The position numbers were made by a program, and so were the translations under genes. A stretch of DNA of 64,000 nucleotides, taken from assembly GCA_043775015.1 (NCBI GenBank), contig JAYVSV010000098.1, positions 7,501 through 71,500 on the forward strand, in the 5' to 3' direction. This stretch comes from Verrucomicrobiota bacterium. Lineage in GTDB: Bacteria > Verrucomicrobiota > Verrucomicrobiia > Limisphaerales > CANJXF01. The notes beneath the pieces are model-generated. The model made no database searches and was not told where the DNA came from. It saw nothing but the letters and a program-made list of their open reading frames with translations. Shown here piece after piece: positions 1 to 64,000 of this stretch; position 1 is the stretch's first letter, and every line of letters starts with the position of its first letter.

Positions 1-6
1 AAGCAA

Positions 7-1191
7 TTACTCTTCTTCAATCGATTCGACGGCTTCACGGATAATTTTCTTAAAGTTTTCGATGCTGGCGTCATCATACGCAGCGGAAATTGGCATCACC
101 GGAATCTTTGGAACTTTGCGTTTGAACTTCTTTAAATTTCCTTCAGACACCGCTTCATCCATTTTATTGGCCACGACCAGACGAGGTTTATCCAACATGG
201 TTGCATCGTAAAGTTCCAGTTCGCGCAGGAGCAATTTGTAATCGTCCCAGGGATCGCGCCCATCGGTCCCGGCCATATCCAGCAGGATGACCAGAAATTT
301 GCACCGTTTGATGTGGCGCAAAAAACCGTGCCCCAAACCGACATTTTTATGCGCGCCTTCGATCAATCCCGGCACATCGCAAACCGTCAGGCGAAAGAAA
401 TCTGCATACTCCACAATGCCGATTTGCGGGTGGAGCGTCGTGAAAGGATAAGCCGCCACTTTGGGGCGGGCCTTGGAAATCGCGGTAAGTAACGTCGATT
501 TTCCGGCGTTCGGATAACCGACGATTCCGACCTCGGCCACAGTTCGAAGTTCCAAACGATATTCGCCTTCATCGCCTGGTTCACCCGGTTGCGCAAATCG
601 CGGGGTTTGGCGGGTGGAGGTGGCGAAATTTCGGTTGCCCAATCCACCGCGTCCCGCTTTGCACAGAATAAATTGTTGGCCGTCATGCGTCAGGTCGGCG
701 ACGAGTTCATCGTCTTCATTGCTCGACGGAGCAGCGGCTTCGTTCTGGCCGTCGTCTTCCAAATTAAGCTCAACGGCCAACTCCGCTCCGGCGCGGCGAA
801 TCAGCGACCGCTTGTTCGAACTGGCCATCAACATCGTTTTTGGCTCTTCCTCCTCGGCATTCTCCTCATCTTCTTCCGGTTCGGGAGCGACGGACGGCAA
901 TTTCCAGACAAGCGTGCCGCACGGAACTTTGACGATTAAATCTTTTCCAGCGAGGCCATCCATCCCTTTGCCGCCGCCACCTTCGCCATTTTCCGCGATC
1001 AAACGAGGCCTGAAAAATTGTCCGATCAAATTGTTCAAATCATGATCGGCTTGAAGAATCACGTTGCCGCCGCGCCCGCCGTTGCCGCCGCTCGGTCCGC
1101 CTTTGGGGACGTAAGCCTCGCGCAGAAAAGCCACCGCGCCCTTCCCGCCGTGGCCGGCGCGCGCGTAAACTTTGATTTGATCGACGAACAT
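7..1191 (-). CDS. obg: GTPase Obg/CgtA
   Basis: The N-terminus MFVDQIKVY plus glycine-rich GGxGG repeats form the Obg fold. G motifs are GYPNAGKST, DVPGLIEGA and NKMD. There is an atypical acidic insertion at aa 97-163. Confidence 0.95.
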   Translation of the reverse strand: MFVDQIKVYARAGHGGKGAVAFLREAYVPKGGPSGGNGGRGGNVILQADHDLNNLIGQFFRPRLIAENGEGGGGKGMDGLAGKDLIVKVPCGTLVWKLPSVAPEPEEDEENAEEEEPKTMLMASSNKRSLIRRAGAELAVELNLEDDGQNEAAAPSSNEDDELVADLTHDGQQFILCKAGRGGLGNRNFATSTRQTPRFAQPGEPGDEGEYRLELRTVAEVGIVGYPNAGKSTLLTAISKARPKVAAYPFTTLHPQIGIVEYADFFRLTVCDVPGLIEGAHKNVGLGHGFLRHIKRCKFLVILLDMAGTDGRDPWDDYKLLLRELELYDATMLDKPRLVVANKMDEAVSEGNLKKFKRKVPKIPVMPISAAYDDASIENFKKIIREAVESIEEE

Positions 1192-1290
1192 AGGTTTCGG
1201 TTCTTAATCCCAATCTTGCTCTTAAATTTAATCCGCAGAAATCAGATTATGAGCAAGATCAGGATTAAGGTTTAGAGAAATTTAGAAAAC

Positions 1291-1317
1291 AAAAAAGGCG
1301 AGGCTTGCGACCTCGCC
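1291..1317 (-). terminator. Rho-independent terminator downstream of rpmA
   Basis: Minus strand reads ggcgaggtcgcaagcctcgcc followed by ttttttgtttt, 22 nt after the rpmA stop. Confidence 0.55.
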
Positions 1318-1338
1318 GTGAAAATCATTTCTGCGTGC

Positions 1339-1602
1339 TTAGTTGTTGGCCGGAGCAGGTGCGGGTAAAACATTCACGCGGCGGCTGTCTTTGTCGAAAG
1401 CAACTTTGCCATCCACCAAGGCGAACAACGTCCAGTCGCGACCGGTGCCGACATTCTTGCCTGCAACAAACTTCGATCCGCGTTGGCGGATGAGAATGCT
1501 GCCCGCTGTGACCACGTGGCCGCCGAATTCTTTTACGCCAAGCCGTTTGCTGACGCTATCGCGACCGTTCCGAACACTGCCTTGACCTTTCTTGTGTGCC
1601 AT
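1339..1602 (-). CDS. rpmA: 50S ribosomal protein L27
   Basis: [23 protein letters not shown] is the canonical L27 N-terminus; 87 aa. Confidence 0.97.
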
Positions 1603-1610
1603 AAAACTCC

Positions 1611-1922
1611 TTAAGCGTTAATTCCTGTAATTTTCACCACCGTCAGCTCCTGACGATGTCCCACCGTGCGGTGGTAACCTTTGCGGCGGCGCATTTTGAA
1701 TGCGATTTTCTTTTCGCCACGTTTATGAGCGACGACATCCGCCACCACTCCAGCGCCCGTAATGGTGGGTCCGCCGAAAGTGAACTTTCCTTCATTGCCG
1801 ACCATCAAGACGCGATCAAACGTAAAAGATTGACCCGCTTCCACGGGCAAACGTTCAATTTCCAAAGTGTCTCCGGCGACGACACGATATTGCTTTCCAC
1901 CGGTTTCTAATACAGCGTACAT
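1611..1922 (-). CDS. rplU: 50S ribosomal protein L21
   Basis: [14 protein letters not shown] is the canonical L21 start. I trimmed the 143-aa ORF to the internal Met at 1922 because the upstream 40 codons are not L21-like. Confidence 0.92.
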
Positions 1923-2035
1923 AAATTTTCCCATCAAAGGGACGGGGATAAAACCAAAAACGAACCCGAGTGTCAACCTCGGTTTCGAAAAGTCAGGTAA
2001 CGTGCTTGCGCAAATGAATTCGTCGAGAGACGTTT

Positions 2036-2878
2036 TCACCATGAAAACCGTGGCAGGTCGATGAATGACGCATTGATTCTAAAACCAGCAACGACTGAAA
2101 AAAGACCCAGTATCAGCAAAACTGCCCCTATTAAACGATTTGAACCATCCGGGTCTGTTGGTGGAATAGCCAATTTTTGTATTTGCACGGTTGAACAATA
2201 ATTGGTTTGAAGCAAACGTAATTCGTGAACGAAAAGGATGCGGTCAAATTTTTGCTTTTCATCCCAATAGGACTGCTCTTCTAACGAACGGTTCGTTGAA
2301 ACATCGCTTTGAATCTGAAATTTCTGGCGCAATAAACCAACTTTGGTTCGAAGTGCGGAAATCTGCTGTTCTTGCTCTTGGTAACGTTGTCTTTTTTCTT
2401 CTTTGACTAATTCATCACCATATTCGACGTAACATTTGGCTATTGTATTAGCGAGCAGCGCTGCTTCATCAGGAGTCTCGCTGGTAACGTCAATTACCCA
2501 GAAATGCGAATCGTGTCTTCCGCCGAATAAACACACATCCATTCGTTTCGCCAAAAGTCTGCCCCCATCTTTCAAATTCAAAGCCGCTGCAACATTGGTT
2601 AACACGGAGGTTTTAATCTCTTTAGCTACATCAACGATGAAATAAGGGTCGAAGCCACCATCATCGTAATAGATGCCAGGACGAACCTTTTCTTGGGGAG
2701 TGCAAACAACATTTATTTCTACCCCTGCTCGATATTTTGCCGGACTCAACAACAGCCACAATCCGAAGGCACAGAGCGCAAATCCAATGAGTAAGAGTGC
2801 AAGGTCAAGAATTGTCTCTTGTTGGAATTTCATTAAGCAGTGTAATTTATTGGATCCGTTTGCCGACTGCTCGTTCAA
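2036..2878 (-). CDS. Polysaccharide co-polymerase (Wzz/GumC-like chain-length determinant) family membrane protein
   Basis: Architecture is an N-terminal TM, then a ..VIDVTSETPDEAALLANTIAKCYVEY.. segment, a coiled coil, a Pro-rich stretch (PPTDPDG) and a C-terminal TM. This is the PCP layout. Assigned by motif memory only. Confidence 0.5.
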   Translation of the reverse strand: MNEQSANGSNKLHCLMKFQQETILDLALLLIGFALCAFGLWLLLSPAKYRAGVEINVVCTPQEKVRPGIYYDDGGFDPYFIVDVAKEIKTSVLTNVAAALNLKDGGRLLAKRMDVCLFGGRHDSHFWVIDVTSETPDEAALLANTIAKCYVEYGDELVKEEKRQRYQEQEQQISALRTKVGLLRQKFQIQSDVSTNRSLEEQSYWDEKQKFDRILFVHELRLLQTNYCSTVQIQKLAIPPTDPDGSNRLIGAVLLILGLFSVVAGFRINASFIDLPRFSW

Positions 2879-2919
2879 CCTCGTTGTCGTTATCTTTATT
2901 TACTGAGTCGAGAAATAAT

Positions 2920-4263
2920 TTACCGCCGCAACATCCCAGGCATTCCCCCGCCGCCCTTCATCATCATCTTTTGGAACTTGCCCATTTTTTTCATCATCTG
3001 TTGCATCTGGCCAAACTTATTCAGCAAATTATTTAGTTCGGAAACCTGCACGCCGCTGCCCTTCGCAATTCGTATCCGCCGTTTCGCATTGAGAATCGCC
3101 GGATTGCGCCGCTCCTGAAATGTCATTGCGCAAATCATTCCCTCCATGCGCTTGAATTCTTTTTCCTGTTTGCCCATGTCCGCGCCTTTCAACATTTCCG
3201 AACCGCCGGGCAACATCCCAACCACGCTTTCCAGTGACCCCAGTTTTTTCATCTGGCGAAGTTGCTCCAGAAAATCTTCGAGCGTGAATTGTCCCTTGCG
3301 CATCTTTTCTTCCATGCGCTTGGCGTCGGCTTCATCCACGGCTTCCGCCGCGCGTTCGACGAGGCTGATCACGTCGCCCATTCCCAAAATCCGCGAGGCC
3401 ATTCGTTCGGGGTGAAACGGCTCGAAGTCTTCCAGCTTTTCACCCACGCCGGCGAACTTGATCGGCTTGCCGGTCACCGATTTTAAACTCAACGCTGCGC
3501 CACCACGAGCATCGCCGTCCAGTTTCGTGAGAATGGCACCGGTGATATTCAGCGCCTTGTCAAAATGGCTGGCGACATTGACCGCTTCTTGTCCGGTGGC
3601 CGCGTCGAGGACGAGAAGAATTTCCTGCGGCTTCACCAAATCACGAAGACGAACCAATTCCTGCACCAGCGGTTCGTCAATTTGCAAACGGCCTGCCGTA
3701 TCGAAAATCAACGTGTTGCGATTGTTTTGTCGGGCGAAATCAAACGCGTGGCGCGCGATCTTCAAGACATCGGTTTCGCCTTTCATCACGAAAACCGGAA
3801 TATCCAGTTGTTTGCCGAGCGTTTCGAGTTGATCCATCGCCGCCGGACGATAGACATCCGCCGCGACGAGCAACGGCGTGCGCGCCTGTTTATGTAGAAG
3901 CCGGGCGAGTTTCCCGCTCGAAGTTGTTTTTCCCGAGCCGTGCAAACCAACCATCATCACGCAACTCGGATTGCCGGAAAGTTCCAGCGATTGATTGGTC
4001 GAGCCGAGCAGATCAACCAATTCATCGTGAATGATTTTGATGATTTGCTGGCCGGGTTGGATGCTTTGAATAACTTCTGCGCCGAGCGCCTTTTCCTTTA
4101 CGCGCTCAATGAAGTCGCGGGCGACCTTGAAATTCACATCCGCTTCCAGTAGTGCCATGCGAACTTCGCGCAGGGAATCGCCGACGTTGGCTTCGGAAAT
4201 TTTGCCAAGACCGCGCAAATTCTTGAAAGCATTTTGCAGCTTTCCGCTAAGAGAATCGAACAT
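2920..4263 (-). CDS. ffh: Signal recognition particle protein Ffh
   Basis: Motifs GLHGSGKTT, DTAGR and TKLDGDARGGAA, plus a Met-rich M-domain tail. Confidence 0.97.
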   Translation of the reverse strand: MFDSLSGKLQNAFKNLRGLGKISEANVGDSLREVRMALLEADVNFKVARDFIERVKEKALGAEVIQSIQPGQQIIKIIHDELVDLLGSTNQSLELSGNPSCVMMVGLHGSGKTTSSGKLARLLHKQARTPLLVAADVYRPAAMDQLETLGKQLDIPVFVMKGETDVLKIARHAFDFARQNNRNTLIFDTAGRLQIDEPLVQELVRLRDLVKPQEILLVLDAATGQEAVNVASHFDKALNITGAILTKLDGDARGGAALSLKSVTGKPIKFAGVGEKLEDFEPFHPERMASRILGMGDVISLVERAAEAVDEADAKRMEEKMRKGQFTLEDFLEQLRQMKKLGSLESVVGMLPGGSEMLKGADMGKQEKEFKRMEGMICAMTFQERRNPAILNAKRRIRIAKGSGVQVSELNNLLNKFGQMQQMMKKMGKFQKMMMKGGGGMPGMLRR

Positions 4264-4331
4264 GGGTTTTAAATTACGGCGCGAGATTAAAAGTGCAAAG
4301 GAAAAGGCCGTTCAAAAAATTATCAGTGCGC

Positions 4332-4420
4332 GGTAGGGCAAAGCTGCCGATTTGCCTCGGCTGTGAGACGGCTGACGGAAAAGTTGAATCAAGCGACGCA
4401 GCAGCGCCACCTTACCCTAC
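4332..4420. repeat. Imperfect hairpin element starting GGTAGGGCAAAGCTGC
   Basis: ggtagggcaaagctgc (4332-4347) pairs with ..gcagcagc..ccctac (4398-4420). The same 16-mer recurs inverted at 32339-32354. Confidence 0.6.
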
Positions 4421-4442
4421 AGATCGACGTGCTGAAAACATC

Positions 4443-4586
4443 GGGTGTGATTAAAAGTGGGAGAAGGAACGGAGCGCGGACATTTCTGTCCGCCGGGGCT
4501 TGGCTAAAATATCAAGCGCTCTGGGCGGAAGGACGCGCGGGCGGACAGGAATGTCCGCGCTCCGTCGCCCACTTTTAATCACACCC
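4443..4586. repeat. 144-nt GC-rich palindromic element (long imperfect hairpin)
   Basis: The outer 19-bp arms gggtgtgattaaaagtggg (4443-4461) and cccacttttaatcacaccc (4568-4586) are perfect complements. The inner arms acggagcgcggacatt[t/c]ctgtccgcc (4469-4494 and 4540-4565) have one mismatch. Each inner arm is itself a small hairpin (gcggaca..tgtccgc). Confidence 0.85.
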
Positions 4587-4658
4587 TAAAACATCTGCAA
4601 TCAGCCAACATTTGACACGTCCAATGAGTTTGGACATATTGCGCCGCTCAAATCGGTT

Positions 4659-4744
4659 GGTAGGTTATCCAAGTGGCCAAAGGGTGCAGACTGTAAATCT
4701 GTCGGCTAACGCCTTCGCTGGTTCGACTCCAGCACCTACCACCA
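4659..4744 (+). tRNA. tRNA-Tyr (anticodon GTA), CCA encoded
   Basis: Acceptor ggtaggt/acctacc, anticodon loop cagacTGTAAatctg, long variable arm, T-loop ggttcgactcc. Close to E. coli tRNA-Tyr from memory. Confidence 0.93.
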
Positions 4745-4777
4745 TTTTTCTGCGAGGTAATTACTGTTTGCTCAGAC

Positions 4778-5491
4778 TTAGATATACGTTAGCAAATGTG
4801 GATTCGTTAGGTGCGGTATTCCGTTAAATTCCACCAGCGAAAATCGGCCGCGTGAGAAAAGAAATTCGGAGTAAGCGGCGTTGCGGACTACCCAGCTCAA
4901 TTCCAATGTTTTTTCATCGTCGAGCTTTAGTGCAAATCCCATTGCGGCGGCAACGGGACCTCCGGAACTGAACACGGCAACTTTTTTTTGGCTCCCGGCG
5001 GCATCGGTTATTTTTGCAATCCCACGGTCAACCCGACTGCGGAATTCATGCCACGCCTCGAGATCGGGAAGATTCAATTCACGGCGCACCCACAGGCGCG
5101 TGATTTTTTGAAAAAGCCGGAGGTAATCGCGTTGTGCCGTATCGGAATCGCGTCGCAGTTTTTCCCTCATTTCCCGAATCGCGGGATCGCGTTGCATCAA
5201 TTCAGGGAGCGACCGGGTCAGAACGTCCTGTCCGCAATGTTCATCCAGTTCCGGCAATTCAACCGGCCCCGGCAAGGTCAACCCGCGTTCGCGATAGGCC
5301 GCTGCGACGGCTTCATGGGTTTGGCGGTGGCGTCGTCGTGGCCCGACATAAACGTGATCGAAGTTTAGATTTAATTTTGCCCAATGAATTCCCAACTCAC
5401 GAGATTGCTCGACTCCCCGCAGTGAAAGTTGATCGTAATCCTCGGCGTGAAAGGAGGCTTGTCCATGCCGAACGAAAAATAAAAGACTCAT
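4778..5491 (-). CDS. Histidine phosphatase (phosphoglycerate-mutase-like) family protein
   Basis: LLFFVRHGQASF carries the RHG catalytic motif. Start trimmed to the Met at 5491, 11 nt after the upstream SDR stop. Confidence 0.8.
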   Translation of the reverse strand: MSLLFFVRHGQASFHAEDYDQLSLRGVEQSRELGIHWAKLNLNFDHVYVGPRRRHRQTHEAVAAAYRERGLTLPGPVELPELDEHCGQDVLTRSLPELMQRDPAIREMREKLRRDSDTAQRDYLRLFQKITRLWVRRELNLPDLEAWHEFRSRVDRGIAKITDAAGSQKKVAVFSSGGPVAAAMGFALKLDDEKTLELSWVVRNAAYSEFLFSRGRFSLVEFNGIPHLTNPHLLTYI

Positions 5492-5502
5492 CGCGGTGAC
5501 AC

Positions 5503-6264
5503 TTATTCGGCGACGATTCCACCATCCATGACCAACGAATGTCCAGTGATGAACGCCGCCGCATCCGAGCAAAGATAGATGACCGCCTGGGCAATCTCTT
5601 CGGCCGTTCCCAAACGTCGCAATGGAACGCGGGAAATTAACTTCGCTTCGAGATCAGGTATTTGTCCCAGCATTCGCGTCAGCATCGGGGTGCGGGTGTA
5701 GGCGGGGCAGATGGCGTTGACACGAATTCCCGCCTTCGCATAGTCGATGGCCGCAGTTTTGGTCAAACCGATCACGCCATGTTTGCTCGCGGTGTAAGCG
5801 GCGTGTCCGGGAAAGCCAGTGACACCCGCGACGGACGACAGGTTGACGATGGCACCGCTGCCTTGCTTGACCATGATGGCAAGTTCGAATTTTAAACAAA
5901 GGAAAACGCCCGTCAGATTGAGGTTGATGACCTGATGCCAAACGTCCTCGGGATAATCGGCGGTGCGAGCGCGCACGCCGTCGATGCCCGCGTTGTTCAA
6001 CGCAAAGTCGAGTCGGCCAAAATTTTTCACCGCCGCCTGCACCATCGCTTCCACCTCGTTTGATTTCGTGACGTCAGCTTTCACGAAAATTGCCTGGCCA
6101 CCGGCTGAGGCGATCATTTGCACCGTTGCTTCACCTTCGCTCACGGTGATGTCGGAGACGACCACTCGCGCGCCTTCCCTGGCCAGCGCAATGGCGGAAA
6201 CCCGGCCCAAACCGGAAGCGCCACCCGTCACCAATGCCACCTTCCCTAAAAATTGTTGCGTCAT
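5503..6264 (-). CDS. SDR family oxidoreductase
   Basis: TGGASGLG cofactor motif, NNAG, and the YTASKHG (YxxxK) active site. Confidence 0.9.
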   Translation of the reverse strand: MTQQFLGKVALVTGGASGLGRVSAIALAREGARVVVSDITVSEGEATVQMIASAGGQAIFVKADVTKSNEVEAMVQAAVKNFGRLDFALNNAGIDGVRARTADYPEDVWHQVINLNLTGVFLCLKFELAIMVKQGSGAIVNLSSVAGVTGFPGHAAYTASKHGVIGLTKTAAIDYAKAGIRVNAICPAYTRTPMLTRMLGQIPDLEAKLISRVPLRRLGTAEEIAQAVIYLCSDAAAFITGHSLVMDGGIVAE

Positions 6265-6275
6265 GATTTGTTTTC

Positions 6276-7364
6276 TCAGTTGGTTGTCAGGCGTGTGATG
6301 CGTTTCTTTTCAATCGCGAGGCAGGCAGTCTGGCTGCCGGAGTGAACGAGGCGAATTAAATCCGCGAACCGCGCGTCTTGAGTCAGCCCTTGTTTGTAGC
6401 GTGCGTAAATTTGTTGGACGATCACCGCGATTTTGAACAGGCCGTATGCGTAATAAAAAACCGGGTTGCTCGCCTTGCGTCCGCTCTTCTCGCAATAGCG
6501 CGCCAACAGTTGTTCGCGATTCAAGTTGCCGGGCAGCGTCGTCATTCCGAACGATTGTTTCTGCCAATCGTCGGGATCGTCGGCATCCACCCAATAGCCC
6601 AAGGTCGAACCCAATTCCATGAGCGGATCGCCGATCGTGGCCATTTCCCAATCGAGCACTGCTTTGATCTGAGCGACGTCATCGGAATCCAAAACTAAAT
6701 TGTCGTATTTGTAATCGTTGTGAATCAAACAAGCGCCGGCATCGGCTGGTTTGTTTTCTGCGAGCCAAGTGGCGATGCGATCCATGTCGGGAATGTCATC
6801 CGTGCGGGCGTTTTGATAGCGCTTGATCCAGCCTTCCACCTGTCGTGTGATGTAACCTTCCGGGCGGCCCAGTTCACCCAATCCTGCGGCGACGTAATTC
6901 ACTCCGTGAATTTCCGTCAGGTTGTCCACAAAACTTTCTGAAATACGCCGCATCAACGCTGGCGGCAACTCCAATCCCTCCGGCGATTTTTTCCGCAGAA
7001 TAATTCCCTTCACCCGTTCCATGATGTAAAACGGCGCGCCCAAAACGGATTCATCTTCGCAGTAGGCGAGCGGTCGCGGAACTTTGGGATAAACGCCGAT
7101 GAGATGGGAAAGAATTCGATACTCGCGCCCCATGTCGTGCGCCGATTTGATTTTTGCGCCAAACGGTGGGCGGCGCAAAACCAACTCCCGCTCACCGACG
7201 CGCAGCAAATAGGTGAGGTTGGAATATCCTTTTGGAAACTGTGAGATTTCAATGCTGCCGCTCAATTCTGGAAGTGACTGGCGTAAATAAATTTCCAGTT
7301 TTCGGGCATCCAGTTCTTCGCCCGAGCGGGTTTTCTGCGGTTGATCGAGCAAGTCGTTCGGCAT
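6276..7364 (-). CDS. APH-fold phosphotransferase (ACAD10/11 kinase-domain-like, LvaA-like)
   Basis: HNDYKYDNLVLD (HxDxxxxN) and LDWEMATIGDP. It lies immediately downstream of an ACAD gene. Confidence 0.85.
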   Translation of the reverse strand: MPNDLLDQPQKTRSGEELDARKLEIYLRQSLPELSGSIEISQFPKGYSNLTYLLRVGERELVLRRPPFGAKIKSAHDMGREYRILSHLIGVYPKVPRPLAYCEDESVLGAPFYIMERVKGIILRKKSPEGLELPPALMRRISESFVDNLTEIHGVNYVAAGLGELGRPEGYITRQVEGWIKRYQNARTDDIPDMDRIATWLAENKPADAGACLIHNDYKYDNLVLDSDDVAQIKAVLDWEMATIGDPLMELGSTLGYWVDADDPDDWQKQSFGMTTLPGNLNREQLLARYCEKSGRKASNPVFYYAYGLFKIAVIVQQIYARYKQGLTQDARFADLIRLVHSGSQTACLAIEKKRITRLTTN

Positions 7365-7376
7365 ATTCGATCTGGG

Positions 7377-8576
7377 TTAAATCGAAATGTTGCAGCCGTA
7401 TTTTTTCAGGTGAATGCGTGCGACGACTGATTTGTGGACTTCATCCGGTCCGTCGTAAATGCGCGCGGCCCGTTCGTGCCGATACCAATGTGAGAGCACC
7501 AGGTCATCAGTCATGCCCAACGCGCCGTGGGTTTGGATCGAGCGATCCAGAACTTTTTGCAACACATTCGCGACGTAAAACTTGATGATCGAAATATCTT
7601 CGCGCGCGGCGCGGCTGCCTTCATGTTCGATTTTCTCGGCGGCTTGCATTACCAGCAATCTGGAGGCGTTGATTTCCGCGCGGCTTTCCGCGATCCATTC
7701 CTGCACGATTTGCCGACTGCCGAGCGGTTTTCCCGGCGCGAGCAGGCGCGTGGCGGCGCGTTCACACATCATTTCAAAAGCCCTTTCGCAAATGCCGATC
7801 CAGCGCATGCAATGATGAATTCGCCCCGGCCCGAGCCGTTGTTGGGCGATCTCAAATCCCTTGCCTTCTTCGCCTAATAAATTTTTCTGCGGCACGCGAC
7901 AATTCTTGTAAGCGATCTCCGAGTGGCTCACGTAATCCTCGCCTGCATCGCCCATGATTGAGGTGTTTCGCACACGTTTGAATCCCGGCGTATTCGTCGG
8001 CACAATAATTTGACTGGTGCGCGCGTACGGACTTTCAGCATCAGGATTGGTGATCGCCATGACGATGGCAAACGCCGCGCCGTCCGCTGCGGAAGTGAAC
8101 CACTTGCGCCCGTCGATCACGTAATCGTTGCCGTCCTTGCGAGCCTGAGTGTCCATCCAGGCAGGGTTTGATCCGGCGTAATCGGGTTCAGTCATCGAAA
8201 AACAACTGCGGATTTCCCCACGGGTCAGAGGAGTGAGCCAGGTTGCCTTCTGCTCCGGAGTTCCATACGTCATCAAGACTTCCATGTTGCCGATGTCCGG
8301 TGCCTGGCAGTTGAAAAGATAATGGCCCAAGGGCGTTCGACCCAACGCTTCGCTGATGCGAGCAAATTCGGGGAGGGAGAAACCTTGCCCACCCAATTCC
8401 TTCGGCAGGTGCGGTGCCCAGAGGCCCAGTGTTTTGACGCGGTTTCGCTTCTCATTGAGTTTGGGTAAAAGCTCGCGAAAAGGGCGGTGAAGAAAATCCT
8501 TTTCCAGCGGCAAGGCTTCTTCGTGAATGAATGCTTGAATTTTTTTGAGTGCTGAATCCAAGGGTTCGCTGGTCAT
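7377..8576 (-). CDS. Acyl-CoA dehydrogenase family protein (ACAD10/11 / FadE2-like)
   Basis: GLWAPHLP, NCQAPDIGNMEVL, GEIRSCFSMTEPDYAGSNP and DGRKWFTS match the ACAD10/11-type subfamily as I remember it. Confidence 0.88.
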   Translation of the reverse strand: MTSEPLDSALKKIQAFIHEEALPLEKDFLHRPFRELLPKLNEKRNRVKTLGLWAPHLPKELGGQGFSLPEFARISEALGRTPLGHYLFNCQAPDIGNMEVLMTYGTPEQKATWLTPLTRGEIRSCFSMTEPDYAGSNPAWMDTQARKDGNDYVIDGRKWFTSAADGAAFAIVMAITNPDAESPYARTSQIIVPTNTPGFKRVRNTSIMGDAGEDYVSHSEIAYKNCRVPQKNLLGEEGKGFEIAQQRLGPGRIHHCMRWIGICERAFEMMCERAATRLLAPGKPLGSRQIVQEWIAESRAEINASRLLVMQAAEKIEHEGSRAAREDISIIKFYVANVLQKVLDRSIQTHGALGMTDDLVLSHWYRHERAARIYDGPDEVHKSVVARIHLKKYGCNISI

Positions 8577-8657
8577 AGAGTTGACATAAAAATTATTAAA
8601 GCAGGAAAAAACTAAACCTGCCCTTGGCCGGATTCGAGAAAATTAATTCCATCGTGG

Positions 8658-10730
8658 CTAAAATTCCCGCAGTGCCTCGTTCGATTTGAATCGTTCGAGA
8701 TGCGTACTAATTTGTTCGACCAATTTGTTTTGGCCTACTTTGTCTGCTAGGCTTCGCGCTTGTTCTGCCGTTTGGATGGCCTCTGGAAATTGACCGGCTT
8801 CGGCGAGTGCCGCTGCAAGGGTGTCGAGGTAAACAGGATTCTCGTAGCGGACCAGCTCGCAGGAGCGCCTGGCCAACTCCACCGATTGCTGGCCGTTCCT
8901 GATTTGCGGATCGCTCGCGGTAGCTAGAATACGAGCGAGAAAATTCAGAGGCGCGGGCCAATTCGGTTTCAATCGCATGGCGGAACGGAGATGCTCAATG
9001 GCGTTAGGAAGCTGTTTTTGGCTCGCCAGTAGAATTCCCAATTGGAAGTGCGCTTGCTCATTTGCCGGATCCAAACGGACAACCTCAGAAAACTGCTGGA
9101 TAGCCTCAGCCCTGCCCTGCCGAACCAGGAACAAGGCATAATTAAAATGCGCTGCGCTGTTGTCCTGCTGGAGACGAATTGCTTCTTGAAAGTGCATTTC
9201 AATCTCCTGCGGTGCCCCTGACTTTTGTAACGCGACTGCTAAATTATTATGCGCTTCAGCATCTTTCGGATTCGCTTTCAATGCGGCTTGATAATGTGAA
9301 ATTGCTTCCGTCGTCTCACCGATTCGCGCCAGCGCGTTGGCCAGATTGTAATGGGTTTCGCCGTGGTCCGGCTTCACCTCCAACGCTGCGCGATAATGTT
9401 GGATGGATTCAGCCACTTTGCCTCGTCGTCCAAGAACCACGCCGAGATTAAGGTGAGCGGTGAAATTTTTTTCCGTGACGGCCAAATCTCTTTCGAAAAC
9501 CGTGACGGCGGTTTTCCAATATTGAAGTTGAACCCGGGTGATCAGGACGCAGGCGCAAATCGCAACGGCTGAGAGGATGAAGGAAACTTGTTTTGCAGTT
9601 TTGGCCAGGAGTTCTTGGGCGCCCCAAACCACGGCGATGAAAAGACCGATGAGCGGCACGTAGGAATAACGATCAGCCATCGATTGCGCGCCAACTTGCA
9701 CCAGACCGATCACCGGGACGAGTGTTCCGAGAAACCAAAACCAACCGGTTGCGAAATAGGGACGGCGGCGGGCAGCGCGAATTGCAATTAACGTAACCAG
9801 CAGCAAAATCATCGCTGCGCCCAAACTCTGCCATAGCTCCCATTGTCTCGACGGATAGAGCACCGCGAGATCGAGCGGCCAAATCGTTTTCCAAATATAT
9901 CTGCAATACGAGACCAGCGCGTTGGCGAGGCGCGGTGCCAGTGGCAGATGGGTGAGCGGCGCGACCGCGCCCACTTGTTTTTGGGCGTAAAAAGTGATGA
10001 TGCTGGAAATGATGGAGAGCGCGAAGAATGGAATCTTTTCGTAAAGGATTCGGCGATCGAGTCGGAGCGGAGGAAATTGAATTCGTTGCAGCGGCCAAAA
10101 ATCGAGGAGCAACAATAAAAAGGGAAGCGTGACCAGCATTGGTTTCGACATCAAACCGAGCGCGAAAAAGGACAGGGCGAGCATGTAATTGGTTCGAGCA
10201 GGCGACGTTTTCGCGGTGGGTTCCGTTGTGTTCGTAAAAATTTTGGCGTAGCGAAAATAACTTCCCAGCGCGAGCATGAGAAAGAATGTGCTGAGCACAT
10301 CTTTGCGCTCCGAGACCCACGCCACGGATTCGACGTGCAATGGATGCAACGCGAAGAGTGCCGCAACCACCGCGCTTCGCCACATGGCACCGGTAGCCAG
10401 CCTCAGAATAAAAAAAAGCAGCAGCGTATTTGCAATGTGAAAAAGCAGATTGGTGAGGTGATGGCCGGCCGGTTTGAGGCCGTAAATCTGGCAATCGAGC
10501 ATGTGCGAAAACCAGGTGACAGGATGCCAGTTGCCCGTCCGCCCGGATCGAAATGCCCACGCCATTCCTTCTGAAGTAATTCCGCGCTGAACGATTTTGT
10601 TTTCCGTGACGTAGTCGGGATCGTCAAAATTAATAAACTCGCTGCGGACGACCGAAAAAAAGGTTGTGAGCGTGACCAGCGCCAGAAAAAAACAAATCAG
10701 GTAAAAATGTTTTTGGTTGAGCGAATTCAT
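8658..10730 (-). CDS. Polytopic membrane glycosyltransferase-like (TMTC/PMT_2-type) protein with C-terminal TPR repeats
   Basis: About 10 TM helices after FINFDDPDYV (the DD motif of GT-C enzymes), then at least six TPR units (..AHLNLGVVL.., ..THYNLANAL.., ..AHNNLAVAL..). Confidence 0.75.
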   Translation of the reverse strand: MNSLNQKHFYLICFFLALVTLTTFFSVVRSEFINFDDPDYVTENKIVQRGITSEGMAWAFRSGRTGNWHPVTWFSHMLDCQIYGLKPAGHHLTNLLFHIANTLLLFFILRLATGAMWRSAVVAALFALHPLHVESVAWVSERKDVLSTFFLMLALGSYFRYAKIFTNTTEPTAKTSPARTNYMLALSFFALGLMSKPMLVTLPFLLLLLDFWPLQRIQFPPLRLDRRILYEKIPFFALSIISSIITFYAQKQVGAVAPLTHLPLAPRLANALVSYCRYIWKTIWPLDLAVLYPSRQWELWQSLGAAMILLLVTLIAIRAARRRPYFATGWFWFLGTLVPVIGLVQVGAQSMADRYSYVPLIGLFIAVVWGAQELLAKTAKQVSFILSAVAICACVLITRVQLQYWKTAVTVFERDLAVTEKNFTAHLNLGVVLGRRGKVAESIQHYRAALEVKPDHGETHYNLANALARIGETTEAISHYQAALKANPKDAEAHNNLAVALQKSGAPQEIEMHFQEAIRLQQDNSAAHFNYALFLVRQGRAEAIQQFSEVVRLDPANEQAHFQLGILLASQKQLPNAIEHLRSAMRLKPNWPAPLNFLARILATASDPQIRNGQQSVELARRSCELVRYENPVYLDTLAAALAEAGQFPEAIQTAEQARSLADKVGQNKLVEQISTHLERFKSNEALREF

Positions 10731-11707
10731 CAGCGGGCAAAAATCTGGCGAATGACATCTTCGATTGGCACCTCTTGAATATCAATGTCGCTCACGGGTA
10801 AATCGTCCAGCAGCGCTTTGCAAACGGAGATGACGCGGTCCCGTTTGACCTTGAGCTTGATGGTGTCTGAAGTTCGTTCGATGACTTCTCCATACTTGGA
10901 GAGATCGGTGTTTTGGCAATTCGTCGCAGCGCCACAGGAAATGGTGACCAACTTTGAATCCGCAAACCGGTCGAGAATTTCACTGAGCCGGCCATCGAAG
11001 AAAATGGTTCCCTTATCAATGATGATCACGCGCTGACATAATTCCTGGATGTCAGCCATGTAGTGACTCGTCAGCAGAATGGTGGTTTTTTTGGTGGCAT
11101 TATGATTGCGCAAAAATTCGCGGACTGTTTTCTGTGAAATGACATCCAGGCCAATCGTGGGTTCGTCGAGAAAAAGCACTTTCGGTTGGTGAAGCAGCGC
11201 GGCGATTAACTCCATTTTCATTCGCTCGCCGAGAGAGAGTTCGCGAACGTTTACGTCCAGTTTGTCTTTTACGTCCAGCAATTCCGTTAATTCACTCACA
11301 GTCCGCTTGAATAGCTTTTCGTCGATGCCGTAAATTTTGCTGTTGAGCTCGAGTGATTCGCGCGCAGGCAGATCCCACCAGAGTTGATTTTTTTGGCCGA
11401 GGAGCAGGGCGAATTGCCGACGATAACCGTCATCACGTTCCCATGGCACATAACCGAGAACGCGCGTCGAACCGCCGGTCGGGTAAAGTAAACCGGACAA
11501 CATTTTGAGGGTGGTCGTTTTACCTGCGCCATTGGGTCCCAGAAAACCGACCAACTCACCTTCTTCAACGCTGAAATTAACGTCTTTGACGGCGAGGGTT
11601 TGTTCGTATTTGCGGTGAAACAACCCGCGCACTGCGCCCATGAACCCAGGTTGCTTTTTGTAAGTGCGAAATGCTTTTGTCAGCCCCTGAACTTCGATGA
11701 GCGGCAT
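10730..11707 (-). CDS. ABC transporter ATP-binding protein with no adjacent permease
   Basis: Walker A GPNGAGKTT, signature LSLGERMKM, Walker B LFLDEPTIGLD. Its stop overlaps the start of the downstream TPR gene (TGATG). Confidence 0.9.
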   Translation of the reverse strand: MPLIEVQGLTKAFRTYKKQPGFMGAVRGLFHRKYEQTLAVKDVNFSVEEGELVGFLGPNGAGKTTTLKMLSGLLYPTGGSTRVLGYVPWERDDGYRRQFALLLGQKNQLWWDLPARESLELNSKIYGIDEKLFKRTVSELTELLDVKDKLDVNVRELSLGERMKMELIAALLHQPKVLFLDEPTIGLDVISQKTVREFLRNHNATKKTTILLTSHYMADIQELCQRVIIIDKGTIFFDGRLSEILDRFADSKLVTISCGAATNCQNTDLSKYGEVIERTSDTIKLKVKRDRVISVCKALLDDLPVSDIDIQEVPIEDVIRQIFAR

Positions 11708-11727
11708 AATTTATAGAAGAGAATCAT

Positions 11728-11755
11728 AAAATTCACAAAAAGCTTTGTGAATTTT
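11728..11755 (-). terminator. Perfect 12-bp inverted repeat downstream of dnaA (terminator and/or DnaA-box-like pair)
   Basis: aaaattcacaaa-aagc-tttgtgaatttt, 30 nt after the dnaA stop. Each arm contains ATTCACA, which resembles the TTATTCACA boxes upstream of dnaA. Confidence 0.45.
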
Positions 11756-11784
11756 TCACCTCTAGCGCGAATGAGTTGCGTGAT

Positions 11785-13146
11785 TTATCGCAGCAATTGC
11801 TTTTCCAGATAGCTGACGACCTGGCGCACGTTGGAATCGACTTCCATCCGGCCTTTCACCAAGCGGCAGGCGTGCAAAACAGTTCCGTGATCACGTCCAC
11901 CAAACGCTTCGCCAATGGTGTTGAGTGAACTTTCGGTCATCTGCCGGGCAAGGAACATCGCGATTTGTCGGGGAAACGCGATGTTTTCTGGACGGCGTTT
12001 GCTCGTCATGTCAGCAAGGCGAATATCAAAATGTTCGGCCACGCGTTTCTGAATGACATCTATATTGATGGTGAATCGGCCTTCTTCGTGGAGAACTTCG
12101 CGGAGCAATCCTTCGATCATTTCCAGCGTTAATCTTTTTCCGGTCAACGAGGCGTAAGAAGCGACGCGGATCAATGCGCCTTCCAACCGACGAATGTTGG
12201 TGCGGATGCGATGGCCGAGGAAATTTATAATTTCTTCCGGCAAATCAACACCCATCGCGGCGGCTTTTTTGCGCAAAATGGCCAGACGCGTTTCCACATC
12301 AGGCGGTTGCATGTCGGTGACCAAACCCCATTCGAAACGGGAGACGAGGCGATGCTCCAGATTTTGAATTTCACTAGCCGGTCGATCGCAGGTCAAAACG
12401 ATCTGTTTGTGGGCTTCATGCAAGGCGTTGAACGTGTGGAAAAACTCTTCCTGAATGCGTTCTTTACCAGCGAGAAATTGGATGTCGTCGATCAGGAGAA
12501 CATCGGTCTGGCGATATTTTTTTCGGAATCGAACGAGTTGGTTATTTTGAATGGCGTCGATGTATTCGTTGGTAAATTTCTCAGAGGAAACATAGGCAAC
12601 TCGCGCCGTTTTTTTGTGGGCAGTGACGTATTGGCCAATCGCGTGCAGTAAATGAGTTTTGCCCAAACCAACGCCGCCGTAGAGAAAGAGGGGATTATAC
12701 GATTTACCCGGTGCCTGCGCGACCGCCATTGCCGCGGCGTGCGCGTGATTGTTGGTCTCGCCGACGACAAATGTTTCGAACGTATTCTTCGGGTTGAGAA
12801 CCAGTTCGCGGTTCAGTGCCGCGCTCCGTTCCGCTTGGTCGGAGTCGAGTTTCGCTTTGCTCTTCGGCAGAACGGGTTCGCTGGAAATTGATGTGCCCGA
12901 GCCGACTTGGAATTTAACTTCGAGTGGCTGACCAGAACTATGGAGCAGAACGTCGCGAATCAATCCGAGGTAATTGTCTTTGAGCCAAACTTCGCAAAAA
13001 TCGTTGCTGACTTCCAAGGTGATAACCTCGCCGTTCAACGCGGTGGCGCGGACCGGCATGAACCAAAGGTTGTAGATATCGGCGTTGAGCATCGTGCGAA
13101 GCATCTGCTGCGCGCCGGTCCAAATTTTTTCTGCGGAGACTTGCAT
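11785..13146 (-). CDS. dnaA: Chromosomal replication initiator protein DnaA
   Basis: Walker A GGVGLGKTHLL, LLIDDIQFL, and the C-terminal DNA-binding signature GGRDHGTVLHA. The ATG at 13146 (MQVSAEKIW) is preferred over the GTG at 13173 given in the ORF track. Confidence 0.95.
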   Translation of the reverse strand: MQVSAEKIWTGAQQMLRTMLNADIYNLWFMPVRATALNGEVITLEVSNDFCEVWLKDNYLGLIRDVLLHSSGQPLEVKFQVGSGTSISSEPVLPKSKAKLDSDQAERSAALNRELVLNPKNTFETFVVGETNNHAHAAAMAVAQAPGKSYNPLFLYGGVGLGKTHLLHAIGQYVTAHKKTARVAYVSSEKFTNEYIDAIQNNQLVRFRKKYRQTDVLLIDDIQFLAGKERIQEEFFHTFNALHEAHKQIVLTCDRPASEIQNLEHRLVSRFEWGLVTDMQPPDVETRLAILRKKAAAMGVDLPEEIINFLGHRIRTNIRRLEGALIRVASYASLTGKRLTLEMIEGLLREVLHEEGRFTINIDVIQKRVAEHFDIRLADMTSKRRPENIAFPRQIAMFLARQMTESSLNTIGEAFGGRDHGTVLHACRLVKGRMEVDSNVRQVVSYLEKQLLR

Positions 13147-13590
13147 TATGATTTCTTGCCCTACTTTATTCACCGGGCAACGTGCGTGCCCTTTAAAATC
13201 AATTGTTTGTTGCGGTTTTCGGTGATTTTCATCGGTTTAACTGTGTCAAACATAGTTAATAATGAATCGCTCCGGAAAATTTGTTTTTAATTGTTTGTAA
13301 ACACTTCTAAAAAAGGCACTTGTAACTTCCATAAAATGGTTGCCTTAAGATTGCTTCATCAAATTCTAAACTTCATTTGTCCGCCCGTTTTGAGCGGGAG
13401 TGTTGTATGCAATGCGAACGGCAGTGACGAGGACAACATATTAACTTTTATTCACGACTTATTCACACCGCTAATCCCCTTTAAAATCGGGCTTTTCATT
13501 ATATTTTGTCCAGTTGGTTGACTGAATAAAACCACTTTCGTTAATAACTTTTTCGATACGTGATCTTTCCTGTTCTTGCGAGAGTTGCGC
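13147..13590. promoter_or_regulatory. Candidate oriC / dnaA promoter region
   Basis: A 444-bp AT-rich non-coding gap. DnaA-box-like 9-mers are TTATTCACC (13166-13174), TTATTCACG (13448-13456) and TTATTCACA (13459-13467). A duplicated 12-mer ccctttaaaatc occurs at 13189-13200 and 13477-13488. Confidence 0.45.
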
Positions 13591-13998
<408 letters not shown>

Positions 13999-14261
13999 TT
14001 ATAAAAATTACAGTTGTATTCACTAAAAAATCAGTCGCGGAAGATCATTCGTAAACCTTATCTGCCTTTATTATTTCTATAATACTTTTAAAACGCGCTT
14101 GACGTAAATTAGGGGCGATGATTAACTGTTTTCAGATTACGCAACTGAATTTCGGGCAAGTTAAAATTGTTCTTTCTGCCCATTGTTTTCGGCCGCTGCT
14201 CAGTACAGGTACGCGACCGGATATCTACGTGATCCACATTTGTACTAAATTCGAAAATTCC

Positions 14262-14305
14262 CCGGGCTTCTCAGTCATCCCCTGACTGCTTAGCCCGGTT
14301 TTTTT
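14262..14305. terminator. Bidirectional hairpin terminator
   Basis: ccgggcttctcagtcatcccctgactgcttagcccgg is followed by 7 T on the plus strand. On the minus strand it starts 5 nt after the amidohydrolase stop and is followed by aattttcgaattt. Confidence 0.6.
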
Positions 14306-15302
14306 ATTTATTTGGGATGCGCAACAATTGATTGATCCGCACGAAACTTTCCTTGGAGAATCCCATCGCTTTTTTCAACTGGTAATCTCGTTCCAAAACA
14401 TTCGGGTGACGGTCCCAAGTTTTCATATCTTGATACGGCAACAGTCCGCGCATCCATGCCCACCTTCCATAAACGGGCACCGGAAAATCACTCCCGTGCA
14501 ACATGCGATCCGAGAGCGATTCATGCAGGCAAAGAGGAATGCGGCGTCCTCGAACCGGAGTGTTGAATGCGCTGTTATCAGCGTAAAGTCGCGGATGACG
14601 GCGCGTCATATCAGCAAAAACCGCAAAGTAATCACGATCAAAGAACCCGCTTTTCGTTCCTGCATGTGCGGCGATGACCGTTACACCGCACTGGAGAGGC
14701 AATTCCAAAGTTCGCGGATCGGCGAATTCCTTGCGCACCACTGGAACCGTATGCTCGCCTCCCGTATGGGCGAGCAAGGGAAGGCCCGCTTCGGCCATGC
14801 GTTCCCAGAAACGGGTGTAGCGGCGGTCATTGCAATCAATATTTTGGCAGTTCGGCAGGCATTTCATCATCACGGCACCGTCGGCGAGGCATCGTTCCAA
14901 TTCTTCCAACGCATCGGGACGGGCTGGATGAATCGAAACTGCGGGCAGAAATTCCTTGTGCTCGCGAGCCAATTTCAAAACGTAATCGTTCGGGACGTAG
15001 AGCGAGCCGATTCCTTCCAAAACGCGGCCATTCTCATCCCGAACTTCTTCGTGCGCCAGAATGACGACTTGCTCGAAAGAAGAACTGCGAACCAGTTCCA
15101 GCAGACGATTGATGTAGAGTTGATCCAGGTCGCCAGCCAACGTGCTCACGGGGAGACCAATATGCCGCAGCATAAATGCCGCGAGCAGCCGATGCCATCC
15201 AGTCACTCTCATCCGACAGCCGGTTCCGCCCGTGCCGTTTCCCACGATATGCACATGCATATCGATCGGTTTCGCCTTCGTTGCTTCAGTTTTCACTTCC
15301 AT
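14304..15302 (-). CDS. Amidohydrolase-family (TIM-barrel metal-dependent hydrolase) protein
   Basis: N-terminal DMHVHIV (HxH), with later LLAHTGGEH, AAHAG and HGSDFP ligand-like motifs. Confidence 0.75.
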   Translation of the reverse strand: MEVKTEATKAKPIDMHVHIVGNGTGGTGCRMRVTGWHRLLAAFMLRHIGLPVSTLAGDLDQLYINRLLELVRSSSFEQVVILAHEEVRDENGRVLEGIGSLYVPNDYVLKLAREHKEFLPAVSIHPARPDALEELERCLADGAVMMKCLPNCQNIDCNDRRYTRFWERMAEAGLPLLAHTGGEHTVPVVRKEFADPRTLELPLQCGVTVIAAHAGTKSGFFDRDYFAVFADMTRRHPRLYADNSAFNTPVRGRRIPLCLHESLSDRMLHGSDFPVPVYGRWAWMRGLLPYQDMKTWDRHPNVLERDYQLKKAMGFSKESFVRINQLLRIPNK

Positions 15303-15356
15303 TTTGATTTATGTTCGCCTTCGGAAATTTTATGAAATATAGGTGACTGCCATTCA

Positions 15357-18300
15357 ATGAAACCAGATTCTATTTTAGCCCGGGCGCTTTTCGCCGCCTT
15401 TGTTCTCTCTGCCATTTCGGTCATGGCGGATGAAAATCCTTTCGCCGACATCATTCGCAAAACCGAGCCGCTCGCTCCGGCCGAAGAACAAAAACAGTTC
15501 CATTTGCCGCCCGGTTTCGAAATCCAACTCGTCGCCGCCGAACCGGAAATCGCCAAACCAATGAACATGGCGTTCGACAACAAGGGGCGTTTGTGGATCA
15601 CGCAATCGCGCGAATACCCATTTCCCGCGCCTTTGGGTAAAGGCCGCGATGCCATCCAGGTTTTAGAAAATTTCAACGCCAATGGTCGCGCGGAAAAAAT
15701 TTCCACGTTCGTCACCGGCTTGAATATTCCGATTGGACTCTATCCGTATCGCAACGGAGTAATCGCATTCAGCATTCCGAACATTTCATATTACGAAGAC
15801 ACGAACGATGATGGCCGGGCGGACAAAACCAATTTTCTCTTTGGCCCGGTTGGATTTGATCGTGACACCCACGGTATGACCAGCGCGTTTCGTCGCGGCT
15901 ACGATGGCTGGCTTTACGCGTGTCACGGTTTTAACAACAACACGACCCTTACCGGCAAAGACGGCAGTTCCATCACGATGAATTCCGGCAACACCTATCG
16001 CATGCGGCTCGACGGTTCGCGTGTGGAACAATTCACGCACGGTCAGGTGAATCCATTTGGCCTCGCCTTCGATCCGCTCGGCAATTTGTATTCGGCCGAT
16101 TGCCATAGTTCGCCGATTTATCAACTGATTCGTAACGCATATTATCCGAGCTTCGGCAAGCCGCACGACGGTCTCGGCTTCGCCCCCACCATGATGGACC
16201 ACTCGCACGGCTCCACTGCGATTGGCGGAATCGCTTATTATGCTGACACGCAATTTCCGGAGGCGTTCCGCAAAAACCTTTTCGTTGGCAACGTGATGAC
16301 TTGTCGGATTAATCGCGATTCCATCATGGAACATGGCGCAACTTGGCGCGCCAAAGAAGAACCCGATTTCCTGAGTTCTGATGATCCTTGGTTTCGCCCG
16401 GTCGATTTGCAACTCGGGCCGGACGGCGCGATTTACGTCGCCGATTTTTACAATCGCATCATTGGTCACTACGAAGTGCCGCTCGATAATCCAGGCCGCG
16501 ATCGCGATCGCGGACGCATCTGGCGGATTGTTTATCGCGGCACCAATGCAGTGCAAAAATTTGTCGCGCAAAATCCCAAACTGCGCGACGACAAAGCGTC
16601 CACCGCCGATCTGATCAAAGAATTAGGCCACGCCAACATTACCCGCCGCATGCTGGCCACGAGCGAATTGACCGATCGAGTCGGCGCATCGGCCATCAAG
16701 CCGCTGGAGAAAACCGTTTTGAAATCGACGAACGCATTTCAAAAACTACAAGCGCTTTGGGCGTTGCAACGGCTCGGCAGCAAAAATGAAAAAGTTCTGA
16801 ATCACGCGGCCAACGATGCTGCGGTCGAAGTTCGCGTGCATGCGATGCGAATCATGGGTGAAGCAGCGGAATGGAATCCTGCTCGACAAAAACTCGCGCT
16901 CGCCGCTCTGCATGATTCTGATCCGTTGGTGCGGCGCGCGGCTTGCGAAGCACTTGGATTGCACCCGGATTTCGCGCACATCCAGCCGATGCTCGACGCA
17001 CGTGCGCAAATTGAAGCCGAGGACACCCATTCGATGCACGTCTCGCGCATGGCGTTGCGCAATCAATTTATTGCCGCAGAAATTTTTCAGCGCGTGCAAG
17101 ATTTAAATCCAAGCGAAAAGGAGGCTCGCGCCATCGCAGAGGTCGCGCTGGGTGTGACCAATGCGGGCGCGGCAGATTTTCTCCTGGCGTATATTCAAAA
17201 ATTCCAGAACGAAGACCGCGAGAAGCTGAATTTATTCTTGCGCCACATCGCGCGCTACGCTCAGTCCGATTCAGAAAAACTCGCGGCCTTCACTGAAAAC
17301 AAATTCGCTGACGACCTCGATTTTCAATTCGTATTGTTCAAATCGATCCAGGAAGGGGCCGCGCAGCGCGGACGCGAACTTTCCAAGGCGACTCGCGATT
17401 GGGGCGCCCGCCTCGCGGACAAGTTGCTTGCGTCGGCGGACAAGAATTCGCTCGAATGGCGAAACATGCCGATTCCTGGCAACGACACGACCAACCCGTG
17501 GTTTGTGCAACGCCGCATGGCCGCTGACAAAAAAGGGGGGCAATTCATTTGCAGCCTGCCGCCCGATGGCGAAAAACTGACCGGTGTTCTGCGCTCCAAG
17601 TCGTTCACCATTCCGAAGTCGTTGCGATTTTATCTTGCGGGTCACGATGGTTTTCCTGACCAGCCGATGCGCAACAAAAATTTTGTTCGCCTGCGTGATG
17701 AGGCCACTCAGAAAATTCTGGCAAGCGCGGTGCCGCCCCGAAATGACATTGCGCAAATCGTGACCTGGGATCTTAGCGCGGTGGCCGGCCAGAAAGGATT
17801 TCTCGAACTCGTCGATGGAAATACCGGCACCGCTTTCGCCTGGCTCGCTTTTGGGCGATTGGTCCCATCCGTCGTTTCGGTTACGAACATGAGCAACCAG
17901 GTCGAGCAGCGCCAGCAGGCCGCGGCGGAACTGGCCGCGTCGTTTCACCTCGGCAAACTGGAACCGCAACTCGCGCAAATTCTCCGCGACGAAACCGCCG
18001 ATGTCGCAACACGATCTGCCGCCGCCCATGGTTTGGCCGTGCTCAACCCAACGGCGCACGTGGCTGAATTTGGAAATGTTTTGCAGGAAGGCACCGCACC
18101 AGGAAAGTTGCGCGATCAACTGGCGCAGGTTTTGTCCGACATTAATTCCGCCGATGCGCGAAAAATTTTGATCGAAACGTTGCCGAATTCCCCTTCGACT
18201 TTGCAATCGAAAATCAGTCTCTCTCTCGCCAGCAGCGCCGATGGCGCGGAAGCGCTGTTGTCGTTGGCCGAGCAGGGGAAAGTTTCCGCGCGCCTGCTGC

Positions 18301-18869
18301 AGGAAAGTGCCGTGCGCGATCGTCTCGGCGCGTTGAAAACGGCCGACATCAAACCACGACTTGAAAAGCTGGTTGCGGGACTCACGCCGCCGAGTGTGGA
18401 GAAACAAAAATTGATCGACGAACGCCGCATGAAATTTTCGCAAGCGGAGAATAATGCGGCCCTTGGCCAACAGATTTTTACGAAAAATTGTGCGGTTTGC
18501 CATCAGCTCGACAAACAGGGCGCGGTGGTCGGTCCGCAGTTGGATGGCGTGGGCAGTCGTGGCGGCGACCGGTTGATCGAGGATATTCTCGATCCGAATC
18601 GAAATGTGGACCGCGCGTTTCGCACGTCGATCGTTGTTCTAAAAGATGGCGATGTGCAAAGCGGGCTATTTCGTCGGCAGGAAGGCGAAACGGTGGTGCT
18701 GGCGGATGCGACCGGAAAAGAAATTTCCATTCCGCAACAACAGATCAAGGAACGACACGAATCAGAATTGTCGCTGATGCCGGACAATTTTTCCGACCTG
18801 ATCGCGCTGGATGATTTTAACAACCTGATTGCGTTTCTCATCTCAAAAGGAAGCAAGGCTCCGAAGTGA
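15357..18869 (+). CDS. PVC-type putative membrane-bound dehydrogenase / HEAT-repeat / c-type heme-binding protein
   Basis: Signal peptide, then PGFEIQLVAAEPEIAKPMNMAFDNKGRLWI (the TIGR02604-like N-terminal domain as I recall it). HEAT-like repeats follow (DPLVRRAACEALG). The C-terminal CAVCHQLDKQG..GPQLDGVGSRG resembles the TIGR02603-like CxxCH domain. Confidence 0.85.
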   Translation: MKPDSILARALFAAFVLSAISVMADENPFADIIRKTEPLAPAEEQKQFHLPPGFEIQLVAAEPEIAKPMNMAFDNKGRLWITQSREYPFPAPLGKGRDAIQVLENFNANGRAEKISTFVTGLNIPIGLYPYRNGVIAFSIPNISYYEDTNDDGRADKTNFLFGPVGFDRDTHGMTSAFRRGYDGWLYACHGFNNNTTLTGKDGSSITMNSGNTYRMRLDGSRVEQFTHGQVNPFGLAFDPLGNLYSADCHSSPIYQLIRNAYYPSFGKPHDGLGFAPTMMDHSHGSTAIGGIAYYADTQFPEAFRKNLFVGNVMTCRINRDSIMEHGATWRAKEEPDFLSSDDPWFRPVDLQLGPDGAIYVADFYNRIIGHYEVPLDNPGRDRDRGRIWRIVYRGTNAVQKFVAQNPKLRDDKASTADLIKELGHANITRRMLATSELTDRVGASAIKPLEKTVLKSTNAFQKLQALWALQRLGSKNEKVLNHAANDAAVEVRVHAMRIMGEAAEWNPARQKLALAALHDSDPLVRRAACEALGLHPDFAHIQPMLDARAQIEAEDTHSMHVSRMALRNQFIAAEIFQRVQDLNPSEKEARAIAEVALGVTNAGAADFLLAYIQKFQNEDREKLNLFLRHIARYAQSDSEKLAAFTENKFADDLDFQFVLFKSIQEGAAQRGRELSKATRDWGARLADKLLASADKNSLEWRNMPIPGNDTTNPWFVQRRMAADKKGGQFICSLPPDGEKLTGVLRSKSFTIPKSLRFYLAGHDGFPDQPMRNKNFVRLRDEATQKILASAVPPRNDIAQIVTWDLSAVAGQKGFLELVDGNTGTAFAWLAFGRLVPSVVSVTNMSNQVEQRQQAAAELAASFHLGKLEPQLAQILRDETADVATRSAAAHGLAVLNPTAHVAEFGNVLQEGTAPGKLRDQLAQVLSDINSADARKILIETLPNSPSTLQSKISLSLASSADGAEALLSLAEQGKVSARLLQESAVRDRLGALKTADIKPRLEKLVAGLTPPSVEKQKLIDERRMKFSQAENNAALGQQIFTKNCAVCHQLDKQGAVVGPQLDGVGSRGGDRLIEDILDPNRNVDRAFRTSIVVLKDGDVQSGLFRRQEGETVVLADATGKEISIPQQQIKERHESELSLMPDNFSDLIALDDFNNLIAFLISKGSKAPK

Positions 18870-18880
18870 ACTTCTTCTGA

Positions 18881-19828
18881 ATGAAAAGAACGTTTCCGTT
18901 TTGCGTCGCCGCGATGTTGGCGCTCAATCTGTTTTCCGCGACGGCGGCGCAGCTTCAAAAGGAACGTGAACTGATCCAGGACAATCACTTTCACCGCGGG
19001 TTTATTCTTTGGAAAGCGGAACCGGGAAAACATGTGCGCTACGGAGAATTGAAAGGGTTTGATTCAAAAACGAAACCGGTCTGGGGTTTATCGCAATGGA
19101 GCAGCAAATTTCCGCTGGCAAGCCTTGCGGTGGAAAAAAGTGAAGCCGTTCTGGTTTACAGCAATTCAGCTAAAGCGATCACGATGGGGGCTTCGCGCAC
19201 GACACGAGCCGACCTCTCCATGGCGCTCAATGCGGGGGCGGAATATGGCGATCGCGCACGCAAAGCGGGCGATCCGTGGGTGCATTTGTTGTTGGAACAG
19301 GAGTTTGATCCTCCGGCGGCGCTGCACGATTTGTGTGCAGCGAAATTGCATGTTGAAGCGCGATTGCTGCGTTCGCGGAATCTGCGCGAAGTTGATTACC
19401 GTCCCGATGTTCACGCGGCGCAGTTTCAGATTTTCTTCACGGTGCAGAATCGAAATCGCAATTCACCCGGCTTCGGAGATGCGCTTTGGTTTGGCATCCC
19501 CATTTATGATAACCGCCATCGTTTTATCCCAGAATTCAAGGAACAGGATTTTGGAGGCACGGCTAGATTCATTTTTACGCCCGACGGAAAAACGTTTGCA
19601 TCGACCAGTACGCACGATGGTGAATGGGTGACGATCGAAAAGGATTTATTGCCGCTGATGCACGAAGCGCTCGCGATGGCCTGGGCGCGCGGCTTTTTGA
19701 AAGAGTCAAAAGATTCTGGGGATTACTTCATCGCCGGCATGAATATGGGATGGGAATTGCCCGGAACGTTTGATGTGGAAATGCAGGTGCGCAACCTGAG
19801 CCTCAAGGTGAACCAGCGTGGTCCTTGA
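18881..19828 (+). CDS. Secreted hypothetical protein
   Basis: Signal peptide MKRTFPFCVAAMLALNLFSATAA. It starts 11 nt downstream of the heme-binding giant. I recognise no motif. Confidence 0.6.
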   Translation: MKRTFPFCVAAMLALNLFSATAAQLQKERELIQDNHFHRGFILWKAEPGKHVRYGELKGFDSKTKPVWGLSQWSSKFPLASLAVEKSEAVLVYSNSAKAITMGASRTTRADLSMALNAGAEYGDRARKAGDPWVHLLLEQEFDPPAALHDLCAAKLHVEARLLRSRNLREVDYRPDVHAAQFQIFFTVQNRNRNSPGFGDALWFGIPIYDNRHRFIPEFKEQDFGGTARFIFTPDGKTFASTSTHDGEWVTIEKDLLPLMHEALAMAWARGFLKESKDSGDYFIAGMNMGWELPGTFDVEMQVRNLSLKVNQRGP

Positions 19829-19871
19829 AACGCTTCGAGATCTACCGCAGTTTCATCGAGCAAAAAATCAA

Positions 19872-20354
19872 TCAGCAACTGGTGGGAACTTCTCCCAATA
19901 CTTCGACACAATGTGGAATTGCGCCGACCACGAAATCCAGGCATTCAACCGCGCCGCTCGGTTTGCCGGGCAGGCAAACCACAAGTGATTTTTCCACCAC
20001 GACGGCAAGATTGCGCGAGAGAATCGCGTTCTTCGTAATCTTCATTGATTCGATGCGCATGATTTCGCCAAACCCGGGTAACTCGCGGATCGAGATTTCG
20101 CGAACGGCTTCTGGCGTCACGTCGCGCAAGGCAACGCCCGTTCCTCCAGTCGTGAGGATGAGTTGGCAACCTTTGTTTATTTGCTCGCGAATGGCTCGTT
20201 GGATTTCCCGTTTTTCATCCGGCACCAGCGTCTCAGCCAGCACGTTCCAACCATAATCTTCGGCAGCGCGTTTAAGCGCAGGTCCGCCAAGATCGTCGTA
20301 CAACCCTTTCGAGGCGCGATCAGAAACCGTGATGATGCCAACTTGAATTTTCAT
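19872..20354 (-). CDS. mogA: Molybdopterin adenylyltransferase MogA
   Basis: ITVSDRAS.G.YDD.GGP, ILTTGGTG and LPGKPSGA motifs; 160 aa. Confidence 0.88.
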   Translation of the reverse strand: MKIQVGIITVSDRASKGLYDDLGGPALKRAAEDYGWNVLAETLVPDEKREIQRAIREQINKGCQLILTTGGTGVALRDVTPEAVREISIRELPGFGEIMRIESMKITKNAILSRNLAVVVEKSLVVCLPGKPSGAVECLDFVVGAIPHCVEVLGEVPTSC

Positions 20355-20375
20355 TCTGAAAGCTTAGTGCATCCC

Positions 20376-21059
20376 CTACGTCGCTTTCAACTCACGGCAG
20401 GCGGAGAATCCTCGGAACAAACAGAAGAGCGCGAATCCGTGGAACCCGAGCGCAAGCCAATCCTGTCCGAGCAGGGCAATCAAACTATCCAAAGCATAAA
20501 GTATCATGCCGACGATGAACGCCCACGAGTGGCCTTTGTTCGCAAAAATTCCAAACATGACAAAAAGTCCGATCACCAAGAGGTCGAGACCAAGGGCAAC
20601 GACCTTGCCGAGGGATTGAAATTCGCTGGCGATGGCATCGAAAACTTGCGTGATGCCCAGCCCGAGAATGAATCCCCAATTAAAGCCGCCCAATGCGATG
20701 AGTGAGTTAATCAGCGACAAACCGGCGATCCAATAAAACCATGACGCACCGGATTTCAATTGCGCTTCTGTTGCCGGATCGCTGCGCACAGTTGTTGGAA
20801 TTGCGACGGCGGCTGCGGCGATGGCGGAAGGTGCGCCGACGGGCAACGCCACTTTGAGTTCTGAAAAATTCCCGGCGGCAGACCAGTAATCCATATCGTT
20901 TCGCATCACTTCATTTTGCGCGGTGACGCGTCCCTCCCGCAGCCACGCGCTGAGTTGGTCCAAAGTGACTGGGCCGTATTCTTTTAAGTCTGTTCCGCGA
21001 ACTTTGTAGGTGAGTTCCATAAGGCTGTGAGCGTTCATATCAGACATCCGCATGAACAT
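20376..21059 (-). CDS. GYF_2 (DUF4339) domain membrane protein
   Basis: YKVRGTDLKEYGPVTLDQLSAWLREGRV...VMRNDMDYWSAAGNFSELK is followed by about four TM helices. The start codon is uncertain. Confidence 0.65.
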   Translation of the reverse strand: MFMRMSDMNAHSLMELTYKVRGTDLKEYGPVTLDQLSAWLREGRVTAQNEVMRNDMDYWSAAGNFSELKVALPVGAPSAIAAAAVAIPTTVRSDPATEAQLKSGASWFYWIAGLSLINSLIALGGFNWGFILGLGITQVFDAIASEFQSLGKVVALGLDLLVIGLFVMFGIFANKGHSWAFIVGMILYALDSLIALLGQDWLALGFHGFALFCLFRGFSACRELKAT

Positions 21060-21097
21060 TCAACGGAAAAGGCAGATCATGTTCCGATTGATCGGAT

Positions 21098-22390
21098 CTA
21101 GCGGTTGGCTGGATGGGTGGTCCACTCGTTTAAACCGCGCTCATTTGGCGCAATGATTTTGCTGCCGTGCAATAACTCAAGCGCTTCGCCCACCAAATAG
21201 AGCGAGCCGGCAATGACGACGAACGGATCTTGAGCCGTTGCTTCGAGCGCTTGCGCCAAAGAATTTAAGGCGACGATTTTTGCGCTCGCGTTTTTGTGAC
21301 GGATGGCTCGTTCCAACTCTTCCGGGGCAGCCGTTCGTTCGCTGCTCACGGGGACGACAAATAGGTTTTCGGCAAGCGGCGCGAGGATTTCGCAAATCGA
21401 AGACCATTCCTTGTCCTGCAAAATACCGACAATGAGCGTTGGTTTTTTTCCGGGAAAATGTTTCGCAATCGCATCGCGCAACGCCCGCGCACCGGACGGA
21501 TTATGCGCGCCGTCCAACAGAATTGTTTGGCCGGATTTCGTTGTGATCTGCTGGAGTCGTCCCGGCCATTGCACTTGCGAAAGCCCGGCGCAAATCGCAT
21601 TTTCAGAAGCCGGAATTTTTGAGGCGAGAACGCACACCGTTGAAATCGCGAGCGCAGCGTTGAGGCGTTGATGTTCGCCAAGAAGTGGAAGCTCAAGTTT
21701 ATCGAGCAGCGTTGTTTTTGTTTCTGCAAAACCAACCTGCGTCAGCGGAGAATTTCTTTCGCGAGCAGTTTGGGCAATCACAGCAAGCGCTTCGGACTCG
21801 CTCGCTGCGGTGATGACAGGAATTTCGGGTTTGATGATGCCCGCTTTTTCCGCAGCAATTTCCGTGATCGTGTTGCCGAGCCATTTCTCGTGATCGAATT
21901 GCACGTTCGTAATAACGCTGGCGAGTGGCGTGACGATGTTCGTCGCATCGAGTCGCCCGCCCATGCCCGTTTCCCAAATCACCAGATCACATTTTTGTTC
22001 GGCAAAATATTTCAGCGCCATCACGGTGACGACTTCAAAAAACGTCGGATGTGCGTCGGCGGAGAATTGTTTCAACAGCGGTTGAATTTCAGCAACGAGC
22101 CGAACGATTTCCAATTCGGAAACAAGTTGGCGGTTTACTTGGATTCGTTCCGCAAACGAGACGAGATGCGGCGAGGTGAAAAGTCCCGCGCGCAATCCCG
22201 CCGCGCGGTAAATGCTCTCCAACATCGCGCAGACGGAGCCTTTGCCATTCGTTCCCGCGACGTGAATGAAGCGAAGTTTCTCCTGCGGATTTCCAGCGAG
22301 CGCGGCGAGTTTGCAGGTATTTTCCAAACCAAACTTCGCACCGAACATGCGAAGCTCGTAGAGAAACTGAACTGCTTCAGCGTAGGTCAT
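21098..22390 (-). CDS. folC: Bifunctional folylpolyglutamate synthase / dihydrofolate synthase
   Basis: HVAGTNGKGSV P-loop, ETGMGGRLDATN, and LLDGAHNP. Confidence 0.92.
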   Translation of the reverse strand: MTYAEAVQFLYELRMFGAKFGLENTCKLAALAGNPQEKLRFIHVAGTNGKGSVCAMLESIYRAAGLRAGLFTSPHLVSFAERIQVNRQLVSELEIVRLVAEIQPLLKQFSADAHPTFFEVVTVMALKYFAEQKCDLVIWETGMGGRLDATNIVTPLASVITNVQFDHEKWLGNTITEIAAEKAGIIKPEIPVITAASESEALAVIAQTARERNSPLTQVGFAETKTTLLDKLELPLLGEHQRLNAALAISTVCVLASKIPASENAICAGLSQVQWPGRLQQITTKSGQTILLDGAHNPSGARALRDAIAKHFPGKKPTLIVGILQDKEWSSICEILAPLAENLFVVPVSSERTAAPEELERAIRHKNASAKIVALNSLAQALEATAQDPFVVIAGSLYLVGEALELLHGSKIIAPNERGLNEWTTHPANR

Positions 22391-22391
22391 T

Positions 22392-23066
22392 TCAAAACTT
22401 GATTCGCGAGGAATCGATATCGAGCAGCTCGTAGGTTTTCCAATTCACGTCGTCAAAGTGCCACCATTCCGTGGGCAGCCCGACGAAGCCGTGTTTGACC
22501 ATGACGCGTTCGAGCAGCTCGCGATTTCGAAGCGCCTCGGCGGGTGCGCTCCTGTAATCGCGATGCGCTCTGTCCGTGAATTCGTCGTAGCTCGAAGGCA
22601 TCAGTAATTCCTTTTTATCCCGGAGATGGATCAGCGTCACGTCCACCGCCGCACCGCGATTGTGCCGCGAGCCTTTGGCTGGGTTGGCGACATAACCTTC
22701 GACCGGATAAACCGCCCACATTTTCTTTTGCACGGAAAGTGGCCGATAGGCGTCGAAAACTTTCAAGCCAAGTCCCATCGAATTGAACTCGCGTTGGGCG
22801 CCGCGCAATTTAGTTGCTGCCGATCGGCGCAAAAAAGCACGGTTACTTTCGTACAGTTTTTGCCCCGTAAAATTGTTGGTGGTGGCATAACGAATATCGA
22901 GAACCACCATCGGCACAACTCGTTTTACTTCGACCAGATCGCTTGGTGTTTTGGTGACGCACGAGGTTGCGATCAAGCAAAAAGCCAGAAAGAGCGTGAG
23001 CGCGGCAGAGGAAAAATGGAGCGAGGTTCGTTTTAAATTCACGGCAGGGACGGATACTGTTTCCAA
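22392..23066 (-). CDS. D-alanyl-D-alanine dipeptidase (VanX/DdpX-like M15 peptidase), predicted lipoprotein
   Basis: SRHNRGAAVDVTL (H-x6-D), EWWHF, and a signal peptide with ..LIATSC. It starts 1 nt upstream of the folC start region (gene gap 1 nt). Confidence 0.85.
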   Translation of the reverse strand: METVSVPAVNLKRTSLHFSSAALTLFLAFCLIATSCVTKTPSDLVEVKRVVPMVVLDIRYATTNNFTGQKLYESNRAFLRRSAATKLRGAQREFNSMGLGLKVFDAYRPLSVQKKMWAVYPVEGYVANPAKGSRHNRGAAVDVTLIHLRDKKELLMPSSYDEFTDRAHRDYRSAPAEALRNRELLERVMVKHGFVGLPTEWWHFDDVNWKTYELLDIDSSRIKF

Positions 23067-23157
23067 CAGGCGGCGTCAACCCAAGCATGCGATTTTGCTG
23101 GCAGACCTCGCTCGGAAGATCGCTCTGGCAAGTGATTCCACAAATTCCAAACGGAAA

Positions 23158-24033
23158 CTATTGGGAAGTTCGGAGGCTCAACTCAAGAAACGTTAAAACT
23201 CTTTTTTCGTATTGTTCACGATCGAAAGCGTAAAGATCGGTGTGTTCAGCACCTTTGATTTCCAAAAATTCTTTTGGTTCGGAGGCCGCGTTGAAAAGTT
23301 CCTTTGCCTCCGTCAACGGGGTGTGTTGGTCCTGGTCGCCCGCCATGAATAATTTTGGAACCGCGATTCCTCGAACCTGATCAATGGGCCGTAAATCATC
23401 CGCGTTGAAGCCAAGTCGCAGTTTCAATTGGCAGGTGAGCAACGGGGTGAAAAGCCCGCCTGCTTTTCCAAGTTTCATTTTAAGTCGAGCGCTGATGGCT
23501 TGCTTGATCGTTGGATAAACCATTTCGAGAACCATCGCGTCAACTTTCAGCGGTGGTGTCGCGAGAATTGCGGCAGCGCCACCTAATGATCCACCGATGA
23601 CGGAGAGTTTTTGCTCGGGAAAGCGGTTGCGGGCAAAATCGACGACGGCACGAGCGTCGCGGCTCTCCAAATAACCGAACGTGATTTTCTTTCCCGAACT
23701 TTCGCCGTGCGCCTGGAAATCGAAAAGTAAAATCGTATAGCCGTGCGTGTGGAGAAAACGAGCGCGCTCCAACATGTCGAGTCGGCAGCCCCGAACGCCG
23801 TGCATCAGAATGACGACCCCTTTCGATTTTTCCGCGTTGAGCAACCAGCCGCTTAGTTTGGATCCAGACGAACTCTCCACCTGAAAATTTTCCGCAGGGA
23901 AATTGCTGGGTGGCGGGCCGATCTGCCGGTGTCGGGCGGAACACAGCGCACCACCGATTAACCAGACCGTTAATGTCGCCAGTAAAACAAAACCGATCAG
24001 CATTGAAGAAATGATTTTGCGTTTCCGGCTCAC
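23158..24033 (-). CDS. Alpha/beta hydrolase
   Basis: N-terminal TM, HGVRG, nucleophile elbow GGSLGG, and a C-terminal ..GAEHTD. Confidence 0.8.
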   Translation of the reverse strand: MSRKRKIISSMLIGFVLLATLTVWLIGGALCSARHRQIGPPPSNFPAENFQVESSSGSKLSGWLLNAEKSKGVVILMHGVRGCRLDMLERARFLHTHGYTILLFDFQAHGESSGKKITFGYLESRDARAVVDFARNRFPEQKLSVIGGSLGGAAAILATPPLKVDAMVLEMVYPTIKQAISARLKMKLGKAGGLFTPLLTCQLKLRLGFNADDLRPIDQVRGIAVPKLFMAGDQDQHTPLTEAKELFNAASEPKEFLEIKGAEHTDLYAFDREQYEKRVLTFLELSLRTSQ

Positions 24034-24042
24034 CTTCGCGGG

Positions 24043-24633
24043 CTATCCGCCCAATTGCGGATTCTCCATGAAGGCGTAGCAGAGGATGTGGCAGATGCCC
24101 ATTTGCACATCTTCGACGCGGCCGTAATGGGTGTCGTTGATGACAATGGTTTGGTCGGCGATTTCCGCCATGCGTCCGCGTTTTGCGCCGACGAGCGCGA
24201 TTGTTTGCAAACCATTTTTCTTCGACCATTCCAGCGCTTTGCTGCAATTGGGGGAGTTGCCGCTGACGCTGAGTGAGAGAACGACGTCGCCCTTGCGTCC
24301 GTAGTTTTCCAACTGGCGAACGAAAACATCGTCGTAGGAATAATCGTTTCCGATGGCGGTCATCCAACTGACATTGTCATTCAGGGAGAGCACGCGAAAA
24401 CGTTTGGGCAATTTGTCGGAAGAACCTTTCCCGAGGTCGGTCGCGAAATGAGAGGAGTTCGCCGCGCTGCCGCCGTTGCCAAAAACAAAAACCTGACGAT
24501 CCTCTTTGAGCGCTTGTTGAAAAGTTTTGATAATTTGCTCCACGCCTTCGACCGGGATGGAATCGAGCGCCGCTTTTTGTGCGTTAATGTAGTTGGTGAT
24601 CCATTGATTCATTTGTGGTGGAGTGTAATTCAA
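24043..24633 (-). CDS. gmhA: SIS-domain phosphoheptose isomerase (GmhA/DiaA family)
   Basis: VFGNGGSAANSSHFATDL and LSVSGNSPN align by eye to E. coli GmhA. Confidence 0.7.
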   Translation of the reverse strand: MNYTPPQMNQWITNYINAQKAALDSIPVEGVEQIIKTFQQALKEDRQVFVFGNGGSAANSSHFATDLGKGSSDKLPKRFRVLSLNDNVSWMTAIGNDYSYDDVFVRQLENYGRKGDVVLSLSVSGNSPNCSKALEWSKKNGLQTIALVGAKRGRMAEIADQTIVINDTHYGRVEDVQMGICHILCYAFMENPQLGG

Positions 24634-24640
24634 GCGCGGC

Positions 24641-25564
24641 TCATTTCAAGCTTCGCGACCGCGCCAATTCCAAAGCGCCCACCGGCACGGCATCTTCGCC
24701 CAATTTGGACAACTCAATTTTTGGGCGGGGCGTGAAGGCTTCCATGACGTAGCGGGCCAGAGATATTTCGACTGCGCCTCGAAGCGGTTCGCCGATGAGC
24801 GATAAACCGCCGCCAAGAATAATTTTTTCCGGATGAAATAAATGGGCCACGTGAGAAAGGGCAAACGCCAGGTCGTCCGCCGTTTCATTTAAGATTTGTT
24901 GCGCGAGAGAATCTTTCTGGTCGAGAGCTGTCTTAAGAAATCGAGCTTCGTTGCCGACTGCATTCCCCATCAATTCGGACAATGCGCTCTTGGGATTTTC
25001 AGCAACAATGGCACGCACTCGCTTATCAACCGCCCACCCCGAGCAGCGCGATTCCACAATCGTCCCGGCTTTGTCCAAACGAAGGTGGCCGATTTCCGAT
25101 TCGCCGGGCGTTGCTCCGTGGTAAATCTCGCGATCCACCACCGCTCCTCCGCCGACGCCGCTGCCGAGCGTCACGTAGAACACCGGATTGCTCCCTGCGC
25201 CCGCGCCGTGAATCGCTTCGCCCAACGCCGCGACGTTGGCGTCGTTGTCCACAAAAACCGGAACGCCGCTGCACGATTGCAACCACTGCGCCATGGGAAA
25301 TTCCGACCAGCCCGGAACCTGATGAGAACAGCAGATCTGGCCGGTTTGCCAATCCACCGGCCCACCGAAACCAACGCCGATGGCTGCGGGTTGAAATTTT
25401 TCCAGCAGCGTTGTTAGACCGGCTTCAATTTGTTGGCGAATTCCTTTCGCACCGGCCGTCGGCGCAATCGAGAAGCGAAGTCGCTCGGAAATGGTTGCTG
25501 ATTCATTGCCAGCGACGATTTGCAATTTCGTGCCGCCAATTTCGATGCCGAGAAATTTTTTCAT
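24641..25564 (-). CDS. ROK family sugar kinase
   Basis: GIEIGGTKLQIV N-terminal ATP motif, DNDANVAALGE, and GSGVGGG. Confidence 0.85.
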   Translation of the reverse strand: MKKFLGIEIGGTKLQIVAGNESATISERLRFSIAPTAGAKGIRQQIEAGLTTLLEKFQPAAIGVGFGGPVDWQTGQICCSHQVPGWSEFPMAQWLQSCSGVPVFVDNDANVAALGEAIHGAGAGSNPVFYVTLGSGVGGGAVVDREIYHGATPGESEIGHLRLDKAGTIVESRCSGWAVDKRVRAIVAENPKSALSELMGNAVGNEARFLKTALDQKDSLAQQILNETADDLAFALSHVAHLFHPEKIILGGGLSLIGEPLRGAVEISLARYVMEAFTPRPKIELSKLGEDAVPVGALELARSRSLK

Positions 25565-25634
25565 GGGTCAATTGTGAACGGCACGAAAGACGCGGGAGAG
25601 AAGATGTTATTCGTGGGTTCGCGTTGTTCGTGGA

Positions 25635-26210
25635 TTAAAAATGTTTTGGTGTGTTGCCGGACTTCCATTTGATATTGCAGCCGACGCTCGGAGCCTGGTT
25701 TTCCGAAACCGGTTTGCCAGCAAGCGCCGCATCGAGGGCGGCGCGCAAATCTTTTCCCGTCACCGGAACTCCGTTTCCAGGGCGGCTGGCGTCGAGTTGT
25801 CCGCGGTAAATGAGTTTCAAATTTTTATCGAAGAGAAAAAAATCCGGCGTGCAAGCGGCTCGATACGCTTGGGCGACAGATTGGGTTTCGTCAAAAAGAT
25901 ACGGGAACGTGTAACCAGCGCTCTTCACTTCATTCCGCATTTTTTCCGGGCTGTCGTCCGAATAATTGGCGGCATCGTTGGAGTTGATGGCGACGATGCC
26001 GACACCTTTGCTTTGGTAGTCGCGACCGATTTTCGCCAGTTCGCCGCGCATGTGTTTCACGTAAGGACAGTGGTTGCAAATGAACATCACGAGCACGGCT
26101 GGAGCACCGTTGAAGTCGCCGAGCGCGATCGTTTTACCAGTCGTATCTGGCAACTGAAAATCGGGCGCAGTGGTGCCGAGCGCCAGCATGGTGGAAGGGG
26201 TCAAAGCCAT
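25635..26210 (-). CDS. Thioredoxin-fold (redoxin/AhpC-TSA-like) protein
   Basis: CNHCPYV CxxC motif in a redoxin-like context; 191 aa. Confidence 0.8.
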   Translation of the reverse strand: MALTPSTMLALGTTAPDFQLPDTTGKTIALGDFNGAPAVLVMFICNHCPYVKHMRGELAKIGRDYQSKGVGIVAINSNDAANYSDDSPEKMRNEVKSAGYTFPYLFDETQSVAQAYRAACTPDFFLFDKNLKLIYRGQLDASRPGNGVPVTGKDLRAALDAALAGKPVSENQAPSVGCNIKWKSGNTPKHF

Positions 26211-26354
26211 GTGCGGAATTTCGATTGTGGAATTTCGATTGTCGAGCGCGGAGTTGGGAAAAAGAAGGCTGAATTAACAACACTTGCCGGATTTTATTTC
26301 GGAGACGGACACCAAATCCTTTGGGAATTTTGTAAATTCTGTTAATTCTTTTCC

Positions 26355-27044
26355 ATGTTCAAACCAGCCGATTTGTTCGACCTCAGCCAGAGTGAACACG
26401 CCCGGATTTTCGATGGATGCGAAAATGCCTGGGATGCGTTGAAGATTTTGAAGGCCTATATTACGGCGAATCTTCGGCGCGAATTGCACAATCGTTGTGA
26501 GGGAAAAGTTTTTATCGGCAACGATGTCTTCATTGGAGAAGGGACGGTCGTCGAAGATGGCGCGATGATCAAAGGCCCGGCGATCATTGGAAAAAACTGC
26601 GAGATTCGTCACGGTGCTTATATCCGCGATCACGTCATCATTGGTGATAATTGCGTGATCGGGAATTCCAGTGAGATCAAACATTCGATTTTATTCAACG
26701 GTTGCCAGGTGCCGCATTTCAATTATGTAGGAGACTCGATTTTTGGCTGCAAAGCACACCTTGGTGCGGGTGTAAAAATTTCGAATGTGAAACTGGTGCC
26801 GGGAAACGTGTTCGTCGAAATGGACGGCAAACCGTTTGATACTGGATTGAGAAAATTCGGAGCGCTTCTCGGTGATTTCGCAGAAATTGGATGCAACTCG
26901 GTTTTAAATCCAGGAAGCATCATCGGGCGCAACTCAATCATCTATCCGAACACCAATTGGCGAAGTATCTTGCCCACGAACATGATTGTGAAAAATAAAG
27001 CCGCACAGGAAATCGTGGAACGCCATCCGCGAGACGACCGATGA
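26355..27044 (+). CDS. Left-handed beta-helix (hexapeptide repeat) transferase, GlmU C-terminal-like
   Basis: Consecutive [LIV]-G-x4 hexapeptides: IGNDVFIGEGTVVEDGAMIKGPAIIGKNCEIRHGAYIRDHVIIGDNCVIG. Confidence 0.75.
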   Translation: MFKPADLFDLSQSEHARIFDGCENAWDALKILKAYITANLRRELHNRCEGKVFIGNDVFIGEGTVVEDGAMIKGPAIIGKNCEIRHGAYIRDHVIIGDNCVIGNSSEIKHSILFNGCQVPHFNYVGDSIFGCKAHLGAGVKISNVKLVPGNVFVEMDGKPFDTGLRKFGALLGDFAEIGCNSVLNPGSIIGRNSIIYPNTNWRSILPTNMIVKNKAAQEIVERHPRDDR

Positions 27045-29209
27045 TCAGTTTTATCGAACAACAACCTGCTGGTTCGGGCGTGGATCTCGTCAAGCAGGTC
27101 GAAGAAATTTTTTCATCAAGCGGTATTTTATCGAAGGCTAAAAATTTCGAATTTCGCCCGGAACAACAGCAGATGGCCGTTGCCGTCGCGAAGGCGCTGG
27201 AGACGAAAGAACATCTCGTCGTCGAGGCGGGAACCGGCGTCGGCAAGAGTCTCGCTTATTTAATCCCGGCAATTTTGTTCGCCGTCGCCAACAGCAAAAA
27301 GGCGGTTGTCTCCACGCACACCATCAATCTTCAGGAGCAGTTGGTGGAGAAAGATTTGCCAATGCTCGAAGCGGTTCTCGCGCAACTGCCAACGCCGGTG
27401 AAGTTCAGCTTCACGATGTTGAAAGGGCGGCAAAATTATTTATGCACGCGACGTTTGCACAAAGCGATGCAGCAGGCGGACAGTTTGTTCACGTCGCCCG
27501 AAATTCAGGAGCTGCAACGCATTTACGAATGGGCGAAGCGCACCCAAAACGGAAGCTTGTCTGATTTCGAAATTGAGCCGGATCAAAAAGTCTGGTCGCA
27601 GGTTTGTTCTGAACGCGGTCTTTGCACGCCGAAACTTTGTGGGCACCAATCCGACTTTGCGAAAAGTGCGAACAACAATGCCTGCTTTTTCCAGCGCACC
27701 CGCAGTCGGATTCTTTCTTCCGACGTGCTCGTGCTGAATCACACGTTGTTCTTTATGAACCTCGGCGGCGTGGATGAAGAAGTCGAAGGTGGCGTGCTTT
27801 TCAAAAATGATTTTGTGATCTTCGACGAGGCGCATCAGGTGGAAAATGTCGCTTCGCGGCACATCGGCCTCAGCGTTTCGAGCGGACAAATGCGTTATGC
27901 GTTGCAACGGCTCTGGAATCCCCGCACGGAAAAAGGTTTGCTCGCCACCTTGCGAAGAGGTTCTGCCGTGAAACTCGTCGCGGATTTAATCGGCGAAATT
28001 GATCAGTTTTTTCACGCGGTGGAAGCGGCTTGCGAAAATCTCGTGGCGGCGCAAAAGAAAATTCAAAGCTCGACTGAATCCCGCTCCAGCAAGGAACGCA
28101 GTTGGACGGAGTTGCGCATTCGCCAGCACGATCTGGTGGAAGACAACCTGACGTTGCCGATCCAGCGTTTGCGCGAGGCGATCAGCGAGTTGATCAAGAT
28201 CAGTGAGGACAAGGACACGGGTCAGGAACTGATGGAATGCAATCGTCGCCTGGCGGAGTTGAGAAACGAGGTTGCGACTTTCCTCAGCCAGACGGAAGAG
28301 GAATATGTTTATTGGGTGGAGCGGTCGGGGAAAACGCAAAAAAATCTCGCGCTCAATGCCGCGCCGGTGAACGTCGCCGAGTTTTTGCGCCAGCGTCTTT
28401 TTGGTTCGGACACGTCGATCATCATGACGAGCGCGACGTTGGCGGTGGCGAATGAAGTTCAAGGTTCAAAGGTAAAGGTTCAAAGTACTTCCGGCTCCGA
28501 GCCAACACGGAAATCGCAAATCGTAAATCGCAAATCGGGTTTGAATTATTTCGCCAGGCAAGTTGGCGCGGAAAAATCCGCTCTGCTGCAAGTCGGCTCG
28601 CCGTTTGATTACGAGCAGCAGATGAAATTATTTGTCGCGGGCAAAATGCCTGATCCGCGCGAACCCGGTTACGAAGACGCGTTGGTCCATTGGATCGAAC
28701 ATTTCCTGCGCATGACTCATGGCAAAGCGTTTGTGCTCTTCACGAATTTCAAATTGATGCAGCAAATCGCGCTGCGCATGGAGCCGCTTTTTACGGAATT
28801 AAATTTGGAATGTTTTGTCCAGGGGACCGGCACGCCGCGCTCGCTCATGCTGGAAAAATTTAAGGCGGATGTCGATTCAGTCTTATTCGGCACGGATAGT
28901 TTTTGGCAGGGCGTCGATGTTCCGGGCGAGGCCCTTTCCAATGTCATAATCACGCGGCTCCCGTTCGCGGTTCCTGATCACCCGCTGATCGAGGCCAGGA
29001 TTGAAAATATCGAAGCGCACGGCGGAAATTCGTTCATGGATTTCTCATTGCCGGAAGCGATTCTAAAATTTCGACAGGGGGTTGGCCGATTGATCCGCAC
29101 GAAGAGTGACCAGGGAATTGTCGTCGTCCTCGACAATCGCGTGCTCACAAAAAAATATGGGCAAGCGTTTCTCGATGCCTTGCCGAAATGTCCGTTGGAA
29201 ATCGTTTAG
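27041..29209 (+). CDS. dinG: ATP-dependent DNA helicase DinG (XPD/Rad3 family)
   Basis: Walker A EAGTGVGKSLAYLIPA, DEAH box FDEAHQVEN, and C-terminal QG.GRLIR. Its start overlaps the upstream stop by 4 nt. Confidence 0.9.
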   Translation: MISFIEQQPAGSGVDLVKQVEEIFSSSGILSKAKNFEFRPEQQQMAVAVAKALETKEHLVVEAGTGVGKSLAYLIPAILFAVANSKKAVVSTHTINLQEQLVEKDLPMLEAVLAQLPTPVKFSFTMLKGRQNYLCTRRLHKAMQQADSLFTSPEIQELQRIYEWAKRTQNGSLSDFEIEPDQKVWSQVCSERGLCTPKLCGHQSDFAKSANNNACFFQRTRSRILSSDVLVLNHTLFFMNLGGVDEEVEGGVLFKNDFVIFDEAHQVENVASRHIGLSVSSGQMRYALQRLWNPRTEKGLLATLRRGSAVKLVADLIGEIDQFFHAVEAACENLVAAQKKIQSSTESRSSKERSWTELRIRQHDLVEDNLTLPIQRLREAISELIKISEDKDTGQELMECNRRLAELRNEVATFLSQTEEEYVYWVERSGKTQKNLALNAAPVNVAEFLRQRLFGSDTSIIMTSATLAVANEVQGSKVKVQSTSGSEPTRKSQIVNRKSGLNYFARQVGAEKSALLQVGSPFDYEQQMKLFVAGKMPDPREPGYEDALVHWIEHFLRMTHGKAFVLFTNFKLMQQIALRMEPLFTELNLECFVQGTGTPRSLMLEKFKADVDSVLFGTDSFWQGVDVPGEALSNVIITRLPFAVPDHPLIEARIENIEAHGGNSFMDFSLPEAILKFRQGVGRLIRTKSDQGIVVVLDNRVLTKKYGQAFLDALPKCPLEIV

Positions 29210-29301
29210 CTGAGTGGGGCAAGGCAGGGCGAACTCGCATTTCCTCAGCGGCCTGCCACCCGACGGTCGAATAGGTTGAGAACCCACTTGTTTAATTCCC
29301 T

Positions 29302-29727
29302 GTGTTGCTTAACCCTTGGGGCATGGGTGAAATCGTCAAATTTGTTCATAACGGTGCCGGCAAAATTTCTCCAAAAATTTTGCGCGGCGTTCATAAAATA
29401 TTGCCGCTGCTGAAATTGGAGTTTACCGAGTTGCAAGACCCTAAATACCCTCATCTCCCCGTGCAGTTGGGATTTCTGGCCGACGTGGTAGAAGATTTTG
29501 TTGAAGGGCTGGCCGATGATTTGCCCTACGTCACCGCTGCGAATGCCGCCTTTGCGCTCGTTTACGCCCATCGCGAATTTGATTTGATCCCCGCTTCCGT
29601 TCCTGAGTTCGGCCATGCGGATGATTCCTCCGTTGCCCGCGCCGTGCTGATTGAACATGAGAGAGTCCTCGCTGATTACGCCGAGAAACACGGTAAGAAG
29701 TGGAGCGCCATCACGACTGATCCCTGA
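29302..29727 (+). CDS. DUF1232 (YkvA)-like hypothetical protein
   Basis: DLIPASVPEFGHADDSSVARAVL resembles the DUF1232 core. It competes with a 266-aa antisense ORF that looks compositionally like a shadow. The start may be the MGEIV at 29323. Confidence 0.45.
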   Translation: MLLNPWGMGEIVKFVHNGAGKISPKILRGVHKILPLLKLEFTELQDPKYPHLPVQLGFLADVVEDFVEGLADDLPYVTAANAAFALVYAHREFDLIPASVPEFGHADDSSVARAVLIEHERVLADYAEKHGKKWSAITTDP

Positions 29728-29856
29728 TCGCAATTCGCCGCCGCGAACTTTTCCAAATTTCACGGTCAATCTTGACCCAAAAGGCGCGCCCGGTTGATGC
29801 GAAGAGGCAGCCAAAATGAAATTTGTATTTGCCAGGCTCTTTCCTAAGTTGGAGAT

Positions 29857-30714
29857 GTGGTGAAGCCGCTTCGCAAACAGATGAACAATCAACTGCGCAA
29901 AATCCGTCACGTCGCCCTCGACCTGGATGGAACCGTTTACAAAGGCGGAACGCTGTTTGATTTCACCAAACCATTTTTGTCCCTGCTGAAGGAGCTTGGG
30001 ATCGGTTACACGTTTCTCACGAACAATCCATCCAGGAGCGTCCAAGATTACTTAACGCATTTGCACAAACTAGGGATTGAGGCGGACGAAACGCGGCTTT
30101 ACACCTCTACGCAATGCACCATCGAATTTCTCCAGAATAAATATCCGGCGGCAAAACGCATTTTTGCCCTCGGCACACCGAGCATGTGCGGGCAATTTGT
30201 CGAAGCCGGATTTCTTCTAACCGAAGACAGTCACCTCGACGAACCCGATGCCGTTATCGTCGCATTCGACATGACTCTCAGTTATTCGAAGCTTTGTCGC
30301 GCGGCGTATTGGATTAAAAAAGGCAAACTCTTTATCGCCACAAATCCCGACCGTGTTTGCCCAACGGATCAACCGACGATTTTGGTGGACTGCGGTTCCA
30401 TCTGCGCTTGCCTGGAAGCGGCCACGGGTCGTGCGCCCACAGCGGTTTTAGGCAAGCCTGACCCGGAAATGCTTCGCGACATTCTCGCGCGCCATTCCCT
30501 GCAACCCAACGAACTGGCAATGGTGGGCGACCGCACCTACACCGACGTGGCGATGGGTCATCGCGCTGGAGCGCTGAGCGTGCTTGTTTTAAGTGGCGAA
30601 GCAACCGCTGAAGAAGCCGTAAAATATTTTCCCGCGCCGGATTTGGTATTGCCGAGCTTGAAAGAATTCGGAATTAAATTACGCGAGGCAAAAGCTGAAT
30701 TGACAACCGCGTGA
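29857..30714 (+). CDS. HAD-IIA family sugar-phosphate/glycerol-phosphate phosphatase (NagD/PGP-like)
   Basis: VALDLDGTVY (DxDGT), TNNPS, and MVGDRTYTDV. Confidence 0.85.
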   Translation: MVKPLRKQMNNQLRKIRHVALDLDGTVYKGGTLFDFTKPFLSLLKELGIGYTFLTNNPSRSVQDYLTHLHKLGIEADETRLYTSTQCTIEFLQNKYPAAKRIFALGTPSMCGQFVEAGFLLTEDSHLDEPDAVIVAFDMTLSYSKLCRAAYWIKKGKLFIATNPDRVCPTDQPTILVDCGSICACLEAATGRAPTAVLGKPDPEMLRDILARHSLQPNELAMVGDRTYTDVAMGHRAGALSVLVLSGEATAEEAVKYFPAPDLVLPSLKEFGIKLREAKAELTTA

Positions 30715-32051
30715 TCCGACAAAAATCCAATTCGCGTTCTGGCCTCCGCCACTGGTTTCGTCCCGCTCCGCCCCGGCCCCGTTTGCCTGATTCCGAAATT
30801 AACCGACTCTATCCGCGATATCGCTGGCAGGTTTTTGAGGCCGCGTTTCTCGCCTACGCCATGTTTTATTTGGTGCGAAATAATCTTTCGCCGGTGCAAA
30901 AAGAAATGGGCGAGGCGCTGGTTTACACAAAATCGATGATCGGCGACATCCTTGCCGGAACCGCGATCGCGTATGGCATTGGTAAATTTGTCATGGGCTG
31001 TTTCGCTGACCGCAGCGATGCGCGTAAATACATCGCCACAGGATTATTGCTCAGTGCGGGCATCAATTTTCTTTTCGGCGCGACCTCAAATTATTGGGGG
31101 CATTTAATTCTCTGGACGATCAACGGCTTCGTGCAAGGCATGGGCTACGGCCCGTGTTCGCGCGGATTGTCGCACTGGTATAGTGCGAAGGAACGCGGAA
31201 CCGTCTTCGGCGTTTGGAATATTTCCCACAACGTTGGCGGCGGAATCGCGGGCTATCTCGCGGCGAAATGCGCGGAACATTGGGGCTGGCAATCGGCATT
31301 TTATGTTCCTGGAATTATCGCAACACTGGGCGCGATTTATCTTTTCTGGCGAATGCGCGACACGCCGCAATCGGTCGGTTTGCCCGCCGTGGAAGAATAT
31401 AAAAACGATTGGCCGCCCGACGAAAAAGAAGAACACGAAAGGGAACTTTCCGCGCGCGAACTTCTGCTGAAATACATTTTGCCAAACAAAATGCTTTGGC
31501 TACTCGCGCTGGCGAACGTCTTCGTTTACATCGCGCGCTACGCCATGGTCGATTGGGGGCCGACCTATCTTAAAGAAGTGAAAGGCGCGTCGCTCGGCGA
31601 AGGCGGATTCAGCACGACCATCATCGAGTTTGCGGGTGGCGCGGGCATGCTCACGATGGGCTGGCTTTCGGACAAACTGGGCGGACGCCGCGCGCGGGTC
31701 AGTGTGATCGCGATGATTCCGTTGCTGATGGCGTTTTACAGCATCATCATTGTTCCCGCCGAGAAACTTTGGATCGACATGGTTCTGTTCGGCATCATCG
31801 GATTTTGCGTTTACGTGCCGGTGATGTTTTCCGGCGTGATGTCGCTCGATTTAACTTCAAAAAAAGCGGTTGGCACGGCGGCGGGATTCGTCGGACTGTT
31901 CGGTTACATCGGCCGAACGATTGAGGGCAAAGGAATCGGCTGGCTCGTGGAGCATCACGGTTGGAACGTTGCGCTCTGGAGCATTCTCGGTTGCACGTTT
32001 ATGGGGATTATCCTGCTGGCATTTCTCTGGAATGTGAAACCGCGCGGTTAG
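30711..32051 (+). CDS. glpT: Organophosphate:Pi antiporter (MFS), GlpT-like glycerol-3-phosphate transporter
   Basis: FRPAPPRPRLPDSEINRLYPRYRWQVFEAAFLAYAMFYLVRNN aligns by eye to the E. coli GlpT N-terminus. Twelve TM helices. The GTG start overlaps the HAD stop (GTGA). Confidence 0.8.
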   Translation: MIRQKSNSRSGLRHWFRPAPPRPRLPDSEINRLYPRYRWQVFEAAFLAYAMFYLVRNNLSPVQKEMGEALVYTKSMIGDILAGTAIAYGIGKFVMGCFADRSDARKYIATGLLLSAGINFLFGATSNYWGHLILWTINGFVQGMGYGPCSRGLSHWYSAKERGTVFGVWNISHNVGGGIAGYLAAKCAEHWGWQSAFYVPGIIATLGAIYLFWRMRDTPQSVGLPAVEEYKNDWPPDEKEEHERELSARELLLKYILPNKMLWLLALANVFVYIARYAMVDWGPTYLKEVKGASLGEGGFSTTIIEFAGGAGMLTMGWLSDKLGGRRARVSVIAMIPLLMAFYSIIIVPAEKLWIDMVLFGIIGFCVYVPVMFSGVMSLDLTSKKAVGTAAGFVGLFGYIGRTIEGKGIGWLVEHHGWNVALWSILGCTFMGIILLAFLWNVKPRG

Positions 32052-32228
32052 TGATCTGTTTGAATTTTCGTCCGACGTCGTCAGGCAACTCAAGAAATAT
32101 CAGGACAAGGCGCATTTGTTTGGCGTCGTAGTGCAGTTCCTCTTTGAGTCCGGGAAAGGCGATGCCGAGATTATTGCGGCAAAAATAAAGCGAGTACTTA
32201 GTCAGCCAGAGGACCCAGAGAACAGTGC

Positions 32229-32292
32229 GTTGCTGCGAGGAAAAGCGCGTCTCGTAGTTGGCTGGCAAATGCAGCACGGGCGTCAACTCTGG
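32229..32292. repeat. Direct repeat copy A flanking the TA cassette
   Basis: gttgctgcgaggaaaagcgcgtctcgtagttggctggcaaatgca ... gggcgtcaactctgg. Confidence 0.8.
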
Positions 32293-32295
32293 CAT

Positions 32296-32354
32296 GGGTA
32301 GGGCCGCGTTGCTGCGCTGCTAATACTACGGCAAAGCAGCAGCTTTGCCCTACC
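32296..32354. repeat. Hairpin element ending in the inverted GGTAGGGCAAAGCTGC motif
   Basis: gggtagggc...gcagcagctttgccctacc. Its 3' part is the reverse complement of 4332-4347. It overlaps the toxin stop codon. Confidence 0.6.
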
Positions 32355-32643
32355 GAACTCTCTGCTTCCAATAACCCGGCTCTCGGCTGCAATGCATAAT
32401 CGTCACGATGAGAATGTAATCAGCTTCGATGGTGTATAAAATGCCGTAAGGAAAAACGTGCGTCAGGCTACGGCGAACATCGTCATCCAGAATGCGCCAG
32501 CGGGTTGGGGCCTCCTTCACAAGTTCGATTGCTTCTTCCACTGCGCCAATGAAACGACGCTCCAATCCCGGTTCGCGCTCTGCGTAAAAAAGTGCGGCTT
32601 CGTGATACTCGGCCAACGCTTCCGCATGGAACTCAAACCTCAT
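32350..32643 (-). CDS. Type II toxin, RelE/ParE family
   Basis: 97 aa; ..FPYGILYTIEADYILIVTIMHCSREPGYW. It overlaps the antitoxin stop by 4 nt. Confidence 0.85.
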   Translation of the reverse strand: MRFEFHAEALAEYHEAALFYAEREPGLERRFIGAVEEAIELVKEAPTRWRILDDDVRRSLTHVFPYGILYTIEADYILIVTIMHCSREPGYWKQRVR

Positions 32644-32876
32644 TCCATTCCAACCGCGCGGCGAACCTGAGCTAATGCCTCGTCACCGGGAATCGTTTTG
32701 ACCCGACCGGAACGCACTTCGTCTCGACGCCGTTTCGCCTCTGAAATCCAAAGGCGGTCAATTCGGTTGAGTTCCGAAGCATCAAGGCTTTCCACAATCC
32801 GATCAGCCAACAGCGCGCGCGCTTCCGATGAAAGGGTCAGCGCTTCCTCGGCGAGTTGCTCAATAGTCATTGCCAT
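32640..32876 (-). CDS. Putative addiction-module antitoxin (TIGR02574-like)
   Basis: 78 aa; LSSEARALLADRIVESLD...WISEAKRRRDEVRSG is typical of this antitoxin class. Confidence 0.8.
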   Translation of the reverse strand: MAMTIEQLAEEALTLSSEARALLADRIVESLDASELNRIDRLWISEAKRRRDEVRSGRVKTIPGDEALAQVRRAVGME

Positions 32877-32922
32877 GACAAAAGGATAAGCGAAGCCGTG
32901 GTGAGGCTCAAGAGTTAGAAAT

Positions 32923-33005
32923 GTTGCGAGGAAAAGCGCGTCTCGTTGTTGGCTGGCAAATGCAAGGCGATAGGCAACTCAAAGGCAGGGCGGGCGTCAA
33001 CTCTG
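32923..33005. repeat. Direct repeat copy B flanking the TA cassette
   Basis: gttgcgaggaaaagcgcgtctcgttgttggctggcaaatgca (32923-32964) ... gggcgtcaactctg (32992-33005). Confidence 0.8.
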
Positions 33006-33059
33006 ACTGGCAGAAAGCCCTCCTTGACGCCGGCTTCTTTGCCATCCACAAATAAACTT

Positions 33060-33761
33060 ATGGGAATGGACGGTGTAGAAATTGTGATGGCAGTCGAAGA
33101 CGCTTTCGATATTCGCATCGAAAATTCGGAAGCGGAAAAACTTCTCACGCCGTTTCAATTGATTGAATTGGTGCAGGCAAAAGTGGCGAATGTGGAAACC
33201 GAGATTTGTCTCAGTCACCGCGCCTTCAATCTCGTTCGCCGCTACATCCTTCAAAGGTTCAATCTTCCAAGGAGCGAAATTACTCCTTCGACCCCGCTTG
33301 GAACCATAGTTCCAAAAAAGGAACGAAAACTTTTCCTGCGTGACCTCAGCGCCGAGTTGACGACTTTCAAGCCCCCAGTGCTCGCAGTGCCGCGGTGGCT
33401 TTCGAGAACACTTCCCGTATTCATCATCGGCGGAGGATTCGCCAGCGCTTGGACGATGACAACACGCGTGGGTTTTCAAAGCGCAGCCGGTTCCTTCGTT
33501 GGTGGTGCGATCGCTTGTGGTCTGCTGTCGATTTTTGCGATCAAGCTGCTTGCAACCGAGTTCCCCACAGGTCTCTCGACGATCGGCGACTTGGCACTCT
33601 GGGTCAAACGATACAAGCCTGATCTCTCCAGCAAATCGGAAAGGGCGTGGACACGCGAACAAATCGCGGCGCGAGTGCGCGAAATCGTCATCGACATTCT
33701 TGCCTGCGAAAAAACTTACCGCGAAGACGCACGCTTCGTTCAAGATCTCGGTCTCTCCTAA
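33060..33761 (+). CDS. Membrane protein with split/permuted acyl-carrier-protein-like halves
   Basis: The N-terminus MGMDGVEIVMAVEDAFDIRIENSEAEKL matches ACP helices II-III. Two or three TM helices follow. The C-terminus EQIAARVREIVIDIL....DARFVQDLGLS-stop matches ACP helix I through the DSL motif. Start trimmed to the ATG at 33060. Confidence 0.55.
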   Translation: MGMDGVEIVMAVEDAFDIRIENSEAEKLLTPFQLIELVQAKVANVETEICLSHRAFNLVRRYILQRFNLPRSEITPSTPLGTIVPKKERKLFLRDLSAELTTFKPPVLAVPRWLSRTLPVFIIGGGFASAWTMTTRVGFQSAAGSFVGGAIACGLLSIFAIKLLATEFPTGLSTIGDLALWVKRYKPDLSSKSERAWTREQIAARVREIVIDILACEKTYREDARFVQDLGLS

Positions 33762-33788
33762 CTTCGCGCCTTCTTGGTTTTCTATGGA

Positions 33789-34041
33789 TTAGTCTTCGCT
33801 GCCGATTGCGAGGCCTTCTGCGCTTAATCCACGGCGCGGCAACGGTGTCTTCGACCCAGCGGCTTTCGTCTTCCACGCGGGACGCTCATCCACCACTTTC
33901 CGGCCTTGGTCTTCGACGCGACGGTGTTGGCCTTCGACCTTGAGCTGATCTTGCGCGGTTACCGGCGCATGTTTGGAACAACCCGCCGATGCGGAAATCA
34001 ATAATGCGATCGCGATGAAGAAAGGATGCCCGATTTTTCAT
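33789..34041 (-). pseudogene. Small lipoprotein gene with an apparent 1-nt frameshift in the signal peptide
   Basis: The ATG at 34041 (MKNR) is out of frame by 1 nt, at the CCC run 34029-34031, with ..HPFFIAIALLISASAGC-SKHAP.. That sequence is a lipobox signal, and its frame runs on to the stop at 33789. Confidence 0.45.
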
Positions 34042-34123
34042 AATGTGTCGCCGTTGGATTTTTAGATGACGGCGGCGAACGCAGGTTGTGTGTTATTTTC
34101 GACCAGCTTTTTCCATTCCGATG

Positions 34124-34226
34124 AAATGTCCCGCGAAGGCGCGAAGATTGCGAAGGGAAAAAAGGCGAGCCGAAACTTCATGCTCCTTTCCCCGCTTCGC
34201 AATCTTCGCGCCTTCGCGGGACATTT
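34124..34226. repeat. Perfect 32-bp inverted repeat (palindromic element / dus terminator)
   Basis: aaatgtcccgcgaaggcgcgaagattgcgaag (34124-34155) and cttcgcaatcttcgcgccttcgcgggacattt (34195-34226), with a 39-nt loop. It lies 7 nt beyond the dus stop. Confidence 0.9.
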
Positions 34227-34232
34227 GAATCT

Positions 34233-35426
34233 TTACCAAACTTCTACTGGCCCTTTTGGAACAGGAATCTGCTCGCGGCGGACGGCGTCGGGTTCCTGCA
34301 TGAAGGAGGCGATCATCGGCGCGAGTTGGAAACGCGGGAGAAGTTCGCCGTCGCTGCCGAGAAATTGCGCGCGCCACTTTTTGTAGTGGGCGAGAATTTC
34401 CCCGAACTCGGCTTTGCTCGTGAGGCGGACGATGCGTTTGTTGAATTCGTTCGCGGGCCCAAATCGTTTGGAATACCACGGAGCGACTTTGCGGAACATG
34501 CGGCAGCCGTGTTCCTCACCAAAAACTTCAATCATCAAATCAAGGTGGCGACACATCACGCGGATGCGTTCGTCGAAACTCGGTTCGGGCGGCAGGTGTA
34601 GCGTCGAGCCTGTGGCTCGATCTTCCTCCGAGCGATCCAATTCGGTCAAATTAGTTTGAGATTCGGCCACAGGCCGAACGCTACAATTCAGATACTCCAA
34701 CGTCCGCTTGAAAATCCACGGGTCATAAAACGCGCCGCGCCCGATGCTCACGCCCGCGCAACCGGTTTGCTCGAACATCATTTTCGCCGCCTGCGGACAG
34801 GTCACGTCGCCGTTGCCGATGACGGGAATGGTTTTCACCGCCTCTACTACTTTACGAATGCCCGCAAGATTTACGGTTCCCGCAAAACCTTGCTCGCGTG
34901 TTCGGCCATGAACAAAAATCGCCGCGACGCCGACATCCTCCAAAGTGCGCGCGAGGTCGGGCGCAGTTAAATTTTCGTCGTCCCACCCGAGGCGCATTTT
35001 CGCGGTCACCGGAATTTTCACGGCGTTGACCATGCCTTTGACGAGTGCGGCGGTTTTGTCCAACTCGGTCATCATCGCGGAACCGCCGCCGACTTTGCAG
35101 ACCTTGCGCACGGGGCAACCCATGTTGATGTCCACGGAAGCAATGCCGATGGACTCGAGGTAAACCGCCGCGTCGCGCATCTCTTCGGGAACGCTGCCGA
35201 ACAATTGCACGGCCAGCGGGCGATCGGCTGGACACGTTTCGATGAGTTTGAAGGCCTTGGGATTTTTTTCGAGGAGCGAACGCGCGTTGACCAGATCGGT
35301 CGTGGCGAGATCGAGTCCACCGACTTCGCGCAAGGTGAGGCGGAATGGCAAATTCGTGTAGCCCGCGAGCGGCGACAGAAAGAGATTTGATTTTAAATTG
35401 AGCGAACCGAGACGCATTGCGCGCAA
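34233..35426 (-). CDS. tRNA-dihydrouridine synthase
   Basis: SPLAGYTNLPFR, VDINMGCP and FVHGRT motifs. About 25 extra residues precede the C-terminal helical domain. Confidence 0.9.
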   Translation of the reverse strand: MRAMRLGSLNLKSNLFLSPLAGYTNLPFRLTLREVGGLDLATTDLVNARSLLEKNPKAFKLIETCPADRPLAVQLFGSVPEEMRDAAVYLESIGIASVDINMGCPVRKVCKVGGGSAMMTELDKTAALVKGMVNAVKIPVTAKMRLGWDDENLTAPDLARTLEDVGVAAIFVHGRTREQGFAGTVNLAGIRKVVEAVKTIPVIGNGDVTCPQAAKMMFEQTGCAGVSIGRGAFYDPWIFKRTLEYLNCSVRPVAESQTNLTELDRSEEDRATGSTLHLPPEPSFDERIRVMCRHLDLMIEVFGEEHGCRMFRKVAPWYSKRFGPANEFNKRIVRLTSKAEFGEILAHYKKWRAQFLGSDGELLPRFQLAPMIASFMQEPDAVRREQIPVPKGPVEVW

Positions 35427-35540
35427 TCTAGCATGGAAAAGGAATCGAACAGAAGATTACAATATTAATTAGTTCTTGGGCCTGATTCTTACACGATGGA
35501 GATTGCAGTTGACGCGCGCTGGCTTTACAAACGGTTCACT

Positions 35541-36050
35541 ATGAAAAAACGTTTTGCTCTCACCAGTGCCGTAATCCTCGTTTTGTTCGCGTTGAACGCG
35601 CCCGATTTTGCCTCTGCTAAACCGTTTGAACACAATGCGAAAGTCAAACCAGCCTTTGCAGAGGAGTTGATCGCGAAGGAGCGACAGGTCTGGGAAGCTT
35701 ACCGGGTGCGAGACGCGAAGGCCCTTGGCCAACTGCTCGCGGAAGATTTTTACGCAATTGAAGATGTTGACGGAGAAATCATGACGAAGAAGGAGGCATT
35801 GGAAGGTTTGAATGGCCTCGATTTGAAAAATTTCCAAATGGAAAACTTCAAAGTATTCAAGATTAACGAAGGTTCTGCCATCGTGCGCTACAAAGTGAAA
35901 GTAACGGGTGAAGCTAAAAGTCATCCGATGACCTCGCATTGGTCGATGGTGTCCTCGGTCTGGGTAAAGCGCAGCGGCAAATGGCAAAACCTTTCCTACC
36001 AGGAAACCTGGATTGAACAAGAACATGGACATGCCGCGCCGAAGAAGTGA
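35541..36050 (+). CDS. Secreted SnoaL/NTF2-like (DUF4440-type) protein
   Basis: Signal peptide MKKRFALTSAVILVLFALNA, then ..QVWEAYRVRDAKALGQLLAEDF...SVWVKRSGKWQ. Trimmed to the Met at 35541. Confidence 0.7.
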   Translation: MKKRFALTSAVILVLFALNAPDFASAKPFEHNAKVKPAFAEELIAKERQVWEAYRVRDAKALGQLLAEDFYAIEDVDGEIMTKKEALEGLNGLDLKNFQMENFKVFKINEGSAIVRYKVKVTGEAKSHPMTSHWSMVSSVWVKRSGKWQNLSYQETWIEQEHGHAAPKK

Positions 36051-36091
36051 AGGGTTCGAGATGTGACCCCCCCATTGGTTGCTATTGAGGA

Positions 36092-36125
36092 TGGAGCGGG
36101 TGAAGGGAATCGAACCTTCGTCTCC
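36092..36125 (-). repeat. Partial tRNA-Gly (3'-terminal 34 nt): distal att-type direct repeat of the island
   Basis: tggagcgggtgaagggaatcgaaccTtcgtctc matches 63101-63133 with one mismatch and the same orientation. Confidence 0.85.
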
Positions 36126-36220
36126 ACACACATTTTTCAAGCCGTTTAATTGCAATTACTTAGTGTTTTGTAAAAATCCATTTCCTGCACTTTTTATTCT
36201 CACTCTTATTCTCACCCCGT

Positions 36221-36445
36221 GTGGCGAGCATTGTTAAACGCACCAAATCACAATACTGGACTGCATGCTTTACCAACCGCGACGGTCGGCAAATGAAGCG
36301 GTCAACCAAAACAACGGACCGCAATCAAGTCCTTCAAGTGGCCATCGAATTGGAGCGCGTCGAGAAACAAGCCAATCAAGGTATCCTCACCACAAATCAA
36401 TTGCGGAAAGTTTTGAATGATGTTTCGGAAAGAGTGAACGGATGT
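36221..36445 (+). pseudogene. Tyrosine recombinase/integrase, N-terminal fragment only (about 75 aa)
   Basis: MASIVKRTKSQYWTACFTNRDGRQMKRSTKTTDRNQVLQVAIELERVEKQ is a typical integrase arm-binding N-terminus. No catalytic domain follows. Confidence 0.7.
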
Positions 36446-36717
36446 GACATGACGGCGCTGGCCACATCAGAGTTGCGTTGCAACTGGTGCAACTCGTGAT
36501 GCGCTAATGTAAGACCAATCCGATATTTGCGAGCGCCGGACAAAATTTCGGCCATGCTCGGCGTGATATAATTGTGGAATTCATCAGCGTAAATCCAGAA
36601 ATCGCGTCGCGCGGTGATCTGTTTGGCCTGACGGCTCATCGCCAACTGTTGAAACTTTGAAACGAGCAATGTGCCCAGCAGATAGGAACCATGTTGCAGT
36701 CGGCCATTGAAGCCTTT
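36429..36717 (-). pseudogene. Conjugative coupling/TraD-VirD4-like AAA ATPase, internal fragment
   Basis: ..LLGTLLVSKFQQLAMSRQ....RRDFWIYADEFHNYITPSMAEILSGARKYRIGLTLAHHELHQL contains a Walker-B region (DEF). It has no N- or C-terminal remainder. Confidence 0.55.
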
Positions 36718-36881
36718 GGTCGGATTTGTTCCAGGATTAGTTTTTGCGTGTTCGGCAAGGAGGGACCTGCGCGGTTGTGGTAATGGTTGTAGCCCACCTC
36801 CCACGCGCCGATCCGGTCGCGCGTTGCGGTGTTGTTATTGCACGTGCCTTGCATCGAGCCGGTGAGCAGTTGGGTGGCCAA

Positions 36882-37016
36882 AGACCAGTCGTCGGCGATG
36901 GCAAAGAGAATGTTGGGGCACGGCGGCGCGGCGGCAACCGTGGCGGCGCCCGCCCGCCAAACCGGCAGCAGCGCCAGCACGGCGGTCAACAGCCGACCAT
37001 TGAAAGTTTTTTCCAC
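36882..37016 (-). pseudogene. Sulfatase 5' fragment (signal peptide plus PNILFAIADDWS only)
   Basis: GTG-EKTFNGRLLTAVLALLPVWRAGAATVAAAPPCPNILFAIADDWS, after which the sequence is no longer sulfatase-like. Confidence 0.4.
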
Positions 37017-37121
37017 ATAATCGTCCGTCAACTTCGCCAGTTGGCGCGGTCACGGCAATACACCCGTTCGGGGAGGTTGCCGCCCGCCACGACAATAGGC
37101 AAACTGCCTGCAAATCAGTCT

Positions 37122-38552
37122 ATGATTTCAAATCACAAATGCCGCCGCTGGTTCTGCGGGTTGACCGTGGGCAGCCTCATCCTCGCCGCGTTCACGTCGG
37201 CGGCGGTGAAGCCCCCGCCGCCAAACATCATTTTAATTCTCGCCGACGATCTCGGCTACGGCGACATCGGTGTGTTCAACCAAAACACCCGCGCCGCCGC
37301 CGGCCATCCGGCCATTCTCACCCCGCGCCTGGATCGGATGGCCACCGAAGGCCGGCGGTTCACGCAATTTTACGCAACCCCCTCCTGTGCACCTTCCCGA
37401 GCCGCCCTGATGACGGGCCTGCACAACGGCCACACGGACATTCGCAGCAACGGTGAGAACCTCAACCTGGATCGCACCGTCCGGATTTTGCCCGCCTGGC
37501 TCCAGGCGGGCGGATATGCCACGGGTTGCTTCGGCAAATGGGGCTTGGGCGAACGTGATGACACGCTGCCCACACCCACCGCCGCCGGCCAGATCGCGGT
37601 CGGCGAGGCCATTCCCAACCGCAAGGGCTTCGATGAATTTTTTGGTTATCTCTCACACTCGGCGGCGCATTTTTCGTTCGCGCCAGAATTGCTCGCGGTG
37701 CGTGGTCGGCGTCTCTGGGACACCTTCGGCACCAACCTCGTCGCCATCGAACCGCCGGCGGCTCACACCCAGGATTTGTTTGCCGCGCGGGCGCTGGATT
37801 TCATCCAACGCCACCGGCGGGAACCGTTTTTTCTTTATCTGCCCTTCACCCTGCCGCACGCCAACGCAACGATGAATCGCCTCGACGCGCCCACAATTGA
37901 ACCGGCCTATCGCGACCAGCCATGGCCGGACTGCGAAAAAAAATTCGCCTCCCTCATCACGCGCCTGGACCAGCACATCGGCCAGATTCTGGACAAGCTC
38001 ATCGAACTCGGGCTGGCTGAAAATACTCTCGTGCTCGTGGCCAGCGACAACGGCGCCCACTACGCCGGTGGCCACGATCATCTTTTCTTCAATAGCAGCG
38101 GGCCGTTTCGCGACCGAAAATTTTCCCTGTATGAGGGCGGCGTCCATGTGCCGCTCCTGGCCTGGTGGCCGCAGCATATTCCTGCTGGCACCACCCAAGG
38201 ACAGGTGGCCGCGATTTGGGATTTATTGCCGACCTTTTGCGAACTGGCACGCGTGACGCCACCGCCGGAAATTGACGGACACTCCATCGTCTCCGCTTTA
38301 CTCGGACAACCCGTCCGCCCGGACCACCCGACCCATCTGTATTGGGAAATACCGCCCGCCCGTTCCAGTCCGGGCAGCCAGGCCAGCCGCCTTGGCGAAT
38401 GGAAAGCCGTCCGTCGCGGCACCAATGCGCTCGAACTTTACAACCTGTCCGCCGATCCCGGGGAAGCCACCAATGTTGCGGGCATCTATCCCGCCCAGGC
38501 GGAAAAAATGAATCTCCTCCAGAAAAAATCCACCCGCCCGCCCGCCCATTGA
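37122..38552 (+). CDS. Formylglycine-dependent (type I) sulfatase
   Basis: Signal peptide, PNIILILADDLGYGD, and SCAPSRAALMTG (CxPxR). Start trimmed from the 36744 ORF to the ATG at 37122. Confidence 0.9.
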   Translation: MISNHKCRRWFCGLTVGSLILAAFTSAAVKPPPPNIILILADDLGYGDIGVFNQNTRAAAGHPAILTPRLDRMATEGRRFTQFYATPSCAPSRAALMTGLHNGHTDIRSNGENLNLDRTVRILPAWLQAGGYATGCFGKWGLGERDDTLPTPTAAGQIAVGEAIPNRKGFDEFFGYLSHSAAHFSFAPELLAVRGRRLWDTFGTNLVAIEPPAAHTQDLFAARALDFIQRHRREPFFLYLPFTLPHANATMNRLDAPTIEPAYRDQPWPDCEKKFASLITRLDQHIGQILDKLIELGLAENTLVLVASDNGAHYAGGHDHLFFNSSGPFRDRKFSLYEGGVHVPLLAWWPQHIPAGTTQGQVAAIWDLLPTFCELARVTPPPEIDGHSIVSALLGQPVRPDHPTHLYWEIPPARSSPGSQASRLGEWKAVRRGTNALELYNLSADPGEATNVAGIYPAQAEKMNLLQKKSTRPPAH

Positions 38553-38720
38553 GGACTCCACAACGAGGATGAACTTTGACCACCCATCGCTGAGGTTCGC
38601 TTGCTCGCCTTCCCCGGCCCGCTTTCCACTACGCGGGCGGGACGGTTTCCGCGCACCTATTCAGGGGTATTGCGAACCCCATCGCTGGCGTCCAAACTAA
38701 AAGCCGTGTTCGAAAAAACC

Positions 38721-41700
38721 ATGAACGTCAGAGCCAGTTCGCCGTGGTTTTGGGCCGTAAAAAATATTTTAAGTAACTGCTGGCTGCCACTCATCGCCGC
38801 CAGCAGTTCCTTGCCCGCCGCGCCTGACCACGGCGTCATCCATTTTTACGAGCCAAAGGAAACGCACCGCGCCCAGTCCGACGCGCATGATTTCGTCGTG
38901 GCCGGTGCCGAAGGAATTTTTTGGTGGGGTGACCTCGAACGCGAAGAAGGCGTCTATGATTGGTCGCGCGTGGATGAAGAAATTGCCGCGTGGCAGCGAG
39001 GCGGCAAACGCTTGGACATCCGCCTTGGCACTGCGCACAACTCGCCCTTCATCGCACCGCAATGGCTCTTCGACCGCTACCACGTCCGCCGCATCGGGCG
39101 CGGACATTGGACGGATTGCGAAGCGAATCTCGGCGACTACGTTCTTGGCGCGGACGGCCAGCGCACGGACAAATTGCCGTTCGTTGTTGGCGGCAATTTT
39201 TCCATCGCCAGCGTCAAAACCGATGCCGGAAAGAAAAGTCTCTGCGCGCTTAATCCGCAAATTCACCTCGACGCCGATGGGTTTTACGCCGTGGAATTCG
39301 ATTGTCGCACCTCGCAGCCCGTCACGGGCTGGGTGGAAATCTCCAGCGCCCTCGGCCATTCCACGAATCGTCTGACCTACACGGCTACGGCGAATAATCC
39401 AGCCAGCCAGTCCTTCACCCTTCAGATGCCGCCGTTCGCCGATGGGCAAGTCCGCTTCGGCTACGACGGGCCAGGCACGCTGTCGCTCGACCATCTCAAC
39501 ATCATCCGACTTGTAGGCGAGCCGCCGACCCACACCAATGATTTTGAAAAATCCAACCGGGACTGGGAACTCCGCGCCGGGGCACAAATCACCCACAACA
39601 AAAAACAAGTCATTACCGGTCTCGCTTCGTTGTTGATCACCGGCGGCGAAACAAATTTGCCCAACGGCCTCCGCAATCACGCACCCGATTTCGCGCTCCA
39701 GCGTGGCGAAGGCTATTTGTTTGAATTGAATTACCACGCCCTCTCCGACGCAACGCTTCGCTATCGCATCATCAATCACGACGCACCTTACGATGTCCTC
39801 GACAAACAGACGCTAAACATTCCGGCGGGCAAATCCGGTCGCCAAACGTTTTATTATCCGGCCTTTCTCTGGCGGGATCATTGCGACGTGGAAATTAGCG
39901 TCGTTGGTTCCGGCGAAGTCGTGATTGACGATTTGAAATGGGTGCGCTGGAGCGACCGCGTCACTTGTTTCCCGGATTATTTCAATCCGGTGTTTCAGGA
40001 AAAATGGACGGCCTTCATCGCGAAGTTTGCCGAACGCTACGGCGAAAATCCCGCCATTGGCACGATCAGCGTCGGCGGTTTTGGCCGCTGGGAAGAAACC
40101 ATTCTCGACGATGACGCCTATGGTGGACTCGATGAACAATGGCTCGCGCGTGGCTTCACCCCGGAAAAATATCTGGCGCGCATCACCGACTGCCTTGATC
40201 TCTACCGCCGGTTGTTGCCGCACAAATCACTTCGCATCTGTCTCGCTTACGGACTTTACCAGAAGAATCATCGTGACTGGCTTTATCGCCGCGTCGCCCA
40301 GGCTGCCGTGGCACGCGGAGTCGGCCTCAAGCAAAATGGTTTGAGCGAAAAATGGGATATGTGGGACGACAACACCAGCGCGAGCTACCTGTGGAATCGT
40401 TACCGTTTCACGCCGGGCGTCACGCTCACACTGGAAACCGGCGGCCAAATTGCACGAGCCGGCCCGGGCGGCGGACACCCCATTTCTTTTTTGAATCGTG
40501 GAATGATTGATGGTGCGGATCTTTTGTTTCTCTACGGCAGCGACATTGTTGCCCAGCCCGTTCATCAATACCTCCGCTGGTTGACCGAGCAGATGGGCCG
40601 CCCTCTCATCAGCCGATTTTACTGTCGGCTCGGTGACACGTCGTTGAAATACGATCACTCGCCCGTGCCGCTGGAGTATCGCAATCTCTGGCTCGGGCTG
40701 CGCCAGTTTCAGGACGCCAACGCGCAGGTTATCTACACCAATCGACTCGGCGAAAAGTGCGCCGCCACCAGCCCCGGCAATCCGCAAATTATTTTCGACG
40801 TGGACGACCGCCAGCAGTATCACGGCATGAATGGCGTCGTGCTCTCCGTGCAATATCTCGATGAAGGTACGGACAAATTTGAGGTCAAAGTCTTCAATCA
40901 ATCGTCGCGCGCCTGGCAAAATCTTGGTGTCGTTCAAAAAACCGGCAGCGGCCAGTGGCGCACGGCAGCGTTCGCGCAGCCGGATTGGTGTCGCAGTTCG
41001 CGCAACAGCGGTGAGGATGACCATTCGGATGTGGTCATCAACGACTTGGGCGACGGCGCGGAATTCATCGCGAATTTGGAAATGAATTTTGTTCCTGCCC
41101 GCGAATGGCAACGCACACTGCTCGCCGCCAGCGAACCGGCGGCGGCGCACGAAGTTTTAACGAACATCCTCAGCCGCGAAATTGAAATCCCCGCTGGCCA
41201 GCCGTTGAACTTCGTCGCCGTGCCGCTCTGGACGGGCAGCCTCGAAGCCAACGGCCTGCGTGGTCACGTCTTCGCGCTGACGGAGGGCGGTGAGAAATTA
41301 GTCAGCGACAAGGAATACGCGCTGCCTGCCGACAAAGATTGGTTCGAGCTGCCCATCGTGCCAGAACCAAATTGCTCGCGCTACAGAATCGAGTTGAGCC
41401 AGCCGAAAGGTTCGGTCGGGTGGTATCGCGCCGCCGATGGCTCGCTGCCTTTCCGCGCGTGGCGTTATGCTGAAAGTGAAACCAAGGCGGCGAAAATAAT
41501 TTCACTGGGCGAAAAAATTGCGCTCAATAAATCCTTCAATTTCGCGGCGGACGAACCGTTTTTCGGCCTGCACTTGAATCTTGCGGGGACGAATCACGCT
41601 GTTATTACTGCCCGATTGCGACGTGAATTGCCCAGCGCGGGTTGGTCGCCTATCATCACCGAGCAAGTCGTCACGTTGAATCGTGACCAGCCAACGTCGC

Positions 41701-42311
41701 TGTGGTTCGAGCCGCAGACTGCTGGCAATTATCAAATCGAACTCACCACCACCAACCGTGATTCAACCGCAGCTACCTTGGTTCGCGGGCGCGTGGTGGA
41801 ACCAATTTTTCTAACCCGCCGCGAATCGCCGCAGCGTCCACTGCCATTTGCGCCGCGCGGCGGAATTGCTTTATTTCAACCGACGGCAAACGGTGAACCG
41901 GCATGGCAAAATTTCAGAGGGTTGAAAATTTTGAATCGTGAAATGAACACATTTTACGCGCAAGTCATCGCGTCTGACGCAGCGTTTGAATTCACGCTGG
42001 CTAAACCAGCGACGACAGCTACGAACCAGTTGCTCGCGCTCCAATTACGAAACGGCACAAGTGCGGGCTTGGCACGAATTTTTTGGGCTGGCGCGGGCGA
42101 GCCATTTGATCCGGTGCGCTCTGCGTGGATTCCGCTCGTGGCGAATGACTCCGAGTTGCGCGAATACCATTGCGAGCTCGGACTCGAGGCCAACTGGCGC
42201 GGCGACATCACTCGCCTCCGCATCGAACCCGCAACGGGACTGACCGAACGCGGCACGCTCAGCCTCGGCCCGATTCGTTTATTGAAGTCCACTGGTTTCC
42301 AGGCACTGTAA
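38721..42311 (+). CDS. Secreted 1196-aa glycoside-hydrolase-like protein: TIM-barrel halves separated by two jelly-roll inserts, with C-terminal beta-sandwich modules
   Basis: FWWGDLEREEGVYDWSRVDEEIAAWQRGGKRLDIRLGT and, about 330 aa later, FNPVFQEKW..FAERYGENPAIGTISVGGFGRWEE resemble GH42/DUF4832-type barrels. A CBM4/9-like segment lies between them. The functional call is tentative. Confidence 0.6.
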   Translation: MNVRASSPWFWAVKNILSNCWLPLIAASSSLPAAPDHGVIHFYEPKETHRAQSDAHDFVVAGAEGIFWWGDLEREEGVYDWSRVDEEIAAWQRGGKRLDIRLGTAHNSPFIAPQWLFDRYHVRRIGRGHWTDCEANLGDYVLGADGQRTDKLPFVVGGNFSIASVKTDAGKKSLCALNPQIHLDADGFYAVEFDCRTSQPVTGWVEISSALGHSTNRLTYTATANNPASQSFTLQMPPFADGQVRFGYDGPGTLSLDHLNIIRLVGEPPTHTNDFEKSNRDWELRAGAQITHNKKQVITGLASLLITGGETNLPNGLRNHAPDFALQRGEGYLFELNYHALSDATLRYRIINHDAPYDVLDKQTLNIPAGKSGRQTFYYPAFLWRDHCDVEISVVGSGEVVIDDLKWVRWSDRVTCFPDYFNPVFQEKWTAFIAKFAERYGENPAIGTISVGGFGRWEETILDDDAYGGLDEQWLARGFTPEKYLARITDCLDLYRRLLPHKSLRICLAYGLYQKNHRDWLYRRVAQAAVARGVGLKQNGLSEKWDMWDDNTSASYLWNRYRFTPGVTLTLETGGQIARAGPGGGHPISFLNRGMIDGADLLFLYGSDIVAQPVHQYLRWLTEQMGRPLISRFYCRLGDTSLKYDHSPVPLEYRNLWLGLRQFQDANAQVIYTNRLGEKCAATSPGNPQIIFDVDDRQQYHGMNGVVLSVQYLDEGTDKFEVKVFNQSSRAWQNLGVVQKTGSGQWRTAAFAQPDWCRSSRNSGEDDHSDVVINDLGDGAEFIANLEMNFVPAREWQRTLLAASEPAAAHEVLTNILSREIEIPAGQPLNFVAVPLWTGSLEANGLRGHVFALTEGGEKLVSDKEYALPADKDWFELPIVPEPNCSRYRIELSQPKGSVGWYRAADGSLPFRAWRYAESETKAAKIISLGEKIALNKSFNFAADEPFFGLHLNLAGTNHAVITARLRRELPSAGWSPIITEQVVTLNRDQPTSLWFEPQTAGNYQIELTTTNRDSTAATLVRGRVVEPIFLTRRESPQRPLPFAPRGGIALFQPTANGEPAWQNFRGLKILNREMNTFYAQVIASDAAFEFTLAKPATTATNQLLALQLRNGTSAGLARIFWAGAGEPFDPVRSAWIPLVANDSELREYHCELGLEANWRGDITRLRIEPATGLTERGTLSLGPIRLLKSTGFQAL

Positions 42312-42314
42312 TTT

Positions 42315-45300
42315 ATGAAGAATATTTCGACCATGCGAACGATAATCTGGTTGCCCAAGTCCCTCTGGCGCGCGCTCGCGGTTCTGTTGGCGACCGCGGC
42401 GCTGACCACCGCCTTGGCGGATCCGCTTGATGAAACGGCGCGCAACACCTTTCATCTTTCACCCATTGGCGTGTGGGATCAGCGCCCAGGCGGCACGAAC
42501 TCTGTGGTGGGCTATCGCTCGCGGATGTTGTCCCTGACGGGCGGAGTGATGCCCAAGAATGTGAAGGCGGGCGTCTCCTCCGGTCTGGAATTTCTCCAGA
42601 GCACACACGGTGGTTACTACGATTATCTTTTCAGCCCCGGGAAGGTTCTTGATTTCACAACCTACACGGTGGCGGAAATTGATTACGTGACGGGCGTGAT
42701 TATTTCCAACGACATCCCGTTTGGCGTCCATGTCAACGGCATGCCGTGGGCTGACAGCGCCATCCAGAGCGAAGACATCCTCCATAACTACCTGGAAAAA
42801 TTTGGCGGCGGCAGCTACCTGCAGGTGGATCGCCTGGGGCGCATCCGCACCGGCACCTCAACCGATGTGACCACGAACGAGGTTTTCTCCGCTTCGGACG
42901 CGCTCGAAATGCAAGTCACGCTCTCGCGCAACGCCACGCTGGTACAAGACTATGCCGGTCGCAATTGCCGCATCGCCATGCGGGTGCTGGGGTCACAACG
43001 GGAGCAGCATCCCGACTTAATCACGTTCGCCAGCATGTCCTCGGAGGTCGCCCAGAATATTCATGCGAACACTGAGTATTGCGATTACAGCTCGTGGTCG
43101 AAACAGGAGTTTCGTGATTGGTTGAGCGGAACAAATCTTTACGCCGGGCAAGCGCAGTATGCGAGTCTGACGAACTTTAACGCCGCGTTCAGCGGGGCGT
43201 CCGGATTTCCGTGGGCGTCCTGGGATGTCGTTCAGCCTCCGACCAACGTAAATTGGAGCACATTCACCGCCACCGGCCGCTGGTGGCGTAAGTGGCATGA
43301 CTTCCGCACCAATCAGGTCGGGCAGATGGTTCAGGCGCAAGTCGGGTGGTGTCGCGACGCGGGTTGGAATCCCGACTCGCTCTACGGCCATCAAATCCCC
43401 CTCGACCCCGCCAGCACTTCCGATGATGACCGAAAATACGCGTCACCCTGGACGACCACCTTCGTGAATGGCGCCGGCAATGGCATCACCACCTATTACG
43501 GCAATGCCTCCGCCACGAATATCTTCTCCGCGATTCGCGCCAACGACAAAAACTGGGGCATCTTTGAGTATAACCCGATCACCAACAGCGTCGCCGCCAA
43601 TCTCGCCGCGCTCGACACGGTCTGGAATTCCGGCGGACGCGTCATCGCCCCTTACACTTGGTGGGGCTTTGACACATACCAGATTTATGATCGGCCTTTG
43701 CAAACCGCGTTGTCGCAATTTATCTTCAATCATAGCAACCAGTCCTTCACCAACCTGGCGCCTTACGAAGTCAGCCCTGCCGCCCGCGACGTGATTTGGG
43801 CGATGAGTGAGAGTGACGACATTGAGAGTTCATCCGGGGTGAGCGCGCTGGTTTTCACCAATGGAATTTTGTCCGGTCAGATTACCAACGCCACGCCGAT
43901 GCTCTCCTTGGAATTCAACGAATCGCCGACGCGCTTTATTCTTTCCGACCAATACTACGCGGCCTCGTTTCGTTTCTACCTCAGCAATGCCCTGGTCGGC
44001 TTCGGCCAGATCGCCTGGGTGGATAACACCGGCGCGACCAATGCCGTCACGTTCCCCGCGCGCCCCGGCTGGAATGTTTACCGCGTCAATCTCGCCGAAA
44101 ATGCTGCGTGGCGAGAAAAGAAGATCCAAGCCCTCGAATTTCGACCGGCCTCGGCCAGTGGGAATTTCAGTCTCGATTGGTTCCGGCTCGAAGCCGCCCC
44201 CTGCTGGCACTTCGATGACGCGAACGAAATCTATGGCGTCAACGATGTGACCAACGCAACCATTGCGGGCGGCATCTTCAGCGGCACGAGCGGGCCGGAT
44301 GCGTATTTCTATTTCTCCACCGACAAGCGCAATGCAAGTGAGGATGCCGATCGCGCTTACGTGGATGCCAACACCTACAAGAAAGTTCGAGTGCGCCTGA
44401 CTTCTTCTACTGCGAGCACCGGGCAGATGTTCTGGTGGAAACGGGGCACTTCATTTTTCACCACCACTTTCGCTGTTGCTGCCGGCACCCAAACCTACGA
44501 GTTGGATCTGTCCGCCGATCCGAATTGGACGGGCGACATCACGCGCCTCCGACTTGATCCCGTCAACCAAGCGGGCATCGCGTTTGAGGTGGATTACCTT
44601 TCCGTCGCGCCAGTCATGCTCCCGCCGCGCATCGCCAACTCCGATCTCATCGTGAATTCTCCCGCGCCCGTTTTCCTGTGGGATGGCGCGTTCGAGCCGA
44701 ATCATTCCGGCGTCAGCTACACGCTGGAACTCTCCACGAATTTCTTTTTCACCAACGCGGTATTCGCGACGAACGGCTTGACCGGCAGCCGGCTGGTTTA
44801 CAACGGCACGCCGGTGCTGGACGGCCTCTACTGGTGGCGCATCCGCGCCCGCGACGCGGCGGGCAACCTCTCGCCGTGGGCCGTGCCGATGCCGATGTTT
44901 GTCCGCACCTGGAACTTCAACCAACTTGCGGACATCGCCTCCTCAAATCAATTTGGGGCCGCTGCCATCAACAGCGGAGTCTGGCAGGCGACGAGCAGCG
45001 GCAACGACCCGTATATGAATTTCAATACGGGCAGTCCCTCCAATCGCGGTGTCAACGCGGACCTTTACAATCGGTTTGTTTGCCGGGTGAAAGTGGCAAC
45101 GGGGGTAAATAATTTTGCGCAATTCTTTTGGTTTCCCAAATCCGGCGGGTTCGCTTTTACCAGTCCCACACTGCCCGCCGATAACGCGTGGCATGATCTG
45201 GATATTGATCTGAGCCAGAACGCGCAGTGGAAAGGGTATCAAGACTCGGTGCGGCTTGATCCGACTTCGTTGCCCGCCACACAAGTCTCGCTCGACTACG

Positions 45301-46934
45301 CCTATCTTCTGCCCGCGCTCGAACCCGCCGCGCAACCTGGCAACTGGCAGTTTAACACGAACGGCAACTTCGAAGGCTGGCAAGTCGTCAATGGTTTCAC
45401 AAGTCCGGCGGTCACGAACGGGGCGCTCACTGGCAATCTGTTCGCGGCGAATGCGGCGCTGCAAATCGCGCCGTTGAATCTAAACGGCAGTTCCAACTCG
45501 TTCTTCCAGTTCCGGGTTCTGAACCAGACCGCCGCGACCAGCGCATGGCTTCACTGGACCACCACTGCCAACGCTTATTTCGACAGCAACAAAGCCGTGC
45601 TCATTACGCTCACGCCAAACGATACCGGCAGACGCAGTTACGCAGCAGACCTGATGAGCAATACGAATTGGGTTGGCAACACCATCACCGCGCTCCGCCT
45701 GCAACCCGCCGCCGACGCGACCAGCGGTCGCATCGAGATTGATTGGATTCAAGTCACCGCCCAACCCACCAACCAAGCCCCGAGTTTCACGAAAGGCGCG
45801 AATGTGGTTTTGCTCGAGGACACCAGTCCGCAGACTTTTTCCAACTGGGCCACGAACATCAGCGCCGGGCCAGCCAATGATGCGTGGCAAACCGTCGCCT
45901 TCATCGTGACGAACAACAACAATTCCATCTTTTCGACCCAACCCGCTATCAACCCGACGGGCAACCTTTCTCTAGCTCTGGCGGCAAACGCCAACGGAGC
46001 GGCGACCGTCACCGTGCGCTTGCAGGACAACGGCGGCATAGCCAACGGCGGACAGGATTCTTCCGCGCCGCAGACCTTCACCGTGACCGTGACTCTGGTG
46101 AATGACGCGCCTTCGTTCACGCCCGGCTCGAATGTCGTGGTGAACGAAGATTCCGGCCCGCAGAACTTCGCGAATTGGGCGACGAACATCACTGCCGGTC
46201 CGCTGGATGAAACCGCGCAAACCGTCAGCTTCACAGTCACGAACAACAACGATGCATTGTTCTCTGCGCCACCCGTCATCAATTCCTCCGGCACACTGAC
46301 CTTTACCATCGCCACGAACGCGTTCGGCGTGGCGACCATTTCTGCCACGCTAACCGACAGCGGCGGCACCGCCAATGGCGGTCAGAATAGCTCCGCGCAG
46401 CAATTCTTCACCATCACCGTCAACGCGGTGAACGACTTGCCCGTCGCCGCCGCCGATTCGATCTTCGCGCATTGGAACACCGCGACGACGATTGCCGTCT
46501 CAAATCTTCTGGCTAATGATTCCGATCCCGACGGCGGCGTTTTGAGCGTGACCGGAGTGACGACTCCCAGCGCGAGCGGCGGCGGAGTTTCATTGGCGGG
46601 AAGTTTGGTAAATTATCAACCGCCGACGAACTACTTCGGCGCGGACGGATTCAACTATTTCTTGAGCGACGGTCAGGGAGGACAAAGCACCGGCGCGGTT
46701 TCGCTGACCATTGTTCGCCCGACGATCACCGCGTGGCAAATGTCGAGCAACGGCGCGTTCCGCCTAGAGTTCAGCGGCATTCCGAACACGGCCTACACGT
46801 TGCAAACTTCCTCCAACCTGCTGAATTGGCCCAGCCTCTCGACCAATGCGACCGGCAGCAATGGCCTGCTGAGCGTGGACGACGTGACAGCCACCAATGC
46901 GCCCCAGCGCTACTACCGCTTCGTCTGGCCCTAA
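42315..46934 (+). CDS. Secreted 1539-aa multi-module protein: GH42-like region, four copies of an unnamed module, an FN3-like domain, three cadherin-like repeats and a C-terminal YYRF domain
   Basis: Signal peptide. CDYSSWSKQEFRDWLSGTNLYAGQAQYASLTNFNAAF is GH42-like. The repeats are described in the findings. The start lies 3 nt after the previous stop. Confidence 0.65.
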   Translation: MKNISTMRTIIWLPKSLWRALAVLLATAALTTALADPLDETARNTFHLSPIGVWDQRPGGTNSVVGYRSRMLSLTGGVMPKNVKAGVSSGLEFLQSTHGGYYDYLFSPGKVLDFTTYTVAEIDYVTGVIISNDIPFGVHVNGMPWADSAIQSEDILHNYLEKFGGGSYLQVDRLGRIRTGTSTDVTTNEVFSASDALEMQVTLSRNATLVQDYAGRNCRIAMRVLGSQREQHPDLITFASMSSEVAQNIHANTEYCDYSSWSKQEFRDWLSGTNLYAGQAQYASLTNFNAAFSGASGFPWASWDVVQPPTNVNWSTFTATGRWWRKWHDFRTNQVGQMVQAQVGWCRDAGWNPDSLYGHQIPLDPASTSDDDRKYASPWTTTFVNGAGNGITTYYGNASATNIFSAIRANDKNWGIFEYNPITNSVAANLAALDTVWNSGGRVIAPYTWWGFDTYQIYDRPLQTALSQFIFNHSNQSFTNLAPYEVSPAARDVIWAMSESDDIESSSGVSALVFTNGILSGQITNATPMLSLEFNESPTRFILSDQYYAASFRFYLSNALVGFGQIAWVDNTGATNAVTFPARPGWNVYRVNLAENAAWREKKIQALEFRPASASGNFSLDWFRLEAAPCWHFDDANEIYGVNDVTNATIAGGIFSGTSGPDAYFYFSTDKRNASEDADRAYVDANTYKKVRVRLTSSTASTGQMFWWKRGTSFFTTTFAVAAGTQTYELDLSADPNWTGDITRLRLDPVNQAGIAFEVDYLSVAPVMLPPRIANSDLIVNSPAPVFLWDGAFEPNHSGVSYTLELSTNFFFTNAVFATNGLTGSRLVYNGTPVLDGLYWWRIRARDAAGNLSPWAVPMPMFVRTWNFNQLADIASSNQFGAAAINSGVWQATSSGNDPYMNFNTGSPSNRGVNADLYNRFVCRVKVATGVNNFAQFFWFPKSGGFAFTSPTLPADNAWHDLDIDLSQNAQWKGYQDSVRLDPTSLPATQVSLDYAYLLPALEPAAQPGNWQFNTNGNFEGWQVVNGFTSPAVTNGALTGNLFAANAALQIAPLNLNGSSNSFFQFRVLNQTAATSAWLHWTTTANAYFDSNKAVLITLTPNDTGRRSYAADLMSNTNWVGNTITALRLQPAADATSGRIEIDWIQVTAQPTNQAPSFTKGANVVLLEDTSPQTFSNWATNISAGPANDAWQTVAFIVTNNNNSIFSTQPAINPTGNLSLALAANANGAATVTVRLQDNGGIANGGQDSSAPQTFTVTVTLVNDAPSFTPGSNVVVNEDSGPQNFANWATNITAGPLDETAQTVSFTVTNNNDALFSAPPVINSSGTLTFTIATNAFGVATISATLTDSGGTANGGQNSSAQQFFTITVNAVNDLPVAAADSIFAHWNTATTIAVSNLLANDSDPDGGVLSVTGVTTPSASGGGVSLAGSLVNYQPPTNYFGADGFNYFLSDGQGGQSTGAVSLTIVRPTITAWQMSSNGAFRLEFSGIPNTAYTLQTSSNLLNWPSLSTNATGSNGLLSVDDVTATNAPQRYYRFVWP
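45771..46430 (+). repeat. Two tandem 330-nt (110-aa) cadherin/VCBS-like coding repeats, followed by a third diverged unit to about 46715
   Basis: NQAPSFTKGANVVLLEDTSPQTFSNWATNISAGP...FTVTVTLV versus NDAPSFTPGSNVVVNEDSGPQNFANWATNITAGP...FTITVNAV. Confidence 0.85.
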
Positions 46935-47006
46935 GGTTCTAACCTTGGCGCGCGCCTTGTGCCCAACCATTCGGATTCAGCGAATACCCGCGCGACTAAA
47001 TAACGG

Positions 47007-49235
47007 TTACGGATTCTGCTTTCGCGCCGCCAACTCGCGTTCTAGATCGCGTTGCAATCCATGATTTATTGCGCGAATTTTGTCCAGCCGCTGGCGCAAG
47101 GCTGCCGATTGTTCCGCCGGCCAGCGATTCCAATAATCCAGCGGTGAGGAACTGGAAATCGCAGCGGCTTCCCGCACGGCTTTTTCAATGTCATCCAACA
47201 CGGCGAGTTGTTTTTTTATCAAGGCGGCGGCCTGACCGACATCCCAGAAACGAAAGCCCGGTCGAATCACATAAACCGGCGTGGTGACGGCTTCGGAGCG
47301 GTTGCGGCCAACAACGTGCGCGGCGAGCCACGAACCATGCCCGGCGGCAACGGTGGTGGTGAGTTCGAGTTCAGTTTGATTCTCATTCGTCGCCACAACT
47401 TCCCGGATGACTTTCCCGAATTGCACGAGTTGCAATTTCAGCGGGGCAGACGCGCCACGCAAACCCCACGCCCGGATTTTCACTTCGAGCGAAAGATTGT
47501 TCGTCACCGTGATGGTGTCGCCGGGCCGCGCGTTGTTGACTTTGAAATCCAGCATCGGCCCGGTTGTGACAAAGGTGCGGCCGTTTTTGAGCGCATTGAA
47601 CCACTTGTCCGGTGTGAACGGCGCGTTCGTGCCGCAGTCCGCGTAGAGCCGCACCGCGCCGACTGTGCCGCCGTAGGGCGTATCCGTCCCAGCACTGGCG
47701 GTCATTTTGTAACCGAGGTTCAGGAAGTCGTAAAAATAATCCGTGTTGAGACTCGCCTGCATGATGCTGTTGAAATCCACGATGTTCAGCGGCGTGAACA
47801 GTGCCATCTCGCGCTCGACCGACAACGCCTTTGCGCCGACGTGCGTGTGCCCGTAGAGACCGCCTTGCTGATGAATCTGCTCAGCGATCCAATCATTGAG
47901 ATAGTAGTGGTCAAGGTCGCGGACTTTTGATTTCAGATTCAAACCGATGGCGTGGCCGAGCATGGAGCGCGGGTCTTCCTGTCCGGGCACGAGCCAGTGT
48001 CGTCCACTTTCGTCCCGCACGCGGAACTCCGGGCCGAAGCCGCGTTGCGCATACCACGTCCGCATTTCGTTGCCCATTTCCAGCACGTTCCCAATGTGGA
48101 TATCGCCCGCCACCGTGAAGGCCAGAAGTTTCTCCGCGTCCTCACTGCTCATCAAGCGCGAGTGGATGTGATCATCGCCCGAATACCAGCCGCGTTCGGG
48201 CATATTCGTCCAGCGTTTGAGTTGAAAAGTTTTGCGCGTCCACTGGCCCGGTTCGACACGGAAGGTTTCGTGTAACGGCTCGTATTCGATACCGTGGAGA
48301 ATGTGAATTTCCCAATCGCCAGCGGGCAAAGCCATCTCGAACGGCTTCGGCACGATCCAATAACGTCCCTGAAACGGGCCAGGAATATAAACCATGTAGC
48401 CGCGGCCTGGTCCGTAGATGGGGAGGCTCGTCACGTCGTTCATCATCGGCGATAAATCCACCGCGCCCGCCGGTTCAAAGAGGCGTTGCCCCGCGCCGGA
48501 CGTCAGCCGCAGCAGCACGGAAACGGGTTTCCCGTTTTCATCGAGCACCTGCACTCCGACTTGGCCGCCCGGCTTGGAGTTGAACGAGAGCGCCCACCGG
48601 AACGCTGGCTCACTCGCGCCTTCGTTCTGAAACGCGACATGGAAGATGGTCTTGTCCGAAGGCACTTGCTCCAGCTTCATCACCACGAACGTGGTGGCGT
48701 TCGATGCGATGGTGATGCGGTAAGGTTTCGGATCGCGCTCGGTCGTCATGTTCATTTCGTGGACGACAAAGTTCGTTGGGCCGTTACCAGTGACGACTTT
48801 TAAGAGTAACAAATTATATTGCTGATCGAGTTCCAGCGCGTCGTCGGGCTTGTGCGAGGGTGGGCCTTGGCGGAAATCGAGCGGGATGAGGTCGGGAATT
48901 TGCGGCAGCAATTCCAGCAAACTCTGCTCGGCGCGCCAATGATAATAATCCGCATCGGCGGGCGCAGAGCTGCGAACTTCGCCAGCGCGGATGCGGTCGG
49001 CATTGGCAAATTGTTCCAACACGCGATCCAGCAAAACGAGCTGCGGCTGCGTCAAGCGATTGCGGAGATGGGTCAGCAATTCGCGGGAAAAATTCACGGA
49101 GCCGCGCAACGGCGGCTGAATCTGCGCGAGTTGCTCGGGCGTGGGTTTGGGCAAATCAATGCCATGACTCCACGCCGCAGGGGTCAGCCAGAGCAGCATG
49201 ACGGCGGCGACGATAAAAAGTTTTTCGATTTTCAT
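47007..49235 (-). CDS. Secreted HxH metallohydrolase-like protein, paralogue 1 (PHP/amidohydrolase-type; family uncertain)
   Basis: Signal peptide; RGWYSGDDHIH, LNLGYKMTASAGTD and GRTFVTTGP. Confidence 0.65.
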   Translation of the reverse strand: MKIEKLFIVAAVMLLWLTPAAWSHGIDLPKPTPEQLAQIQPPLRGSVNFSRELLTHLRNRLTQPQLVLLDRVLEQFANADRIRAGEVRSSAPADADYYHWRAEQSLLELLPQIPDLIPLDFRQGPPSHKPDDALELDQQYNLLLLKVVTGNGPTNFVVHEMNMTTERDPKPYRITIASNATTFVVMKLEQVPSDKTIFHVAFQNEGASEPAFRWALSFNSKPGGQVGVQVLDENGKPVSVLLRLTSGAGQRLFEPAGAVDLSPMMNDVTSLPIYGPGRGYMVYIPGPFQGRYWIVPKPFEMALPAGDWEIHILHGIEYEPLHETFRVEPGQWTRKTFQLKRWTNMPERGWYSGDDHIHSRLMSSEDAEKLLAFTVAGDIHIGNVLEMGNEMRTWYAQRGFGPEFRVRDESGRHWLVPGQEDPRSMLGHAIGLNLKSKVRDLDHYYLNDWIAEQIHQQGGLYGHTHVGAKALSVEREMALFTPLNIVDFNSIMQASLNTDYFYDFLNLGYKMTASAGTDTPYGGTVGAVRLYADCGTNAPFTPDKWFNALKNGRTFVTTGPMLDFKVNNARPGDTITVTNNLSLEVKIRAWGLRGASAPLKLQLVQFGKVIREVVATNENQTELELTTTVAAGHGSWLAAHVVGRNRSEAVTTPVYVIRPGFRFWDVGQAAALIKKQLAVLDDIEKAVREAAAISSSSPLDYWNRWPAEQSAALRQRLDKIRAINHGLQRDLERELAARKQNP

Positions 49236-49298
49236 TTTGAGATTTTAACAAAAGTATTGTTAGCGGTTGCTTTTGGCAGCATCCGAATTGCGCCCCCG

Positions 49299-49376
49299 GG
49301 AGCGCGGACTTCAGCCCGCTGCAACGCCCACATTGCAGGCCGACGTGAAGCGGTCCCGCGTGCGGGACCGCGCTCC
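49299..49376. repeat. GC-rich compound hairpin sharing GGAGCGCGGAC with the 4.4-kb element
   Basis: ggagcgcgg (49299-49307) pairs with ccgcgctcc (49368-49376). Inner hairpins are ctgcaa..ttgcag and gtcccgc-gt-gcgggac. Confidence 0.7.
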
Positions 49377-49414
49377 GAAAGCGCTCACACCGTTCTGTTC
49401 CGCCGTGCCGCCGT

Positions 49415-52180
49415 CTAATCCGAATTCGCCTCGTCAAAAATTTGGCGATACGTCTGTCGGGCGTGCTCGTAGGCAGCCTTGGCCTGAACTTTCTCCACAC
49501 CAGGATAACAATGTTCTTTCTGGGACCAGCATTGATCCACCCCGCGCAGACACCATTCGGCACTGCGCTTTGATGCGCGGATGGGCTGTCCGTCCACGAT
49601 CACAAAAATCGGATTAGTGTGCGCGGAAGGAAACGTTCGCAACGCGACCCAACTGCTCTGCTCAATCGGCACTTCAAAGGAAAACTCCTGTTCGCCGCCC
49701 TGGCTGGAAATCATTTTGCGGGCGACGGGATAGCCGTTGACCACGACTTCGAGCGCAACCGCGTTGGTGTCCAATCGTCTTTCAGCGGCAATGACTTTGA
49801 GCCGGATTTTACCAGCCCTCGCGAGCCGCAGTTCGCTCCCGTGTTCGCCGACGGCGACGGAATTGTTCGACGCGTTCACCTCTGCTGCAGAGAATTCCAT
49901 GAGGTGACTCGTGCCGTCGCTGACGTAGCTGCGTCCGTCGCGGAGTTTGTCGCACCAGTCATCGAAAGTAAGTTTGCCATCCAGCTTCACATAGACGCGG
50001 CCAAAGCCCACTCGCGCGCCGTTCATGCACGGGAAATCCGTCTCGCCGCTGATTCGGGTGCGGAAGCCGCAGTTCAAAACGTGATACCAGATGTTAAATT
50101 CCAGTCGCCGGTCACTGTTCATCGTGGCAATGAAATCAATGGCGGGAACCAGCTTGCCGTCTGCGCCGGGAACGGTGTGCGTCACGTCCACGATAAATTC
50201 ATTTGCGCCGACGCCGTCGTAGCGCGGGATGTCGTAACTCGGCAAAGCGTTCGGCCCGTCCGGACCCGCTACGCGGCCAACTGAACCGTCCAAGCCCAGC
50301 GCGGAATGAGCCGTGCCGCAGATGGCACCCTGCGCCTTGGCCCAGCGCAGCGTGTTCAGACCGAGTTTGGGCCAATGATCTTTCGAATTGCCGCCGGGCG
50401 GAATTTGATCTTTCAACCGCAGCAAACAGAGATGACCGGAGACATGAGAGCCGAAGCCGCTGACCTCAATGTCTTGCCGGATGAGATAGGGATAATTGGA
50501 AACGCGATCCACATAGCCACAGAAAAATTGCTTTTGAAAATCAAACCCCGGCCCCCAGTTCAGACTGCAACCAATTTTCAAATCTTCGCCCATCGTGTGC
50601 CGCTGCATGGATTCGGGCGAAACGCCTTCCGTGGGTTTAAGATAATGCAGACAGCCTGCGCCATGAATGTGGCTGTCGCCGGAAAACCAGCCGCGCGCCA
50701 TCGGGTTCACCCAGCGATTTACGTTGTAACGAATCGTGTGCTGGGTTTCGCTGACGATGACGGTCTGCGTTTCCGGCACGGACTCCGGCCCGCGTGAACA
50801 GGTGACGGTGTAAGCTCCCGCTGGCAATGACTCGGATTCGCCATCGGCGCGATAAATCTGCGGCTGAAAATAAAAGTCCGGTTCCAGCCGCTTGCTCTGC
50901 ATGGGATAGATGCGGCCCTGTGAATCGCGAATCACAAAAGCGGCCATCGTCGGCAACCCGGCCAGATCTCGCACTTCAAATTTTACGGGGATGGCCGGTT
51001 CAATTTTGAATTTCATTTCCGCGCTCGCCCAGCCCGATCCGGTAGCCTCGGCGTTGGCGATTTCAATGGAATCAATCTCCGAAATACCAGTGGTCATGCC
51101 GGGATCCAGCCGCAGGCCGACAAGATGATCTTCCGCGGTAAAATTAAATTTGAATTCTGACCATTGCCCCGTGCTGCGCGTGGCGAGAAACGAAACCACA
51201 TGACCGGAATCCGCCTCGCGCCGTTTTTCCGTGGTCCAAAATAATTGCCAGGTGGCTTCCGTATCCGTCTTGGCCCGGATGCGGACAACTTTTGCGCCGG
51301 GCGACATGTTCAACTCGGCTTGCAGGAAAGGATCGTTACCGGTGCTTTCAATTTGCAGCGCGCCGTTGGTGAGGGAAAGTTGACACTGATTTTTCGCCGC
51401 CCAGCCTTCGGTGGCTGAATCAAAGTTCCAAATTGTTTTGTAGGCTTCATCCACGCGCTCTGAATTCAGGCCGGACTCGCTGGACTTGAATGCCAGCGCG
51501 GCGGTGCGGGTGCCGGGAAACTTCGCCCAAATCTGGATGATGCGGTATTCCAATTCGAGACCGCTCAAGGTCGCGTTCAACGGGCGATGATCGAACATCT
51601 CCACGTCAATCCAGCGCTTGGCCACTTCGGCGGCGGGGCTTTCTGGCAATGGACGCGCACCGGGGCTGTCCACGAACAGCGCGTCGTGCCGCCCGCCGGG
51701 ATTGTGAACCTTGACCAAAAACGCCCGCCAGCCTTGCGCCAACAATTTTGGCTTTGCCGCCGCCGGCGTGAACGTGACCGCGCCGTTCGTTTGCAAAATC
51801 ACTTCGCCCACGCATACCGGATCCAACGCGTGCTGCACGGCAAAACCAATTTCACGGGCAGAATTTTTCCGGCCCGCTTCGACGAGTTGCTGGTGAACTT
51901 TTTCTGGCAACGGCTGGCCGATGAATTGCAGCGCGTCTTGCAGCCTTCCGACTTGAGCCAGCAGCGGCTGGCTTTCAACGCCGTCAATCAGCGGGAAAGG
52001 TTCGGCGGCGAACAGTTGCGTCCCGCTGGCGAGCAGTGCAGCCAAGACCGTGAATGTGTTTAGAACGGCTGCTGAAAATAAATTCCGGACAGGAACGCCG
52101 CCTTCAGGCGGAAGATACTGCCCTACACCCAATCTGCCGACTGAAGTCGGCGTTCCTCGGAATCGTAGTACCTTACTCAT
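49415..52180 (-). CDS. Secreted HxH metallohydrolase-like protein, paralogue 2, with an inserted copy of the island-specific module
   Basis: RGWFSGDSHIH, LNCGFRTRISGETD and GRSYVSDGT. The start is uncertain (ATG at 52180 or 52192). The N-region is encoded by a palindromic element. Confidence 0.6.
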   Translation of the reverse strand: MSKVLRFRGTPTSVGRLGVGQYLPPEGGVPVRNLFSAAVLNTFTVLAALLASGTQLFAAEPFPLIDGVESQPLLAQVGRLQDALQFIGQPLPEKVHQQLVEAGRKNSAREIGFAVQHALDPVCVGEVILQTNGAVTFTPAAAKPKLLAQGWRAFLVKVHNPGGRHDALFVDSPGARPLPESPAAEVAKRWIDVEMFDHRPLNATLSGLELEYRIIQIWAKFPGTRTAALAFKSSESGLNSERVDEAYKTIWNFDSATEGWAAKNQCQLSLTNGALQIESTGNDPFLQAELNMSPGAKVVRIRAKTDTEATWQLFWTTEKRREADSGHVVSFLATRSTGQWSEFKFNFTAEDHLVGLRLDPGMTTGISEIDSIEIANAEATGSGWASAEMKFKIEPAIPVKFEVRDLAGLPTMAAFVIRDSQGRIYPMQSKRLEPDFYFQPQIYRADGESESLPAGAYTVTCSRGPESVPETQTVIVSETQHTIRYNVNRWVNPMARGWFSGDSHIHGAGCLHYLKPTEGVSPESMQRHTMGEDLKIGCSLNWGPGFDFQKQFFCGYVDRVSNYPYLIRQDIEVSGFGSHVSGHLCLLRLKDQIPPGGNSKDHWPKLGLNTLRWAKAQGAICGTAHSALGLDGSVGRVAGPDGPNALPSYDIPRYDGVGANEFIVDVTHTVPGADGKLVPAIDFIATMNSDRRLEFNIWYHVLNCGFRTRISGETDFPCMNGARVGFGRVYVKLDGKLTFDDWCDKLRDGRSYVSDGTSHLMEFSAAEVNASNNSVAVGEHGSELRLARAGKIRLKVIAAERRLDTNAVALEVVVNGYPVARKMISSQGGEQEFSFEVPIEQSSWVALRTFPSAHTNPIFVIVDGQPIRASKRSAEWCLRGVDQCWSQKEHCYPGVEKVQAKAAYEHARQTYRQIFDEANSD
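52091..52157. repeat. Compound palindromic element inside the 5' end of paralogue 2
   Basis: aggaacgccg (52091-52100) pairs with cggcgttcct (52148-52157). Inner hairpins are ccgcc-ttca-ggcgg and gccgac-tgaa-gtcggc. Confidence 0.7.
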
Positions 52181-52351
52181 GTGGAAATTCATTTTGGGGA
52201 TCAGTATAACCGTTTCATTGTTGAATCGTTGATTGGTTTGCCGATGACGGCTGGCATTGAAACAAGATCGCCACCTCGCTGCGAAATGCGAATTGCAGAA
52301 AAACCGCTCGGCTGACAGCAACTAAAAACTGGATTCTGGAATTGGGTCTTG

Positions 52352-54010
52352 TCATCGCGCGTCTCGCTCCAGCTTTTGATACGCTTCCAGTGCTTGCTGA
52401 TACTCCGCCACAGCTTCTGGCGACAACACACTCGTGTTGGTGGCGATTTCCTGTTTCATCCGCTCAACAAGCCAGGCCACTTCCTCGCGGCGTGGTCGCA
52501 ACGGCGCGGTTGAATCGTCAAACCATGACGGTGCGGTGTGGGCAAAGCGAATTCGTCCGCCATTACGTTCTTCCCAGCACCGGAGTGCGAGCCAGCTTGT
52601 GCCGGTAATTTTGACCGAGGCCTTGAACCGCGCTTCATACGCGCCGTCACTGTTGCGTTTCGTTTTCAATGGAATCGTCTGCACGGTCGCGCCGTTCGCA
52701 AGCACCTCGAGGGCGTGAACCGGTTTCTCACTCAACACAGTACCGCTGATTTTGACTCGCTGCGCTTTTCCTGAAGTCATCGCAAATTTCCCGCCTGGCA
52801 CTTCGCCATTTATTTCAGCGAGCAACATCGGTCCGGTCGTAACAAAGCTGCGACCTGCGCCCAATCCTTTGATCCAGTCGTCGTAGGTGAAACCGCGCGG
52901 GCAATGGACATACACGCGGCCAAATCCGAGCGGCACGGGATGCACGCCACTCGCTGTGCCCGCGGTGGGGCGCATCCGAAAGCCGCAGTCGAGCAGCGCA
53001 TAGTAGGTGTTCAAGGTGTAATTGATCCAATCCCGCTCCCCACCACTACGCCCCGCGTCCGGCAGACGCATGAACGCAGGCGCGGGCACGTTAAAGTTGG
53101 TAAAGCCATACTCGGTGCGCCAGAGATGGTTGTTGGCGAGTTCGTAGAGGTCAATCTGCATTACCGGCGGCAGCATGAGTGACCAATTCCAATTACATTT
53201 GTCCATGTCCAGCAACGCACCCTGCCGGTGCGCCTCTTCCGCCACCGGACGCAACGGCGGCGCGCCGAGCGTGAAGGGTTTGCGATGATTCAGGATGAAC
53301 ACCGCGCCAAGGTTGTGATCTTTGCCGCCGACGCGATAGATTTCGTATTCCGTGTTGAGGGGCCAGATGACGTGGGTGGCGTCGGCCTTGATCAGCGAAG
53401 GGGAAATTTCCGGTTCACCGGATTTGTCGCCCGGCGTGGTTGAATCTTGAGCGCCAAAGAATTTATTGCTGCGTGTGGGCCGGGTGTTGTCCTGGATGGC
53501 CCAATACGACTGCGGCAACGCGACGTTCAAGTCTTCGGCCAGCACGAGCACCGGTAGATCGGCGAGCGACCGATGCACATGGCCGTCGCCGGAGAACCAA
53601 CCGCGTGCCGCCATGTTGATCCAGCGATGCAATTCGAGTTTCACGGCGAGCGGCTTGTCGGTGACAACAACCTCTTTCGTTAACGGATGATATTCCTTGC
53701 CGCGTTCGGCTATGAAGGTGTAGCGACCGGGCGGCAGTTCGACACGAAACGGATGCCCCGAGAGCGTGGTGTGAACTTCCATCGCGCGCGGATTGACCCA
53801 ATTGGTCTTGGCGTAACGAACGGCGGTGCCGCCGATGGATTCCGCGAAAAACCATTCGCCCGCGGCGCTCTGAATGTAGAGGCGCGAGGCAACGATTTTG
53901 GAGGCGTCTGTGATTTCACCCGTCACCGTTGCGCCAAGGGCTGTGCCAAACGGCGCGAGCGACAGAAAAACGGCGAGCGACAGGCGCTGTTTAATAATCT
54001 TCAACCTCAT
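52352..54010 (-). CDS. Secreted HxH metallohydrolase-like protein, paralogue 3
   Basis: Signal peptide MRLKIIKQRLSLAVFLSLAPFGTALG; RGWFSGDGHVH, LDCGFRMRPTAGTA and GRSFVTTGP. Trimmed to the ATG at 54010. Confidence 0.65.
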   Translation of the reverse strand: MRLKIIKQRLSLAVFLSLAPFGTALGATVTGEITDASKIVASRLYIQSAAGEWFFAESIGGTAVRYAKTNWVNPRAMEVHTTLSGHPFRVELPPGRYTFIAERGKEYHPLTKEVVVTDKPLAVKLELHRWINMAARGWFSGDGHVHRSLADLPVLVLAEDLNVALPQSYWAIQDNTRPTRSNKFFGAQDSTTPGDKSGEPEISPSLIKADATHVIWPLNTEYEIYRVGGKDHNLGAVFILNHRKPFTLGAPPLRPVAEEAHRQGALLDMDKCNWNWSLMLPPVMQIDLYELANNHLWRTEYGFTNFNVPAPAFMRLPDAGRSGGERDWINYTLNTYYALLDCGFRMRPTAGTASGVHPVPLGFGRVYVHCPRGFTYDDWIKGLGAGRSFVTTGPMLLAEINGEVPGGKFAMTSGKAQRVKISGTVLSEKPVHALEVLANGATVQTIPLKTKRNSDGAYEARFKASVKITGTSWLALRCWEERNGGRIRFAHTAPSWFDDSTAPLRPRREEVAWLVERMKQEIATNTSVLSPEAVAEYQQALEAYQKLERDAR

Positions 54011-54032
54011 AATTTTTTCTGAATGATGGAAT

Positions 54033-54060
54033 AAAAAAAGACCGGGCCGAAGCCCGGTCT
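54033..54060 (-). terminator. Rho-independent terminator after the LamG gene
   Basis: Minus strand reads agaccgggcttcggcccggtct followed by ttttttt. Confidence 0.8.
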
Positions 54061-54081
54061 TCTGATTGATCGAACCCGAGC

Positions 54082-56418
54082 TTACGGGATGCGGAGCCGA
54101 TAGAACTGGGCGCTGTTGGTGGCCGTAGTGTTCGTATAGCTCACCGAACCACCGTTGCCGACCAAGCCACCCAGGTAAGTCCACGTCGGCGCGGCAAGGT
54201 CGGTCTTGGAGTCCACCGCATAGAAGATTGGACTGACGGAATTCAGGTTGAAGCTGAAGTTTGAACCTGCAAGGGCAGGATTGAGGATCGTGGGCGCAGC
54301 CACGGTGAATCCGGGATCAAGCGACTCGAATTTGAAGTCGTCAAACTGCGCGAAGGCAGCGGTGGCAGAACCACCCGCGAAACAGTGGAGCGTGACGAAG
54401 TTGTTCACCTGTGCGGTCGAAAGCAGGTAAGCATCCGGCAGTGCGCCGCAACCGAGCGCCAACGGCTGACCGTTAATTTTGATGCGGAGGAGGTTGGTGC
54501 GCACCTCGAACTCGAAGGCGTAACTGGCCGCCACGGGAACACTGCCACTACCAGCGATACCGCTGGTGTTGGTCAGCCCGAGATAGCTCTGCCAGAGATA
54601 CCAGCGGCCATCACCGCTGAAGAAGTTGATGCCGGTGCCGCCGCCATCGGCGTCCGCTACGAAATGGGAAGGAGCGTTGTCGCGGAAGCGCGTGCCGATC
54701 CAAGAGTCATTGGATATGCCATTATTTGTTCCTTGCACGGTGTAGCTAATGCGGAAGCTGTTGAGATGCTCGTATTGGCGGAAGTCGCCGGTCGGTGAGG
54801 CCATGCCGATGGCTTGTCCACCGCCGGGCGAATTGGTCAGGAGCAAGGCGTTACCGGTGATCGAGACGGCGGAATTTAAGTTGCCATTGGTCGTCCAGGA
54901 AACCGGAGCCACAGGGCCGCTCTGCCGGGCGAGATTCAAGTTGAGATCGTTGGAGTCGGCGGTGTTGAAGCTGTCCAGCAATTTCAAAACGCTCGTCAGC
55001 ACCGGCAACGCTGCGGGCGGCCTGATCGTGGCGCTGAAGGCAAAGTTGTCGAAGGTGGCGCTGTTGTTGTTGTTATCGGATCCCAGCGAAAGCGTGATAT
55101 AGTTGGCCGAGGCACAGGGCAAGGTCCAGCTTCCGAGCAGCTCGCTGTTGACGAAATAAGTGATGACGTTGTTGGTGGCGATCAGTTCAACGTGATAAGG
55201 CAGGGTATTCGTGGCGGACAACTGACCAAAGGTCCAAGACGGGGGACCATTTTCAAAGCCGTGCGGAAAGACCAGGCTGGCACCGTTGGATCGGATGATG
55301 GTGTTGAATCCATCGCCCCAGATTGGTTGCGGGAGATCTATACCTTGTGGGGCGCTGCGGATGACGATGCCGGCCCAGCAGTCACCAACCTGGGTCAAGC
55401 TGGTGATGTCATACGACAGTTTGAAATTACCCGATTCGTTGGTGATGAAATTTACCTGCGGCGCAAATTCCACTGTCCTGAATCCGCTGAATCCAGAATC
55501 GATCTTGAGTTTAAGCTGGTTGTTGGTGATGGAGAGACTGTCCGCAGCGAATCCGGTGGTGAAATAGTTTGCTGTGGCGGCGGTGCCAGATTGGCGGGTG
55601 GCCAAATCCGCGTTGAGGTCCGTCGTATCCGCAGTGTTGAAATTATCGGAGAGGATCACGGGAATCCCGTATTTATTGAACAGGTAATCTTCGGTTGTGA
55701 TTTGGGCCGTCGTGCTCAGGTTGGTGTTGTAGATCAGAATCTCAGCAATATCGCCATTGAGGCCATAAGCGGTTTTGTTTTGCCGCGCACCGAACACCCA
55801 GCCGCTGATGTTGTTTGAAACGACAGTTCCTAGGGCTTTGGTTTCAAGCAATACTCCATTTTCATAGACTTTGATTGAGGTAGAATCCTCAACCACGGTA
55901 GCAATTTTCCAAGCACCCGTCGTGATTGGGGTGCCAGCACCAGCCGTGTTTGCTGCGCTTGTGAATAGATTGGTGGTTGTCGCACTCGCCAGGATATAAA
56001 GATTGGCGAAGCCGCTCGCCTGGTGGATGAGCTGGCAACGGGCAGTCGCTCCGGCGGGGAAGGTTGTTTTATAGACGATAATCGCAGTGAAGTTGGTGTA
56101 GGCGGAATTGAACGGCAGCGGGCTTTGCAGGTAGTTCAAGTTTGCGCTGACCAAACCATCCCCCGTGAAGTGCGCCACGGCGTAGCCGTTCAGGGCGTTT
56201 GTCGAATAGGTCGGCTGCTTGATGCCGGTGTTGTTGGTGGCGTGGTAGTTGCCCCCAGACGAGTCCGTCCAAAATGAAATTGGACTGGCGGCAACCGTGT
56301 TGGTAAGCCCCTCCGGCTTGAGCCAGAGTTGCAGGCCATTGGTGGTTTGGGCGTTCAGCGAACTACTTAAGCACGATAGCAAGATCGCGAGCGAAGTGAT
56401 TAATGATGGATTTTTCAT
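54082..56418 (-). CDS. Secreted LamG (concanavalin-like) domain protein with two D.FNTAD..DLN modules and a C-terminal FYRL domain
   Basis: Signal peptide. LQLWLKPEG...GDIAEILIYN is the LamG/Laminin_G_3 pattern. It ends ..SAQFYRLRIP. Confidence 0.7.
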   Translation of the reverse strand: MKNPSLITSLAILLSCLSSSLNAQTTNGLQLWLKPEGLTNTVAASPISFWTDSSGGNYHATNNTGIKQPTYSTNALNGYAVAHFTGDGLVSANLNYLQSPLPFNSAYTNFTAIIVYKTTFPAGATARCQLIHQASGFANLYILASATTTNLFTSAANTAGAGTPITTGAWKIATVVEDSTSIKVYENGVLLETKALGTVVSNNISGWVFGARQNKTAYGLNGDIAEILIYNTNLSTTAQITTEDYLFNKYGIPVILSDNFNTADTTDLNADLATRQSGTAATANYFTTGFAADSLSITNNQLKLKIDSGFSGFRTVEFAPQVNFITNESGNFKLSYDITSLTQVGDCWAGIVIRSAPQGIDLPQPIWGDGFNTIIRSNGASLVFPHGFENGPPSWTFGQLSATNTLPYHVELIATNNVITYFVNSELLGSWTLPCASANYITLSLGSDNNNNSATFDNFAFSATIRPPAALPVLTSVLKLLDSFNTADSNDLNLNLARQSGPVAPVSWTTNGNLNSAVSITGNALLLTNSPGGGQAIGMASPTGDFRQYEHLNSFRISYTVQGTNNGISNDSWIGTRFRDNAPSHFVADADGGGTGINFFSGDGRWYLWQSYLGLTNTSGIAGSGSVPVAASYAFEFEVRTNLLRIKINGQPLALGCGALPDAYLLSTAQVNNFVTLHCFAGGSATAAFAQFDDFKFESLDPGFTVAAPTILNPALAGSNFSFNLNSVSPIFYAVDSKTDLAAPTWTYLGGLVGNGGSVSYTNTTATNSAQFYRLRIP

Positions 56419-56477
56419 GGTTGGTTCAGGTTTTTTATTTTATTTTTTTATGCAGGTAGAGACTCAGGACGCCGAAA

Positions 56478-57305
56478 TTAATACCACTTAGATACAAAGT
56501 TGTTGGTTTGAGTAAGCGAACGGCTTTCAACATGGCCGTCCATAAAGACAACATTTACTCGTCCGCCGGGGGAGGTCTTGCCGTGCTTAAAACCAGCGCG
56601 ATAAATCGGCTTCCCGCCGAAGTAAATATACGCATCAAAGAATCTGCCTTCCTTCCACGGCATCGCCACAAAGCCGACATCATAAGAAACATCGGTGATC
56701 AAAAACGTATCGGATGGCTTAATGACGGAGCTGATCTTGGCGGCCTTGGAATAAACATAAGCGGCTTGGTCAGTGACATCTTTAGTCGGATCGACGGCGA
56801 TACCCGTGGCGCTGTTCATGCCGTAGCTCACCTTCCAGAGAGAAGGCCCGAACGGGCCAGGCGGAAAAGCTGGATTGTTCAACGGCTCTTTCAGGCGATT
56901 GGGGCAGGTAAAGACACTTTTGGCAAAATCGCTGGTCTCAGTGGAGTTGCCCGCACTGAACTCACCCTTCTTGATGTACGGCGTGAGCAGATACATCCAA
57001 TTGTTCTTGTTTGGGTCGAGCACGGCGGCAGCGTGCGCAAAGGGAAGTCCGTCACTGTTGTCATCTGCGTACAAAATAGTAGCGAGACCACACTGGCGCA
57101 GATTGTTTTTGCAGGCGATGCCACTGGCCTTGTCTTTTGCCTTGCTTAAAGCGGGCAGCAGCAGACCGGCAAGAATGGCAATGATGGCGATGACCACCAA
57201 CAGTTCGATCAACGTAAATGCCCGCCGACTGCGAAAGCTGGCTCTGGAGATTTTGAAAATCAACATGCTCCCAAAAAAATCATAACGTTGGCGGTGGTGG
57301 TTCAT
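56478..57305 (-). CDS. Prepilin-leader (type II secretion pseudopilin-like, DUF1559-type) protein
   Basis: [31 protein letters not shown], with a C-terminal [10 protein letters not shown]. The start may be the Met at 57266. Confidence 0.85.
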
Positions 57306-57372
57306 TAAACTTAATTGAATGTGAGAAAATACTCCCCCTCATGTTTCCCAACAATACCCCCAAAAGGGTGTA

Positions 57373-57993
57373 TCATTCGCGGAACTTCATCACCGCCTCG
57401 GTGCGTGAGCGCACATGGAGCTTGGCGTAGATGTTTTTCAAATAGGCATGAATCGTTTCCACCGACAGCCCCAGCGCCTCGGCCACCTCTTTGTTGCTGT
57501 AACCCTGCGCCACATAGCTGAGAACATCGGTTTCGCGCTTGGAAAGATTTTCCGCCGTCTTGCCTGACGCATCCTTTTGAAAAGATTGCACGACTTTGCG
57601 CGCGATGTAATTCGACATTGGTGCGCCTCCGTGTTGCACATCTTGAATGGCCTGGAGAATTTCATCCGCCGGCGAACGCTTGAGCAGGTAGCCGTTGGCG
57701 CCCATTTGCAGTGCGCGAAAAATCCGGTCGCTGTCGTCATACACCGTGAGCATGATGATGTGGGTTTTCGGCAGAAGCTGCTTCAACTGCCGCGTGCATT
57801 CCACGCCGGACATCTTCGGCAGGTTGATGTCCATTAGCACCACGTCCGGCTTTAATTTTGGCATCCCTTCAATCGCCGCTTCGCCGTTGGAAAAAACACC
57901 CAGACATTTGAACCCCGTCTTTTCTCGCAACAACGCCTGCAAGTTTTCCCGCGTCTTGAAATCGTCTTCCACAATGGCAATCGTGATGGGCAT
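57373..57993 (-). CDS. NarL/LuxR-family response regulator
   Basis: Receiver domain (EDD..., DVVLMDINLP, ..MLTVY..) plus a LuxR HTH (LSKRETDVLSYVAQGYSNKEVAEALGLSVETIHAYLKNIY). Confidence 0.93.
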   Translation of the reverse strand: MPITIAIVEDDFKTRENLQALLREKTGFKCLGVFSNGEAAIEGMPKLKPDVVLMDINLPKMSGVECTRQLKQLLPKTHIIMLTVYDDSDRIFRALQMGANGYLLKRSPADEILQAIQDVQHGGAPMSNYIARKVVQSFQKDASGKTAENLSKRETDVLSYVAQGYSNKEVAEALGLSVETIHAYLKNIYAKLHVRSRTEAVMKFRE

Positions 57994-57999
57994 AAAAAA

Positions 58000-60993
58000 T
58001 CAGGCGTTGAGGCTTTTCAACGGCACGGTGAAAAATAATTCCGTGCCGGTGGCGGGCGCGCTCTCGACCCGCAAATTTCCGCCGAGCGCGGCCAGTCGTT
58101 CGCGGATGTTGGCGAGGCCGTCCTGGCCGGGTTGCACCCCGGTCAGCGGCAAGCCCCGGCCATTGTCGGAGATGGTCACCAGCAAATCAGTTTCTGAAAG
58201 TTGCAGCCGAATCCACAGTTCCGTCGCGCCCGAATGGCGGGCCACGTTGTTGAGCGCTTCCTTCAACGCCAGAAACAAATGGTGCCGCGCCTCGGTCGTC
58301 ATCGGGTGCGCGGGCAAATCCGCCGGAATGTCCAAGCGACAACGAATGGCCGTGGGCTGAAAAAATTCGCCGGCGAAATGCGCGATGTAGTTGGCGAAAT
58401 GTTCCAGCGAATCGTTCTGCGGGTTCAACGCCCAAACGATGGCGTCCATCGCAGTCAAACTTTGCCGCGCGCTGACCGCAATTTTTTCCAAGTCCACCGT
58501 CACGGCTTCCGGCTGTGAAATATGTTTCCGTCCCAAATCCGCCAGCCAGCCAATGCTCGTGAGATTCGCGCCCAACTCATCGTGAATATCTCGGGCAATC
58601 CGGCCGCGCTCCTGTTCCAACGCATGTTGCTGTTCCAAAATTTCAATCCGCCGCTGCAACCGCCGCAACGCAAACCAGCGCACAATCAACGCCATCAGGA
58701 CGATGCTCGCCGCGACGGCCAGCGGCGGAAACCACCACGTCTGCCAAAAAAATGGCGCGACCACCAACGCGATGCCTGCCCCTTGCTCATTCCAAGTGCC
58801 GTCCGCATTGCTCGCGATGACCCGAAAGCGATGCGCCCCCGGCGACACGTTCGTATAAGTGGCGACGGCTTCCGCACTCGGCGGACTCCAGTCCGCGTTT
58901 TCGCCACCCAGCTTGTGACGGTAACGCACGCGTTCTGGCGCATCGAACTCCGGCGCGGAAAATTGAAATTCCAAAATCCGCACGCCCGCCGCCAGTTCCA
59001 AATCATTCTGCAATGGCTGGGATTCGCCGTTGCGCCGCACCCCCTCGATAAAAATGCTCGGCGGCTCATGATTACGCTTCATCGCGGTCGGCCAAAAACT
59101 GACCGCGCCTTTCACGCTCGCAAACCAGAATTGCCCGGCGCGCGTGGCGAGGGCGGCGGGTTGAAATTCTCCGTTGAATTGAAAACCGTTCAGCCCGTCA
59201 CTGTGGCCGTAGCTGAACGTTGGCAACGAAGTCCGCTTACCTTCGACGTAAGCATTCAGTTCGTGCAACTCCACGCGGAACAATCCACGGCTCGTGCCAC
59301 ACCACATCCAGCCGGAACTGTCGAGCAGCAAACTTTGAACGGCGTCATCCGGCAAGCCTGCCGCCGCCGTCACGTTTTTAAAGCGTCCATTTTTGAATCG
59401 CACCAAACCCTCGCCGGCCGTGCCGAGCCAGATGGCGCCATCATCGGCGGCCAGCATCGCGCGGATGCTTTCGCCCGCGGAATGATCGTGAGGAAAATTT
59501 TGAAATCTTCCGTTGACCAGCTTGGCCAGCGCGCCGTCTGCCGTGCCGACCCAGATGTTGCCGACGGAATCTTCCGCCACATCACGCACGGCCTTGTCCG
59601 GCAAGCCGTCGTTGACTGTGTAATGTTTCAACCGTTCGCCTTCCAGGCAATACAAGCCGTCCAAATACGATCCCGCCCAGACCCGGCCAGAACTATCCAC
59701 GCGCAGGCAATTCACAAAATGAATCGGCATCCCCAAATTCTGGGTAAAATTGCGGAAATGCCCGTCGCGCCAATAATAAAGTCCTTCGTTCTGCGTCCCA
59801 ATCCACACGCCGCCCTCGGCATCCGCCGCGAGGCACAGCGGATTGATTTCCGGCCAGCCGTCCGCCGCGCCAAAAACTTTTACCACGCCGTTGCTCCAAT
59901 AGCTCAAGCCCTGGTCTTGCGTGGAAATCCAAATCCGGTTTTGCGTGTCCTCCGCAAAAGAAAAAACGCGGTCGTTGGGCAGGCCACGATGACTGTTCAA
60001 CACTTTGAACTGACGCGCCCGGATCAAGTCCAGCCCGCCGCCCTGCGTGCCGACCCACAAATTGCCCGTGCGATCTTCCGTCAGGCACAAAATATTATTG
60101 TGCGAGGTCGGCACGGATTGAAAACGCCCGCCGAACCAGCGGAACAACCCTTTCGCGCTCGTGCCGACCCAGACTGCGCCCGCGCGGTCTTCCAGCAGGT
60201 CGCGGACATTCGCCTCGCCCACCAGCCACGGCAGCGTGGTGATTTCAGTCAGTGCCCCACCCGACTCCACGCGATAAAGACTTCCGGACGTGGACATCCA
60301 AACGCCGCCCGCCCGCGCCGGTGTGATATAAAGTGACGCCTGCAAATTCGTCGCCAAAGCGATAAATTTATTATCCCGAAAAAATCCCAACGTGCCGCCG
60401 CTCGCCAGCCAGACTGTGTTCTCGCTGTCCGTGACCAGCGTGGAAGTTCGCAATGGCCCCGGCACGGGAATGCCCAGAGATTTCATCGTGCCGGCGAAAA
60501 GTTGATCCACCTCGCCTTCCAGCGAAACCGTCCAAATGCGACCGATAGAATCCGAACAGAAACTGTAAGCGCGATGCCGATCCGGCTGGCCATCCACCGG
60601 CAATGCCTCGAAAATTCCGGCTTGCCGCGTCAGCACGCCGCCGGACTCCAGCGCCACTAACACCTTGCCGTCCGGTGCGTGGCTCATGCGCCACACGCTC
60701 ACTTTGGTCGCACCGGTCAGGCCGGGCGTGAAGCCGGAGACAAACTTGCGCCCATCAAAACGTACCAGCCCGTTGCGCGTGCCGACCCAGAGAAAACCAT
60801 CCGCCGTCTGCGCCACGCCATGCACATCGTTGTTCGGTAGGCCTTCCTCGGTTTGCCAGCTTTGATAAAAAAATCCGTTGGAAATTTCCACGGCATTGGT
60901 CTCACCGGTGGCGTGGGCGTATCTGGGAAAAAGCAGTCCCAGCCCGACCAGTAACACCAGCCCGACTGAAAAAATAAATCGGTGCAATAACAT
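58000..60993 (-). CDS. Sensor histidine kinase with periplasmic two-component-regulator beta-propeller and Y_Y_Y domains
   Basis: Repeated ..G.LW.GT..GL..F.. propeller blades, then YRHKLGGENADWS (Y_Y_Y-like), one TM, the HisKA_3 H-box RIARDIHDELGANL, and the HATPase motifs NVARHSGA / DNGRGL. Confidence 0.9.
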   Translation of the reverse strand: MLLHRFIFSVGLVLLVGLGLLFPRYAHATGETNAVEISNGFFYQSWQTEEGLPNNDVHGVAQTADGFLWVGTRNGLVRFDGRKFVSGFTPGLTGATKVSVWRMSHAPDGKVLVALESGGVLTRQAGIFEALPVDGQPDRHRAYSFCSDSIGRIWTVSLEGEVDQLFAGTMKSLGIPVPGPLRTSTLVTDSENTVWLASGGTLGFFRDNKFIALATNLQASLYITPARAGGVWMSTSGSLYRVESGGALTEITTLPWLVGEANVRDLLEDRAGAVWVGTSAKGLFRWFGGRFQSVPTSHNNILCLTEDRTGNLWVGTQGGGLDLIRARQFKVLNSHRGLPNDRVFSFAEDTQNRIWISTQDQGLSYWSNGVVKVFGAADGWPEINPLCLAADAEGGVWIGTQNEGLYYWRDGHFRNFTQNLGMPIHFVNCLRVDSSGRVWAGSYLDGLYCLEGERLKHYTVNDGLPDKAVRDVAEDSVGNIWVGTADGALAKLVNGRFQNFPHDHSAGESIRAMLAADDGAIWLGTAGEGLVRFKNGRFKNVTAAAGLPDDAVQSLLLDSSGWMWCGTSRGLFRVELHELNAYVEGKRTSLPTFSYGHSDGLNGFQFNGEFQPAALATRAGQFWFASVKGAVSFWPTAMKRNHEPPSIFIEGVRRNGESQPLQNDLELAAGVRILEFQFSAPEFDAPERVRYRHKLGGENADWSPPSAEAVATYTNVSPGAHRFRVIASNADGTWNEQGAGIALVVAPFFWQTWWFPPLAVAASIVLMALIVRWFALRRLQRRIEILEQQHALEQERGRIARDIHDELGANLTSIGWLADLGRKHISQPEAVTVDLEKIAVSARQSLTAMDAIVWALNPQNDSLEHFANYIAHFAGEFFQPTAIRCRLDIPADLPAHPMTTEARHHLFLALKEALNNVARHSGATELWIRLQLSETDLLVTISDNGRGLPLTGVQPGQDGLANIRERLAALGGNLRVESAPATGTELFFTVPLKSLNA

Positions 60994-61501
60994 TTTTTTA
61001 TCCGATATGTGACCTTTGTATATTTGCGCCAGCTGCGCTGTATTTTAGCTCGACATAAAGCGAAAAGCCAAGCTCAAGTGACCACTTTGCGGGTGCAGCC
61101 TGACATGGATAATACACCTGTTTGGGGGTGTTGCCCCAACATCCACTATGTCGTGATGATATGGTCATGGCTGCAAAAATAAAACCACTGGCCGGCGTTT
61201 CCGTCCGAAGACAAGCCAGCGGCGTCGCTTTTTTCAGCCTGCTGTTGACCGGACTGCTGCTGCCAGTCCCAAGTTTTGCTCGTCCAAACATCTTGCGCCG
61301 CTTCACGATTGATTGGGAGCGTCCATTCAATTCCAAAAGCCACGTCCTCGCCGCGCATCCCGAACTCAACGCGTTCGACGTGGTTGTCAGCGACGAGGTG
61401 CTGGTATAATCCGCCACGCCGCCCGAGTCAGCCCGTGCTGCGAAACAACACCGGCATCATCACCCGAGAAAAATAATTTCGACCAAACCCAGATTTGCCT
61501 A

Positions 61502-62524
61502 ATGAAAATCAAGTCGCTAAAAAGTTTAATTCTCGTGCTAACCTTGCTCGCACTGTTCGCTGGCAAGGCGGGCGAAAATTCCGCTCGCCCCACCGTCGGC
61601 AGCGTCGCTCCAATCAAGCAAGCCAAAGACACGGTGCGCGTGGCTGTCGCGCAGATGACCATCAAGCCGGATGAATTAAAGCCGGGTCTGGACACCGTGG
61701 ACGCGCTGTTGCCGTGGATCAAACGCGCCGCCGCCCAGAAGGCCGACCTCGTGGTGTTCCCCGAGTATTTGCTCGGTGCGTTTCATTTGCCGGATTCGTT
61801 GACCGACAAATTGTGCGCGGTCGCCAAGACAAATAATTTGAACATCGTCGTCGGCGGCTGGGAATTTTTGCCCGGCTTTAAAATTCAACACCCGCCCGCC
61901 CCCAACACTTACGCCAACTCCGTGCTCGTCGTCAGTCGTGACGGAAAAGTTGTGGGCAAGCATTACAAGATGCACGCCGCTGTCGGGTCAAGTTCGCCCT
62001 ACAACTGGCCGCCTGATCCCGGAGAGCGTGGCGAGCAGACGATGATTCCCGGCACCGAGAACGCCGTCGTGGATTTGGACTTTGGCCGCATCGGTTTGCT
62101 GACTTGCTACGATGGATACTTTTTCGAGAGTTTTGAAATGCCTTCCCTACGCGGTGCCGAAGTGTTGATTTGGGTCAACTCGCGTCCCGGCATGGTAGAG
62201 CCGCACATCATCAAAGCCGCGAGCTTCATCACTTGCACGCACGTCGTGGCGGTGAACCAATCCATCGGTTGCGGCTCGGCCATCTGCGCGTATCCGGGCT
62301 GGGCGTTGTCAGCGGTGGCGGAAAAGTTGGGCGAGGAAAAGTTAATTGTCGCCGATCTGAATCTGGTGGAAATCCGTCAGCAACGTCTGAACAACCGCAT
62401 GTTTCACCAACGTCGCCCGGAAATTTACACGCCCATCACCCAAGCGTGGCAGCCGTGGGACGCGTATCCTGACGTGAAACCATTCCATTACGACTCAACG
62501 AATACAGCAAATGCGCAGCGGTAG
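61502..62524 (+). CDS. Secreted carbon-nitrogen hydrolase (nitrilase superfamily) protein
   Basis: Signal peptide MKIKSLKSLILVLTLLALFA. The E-K-C triad context is VVFPEY, HYKMH and LLTCYDG. Trimmed to the ATG at 61502. Confidence 0.8.
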   Translation: MKIKSLKSLILVLTLLALFAGKAGENSARPTVGSVAPIKQAKDTVRVAVAQMTIKPDELKPGLDTVDALLPWIKRAAAQKADLVVFPEYLLGAFHLPDSLTDKLCAVAKTNNLNIVVGGWEFLPGFKIQHPPAPNTYANSVLVVSRDGKVVGKHYKMHAAVGSSSPYNWPPDPGERGEQTMIPGTENAVVDLDFGRIGLLTCYDGYFFESFEMPSLRGAEVLIWVNSRPGMVEPHIIKAASFITCTHVVAVNQSIGCGSAICAYPGWALSAVAEKLGEEKLIVADLNLVEIRQQRLNNRMFHQRRPEIYTPITQAWQPWDAYPDVKPFHYDSTNTANAQR

Positions 62525-62594
62525 TTTTTTGGGCCCCAATCCGGCGCGCGCCAAATTTCCAGTTAATTTCCCGATAAAACTCATTCGCCATGCT

Positions 62595-62828
62595 CTACCA
62601 TTTCACGGAAAAAATTTTATCCCAGCGCGAGGTGAAAGTTTGGGAACGCCGCTTCGCGCCGACTTTCCATTCGTGCTCAAAACCTTGCGCGGCGAATTGG
62701 ATTTTGTTGCAGCCAAATTTTTTGTTCAAGGAATCAACCGTTTTGATGGCGCGTTCGTTGCGTTGCCGATTTTCAATCGGCGCAAATAAATCCTGCGGCA
62801 CTTCGTGATCCATTGAAGAAAAGTCCAC
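62595..62828 (-). pseudogene. UmuC (Y-family polymerase V) C-terminal fragment
   Basis: QDLFAPIE...AIKTVDSLNKKFGCNKIQFAAQGFEHEWKVGAKRRSQTFTSRWDKIFSV aligns by eye to the last ~65 aa of E. coli UmuC. The upstream frame is closed by a stop. Confidence 0.7.
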
Positions 62829-63100
62829 CGATGGGTCTTGTTGAAAGAAAGAACTGGTTGGAAAATAAAAAACCGTTAAAGCATGAGGGATCGTTCCAAT
62901 TTTGGAAGCTGCAATTAAAAGGCAACCGCATTCTCACCAAAGGTAGTTCCGACCCCGCAAATATTACTGAAAACGCTGGAAAATTTGCTCAATAAAACCT
63001 CAAAAGTTCAGCCTGCCATTCTCACTTTTATTCTCACTTTGGTTTTATTGAAAATTCAAATGTGCTATAAACCATTGATTTCATTGGTCGAAATAGAGGT

Positions 63101-63174
63101 TGGAGCGGGTGAAGGGAATCGAACCCTCGTCTCAGCCTTGGGAAGGCCACATTCTACCATTGAACCACACCCGC
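63101..63174 (-). tRNA. tRNA-Gly (anticodon CCC), CCA encoded
   Basis: The reverse complement is gcgggtg-tg-gttcaatggtagaat-g-tggcc-ttCCCaa-ggctg-agac-gagggttcgattccctt-cacccgc-t-cca. Confidence 0.92.
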
Positions 63175-63548
63175 GCTACGTGTCCGAATTCGTAACATTT
63201 GAGCGTTTTTTTCGCAAGCTATTGCTAGAGTTTTATCAGAATCACTGCTCTTGTGTTGTGTCGTTTCGCTGATTTTATTTTCCGATCGCAGGTGATCGGC
63301 TGAGCGCAATTACCATTACATGTTGTCCCATTTTGGTAGCCCTCTCGCTTCGGGGGAATCTCCGTTAGTAGCCAATTTTGATTAATTCCTGCAAAATGAA
63401 TATCTTTTGTGGCCTTTTAAGCTGGATATTCGTCTGGCATCCACTCTGCTGAATGCGCATGGAGTTTTTAAGCTCCTGACAAAAGACCTTGAATTTCAGG
63501 GTTCATTTTTTGTTGCTTAAATAGCTAAGTATTCAGAAACGAGAATTT

Positions 63549-64000
63549 ATGAGTTGTATAAATCCAGTTTTAACTAACGCAAATCCAACTGCTCGAAAAT
63601 TTGGGATGATGCGTTCTGCGTCAAGCGTCCATGTAATTTTCGGAATCTTAGGCTTGTTGGCAATGGTTCTGCCCAAAGACGTCGATGCAGTTGGTTTTCG
63701 TCTTCCTAACCAAGACCCGGAAGCGATTGCTCGAGGGAACGCGTTTACCGCCACTGCCGATAATCCTTCTGCGATTTATTACAACCCGGCTGGAATCACT
63801 CAATTAAAAGGAGAAAACTTGAGCGCGGGACTCTATTTAATTTCTGCGAGCACCGAGTTCACTTCATCCAGCGGAGCCAAAGCCGAAACCGACGCAAGTT
63901 TTCAACCCGTGCCTCAGTTGTATTATGTGAATTCCCTTGAAAACACACCAATTTCCTTTGGCCTTGGTGTTTACGCGCCTTATGGATTGGGGATTGATTG
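63549..64000 (+). CDS. Outer-membrane transport protein (OMPP1/FadL/TodX family), 5' partial
   Basis: This open frame runs off the window, so it is absent from the ORF track. After a signal peptide it reads GFRLPNQDPEAIARGNAFTATADNPSAIYYNPAGIT. The likely start is the ATG at 63606. Confidence 0.8.
   Translation, partial: MSCINPVLTNANPTARKFGMMRSASSVHVIFGILGLLAMVLPKDVDAVGFRLPNQDPEAIARGNAFTATADNPSAIYYNPAGITQLKGENLSAGLYLISASTEFTSSSGAKAETDASFQPVPQLYYVNSLENTPISFGLGVYAPYGLGID

Follow-up and report, generated by a model that had tools for sequence, protein, structure and literature searches.

A segment of 27,009 bp (36092–63100) within the analyzed window, a stretch of 64,000 nucleotides from a Verrucomicrobiota bacterium, is most probably a genomic island that originated when a tyrosine-integrase element entered the 3' end of a tRNA-Gly(CCC) gene, from the T-arm to the CCA. 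Site-specific integration at this tRNA 3' end and the subsequent loss of mobility had been put forward in the original prediction, and both agree with the direct repeats, the integrase stump, the ATPase remnant, and the breaks in composition and synteny that are described below.

The intact tRNA-Gly(CCC) gene, in which the CCA is encoded, was located by ARAGORN at 63101–63174 on the minus strand, as had been claimed, and the Rfam tRNA model matched it with a score of 65 bits. Its last 33 nt, CCA included, are repeated on the same strand at 36092–36124, 27,009 bp away, with a single mismatch between the two copies (T at 36117 versus C at 63126). The repeat and its mismatch had been anticipated correctly, but with a length of 34 nt; the block comprises 33 nt because the 34th base differs. 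With up to three mismatches allowed, the 33-mer was found twice in the window and no more, and two matches occurred in 0 of 100 shuffled sequences. The pair extends to 52 nt with 88% identity (36073–36124 versus 63082–63133), and the patchy similarity that had been noticed for about 20 nt past the tRNA end corresponds to a 19-nt extension with 14 of 19 positions matching (binomial P ~5e-5). The left attachment site (36073–36124) is described as the 33-nt core at 36092–36124 with a weaker host-side extension at 36073–36091, and the right one (63082–63133) as an island-internal 19-nt extension with the core formed by the 3' end of the intact tRNA. The contig of a near-identical strain (L013) ends inside the 33-nt core.

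Just inside the left repeat, where an integrase 5' fragment had been reported, an integrase pseudogene (int'; 36221–36499, plus strand) begins with a GTG codon 96 nt past the core, which is +129 from the core start, and reaches a stop at codon 93. Codons 1–74 show homology to the arm-binding N-terminal portion of a tyrosine integrase of 378 aa; the homology fades past ~36442, and the match spans residues 1–92 at most. The adjoining sequence (36433–36720, minus strand) is an internal fragment of a TrwB/TraD/VirD4-like DUF87 ATPase gene, 94 codons from the Walker B region that correspond to residues ~614–707 of ~999, with both gene ends absent; it shares 87% identity with residues 630–704 of the ATPase of L124. 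Neither int' (92 aa) nor the ATPase fragment alone is recognized by Pfam or NCBIfam, and both were identified solely via homologs. A related locus (L095) matches both pieces in the same order and on the same strands with a gap of ~4.6 kb, and the int'/ATPase junction at 36433–36442 marks a deletion of ~4.5 kb. At the other end of the island, the umuC 3' fragment that had been noted near the right copy was recovered by profile matches as a pseudogene (62595–62828, minus strand) consisting of the last ~65–77 codons only, with a DUF4113 match (E = 2.9e-14) and coverage of UmuC model positions 358–422 of 422; the absent 5' portion would be situated on the tRNA side. No other Phage_integrase match is present among the island ORFs. 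Since only pieces of int, the ATPase gene, and umuC are left, together with the short ATTCTCAC pair at the tRNA end, the element is dead, and the island counts as a decayed rather than an active tDNA island.

This element family is large and mostly Verrucomicrobiota-associated, and the genes conserved in it are int and that of a ~1,000-aa TraD/VirD4-like ATPase. A total of 285 relatives of the tyrosine-integrase element were found in JGI metagenomes, with full-length integrases of 377–391 aa that contain Phage_integrase and SAM-like domains. The family layout is fixed, in that the tRNA 3' fragment is followed by a ATTCTCAC pair at +104/+116 and the int start at +129; at most loci, a tRNA fragment of 25–33 nt lies 126–130 nt upstream of the int start codon, and the ATTCTCAC copies lie at −24/−12 relative to this codon. 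In addition, the ATPase gene is found on the minus strand, 1–4 kb from int, at 16 family loci. The full-length ATPase (~1,000 aa) possesses TrwB_AAD_bind, T4SS-DNA_transf, and TraG-D_C domains and scores far under the NCBIfam cut-offs of all coupling-protein models; tblastn searches gave only DUF87 proteins with 20–28% identity, which are encoded by phages and plasmids of Bacillus and by plasmids of Streptomyces and archaea, and its best PHROG match is phrog_5156, a group of unknown function. The designation phage gene was rejected in favor of mobile-element ATPase in view of these phrog_5156, plasmid, and phage matches. Scans of IMG/VR gave one AT-rich chance match for the arm motif (L102), three distant integrases only (39–43%) in the int alignment, and no match for the right-end pattern. 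ArdC and RadC are present in some family members, and the family is probably conjugative or mobilizable. Of the proposal that the island stems from an integrative and possibly conjugative element, integration and the loss of mobility genes stand, but for conjugation only the distant coupling-protein-like ATPase and the ArdC of relatives can be cited.

The left ATTCTCAC repeats form a direct pair, ATTCTCAC-N4-ATTCTCAC (36196–36215, plus strand), which is located at +104/+116 from the core start and stops 5 nt short of the int start; they are candidate integrase arm-type sites of the P' arm. Three further copies, at 62930, 63018, and 63030 (62930–63037, plus strand), are placed at −171, −83, and −71 from the core at the tRNA end and are candidate P-arm sites. 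The pair at this end is a 20-mer that recurs unchanged as the int-proximal pair at more than 30 family loci. The motif occurs seven times in the window against 1.67 expected, with five of these copies at the island ends, and among the 64 att fragments collected across related loci, ~60 carry it at +102 to +105 and +114 to +117. The right-arm placement is corroborated by one other locus only, L176, in which an identical 23-mer lies at −83/−71 from its own core. A short motif is therefore present on both arms at fixed core distances, as in a lambda-type attP, and the repeats are likely to be binding sites of the integrase N-terminal arm-binding domain. They are read as arm sites, possibly doubling as an operator, because L176 and the gene-less tRNA end carry the identical pair as well. 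Int binding at the left pair could also control int expression, given how closely the pair precedes the start codon. The pair was also considered as a mere int promoter, and a consensus scan gave no plus-strand sigma-70-like site there.

A probable history of the island can be proposed. Recombination between attP and the tRNA gene would have regenerated the tRNA at the right border and displaced the original 33-nt tRNA 3' end to the left border. When joined, the island ends would form a lambda-like attP with ATTCTCAC pairs at −83/−71 and +104/+116 around the core and the int start at +129. Then, at least three internal deletions removed every mobility function, so that the island is now fixed in place.

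Between the remnants lies a cargo of 25.8 kb that encodes 12 proteins. At its left edge, a possible 5' fragment of a second sulfatase gene (36882–37031, minus strand), with a signal peptide and an PNILFAIADDWS motif, is weakly indicated by a three-sequence comparison (16 of 25 residues identical to the N-terminus of the L100 sulfatase, E = 1e-4). The first intact gene encodes a sulfatase (37125–38552, plus strand; PF00884, 1.2e-47, and SGSH_C), whose listed ORF opens at 36744 and whose signal peptide starts near 37125. It is followed on the plus strand by genes for two very large secreted proteins, one of 1,236 aa in which a stretch weakly resembles GH42 (38601–42311; 61% identity to a 1,107-aa protein of L186) and one of 1,539 aa that has a Big_9/cadherin-like domain at its C-terminus (42315–46934). 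The minus strand then encodes two CehA/McbA-family metallohydrolase-domain proteins of 742 aa (47007–49235; 1.2e-48, orthologs at 78–85% aa identity) and 968 aa (49415–52321; 7.4e-70, 88.7% aa identity to L099), a 610-aa protein of unknown function (52352–54184; 94% aa identity to L099 over 267 residues), a 778-aa Laminin_G_3 (concanavalin-like lectin/glucanase) protein (54082–56418), a 275-aa prepilin-type N-terminal methylation/DUF1559 protein (56478–57305), a LuxR/GerE-type response regulator (57373–57993; 83% aa identity to L186), a 997-aa sensor histidine kinase with Reg_prop beta-propellers, Y_Y_Y, HisKA_3, and HATPase_c domains (58000–60993), and a 139-aa ORF without a family match (60998–61417). 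The 604-aa ORF that had been singled out at 58522–60336 exists and is an antisense shadow of the histidine-kinase gene. The last gene of cargo-like composition, on the plus strand, encodes a secreted carbon-nitrogen (nitrilase-family) hydrolase (61502–62524; ORF from 61313). The cargo is a two-component-regulated, secreted glycan-degradation cluster with sulfated glycans as the probable substrate. It is not a canonical polysaccharide utilization locus (PUL), because no SusC-like TonB-dependent transporter or SusD-like protein was matched by Pfam or NCBIfam among the 12 proteins.

The cargo differs from its surroundings in composition. Its G+C content is 57.3% versus 52.3% in the host flank, and the terminal ~0.6-kb element remnants have 46.8% and 42.9%, under flank and cargo alike. 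GC3 is 0.678 versus 0.585 outside (Mann–Whitney p = 2e-5), and the tetranucleotide distance to the flank rises from 0.12–0.18 to 0.24–0.27 at 36 kb. All three measures, which the original prediction had named as a check, shift between the repeats; the higher G+C content inside the island is real, but the break sits at ~36.7 and 62.5 kb and not exactly at the repeats. Cargo orthologs with 78–94% aa identity and an identical gene order are found in Verrucomicrobiota contigs of 57–60% G+C throughout, in which the tRNA, integrase, and ATPase genes are all absent; those of L099 share 85–94% aa identity, and the gene order in L186 is that of the cargo. The composition and the closest orthologs point to a higher-G+C Verrucomicrobiota donor.

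On the host side, synteny with a relative (L001, 84% nucleotide identity) spans 27089–36050 and ends with the stop codon of DUF4440, from which the extended left repeat is 22 nt and its 33-nt core 41 nt away, and on the right side, similarity to relatives begins only within the FadL gene. An empty site, where the DUF4440 gene would abut tRNA-Gly and the FadL gene, had been suggested as a further check and did not emerge: no such attB was found in JGI metagenomes among relatives of the DUF4440 and FadL sides, and these relatives lack the tRNA there. The DUF4440-side junction pattern gave 0 matches in JGI metagenomes. For the FadL side, the 36 best-matching loci from 80 genomes retrieved with the FadL fragment were scanned for tRNAs, and in none of them does tRNA-Gly precede FadL; in the best FadL relative, the upstream region is free of any tRNA. 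In the closest long-contig relatives (80–85% aa identity), an O-methyltransferase gene follows DUF4440, and both the island and the tRNA are absent there. The ancestral DUF4440–tRNA–FadL arrangement is an assumption, since no empty attB was found. Exact-protein look-ups gave no record for the DUF4440 protein from M16 and one 921-nt Logan contig only for the response regulator.

The cargo need not belong to the original element, because the remnants have 43–47% G+C versus 57% in the cargo and the 10 kb next to int contained no cargo homologs in 80 other members of the family. According to a rather unlikely alternative, the element integrated without cargo and the 25.8-kb glycan cluster came later by a separate recombination that replaced the interior, so that the att repeats would bound the island and the element would not have been the deliverer. 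Such a course could account for the three G+C tiers of flank, remnants, and cargo, although the low G+C content of the remnants is expected anyway because they are largely non-coding att arms; it would also fit the truncated genes that flank the left cargo junction (the ATPase at residue 614 and the possible sulfatase 5' fragment) and the ordinary chromosomal context of cargo orthologs, which in L187 adjoin asd and exbBD and no element genes. On the other hand, it needs an extra, unexplained insertion landing in an element of ≤27 kb, and the cargo borders showed neither a transposase nor a second integrase nor additional repeats. Integrative elements often carry large cargo of differing composition, and we infer that the cargo arrived with the element. 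Less probable still is a composite of two tandem elements at the one tRNA, of which the middle att site was lost and the left and right remnants are of different origin. Right arm, core fragment, and left arm with int stand side by side in L176, as they would at a tandem junction, no umuC turned up in the 10 kb next to int in family members, and 125 tandem arrays at tDNAs are recorded in Islander (PMC4383910); however, the window holds two copies of the 33-mer only, even with three mismatches allowed, and the same ATTCTCAC motif is found at both ends with the family-typical spacing at each. That no integration occurred, the left copy being a relic of tRNA-Gly duplication or chromosomal rearrangement and the G+C content a reflection of gene type, is very improbable: gene order near the site varies among relatives and similarity continues 19 nt past the tRNA end, but the fragment end matches those of 60+ integrase-linked fragments and is followed by the arm motif and the int start at family spacing, the GC3 shift lies at synonymous sites, and cluster-bearing relatives have equal G+C in their housekeeping genes.

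Read as the scar of one integrated element, the window island represents a well-documented, ordinary type of genomic island and leaves the understanding of how such islands work unchanged. It would be a clean, precisely bounded horizontal gain of a complete, regulated glycan cluster in an uncultured lineage of Verrucomicrobiota, a phylum whose niche breadth is thought to hinge on glycan-degradation clusters (PMC8857213). A side product, maybe more useful than the island itself, is the sequence-level definition of an abundant integrase family by a 33-nt tRNA core, ATTCTCAC at fixed spacing, the int start at +129, and a linked ~1,000-aa ATPase. This signature is usable for nucleotide-level island mapping in Verrucomicrobiota MAGs, on which Proteobacteria-trained island finders do poorly. 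Somewhat speculatively, these integrase and ATPase elements may represent an as yet undescribed lineage of tRNA-targeting integrative elements that is widespread in Verrucomicrobiota, marked by int at the fragment end, ATTCTCAC abutting the int start, and a giant TraD-like ATPase of ~1,000 aa, whose gene is the sole conserved transfer gene. They could carry whole glycan clusters from one Verrucomicrobiota lineage to another, in the manner of ICE-borne PULs in Bacteroidota. If so, the window island would be a captured, domesticated example of such elements.

In most textbook islands, the tRNA and int genes are adjacent; in contrast, int of the window adjoins the tRNA fragment and not the intact tRNA. 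The island otherwise resembles the tDNA islands of Islander with attP in the T-stem region, which are bounded by an intact tRNA and a displaced same-orientation 3' fragment (PMC4383910; Hudson, Lau and Williams 2015): both bounds lie on one replicon, the identity block runs from the variable loop/T-arm to the 3' end, its 27-kb size and a composition unlike that of the host are typical, and the element is of the tyrosine-integrase type. Within the interval, the integrase gene is reduced to a stump of 74–92 codons, by which the island is immobile and would fail the Islander integrase filter. ICEclc also integrates at a tRNA-Gly gene, and SXT/R391 carries rumAB. Similarities to such ICEs and mobilizable elements include the apparent tRNA 3'-end integration, the large accessory cargo, the TraD/VirD4-like ATPase as part of a conserved backbone, the occurrence of ArdC and RadC in the family, and the Y-family polymerase (umuC) remnant in the window. 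Unlike in ICEs, relaxase and T4SS genes were seen neither among the island ORFs of the window nor among the 25 most frequent of 56 matched Pfam families (89 ORFs in the first 10 kb of 16 family loci), and the family ATPase is only distantly related to characterized coupling proteins.

As in a lambda-type attP, direct repeats flank the core on both arms. The integrase of prophage KplE1, IntS, is reported to be autoregulated at arm sites (PMC2951348), and the int-proximal repeats of the window could likewise control int, as they abut its start codon. As differences, the motif ATTCTCAC itself is specific to the element family of the window, and the scan upstream of int' in the window revealed no promoter of the sigma-70 type. 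With respect to the cargo, PULs are borne on mobile elements in Bacteroidota (PMC6907783, PMC5849685), and the window similarly holds, within a mobile-element scar, a regulated cluster that encodes a sulfatase and large secreted hydrolases. Unlike Bacteroidota PULs, it has no SusC/SusD, and several key proteins match the CehA/McbA metallohydrolase domain model only. Glycan clusters of Verrucomicrobiota are rich in sulfatases and rhamnosidases (PMC8857213), and the cargo resembles these in that its cluster relatives include GH78 and GH106 rhamnosidases.

The island at 36092-63100 is very probably a member of a family of tyrosine-integrase elements found in JGI metagenomes, which integrated at tRNA-Gly(CCC), later decayed while retaining its cargo gene cluster, and is now fixed. 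In the proposed course of events, the element would integrate into the T-arm-to-CCA segment of tRNA-Gly(CCC), which would regenerate the tRNA and push its old 3′ end to the other border. Deletions would then strip the integrase catalytic domain, most of an ATPase and everything else required for excision or transfer, and the cargo would be retained in an island now immobile at its site. The intact tRNA at 63101-63174 (minus strand) was called by ARAGORN, with which the Rfam tRNA model concurs. A copy of its 3′ end, CCA included, is present at 36092-36124; the original prediction gave it 34 nt, but base 34 is mismatched between the copies, and the repeat block (the core) is therefore 33 nt long. 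The copies start 27,009 bp apart and, as anticipated, differ at a single position (T at 36117, C at 63126) in the 5′ strand of the T-stem. Because C is found in the intact tRNA and in nearly all related fragments elsewhere, T at 36117 looks like decay of the displaced copy. The possibility that the segment is a generic dispersed tRNA fragment was not borne out within the window, where no further 33-nt match was found with up to three mismatches allowed, and none of 100 shuffles contained two 33-nt matches. In a repeat search, the two copies aligned over 52 nt in all, with 88% identity. The similarity noticed past the tRNA end holds for 19 further nucleotides (36073-36091 vs 63082-63100), of which 14 match (binomial P ~5e-5), and the following 19 nt match at just one position. 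Strings resembling CCATTGATTT (CCATTGATTT.AT.GG) occur in the host flanks adjoining the att fragments (tRNA 3′ pieces beside int) of three other family loci, L155, L128 and L115. Taken with the extension, these strings suggest that the attP of the element may hold an imperfect copy of the region downstream of tRNA-Gly.

The integrase 5′ fragment recognized near the left copy is the ORF at 36221-36499 (int′), for which the protein database yielded 24 short homologues; int′ aligns with these to residue 74, and weakly to residue 92. A JGI metagenome scan with an alignment of the int′ homologues gave 285 relatives, and 80 loci were fetched, in which the int ORF is 377-391 aa long; full-length relatives possess Phage_integrase and SAM-like domains with the catalytic HxxR...Y region. 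Across 64 att fragments of family loci, the layout is near-invariant: a tRNA 3′ fragment of 25-33 nt, mostly of the same tRNA-Gly sequence, is followed by ~70 nt of element sequence, by ATTCT[CT]AC at +102 to +105 from the fragment start, repeated at +114 to +117, and by the int start codon at about +127 to +130. The window matches this layout: counted from the core start, the motif copies fall at +104 and +116, and int starts at +129. In about a dozen loci (L096, L112, L127, L130, L132, L133, L156, L169, L170, L172, L180, L181 and L185), a fragment of a second tRNA type (TGGTAGCGCG[CT]ACGGGAATCGAACC) stands ahead of int with unchanged spacing and arm motif; the family appears to have switched tRNA targets while retaining its arm sites. 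Another decayed copy, consisting of a 76-aa int stump and an att fragment, lies on two contigs (L097, 9872-10231; L098, 4925-5284) directly after rpsL-rpsG, where fusA would normally be expected, and a search up to 10 kb away gave no intact tRNA.

The window contains seven copies of the repeat ATTCTCAC (expectation 1.67; seven reached by no shuffle), and five of these, all on the plus strand, lie less than 200 nt from the island ends. The right-end pair (63018-63037), 83 and 71 nt ahead of the core, makes up a 20-mer that recurs without change as the int-proximal pair in more than 30 family loci. On contig L176, an identical 23-mer stands at -83/-71 from the core fragment, beyond which come int and, ahead of it, the +104/+116 pair typical of the family; L176 otherwise has no sequence in common with the window on that side. 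We infer that the repeats are candidate binding sites of the integrase N-terminal domain. The right-arm ATTCTCAC pair, core fragment, left-arm pair and truncated int all adjoin at L176 9780-10010, an arrangement like that of an attP or of a tandem junction, with AcrB, OEP and LysR genes beyond it on the opposite side.

Beyond int′, a minus-strand ORF overlapping 36433-36720 (ATPase′) corresponds to residues 614-707 of a 995-999-aa ATPase, with 87% identity to contig L124. In 16 family loci, the full gene is found 1-4 kb past int, on the minus strand. Its product matches TrwB_AAD_bind, DUF87, T4SS-DNA_transf and TraG-D_C and scores far under all NCBIfam coupling-protein cut-offs; its best match is a PHROG to which no function is assigned, and it is only 20-28% identical to DUF87 proteins encoded on Bacillus phages and plasmids and on Streptomyces and archaeal plasmids. 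Compared with contig L095, int′ and ATPase′ keep their order and strand but lie ~4.6 kb closer together, with the junction at 36433-36442. A second junction falls between 36720 and ~36880, where a possible sulfatase 5′ stump starts. At the opposite end, the umuC 3′ fragment was confirmed as the last ~65-77 codons only (62595-62828, minus strand), and since its lost 5′ part would lie tRNA-ward, a third deletion is implied there.

The compositional break that had been expected at 36.1 and 63.1 kb is real, but each of its edges lies a little inward of the att site, at ~36.7 and ~62.5 kb. The 36 kb left of the island have 52.3% G+C, 36744-62524 has 57.3%, and the terminal stretches are AT-richer than flank and cargo (46.8% G+C in 36126-36743 and 42.9% in 62525-63100). 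Measured against the left flank, strand-symmetric tetranucleotide distance stays at 0.12-0.18 up to 34 kb and is 0.22-0.27 in all 4-kb windows starting at 36-58 kb. Mean GC3 is 0.678 in 11 island genes vs 0.585 in 26 flank ORFs (Mann-Whitney p=2e-5), so that the break reaches synonymous sites. In the left flank, a 280-aa ORF without a Pfam match (2036-2878, minus strand), between obg (7-1191) and ffh (2920-4263), has a GC3 of 0.40 against the flank mean and may be another small foreign insertion.

Twelve cargo genes lie between ~36.9 and 62.5 kb, encoding a sulfatase, a 1,236-aa secreted protein with a weak GH42-like stretch, a 1,539-aa secreted protein with Big_9/cadherin domains, two CehA/McbA-type metallohydrolase-domain proteins (742 and 968 aa), a 610-aa protein without assigned function, a Laminin_G_3 protein, a prepilin-type N-methylation/DUF1559 protein, a LuxR-type response regulator, a Reg_prop/Y_Y_Y histidine kinase, to whose gene the 604-aa shadow ORF noted earlier is indeed antisense, a 139-aa ORF and a secreted CN-hydrolase; a SusC/SusD pair is absent among them. 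From domain content, the cluster likely serves to degrade, outside the cell and under regulation, a sulfated glycan that may contain rhamnose, in agreement with the known ecology of the phylum (PMC8857213). Orthologues are found on contig L099 (GCA_031411455.1; 85-94% aa, 83-88% nt) and, at 54-83% aa and with gene order kept, on contig L186 (kinase, regulator, pseudopilin-like, LamG and two hydrolases; the 1,236-aa homologue runs convergently to these), which also carries GH106 and GH78 rhamnosidases. As the orthologue contigs have 57-60% G+C throughout, including the housekeeping half of contig L187 (asd, exbBD), and contain no tRNA, integrase or ATPase, the cluster appears compositionally and positionally native to higher-G+C Verrucomicrobiota and foreign in its 52% G+C host. 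Slightly more probably than not, the cargo arrived with the element. Its later substitution for the element's interior, which we regard as unlikely, would fit the difference in composition between remnants and cargo and the occurrence of this cargo in none of the other family members' first 10 kb (80 loci), but the AT-rich remnants are mostly non-coding att arms, and these relatives were sampled in their int-proximal parts only. Origin of the island from a tandem array is improbable, and a non-integrative origin of the left copy is hardly credible, as the distances between fragment, motif and int are exactly those typical of the family and speak against it.

With regard to integration at tRNA-Gly(CCC), the host flanks were compared with those of relatives. 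The DUF4440 protein adjoining the left repeat has relatives that are assigned to Verrucomicrobiota by annotation, and 27089-36050 is collinear with contig L001 (GCA_046593365.1) at ~84% nt identity. This alignment ends at the DUF4440 stop codon, 22 nt short of the extended left repeat and 41 nt short of the 33-nt core; L001 and a second lineage (L003-L012) have an O-methyltransferase after DUF4440, and neither has a tRNA at that place. The right end of the window falls within the FadL-like gene, a fragment of which was used to collect 80 genomes; tRNA-Gly was found upstream of FadL in none of the 36 best-matching loci scanned, and the similarity of the best relative (84% aa, contig L015) begins only within the gene. 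Since similarity ends at the DUF4440 stop and restarts inside FadL, both island borders coincide with synteny breaks. The surroundings of the site are rearranged among the relatives compared, with further rearrangement relative to L001, L003 and L015. L015 3-994, just 9 kb from FadL, is an inverted homologue of 21168-22159, within a Mur-ligase family gene (21098-22390; Mur_ligase_M and Mur_ligase_C), a sign that the two genomes differ by an inversion or rearrangement that has a breakpoint close to where the island sits. The empty site proposed as a check was found in none of the relatives, and a junction-pattern scan of JGI metagenomes gave no match. A 96% identical strain contig (L013, ENA ERZ27313621) terminates inside the 33-nt core, although it derives from a k=141 assembly and the repeat is shorter than k; this break could reflect a mixture of occupied and empty sites in its sample. 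Approximately 23 kb from the island, dnaA (11785-13173, minus strand; Bac_DnaA 2.5e-73) is followed by an AT-rich non-coding stretch (13174-13590), in which G+C falls to ~47%, and by a PII-like 132-aa ORF (13591-13989, minus strand); 11785-13990 may be the chromosomal origin region, but cumulative GC skew across the window is too noisy to confirm this.

Family gene content was surveyed in 16 members, whose first 10 kb supplied 89 ORFs. Among the 25 most frequent of the 56 matched families, only the TrwB-like ATPase (nine members), DUF87, PEGA and RadC were recurrent, ArdC, HepT, a primase zinc finger and varied cargo appeared once each, and relaxase, VirB4 and capsid genes did not appear, so that "possibly conjugative", as originally predicted, is no more than a plausible label for the family. 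A non-exhaustive literature search gave nothing specific on the att/arm/int signature of the family or its giant ATPase, both of which may be undescribed. The island itself belongs to the known class of decayed tRNA-integrated islands; a regenerated tRNA with a displaced 3′ end is the standard island signature (PMC4383910). The int-proximal pair finishes 5 nt short of the start codon and therefore may also control int, as in KplE1 intS, for which regulation of this kind is described (PMC2951348); no sigma-70-like promoter was detected at the pair. If joined, the island ends would form an attP of the lambda-like type, each arm carrying paired repeats, and the att/arm/int signature and giant ATPase, even if undescribed, fit established models.

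Follow-up and report, generated by a model that had tools for sequence, protein, structure and literature searches.

The 64-kb stretch of DNA that we analysed (the window) contains a ~27-kb genomic island integrated into a tRNA-Gly(CCC) gene of a Limisphaerales-like verrucomicrobium. In our view its genes probably form an exported system under two-component control that degrades a rhamnose-rich sulfated glycan, and represent a local version of a modular polysaccharide-utilisation cluster of the PVC type. Several of its enzymes belong to undescribed families. The features discussed below are as follows.

36073–36124, strand not assigned: left direct repeat, att-like; partial copy of tRNA-Gly (3′ half) plus 19 nt downstream
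36397–36804, minus: remnant, fragment of a large mobile-element-associated protein (phrog_5156)
37122–38552, plus: exported S1 (formylglycine-type) sulfatase, 476 aa (PF00884, 6e-48; SGSH_C; CAPSR motif)
38721–42311, plus: P2, exported multi-module protein, 1196 aa (AF2 model, pLDDT 85.4, pTM 0.83)
42315–46934, plus: P3, exported multi-module protein, 1539 aa (AF2 model, pLDDT 86.6, pTM 0.86)
47007–49235, minus: Ceh742, exported CehA/McbA-family metallohydrolase, 742 aa (NF038032, 166 bits)
49415–52192, minus: exported CehA/McbA-family metallohydrolase, ~925 aa, with N-terminal ‘RLDP’ module (NF038032, 236 bits)
52352–54010, minus: exported CehA/McbA-family metallohydrolase, ~552 aa (NF038032, 111 bits)
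54036–54063, minus: intrinsic terminator (12-bp stem with 7 GC pairs, 4-nt loop, T-run)
54082–56418, minus: exported LamG/concanavalin-like lectin-fold protein, 778 aa (PF13385, Laminin_G_3, 8e-10)
56478–57305, minus: prepilin-type (pseudopilin-like) DUF1559/HX9DG protein (N_methyl, 5e-8; DUF1559, 6e-5; TIGR02532)
57373–57993, minus: response regulator (RR), NarL/LuxR-type, REC and GerE domains (PF00072, 6e-29; PF00196, 2e-20)
58000–60993, minus: sensor histidine kinase (HK; Reg_prop, 1e-47; Y_Y_Y; HisKA_3; HATPase_c)
61502–62524, plus: exported nitrilase-superfamily (CN_hydrolase) enzyme, 340 aa (PF00795, 3e-27)
63082–63174, minus: tRNA-Gly(CCC) (63101–63174) and right direct repeat (63082–63133)

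The island borders, at 36.1 and 63.1 kb, are set by a 52-nt direct repeat which holds the 3′ half of the tRNA-Gly gene and whose two copies are 88% identical. The island begins at the left copy, and immediately to the right of this copy the GC content steps up from 0.52 to 0.57–0.60. The right end is formed by the tRNA gene, detected by both ARAGORN and Rfam, together with the second copy. The repeat and the GC shift support the horizontal acquisition proposed in the initial annotation. The left end of the island also contains gene fragments; the one at 36397–36804 corresponds to positions 630–705 of the 824 in the phrog_5156 profile (E 2e-10) and had no match in the Pfam search.

All seven minus-strand genes (60993 to 47007) and three plus-strand genes (37122 to 46934) described in the initial annotation are present, with gaps of 6 nt between HK and RR and 3 nt between P2 and P3. 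The sulfatase motif also reads as given, C-A-P-S-R in the translation, and every structural protein has a hydrophobic N-terminus, as judged by eye and with a Kyte–Doolittle scan, in agreement with the claimed signal peptides. The reading frame of the ~552-aa metallohydrolase runs to 54184 in the ORF list, and its signal peptide begins at 54010. The strong terminator reported previously lies within 3 nt of its earlier placement; it is the strongest within 36–56 kb and closes the HK–RR–pilin–LamG transcription unit. The extent of the cluster, on the other hand, had been drawn too short, leaving out the CN_hydrolase gene, which is divergent from the HK gene and belongs to the same system.

Both giant proteins are predicted with high confidence in the AF2 models to comprise (β/α)8 barrels followed by CBM-like β-sandwiches. 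The barrels are of the hydrolase type in both models (pLDDT 85–87), in line with the earlier description of the proteins as GH-like, and the proteins do not resemble adhesins. The P2 barrel is split (aa ~38–126 and 416–625) by inserted β-sandwich structure of ~270 residues, and five to six β-sandwich domains lie downstream of it, the last being an ‘RLDP’ module (aa 1051–1188). In P3 a GH42-like barrel (aa ~80–490) is followed by four ‘RLDP’ modules, Ig-like repeats, a cadherin-like/Big_9 domain (Pfam matches to Big_9 and Cadherin_4/5) and a C-terminal domain of ~75 aa. The modelled P3 barrel is matched best by GH42 (Foldseek hits to 4uoz_A, rmsd 5.9 over 479 columns, and 5xb7); searches against solved structures and Pfam families gave no significant sequence match for this barrel. 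The P2 profile matches the GH42/GH35 β2–α2 motif (E 1e-4), over ~50 residues only, and its ‘W..iEp.eG.YdW’ sequence in this motif is also found in GH42. Homology between the P2 and P3 barrels is undetectable. Two glutamates are invariant in each family, Glu459 and Glu572 among 22 homologues of P2 and Glu244 and Glu418 across those of P3. Strand maps of the models place them at the ends of strands corresponding to β4 and β7, the positions expected for catalytic residues. The predicted architecture thus resembles that of the GH42 (clan GH-A) β-galactosidases/α-L-arabinopyranosidases, but the canonical Asn-Glu acid/base motif is missing from both proteins and the P2 barrel is interrupted. P2 and P3 represent two families for which neither Pfam nor NCBIfam has a model; to our knowledge, no activity is known for either. 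The earlier suggestion that the catalytic components lack characterised relatives holds for P2 and P3, but not for the HxH paralogues, which have distant characterised members in the CehA/McbA family.

The ‘RLDP’ module (~135 aa) has no Pfam model and is common to P2, P3 and the ~925-aa metallohydrolase, which matches the module profile at 7e-45. It is contained in more than 4000 protein clusters, with other carriers including GH5, GH28, GH99, β-helix and CE-type proteins. The three metallohydrolases are distant paralogues (about 25% identity), and all score above the NF038032 cut-off of 80 bits. No other member of the cluster is as widely conserved as Ceh742, which has 188 full-length homologues across PVC phyla and an invariant GWYSGDDHxH motif, Glu420, His428, His465, Asp487 and Asp518. 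Orthologues of the ~925-aa paralogue (84–89%) occur in L007 and L013, and those of the ~552-aa paralogue (45–94%) in L013–L018, L030 and L035. Those CehA/McbA enzymes that have been characterised are carbamate esterases of the periplasm (PMC8292978). With these carbaryl/carbofuran hydrolases the island proteins share the NF038032 assignment, the HxH motif with further conserved His, Asp and Glu residues, and export; they differ in being distant in sequence, in being encoded in PVC glycan loci rather than in xenobiotic-degradation transposons, and in the CBM-like module carried by one of them. The closest solved relatives of the CN_hydrolase are N-carbamoyl-D-amino-acid hydrolases (7.5e-9), and those of the sulfatase are the carbohydrate sulfatases 7an1/7ana (4e-69) and carrageenan sulfatases.

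The HK consists of periplasmic Reg_prop β-propellers (the internal repeats D1, D2 and D6 are propeller blades) and a Y_Y_Y domain, a transmembrane segment, and then HisKA_3 and HATPase_c. The initial annotation likened it to the Bacteroides hybrid two-component sensors that control polysaccharide-utilisation loci. The Reg_prop/Y_Y_Y part of this comparison stands, as does the proximity to glycan-degrading enzymes and sulfatases; the kinase itself, however, is of the classical type, without a fused receiver or AraC domain and with a separate NarL/LuxR regulator, and the SusC/SusD pair of the Bacteroides loci is absent. The initial annotation placed the pilin-like protein in the position that SusC/D would have in Bacteroidota; the protein is co-conserved with the cluster. 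It scores 18.1 bits against HX9DG, slightly below the cut-off of 19, and we found no functional data on the DUF1559 family in the literature. Pilin-like proteins are also encoded beside glycan-foraging genes in the mucin-utilisation loci of the verrucomicrobium Akkermansia (PMC13174399), although these are of the Amuc_1102 type with PilM, whereas the island encodes a DUF1559/HX9DG prepilin.

The cluster genes are found together in related Verrucomicrobiota (L011, L016/L018 and L090/L091), in keeping with the initial annotation. On a 2.6-Mb metagenome contig (L011), orthologues of P2, P3, Ceh742, LamG, pilin, RR and HK occur together at 54–82% identity (82% for RR). The same set is present in Reactor_maxbin.083 (L016/L018) and in part in L007 and L013, while L090/L091 have the order RR–HK–pilin–LamG–P3...GH78; LamG orthologues adjoin the pilin and two-component genes in L011, L018 and L090/L091. 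In related Verrucomicrobiota, GH78 and GH106 α-L-rhamnosidase genes sit between those of P2 and P3. Six independent neighbourhoods of P2 homologues were compared; in five (L002, L005, L007, L008 and L009; L003 is the exception) the homologue is next to GH78 and/or GH106, and GH39, GH36, GH129 and sugar ABC transporters are also nearby. Homologues of P3 adjoin GH78, GH106, sulfatases, GH2 or GH28-like genes. One P3 homologue is naturally fused to a GH78 domain (P0087). This fusion and the rhamnosidases in the orthologous clusters indicate that the substrate is most likely a heteropolysaccharide that contains rhamnose and is probably sulfated. The original proposal of a glycan-processing regulon is broadly supported and can be made more precise.

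Published verrucomicrobial loci for sulfated fucose/rhamnose algal glycans also place GH78/GH106 amid sulfatases, GH36 and GH2 (Orellana et al., 2021, PMC8857213). Those PUL-like clusters belong to the same phylum, lack SusC/D and have exported hydrolases beside S1 sulfatases, and the orthologues of the island cluster resemble them in having sulfatases, GH36 and GH2 around the rhamnosidases. Unlike them, the island copy is tRNA-flanked and has no CAZy-recognisable hydrolase, its presumed depolymerases being P2 and P3; it brings in the CehA-type metallohydrolases, the nitrilase-type enzyme and a two-component system of its own with a propeller sensor.

In the scheme that we favour, the double-propeller/Y_Y_Y domain of HK would bind an oligosaccharide freed from the target glycan, and HK would phosphorylate the NarL-type regulator, activating the cluster. 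At the cell envelope, the LamG lectin-fold and DUF1559 pilin-like proteins may capture the glycan or present it. P2 and P3, with their clan-GH-A-like barrels, glutamate pairs and CBM-like modules, would cut its backbone or side chains, the S1 sulfatase would take off sulfate, and the three metallohydrolases and the nitrilase-superfamily hydrolase may strip other, ester- or amide-linked, non-glycosidic substituents. We count several observations against this degradation system: P2 and P3 lack the Asn-Glu motif and any known activity, P3 homologues in three loci lie amid housekeeping genes, no operator-like motif common to the eight upstream regions was found, and the Ceh742/CN_hydrolase pair mostly occurs without P2, P3 or rhamnosidases. 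In addition, the island copy has no canonical glycoside hydrolase, transporter or sugar-catabolic gene, and GH78/GH106 are absent from the whole 64-kb window.

The cadherin- and Ig-like domains of P3 and the PEP-CTERM proteins encoded within the clusters of relatives are also compatible with a cell-surface role. The cluster might then build, remodel or anchor the exopolysaccharide or adhesive layer of the cell itself, the giants being adhesins or EPS-trimming enzymes, and the pilin-like and lectin-fold proteins and the missing transporter and catabolic genes would fit. We consider this unlikely: the cluster contains no glycosyltransferase, polymerase, flippase or exosortase, and the loci of relatives include exo-acting GH78/GH106, sulfatases, sugar ABC transporters and LacI/AraC regulators, which are typical of catabolic loci.

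It also seems rather improbable that two functions are mixed in the island, with the metallohydrolases and CN_hydrolase acting on substrates other than glycans (for example natural carbamates, esters and amides, or further nitrogen compounds) and only loosely co-located with the glycan genes. The carbamate esterase and carbamoylase relationships noted above, and the many PVC loci with the Ceh742/CN_hydrolase pair but not P2 and P3, would suit such an arrangement. CN_hydrolase is the most frequent neighbour of Ceh742 across PVC genomes, its orthologues (63–74%) lying within 1–2 kb of a Ceh742 orthologue in 11 loci, one of them planctomycete. Nevertheless, Ceh742 is syntenic with P2 and/or P3 in eight loci (L002, L003, L007, L011, L016, L023, L026 and L048), the ~925-aa paralogue carries the CBM-like module of P2 and P3, and the genes that recur beside the pair encode β-helix proteins with the ‘RLDP’ module, sulfatases, a GDSL-like hydrolase and Gfo/Idh/MocA oxidoreductases. 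Finally, the GH78, GH106, PEP-CTERM protein and β-helix partner of relatives are missing from the island copy, which, with the fragments at its left end, could indicate a decaying remnant of a fuller cluster that has lost its rhamnosidases and no longer works. This is very improbable, as all 11 reading frames are intact (the longest of 1539 codons), the predicted catalytic and metal-binding residues are conserved, the P2–P3 junction is a clean 3-nt gap, and the same sequence was independently assembled from another sample.

Our ORF map, domain scans and terminator scan reproduced the gene layout described in the initial annotation. Its observation is confirmed and its interpretation is supported overall, with corrections to the kinase type, the enzyme families and the extent of the cluster. 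The best-supported reading is that the cluster encodes an exported system for degrading a polysaccharide, controlled by a two-component pair, for which we infer the regulation, the substrate and all of the activities. The features are as follows.

Features of the cluster
37122–38552, plus strand: sulfatase (PF00884, 6e-48; CAPSR motif)
38721–42311, plus strand: P2, giant exported protein of 1196 aa
42315–46934, plus strand: P3, giant exported protein of 1539 aa, starting 3 nt after P2
41871–42308 (P2), 43800–45758 (P3) and 51047–51436, minus strand (925-aa metallohydrolase): 'RLDP' module
47007–49235, minus strand: Ceh742, metallohydrolase of 742 aa, past the terminator
49415–52192, minus strand: 925-aa metallohydrolase paralogue, past the terminator
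52352–54010, minus strand: 552-aa metallohydrolase paralogue, past the terminator
54036–54063: terminator with a 12-bp stem and T-run, none stronger at 36–56 kb in the terminator scan
54082–56418, minus strand: LamG, Laminin_G_3 protein of 778 aa
56478–57305, minus strand: prepilin-type N_methyl/DUF1559 (pilin-like) protein
57373–57993, minus strand: REC+GerE response regulator, 6 nt downstream of the kinase gene
58000–60993, minus strand: histidine kinase of 997 aa with many Reg_prop repeats, Y_Y_Y, HisKA_3 and HATPase_c
61502–62524, divergent from the kinase gene: CN_hydrolase (nitrilase-superfamily) orthologue (PF00795, 3e-27)

All eleven cluster genes are enclosed in an island bounded by a 52-nt direct repeat (36073–36124 and 63082–63133, 88% identity), the right-hand copy of which is the 3' half of tRNA-Gly(CCC) (63101–63174, minus strand) together with 19 nt downstream. 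The GC content is 0.57–0.60 between the repeats compared with about 0.52 outside. The tRNA-Gly repeat and the deviant composition bear out the horizontal acquisition that had been proposed. No intact integrase gene was confirmed in the island, and an Rfam scan returned two tRNAs and nothing else. We note gene debris at the left end (36221–37031), in which a 135-aa fragment matches phrog_5156 (2e-10) and a minus-strand fragment starts, by eye only, like a second sulfatase ('PNILFAIADDWS'). A 92-aa ORF at 36221–36499, taken by eye for an integrase N-terminus, was matched by nothing in Pfam, in PHROGs or in a tblastn search against plasmids. Assembly of run SRR23617268 gave the identical P3 sequence as well.

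The periplasmic part of the kinase matches Reg_prop (1e-47) and Y_Y_Y (1e-7), which is the sensor module of the hybrid two-component systems (HTCS) of Bacteroides to which the kinase had been likened. The likeness holds for the propellers and Y_Y_Y, but not for the fused receiver and AraC-type DNA-binding domains: the polypeptide stops after HATPase_c and the REC+GerE regulator is encoded by a gene of its own, so that a Bacteroides-type hybrid is rejected. Polysaccharide-utilization loci of Bacteroidota carry adjacent genes for a SusC-like TonB-dependent transporter and a SusD-like protein, whereas domain scans found neither in any of the eleven cluster genes, in agreement with the claim of SusC/D independence. 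Every exported candidate starts with a hydrophobic N-terminus, as the signal peptides claimed for the structural proteins would require. The pilin-like protein has a prepilin cleavage/methylation motif at its N-terminus (PF07963, 5e-8; TIGR02532, 3e-7); Verru_Chthon cassette protein D (TIGR02596) was considered for it and rejected because the score, 19.5 bits, falls short of the cut-off of 70. A literature search found next to no studies of the DUF1559 family, and the Akkermansia MUL loci offer a loose precedent for such a protein in a verrucomicrobial glycan-foraging locus (PMC13174399). Among 14-mers with up to three mismatches, no shared operator was found in at least five of the eight upstream regions. 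Comparison of P3 with LamG gave no meaningful similarity beyond a weak C-terminal match (pairwise E 0.008) between domains of ~75 aa (P3, 46710–46934; LamG, 54082–54310, minus strand). Both domains finish with (F/Y)YR(L/F)..P, and on this likeness they may serve both proteins for sorting or anchoring.

Full-length homologues of P2 number only 26 and come almost entirely from verrucomicrobial MAGs; P3 has at least 75 across the PVC phyla. The AlphaFold model of P2, a confident one (pLDDT 85.4, pTM 0.83), contains an alternating β/α barrel, identified from its strand pattern (residues 38–126 and 416–625), which is interrupted by ~270 residues of β-sandwich and followed by further C-terminal β-sandwich domains. 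A Foldseek search with the whole protein cannot classify the barrel alone because β-sandwich matches dominate it (Cry toxins, GH101 and CBM22, with low TM-scores). Residues 1–770 of P3 likewise gave a confident model, with pLDDT 86.6 and pTM 0.86, the barrel of which superposes best with the GH42 enzymes 4uoz_A (r.m.s.d. 5.9, 479 columns) and 5xb7, while its β-sandwiches resemble SGBP-B and CBM6/22/35-type modules in Foldseek. An adhesin or S-layer fold devoid of a barrel, which had been named as the outcome that would overturn the enzymatic reading, is thus not what the models contain.

Membership of GH42 was considered for both proteins. Both models show a (β/α)8 barrel, the fold of GH42 and clan GH-A, and the P2 family profile matches the β2-α2 motif of GH42/GH35 β-galactosidases (E 1e-4). 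In GH42 and clan GH-A the catalytic acid/base lies on β4, within an Asn-Glu pair, and the nucleophile Glu on β7. Two glutamates are invariant in each family, E459 ('GGFGRWEE') and E572 ('TLETGG') in P2 and E244 and E418 in P3 (at the ends of strands 236–242 and 414–420), and by strand pattern they lie at strand ends that would correspond to β4 and β7; the Asn-Glu motif is absent. PF02449 reaches only 22.5 bits in P2, over ~50 of 376 positions; P3 matches no family model, and a P3 profile found nothing meaningful in the PDB. On these profile comparisons neither P2 nor P3 can be assigned to GH42. That the two are paralogues is likewise rejected, since profile–profile comparison aligned only a module that they share, and the barrels are not detectably homologous to each other.

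This 'RLDP' module is a β-sandwich of ~135 aa ending '...NW.G.ItrLRlDP...', found once in P2, four times in P3 and once in the 925-aa metallohydrolase. Domain scans found no Pfam or NCBIfam model that covers it. A search of 1.84 billion proteins with a profile of the six copies matched 4010 representatives at E ≤ 1e-3, of which 1388 also passed E ≤ 1e-10, often with several copies in one protein. Of 48 sampled carriers the majority have no Pfam domain at all; the others bear Beta_helix, GH5, GH28, GH99, an SASA-type esterase, CBM_4_9 or a T9SS sorting tail. To judge from its distribution, it looks as one would expect of a carbohydrate-binding module not yet described.

The catalytic components had been ascribed to uncharacterised families, which stands for the unclassified P2 and P3 but not for the three HxH metallohydrolases. 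These match the CehA/McbA family NF038032 at 166, 236 and 111 bits (NCBIfam curated cut-off 80), share only about 25% pairwise identity and gave no match in a Pfam scan. The characterised members of the family are exported carbamate esterases, and in CehA the HxH pair and two more histidines are essential (PMC8292978). The phrase 'CehA/McbA family' was absent from the literature searched. For Ceh742, 188 full-length homologues were found, spread over Verrucomicrobiota, Planctomycetota, Omnitrophota and other groups; its closest genomic relative (85%) is in a Limisphaerales MAG. Invariant among its homologues are GWYSGDDHxH, E420, H428, H465, D487 and D518; H356, H358, H428 and H465 are invariant in all 21 homologues compared, a likeness to CehA that is drawn at the level of the motif. 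PDB sequence searches with the 742-aa and 925-aa proteins and with the 21-sequence profile gave nothing meaningful.

The claimed CxPxR sulfatase is identified as an S1 formylglycine-dependent enzyme, with 164 bits for PF00884 (cut-off 25) and a formylglycine motif (C/S-x-P-x-R) that reads C-A-P-S-R within 'TPSCAPSRAALMTG'. Its nearest solved relatives are 7an1/7ana and carrageenan sulfatases. The island of the window has no FGE-sulfatase-domain gene (PF03781), and the sulfatase-maturing enzyme must therefore be encoded elsewhere. Such genes do lie beside the cluster in two relatives, L003 (2375–4179, overlapping the CN_hydrolase gene) and L011 (24463–24632).

Searching species-representative genomes with a Ceh742 profile gave 76 loci, the neighbouring ORFs of which were clustered without prior assumptions. 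The commonest neighbour is an exported CN_hydrolase (17 loci), the orthologues of which (63–74% identity) lie within 1–2 kb of Ceh742 in 11 loci, that of the planctomycete Stieleria mannarensis among them. The cluster thus extends beyond the interval initially annotated, to the CN_hydrolase gene. Its product scores 96 bits for PF00795 (cut-off 23.2), carries the Glu-Lys-Cys triad in the motifs 'FPEY', 'HYKMH' and 'TCYDG', and has N-carbamoyl-D-amino-acid hydrolases as its nearest solved relatives. S1 sulfatases and right-handed β-helix proteins of ~1100 aa bearing the 'RLDP' module recur in 12 loci each. PEP-CTERM proteins, DUF1559 pilins, Gfo/Idh/MocA oxidoreductases, a GDSL-like hydrolase, HisKA_3 kinases with NarL regulators and ECF sigma factor/FecR-lectin pairs also recur. 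Outside the Limisphaerales-like clade Ceh742 is mostly found apart from P2 or P3.

Genes beside the P2 homologue in loci of relatives
L002: GH78 and GH106
L003: CN_hydrolase, FGE-sulfatase-domain gene and two CehA-like genes
L005: GH106 and GH39
L007: GH78 and GH106
L008 (spirochaete): GH106, GH78-like gene, GH36 and ABC transporter components
L009: GH78-like gene, GH36 and GH129

Among the relatives, L011, which lies on a 2.6-Mb contig, has the fullest version of the cluster. One strand carries P2 (63%), GH78, PEP-CTERM, GerE, GH106 and P3 (64%); the converging strand carries Ceh742 (76%), a remnant of the 552-aa paralogue, LamG (54%), the pilin (69%), the response regulator (82%) and the kinase (60%). 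The apparent remnant, a 90-aa ORF at 16883–17155, matches the C-terminus of the 552-aa protein of the window at 56% identity, an indication that the cluster both gains and loses paralogues. L016/L018 hold P2, two Ceh742-type genes, the 552-aa paralogue, LamG, pilin, regulator, kinase and CN_hydrolase, and L090/L091 have regulator, kinase, pilin, LamG and P3 in succession and then GH78; with L011, these loci show the cluster genes to be co-conserved, as had been predicted. GH106, GH78 and three sulfatases flank the P3 homologue of Tichowtungia aerotolerans, L094 reads LamG-P3-sulfatase-GH2-sulfatase, and in L093 P3 adjoins a GH28-like gene. In the JGI metagenome protein P0087 (1779 aa) a GH78 six-hairpin rhamnosidase domain (residues 352–678) is naturally fused to a P3-like region of barrel and modules (residues 777–1760, 43% identity). 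Three P3 homologues are surrounded by housekeeping genes, and the entire 64 kb of the window contains no GH78, GH106 or anything similar. In L016 (13485–16925), L003 (6134–9577) and L007 (314–3877) a protein of ~1150–1190 aa is encoded upstream of the P2 homologue; it is a right-handed β-helix (PF13229) in L016, where it also bears the 'RLDP' module, and in L003, and has no Pfam match in L007. The window lacks this protein, and the sulfatase occupies its place.

Published verrucomicrobial loci have sulfatases, GH36 and GH2 around GH78/GH106 (PMC8857213). Because the cluster in relatives goes with rhamnosidases, these data together point to a rhamnose-containing sulfated glycan as the substrate. 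In the proposed scheme the propeller/Y_Y_Y kinase and NarL-type regulator would detect a fragment of the glycan and activate the genes, the polymer would be bound or presented by LamG and the pilin-like protein, and P2 and P3 would cut the glycosidic bonds. Sulfate and other ester- or amide-linked groups would be taken off by the sulfatase, the three metallohydrolases and the CN_hydrolase. A fuller proposal links three claims and is, as a whole, tentative and rather unlikely: that P2 and P3 are two new GH families with clan-GH-A-like barrels acting on rhamnose-rich sulfated glycans, that 'RLDP' is an undescribed CBM family present in thousands of proteins, and that the exported CehA-like/nitrilase-like pair strips ester- or amide-linked decorations from polysaccharides throughout the PVC bacteria. 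If it is true, the kinase–regulator–pilin–LamG operon would be a sensing and capture device replacing SusC/D.

PVC bacteria play a major part in degrading recalcitrant sulfated polysaccharides, and much of the machinery that they use for it is annotated as hypothetical. The locus is of a type already known, the verrucomicrobial SusC/D-less polysaccharide locus, and we do not expect a new principle from it; the novelty rests in its components, chiefly the two barrel families, the widespread unmodelled CBM-like module and the conserved metallohydrolase/nitrilase pair. With its relatives it joins five items to which no part in glycan turnover has been assigned: the two families of unclassified barrel enzymes, the module that lacks a model yet occurs in more than 4000 protein clusters, a family of which only pesticide hydrolases are known, a nitrilase-type enzyme that is exported, and a pilin-like protein. 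The conserved synteny with GH78/GH106 gives a concrete substrate class, and the small conserved core offers tractable expression targets. What it could yield is new families of CAZymes and CBMs, together with an early clue to SusC/D-free glycan sensing and capture in Verrucomicrobiota.

Outside the island, among ORFs with no Pfam match, a sequence of ~60–85 nt occurs twice about 700 nt apart (32231–32289/32922–32980 and 32266–32291/32980–33005), the copies being 85–88% identical.

Follow-up and report, generated by a model that had tools for sequence, protein, structure and literature searches.

Three adjacent CehA/McbA-family proteins of a Verrucomicrobiota bacterium and their putative role in glycan degradation

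Why does a bacterium carry three related hydrolase genes side by side, and what do the proteins act on? In the window (the 64,000 nucleotides of DNA that we analysed), the genes c3, c2, and c1 (Table 1) had been read as tandem duplicates that subfunctionalised, with the third copy perhaps having lost a metal ligand. To our knowledge, their family has a name but no established natural function, and no member has a known structure or natural substrate. Our literature search found nothing on family members from PVC bacteria and no characterised member of the three subfamilies (g1, g2, and g3) to which these proteins belong.

Table 1. Features of the locus, in window coordinates.
Feature	Position	Strand	Description or basis
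Convergent island genes	36744..46934	+	Sulfatase, GH42-like 1236-aa protein, and 1539-aa cadherin/Big_9 protein with four c2 modules; Pfam and module matches
c1	47007..49235	-	742-aa secreted CehA/McbA-family metallohydrolase, subfamily g1; ORF and translation
c1 catalytic domain	47268..48191	-	Residues 349-656; span set by NF038032 match
c2	49415..52192	-	925-aa secreted CehA/McbA-family metallohydrolase, subfamily g2, with inserted CBM-like module
c2 catalytic domain	49601..50692	-	Residues 497-860 (921-aa form); NF038032 match, model positions 1-314
c2 jelly-roll insert	51005..51481	-	Residues 234-392 (921-aa form); missing from paralogue c4
Palindrome, 67 nt	52091..52157	.	Inverted repeat with 26-nt arms, 88% complementary; in c2 signal-peptide n-region
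46-aa remnant ORF between c3 and c2	52215..52355	-	Translation; alignment to L005
c3	52352..54010	-	552-aa secreted CehA/McbA-family protein, subfamily g3, remodelled site
c3 Ala353 codon	52952..52954	-	Opposite invariant g1 D518 and g2 D715 in profile alignments
Terminator-like hairpin between LamG gene and c3	54036..54063	-	12-bp stem, then T-run; consensus scan only
LamG/ConA-like secreted protein, 778 aa	54082..56418	-	Pfam Laminin_G_3, E 7.7e-10; directly upstream of cassette
Prepilin-type N_methyl/DUF1559 protein, LuxR-type response regulator, Reg_prop/Y_Y_Y histidine kinase	56478..60993	-	Pfam
Secreted CN-hydrolase (nitrilase superfamily)	61502..62524	+	Pfam CN_hydrolase, E 4.6e-27

Three intact genes with a common architecture

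All three genes are intact and encode proteins with signal peptides. They lie side by side in one orientation, as the initial annotation had them, and all are encoded on the minus strand; its spans for c1 and c3 stand. But it started c2 at 52180, and the conserved start is the ATG at 52192, which aligns with the start of the closest relative (the L005 orthologue). By inspection, the signal peptides of c1 (MKIEKLFIVAAVMLLWLTPAAWS) and c3 are of the plain Sec type. The signal peptide of c2 is broken in frame by a 67-nt palindrome, while the L005 orthologue lacks the palindrome and has the signal peptide MKRLKNFPVLIVLLVSGARLFA. GC-rich palindromes are also found in both intergenic gaps of the trio. 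The sequence of c3 is identical to that of record P0244.

Because c1, c2, and c3 all pass the curated cut-off of 80 bits for NF038032 (CehA/McbA family metallohydrolase), with 166.2, 235.8, and 110.6 bits, the family name first suggested for them was right. Orthologues of the trio carry the same name at NCBI. The three copies are only 24–29% identical to each other, with pairwise BLASTP E values of 7e-15 to 7e-19; profile-profile comparisons among g1, g2, and g3 gave E values of 1.6e-40, 3.9e-31, and 2.5e-33 (probability 99.9–100%). By these measures, their homology is far beyond chance. The motifs first used to link them are all present: LPxGxW/Y, RGW(Y/F)SGDxH(I/V)H, LN(L/C)G(Y/F)(K/R), GTD/ETD/GTA, GR(T/S)(F/Y)V, and SW(L/V)A. 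The profile alignments cover both beta-sandwiches and the catalytic domain, and those of g2 with g3 and g1 with g2 extend into the helical tail (the g1/g3 alignment stops before it). AlphaFold2 models of c3 (pLDDT 92.9, pTM 0.91) and c2 (pLDDT 88.7, pTM 0.80) bear out the helical tail, as hairpins of residues 508–525 and 531–549 in c3 and 871–891 and 894–917 in c2. The common architecture is an N-terminal beta-sandwich, a barrel-like catalytic domain that opens with D-x-H-x-H, a C-terminal beta-sandwich, and a helical hairpin.

The middle copy had been thought to have gained a module of ~125 amino acids that is shared with GH-like giants. c2 does have about 150 amino acids that c4, its paralogue, lacks, and a profile of this module has four matches in the 1539-aa neighbour (E 1.4e-26), but it has none in the GH42-like 1236-aa protein. 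Within this genome, the module is found only in c2 and the 1539-aa protein. Pfam and NCBIfam models had no match to the insert. By Foldseek, it superposes with structures 4mgs, 1gwk, 2w1w, and 5fui (TM 0.6–0.7, probability 1.00), beta-jelly-roll carbohydrate-binding modules (CBM4/22-like BiXyn10A CBM1, CBM29, CBM35, and CBM6) with which it shares only 12–16% sequence identity. The predicted fold of the insert is thus that of a carbohydrate-binding module.

Genomic context and proposed function

The order of genes in the cassette is c3-(small gene)-c2-c1, and it follows those for the sensor kinase, the response regulator, the pseudopilin-like protein, and the LamG protein. It is part of an accessory island that also encodes the sulfatase and the GH42-like protein. 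The island is rich in GC (57.2%, versus 53.2% for the genome; top 0.4% of 25-kb windows) and is found in two of eight other genomes of the genus. The small gene is represented here by a 46-aa reading frame, which is what an in-frame internal deletion has left of a 196-aa gene. In relatives (L001, L003, and L005), the 196-aa gene lies between c3 and c2, and it shares 43–46% identity with the c4 N-terminal domain. The cassette is kept in L001–L003 and L005–L008 (Limisphaerales/Verrucomicrobiota), L020 (Stieleria), L026 (Roseiconus), and L004. Its flanks in relatives encode GH106 and GH78 rhamnosidases, GH27, and FGE-sulfatase, and the GH42-like protein is also beside it in L003, L008, and L084. 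In L001–L003, the LamG protein has the same position (52–54% identity) and the kinase, regulator, and prepilin-type genes come ahead of the cassette in the same order.

The trio is not obligate, as most c1 orthologues have neither c2 nor c3 within 10 kb (26 of 34 at 43% identity or more, and all 45 of the more distant ones). Orthologues of the CN-hydrolase (63–72% identity) lie about 0.1–1.7 kb from c1 orthologues at eight genome-contig loci, as well as in L086, and 14 of the 34 c1-orthologue loci include some CN-hydrolase.

We infer that the trio most likely removes non-sugar decorations from a complex glycan. We propose that c1, c2, and c3 are complementary metal-dependent hydrolases of the periplasm or the cell surface, which would cleave ester-, amide-, carbamoyl-, or phosphoester-linked groups (that is, non-glycosidic substituents) from a complex polysaccharide that is probably rhamnose-rich and sulfated. 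Once these substituents are gone, glycosidases and sulfatases could proceed. c2 would be anchored to the polymer via its CBM-like module; c1 would be paired with c3 and often with the secreted CN-hydrolase as well; and c3 would have a remodelled metal centre, probably of lower nuclearity. Taken as a whole, three ancient CehA/McbA subfamilies that act as complementary hydrolases to strip glycan substituents is the best explanation that we have, and we consider it probable.

Active sites and the remodelled site of g3

A site with several His and Asp residues, led by HxH, is typical of PHP phosphoesterases, and phosphoester hydrolysis is the canonical chemistry of PHP-fold enzymes. So c1, c2, and c3, which have such a site, might be secreted phosphatases, phosphodiesterases, or nucleases, for scavenging phosphate or for acting on phosphorylated glycans. 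Sequence and profile searches of the PDB had no match. The solved structure nearest to the catalytic domain, and its top hit in Foldseek, is 3e38 (BVU_3505), which has two domains and is predicted to be a PHP-like phosphoesterase (E 4e-3, probability 0.98, 404 columns, target-normalised TM 0.42). As in PHP proteins, the HxH comes where strand one of the catalytic domain ends, and this domain alternates beta and alpha elements and is followed by a beta-sandwich. Also, NF038032 matches true PHP proteins from the same genome (such as TrpH-like and PolX PHP domains) in its first ~70 positions. The PHP-type assignment of the initial annotation therefore holds only as far as a weak similarity in fold and the cross-matches of NF038032 go, and not by Pfam: PHP (PF02811) did not match the catalytic domains of c1 and c2 even at E ≤ 10. 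Furthermore, the C-terminal D-x-H motif of PHP proteins is missing (in g1 and g2 the Asp lacks a His at +2, and in g3 the Asp itself is replaced by Ala), and the neighbours are glycan-degrading and C-N-hydrolysing genes rather than pho-regulon or phosphate-transport genes. The characterised members of the family are carbamate ester hydrolases (PMC13594046, PMC8292978). Overall, we consider this reading of the trio unlikely.

The HxH and the later ligand-like residues that had been picked out are conserved in homologues. D-x-H-x-H and an Asp (378, 533, or 160 in g1, g2, or g3) are conserved across 343 sequences. In g1, D354, D355, H356, H358, D378, E420, D421, H428, H465, D487, and D518 are invariant (114 sequences); in g2, D502, H504, H506, C510, H512, D533, H583, H625, E713, D715, and C718 are invariant or nearly so. 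H144, H146, and D160 are invariant in g3, and D142 is ~90% conserved. Using profile alignments to equate residues between subfamilies, g3 has fixed Ala236, Lys271, and Ala353 where g1 and g2 keep invariant His, His, and Asp (for Lys271, the equivalence depends on the alignment, as MAFFT and hhalign disagree). Position 353 is Ala in 100% of the ~117 g3 members that we examined, together with invariant G355, H357, and P358. This contradicts the idea that c3 lost a ligand in its own lineage, and as judged from sequence, the Ala belongs to a fixed, remodelled site and is not a sign of decay.

With Ala, Lys, and Ala at two or three invariant His/Asp positions of g1 and g2, might c3 be a non-catalytic or single-metal partner of c1 and/or c2? 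It could present the substrate or be a regulatory subunit, in a complex formed via the C-terminal helical hairpins, for instance. Among 61 order-level genomes, g1 is never found without g3 (7 of 7 genomes with g1; Fisher p 1.8e-4, or 0.003 with our bacterium's own genus collapsed), and g1 and g2 are not associated (p 0.59). c3 and c1 are adjacent without c2 in L006, L007, L020, and G154. And natural fusions link g3-like domains to other domains of the family: g3-like with g2 (P0147 type) and g3-like with g3 (P0273, P0277). (Other fusions join a c5-like domain to g2, in P0149, or a CE4 deacetylase to g3, in P0303 and three others.) The co-occurrence of g1 with g3 and the fusions also speak for functional coupling of the proposed hydrolases. 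However, g3 occurs more widely than either of the other subfamilies, usually without g1 (13 of 20 genomes). Besides the conserved D-x-H-x-H residues and D160, it has its own set of invariant polar residues (E221, E223, H232, H242, K271, and H357), which argue for a working, if different, site. We consider a mere partner role for c3 quite improbable, and we favour the proposal that all three are hydrolases.

History of the copies and comparison with CehA and McbA

Alignment and phylogeny of the copies with their homologues recovered the common collinear core and placed the copies in separate clades. The orthologues of each copy are 45–90% identical to it (up to 85% for c1) and come from Verrucomicrobiota, Planctomycetota, and other phyla. 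In a maximum-likelihood tree, g1, g2, and g3 are deep clades, each with SH-aLRT support of 100 and stems of 2.7–3.1 substitutions per site, and each copy is nested within its orthologues from other phyla. The closest relative of c2 in the genome is c4 (54% identity), on contig C160, not adjacent. These results indicate that c1, c2, and c3 represent three anciently separated subfamilies, with no local or recent duplication. Although the genes are adjacent and co-oriented with the same domain order, it is very hard to believe that one ancestor was duplicated in tandem in this lineage, subfunctionalised, and left a degenerating third copy, given the deep clades, the low identity between copies compared to their orthologues, the unlinked paralogue of c2, and an Ala that is invariant in g3 proteins that are otherwise 45–85% identical. 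A tandem duplication may have taken place in the extremely distant past, when the family arose, and it would then be older than the phyla concerned.

The only characterised members of the family, CehA and McbA, hydrolyse carbaryl (an N-methylcarbamate), a xenobiotic (PMC13594046, PMC8292978). A similar role in pesticide hydrolysis would fit with family membership and with the signal peptides, which CehA and McbA also have (PMC8292978), but it is most improbable here, as the subfamilies date far back and are widely distributed among PVC bacteria from water and soil, and no aromatic catabolic genes are nearby, whereas cehA and mcbA are recent recruits borne on insertion sequences or integrons (PMC13594046).

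Like CehA and McbA, each member of the trio is a large protein with several domains, a signal peptide, and an N-terminal D-x-H-x-H; His residues were reported to be important for catalysis by McbA (PMC13594046). But the substrates of CehA and McbA are synthetic carbamates, and the cehA and mcbA genes are carried on mobile catabolic elements, while the trio comprises three old subfamilies in a glycan-degradation island. Also, c2 has the inserted CBM-like module, and g3 has Ala in place of the family's conserved Asp.

The three genes and their family

The minus strand carries the adjacent genes c1, c2 and c3 in head-to-tail order (ORF scan and translation), and we will call their subfamilies g1, g2 and g3. 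All three proteins score above the curated cut-off (80 bits) of the NCBIfam model NF038032, "CehA/McbA family metallohydrolase": 166.2 bits for c1, 235.8 for c2 and 110.6 for c3. A whole-genome scan agrees. Their orthologues in public records carry the same name from NCBI, so the family that the initial annotation had named was the right one. The matches span positions 1–314 of the 315-position domain model in c1 and c2. The best stretch in c3 is only 96–315, because an insert of ~45 residues follows the HxH strand; in profile comparisons, the N-terminal D-x-H-x-H segment of c3 aligns with g1 and g2. Members of the family are widespread in the order, with at least one in 48 of 61 genomes and up to 12 in some.

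By inspection, the signal peptides of c1 (MKIEKLFIVAAVMLLWLTPAAWS) and c3 (MRLKIIKQRLSLAVFLSLAPFGTALG) are of the ordinary Sec type. The start that c2 shares with its closest orthologue (in locus L005) is the ATG at 52192. The signal peptide of that orthologue is short and normal, and lacks the palindrome of c2. Elsewhere, c2 and c1 are separated by 13 nt (L003) or by over 1 kb (L005). Given the hairpin upstream of c3, the three genes may form a separate or attenuated transcription unit.

Features of the three genes and their neighbors in the window
Feature	Position (nt)	Strand	Description
1539-aa cadherin/Big_9 repeat protein	42315-46934	+	four diverged copies of the c2 module, at ~residues 511-626, 688-764, 862-985 and 1010-1150
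c1	47007-49235	-	742 aa
GC-rich palindromes	49290-49371		GCGGTCCCGC/GCGGGACCGC and others; inside the 179-nt c2-c1 gap
c2	49415-52192	-	925 aa; ORF open upstream to TTG 52321
c2 extra module	51005-51481		residues 234-392 of the 921-aa form (numbered from a start at 52180); ~150 residues absent from c4, the unlinked paralogue of c2
67-nt palindrome	52091-52157		26-nt arms, 88% complementary; in-frame insertion in the c2 signal peptide, just after ATG 52192
46-aa remnant ORF	52215-52355	-	ATG overlaps the c3 stop codon; in-frame internal deletion of the relatives' 196-aa gene
c3	52352-54010	-	552 aa; ORF open upstream to GTG 54184
Strong terminator-like hairpin	54036-54063	-	12-bp stem with 7 GC pairs, T-run; after the stop codon of the LamG gene and before the start codon of c3
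Secreted CN-hydrolase	61502-62524	+	distant nitrilase-superfamily member

The initial annotation had also likened these proteins to PHP/amidohydrolase-type hydrolases. The PHP model PF02811 has no match in the full proteins (E ≤ 0.1) or in the isolated catalytic domains of c1 and c2 (E ≤ 10); in the same search, control proteins from this genome scored 47.5 bits (TrpH-like) and 38.1 bits (PolX). With the full proteins as queries, Pfam gave no match for c1 and c2; for c3 its one match, to CarboxypepD_reg in the sandwich, was below threshold. The C-terminal D-x-H motif of PHP proteins is also absent: no subfamily has a histidine two residues past the aspartate, and the motifs at this place are G-x-D-T-P-Y (g1), E-T-D-F-P-C (g2) and G-T-A-x-G-V-H-P (g3). 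Searches of the PDB, with single sequences or with the g2 profile, found no relative. An hhalign comparison of the g2 profile to a single PHP sequence from this genome yielded no more than a spurious match of 26 columns; a lone sequence is too weak a target, and this outcome does not count against a PHP relationship.

The first ~70 positions of NF038032 do cross-match genuine PHP proteins of this genome. In the AlphaFold2 model of c3 (pLDDT 92.9, pTM 0.91), the alternating order of strands and helices fits a PHP-like barrel; the PHP type is a distorted (beta/alpha)7 barrel that has HxH on strand 1 and its ligands at the ends of strands. Foldseek searches with full-length models are dominated by Ig-like matches (c3) and by carbohydrate-binding modules (c2); for the catalytic domain of c3 there is a single, weak match, to 3e38, a PHP-like protein of two domains (E = 4e-3, TM 0.42). 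Since PF02811 and D-x-H are absent, yet NF038032 cross-matches PHP proteins, "PHP-like" is a reasonable but unproven label for these catalytic domains. We also considered that c1–c3 might perform the phosphoesterase chemistry that is typical of PHP folds, and we view that as unlikely.

Contig C40 of this genome (17500–19197, minus strand) contains an ORF of 566 aa whose HxH N-terminus is weakly PHP-like (E = 0.074 for Pfam PHP, 1.5e-6 for NF038032). Its C-terminal "...ANPIYV" recalls the g2 motif "HTNPIFV". The ORF may be intermediate between the PHP and CehA/McbA families.

The putative metal site

Across 343 aligned sequences, a polar core is near-invariant: D-x-H-x-H (D354/H356/H358 in c1, D502/H504/H506 in c2, D142/H144/H146 in c3) and an aspartate ~20 residues further on (D378, D533 and D160, respectively). 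The HxH pair is thus conserved in homologues. Beyond this common core, each subfamily has its own set of invariant residues. In both g1 (D518) and g2 (D715), conservation of the aspartate of the "GTD" motif is 100%. In g3, the same position is alanine in 100% of ~117 sequences that are otherwise 45–85% identical, and it is followed by G355, H357 and P358, which are invariant and specific to g3. The initial annotation had suggested that this alanine may mark a metal ligand that c3 has lost. Its invariance, together with the g3-specific residues, shows a fixed character of the subfamily and not decay.

Other positions differ as well. In profile alignments, H428 of g1 and H583 of g2 lie opposite A236 of g3 (94% Ala), and H625 of g2 lies opposite the invariant K271 of g3. 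MAFFT instead pairs H625 with H295 of g3, so the equivalence of H625 and K271 is uncertain. As judged from these alignments, the alanine of c3 is a fixed g3 character within a rebuilt, strongly conserved putative site. The Ala/Lys/Ala substitutions that are fixed in g3 amount to a natural experiment on how the family's metal site can be rebuilt. We also considered that c3 might be a non-catalytic partner subunit; we find this improbable, somewhat more so than the phosphoesterase reading.

Ancient subfamilies in a loose cassette

All of the shared motifs quoted in the initial annotation are present in c1, c2 and c3. Pairwise BLASTP comparisons give E = 7e-15 to 7e-19, and profile–profile comparisons of the orthologue alignments give E = 1.6e-40 (g3/g2), 3.9e-31 (g1/g2) and 2.5e-33 (g1/g3), with 99.9–100% probability over 406–472 columns. 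These profile alignments span the N-terminal beta-sandwich, the catalytic domain and the C-terminal beta-sandwich, and for g3/g2 and g1/g2 the terminal helical hairpin as well. By these comparisons, the homology of the three proteins is beyond doubt.

The three are only 24–29% identical to each other, while each is 45–90% identical to its own orthologues. These orthologues come from Limisphaerales and other Verrucomicrobiota, Pirellulales and other Planctomycetota, Armatimonadota, Hydrogenedentota, Sumerlaeota, Acidobacteriota and others. In a maximum-likelihood tree of 78 sequences, g1, g2 and g3 are clades with SH-aLRT support of 100 each and stems of 2.7–3.1 substitutions per site; c1, c2 and c3 each lie deep within their own clade, among orthologues from other genomes. 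The nearest paralogue of c2 is unlinked, because the fourth full family member of this genome, c4, is on contig C160, belongs to g2, and matches c2 at 54% identity over its length. Any duplication that gave rise to g1, g2 and g3 is older than the phyla in which they now occur. The adjacency of the genes had suggested a local tandem duplication, which, with the copies in three deep clades and c2 closest to c4, is now very improbable. We are confident that c1–c3 are CehA/McbA-family members from ancient subfamilies and did not arise by local duplication.

In the closest public relatives (L003), the gene order is a Reg_prop/Y_Y_Y sensor kinase, a LuxR-type regulator, a prepilin-type N_methyl protein, LamG, c3, a 196-aa gene, c2 and c1, followed by GH106 and GH78 rhamnosidases. 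L005 matches the part from c3 to c1. The 196-aa secreted protein resembles the N-terminal helical and beta-sandwich domain of c4 and c2, with 43–46% identity to c4. The remnant is all that is left of this gene here; it and the palindrome in the c2 signal peptide are among the local REARRANGEMENTS in the window.

Other loci have c3–c1 without c2 (L006, L007, L020 from Stieleria mannarensis, and the same-genus genome G154), c2–c1 without c3 (L001, L024), c2–c3–...–c1 (L026, Roseiconus nitratireducens) or c3–c1–c5–c2 (L004). The c5 gene of L004 encodes a fifth, very divergent family member of 951 aa, with a c4-type N-domain at its C-terminus. In two planctomycete loci (L004, 7110–9965, and L086 from Stieleria maiorica CP036264.1, 568–9987), the genes are preceded by one for an ECF sigma factor and one for a FecR/Lectin_C anti-sigma-like protein, a pair that stands in for the window's kinase and regulator; genes for a CE4 deacetylase and a CN-hydrolase are also present.

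Of the order's 61 genomes, 7 have g1, 20 have g3 and 33 have g2. All seven genomes with g1 have g3 (Fisher p = 1.8e-4, or 0.003 with the window's own genus collapsed), and there is no association between g1 and g2. The trio is not an obligate unit, as most loci with c1 orthologues lack c2 and c3: one of these is within 10 kb of c1 in 8 of 34 loci (at least 43% identity) and in none of 45 more distant loci. An evenly drawn sample of 150 genomes from the phylum had no c1 orthologue at E ≤ 1e-40.

Natural fusions join a g3-like domain to g2 (~1370–1420 aa, several clusters; P0147), a c5-like domain to g2 (1593 aa; P0149), two g3-like domains in tandem (906–929 aa; P0273, P0277), and a duplicated 196-aa-type domain to g2 (1045 aa; P0140). 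A CE4 polysaccharide deacetylase is fused to g3 in 4 of 31 long forms. It is not typical of them, as the others have extra CehA-like or other uncharacterized regions.

A secreted CN-hydrolase is a commoner partner of c1 than c2 or c3 are: 14 of the same 34 loci encode one within ~2 kb of the c1 orthologue. In eight of those loci and in L086, it is 63–72% identical to the window's enzyme, whose weak best matches are N-carbamoyl amidases. These orthologues beside c1 come from Akkermansiaceae, Luteolibacter, Verrucomicrobiales and Stieleria.

A possible role in glycan degradation

The region at 36–61 kb of the window has a GC content of 57.2%, versus 53.2% for the genome, and ranks among the top 0.4% of 25-kb windows. 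This island also encodes a sulfatase, a GH42-like protein of 1236 aa, and the 1539-aa repeat protein. Of eight other genomes in the genus, only two have the cassette; it is accessory and has probably moved horizontally.

The middle protein, c2, had been said to have gained a module that is also found in the GH-like giants. The gain is supported, since c4 lacks the module. A profile built from 53 orthologues and searched against the whole genome matched the 1539-aa neighbor four times (E = 1.4e-26) and no other protein besides c2; the GH42-like protein lacks it. In the AlphaFold2 model of c2 (pLDDT 88.7, pTM 0.80), the best Foldseek matches are due to this insert (4mgs, 4qpw, 1gwk, 2w1w and 5fui; TM 0.57–0.70, probability 1.00).

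CehA and McbA are carbamate-pesticide hydrolases with signal peptides, and McbA was shown to be periplasmic; their histidines are important for catalysis, and they have no known natural substrate (PMC13594046, PMC8292978). Among the papers searched in full text, none uses the CehA/McbA family name, and a wider search found none on members from Verrucomicrobiota or Planctomycetota. That the trio are pesticide hydrolases, like the namesakes, is highly improbable; nothing in the genomic context of c1–c3 points to the catabolism of aromatics or carbamates.

From contextual evidence, we tentatively propose that c1–c3 are complementary secreted metal-dependent hydrolases that would remove non-glycosidic decorations from a complex glycan, probably rhamnose-rich and sulfated. 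We consider this role possible, and likelier than any of the alternatives. c2 would be held on the polymer through its CBM-like module, and c1 would partner c3 and often a C-N hydrolase as well. More speculatively, and less probably, the g1/g2/g3 cassette (often with the secreted CN-hydrolase, sometimes CE4-fused) might be an undescribed carbohydrate-active class in PVC bacteria: PHP-like multinuclear-metal hydrolases that take ester-, amide- or carbamoyl-linked decorations off complex glycans that are sulfated or rich in rhamnose. g3 would then be an obligate partner of g1, with a rebuilt metal center in which the invariant Lys271 may form a bridge.

Verrucomicrobiota and Planctomycetota have CehA/McbA-family proteins in abundance, and the family's role is known from pesticide breakdown only. 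As annotations, c1–c3 are unremarkable: they are new members of an already named family, and standard pipelines label them with that name. What is new is the three-subfamily cassette, the fixed and rebuilt g3 site, the CBM-like insert, and the link to the CN-hydrolase. Gene order, co-occurrence and natural fusions tie the three subfamilies together; one has a carbohydrate-binding-type module, and all lie within a polysaccharide-degradation island. This therefore gives a testable lead, that the family includes enzymes for removing glycan decorations that are absent from current carbohydrate-enzyme catalogues. The closest known counterparts of the c2 insert are carbohydrate-binding modules (CBM1 of BiXyn10A, CBM29, CBM35 and CBM6): in the model, the insert shares their beta-jelly-roll fold, and it may bind carbohydrate.
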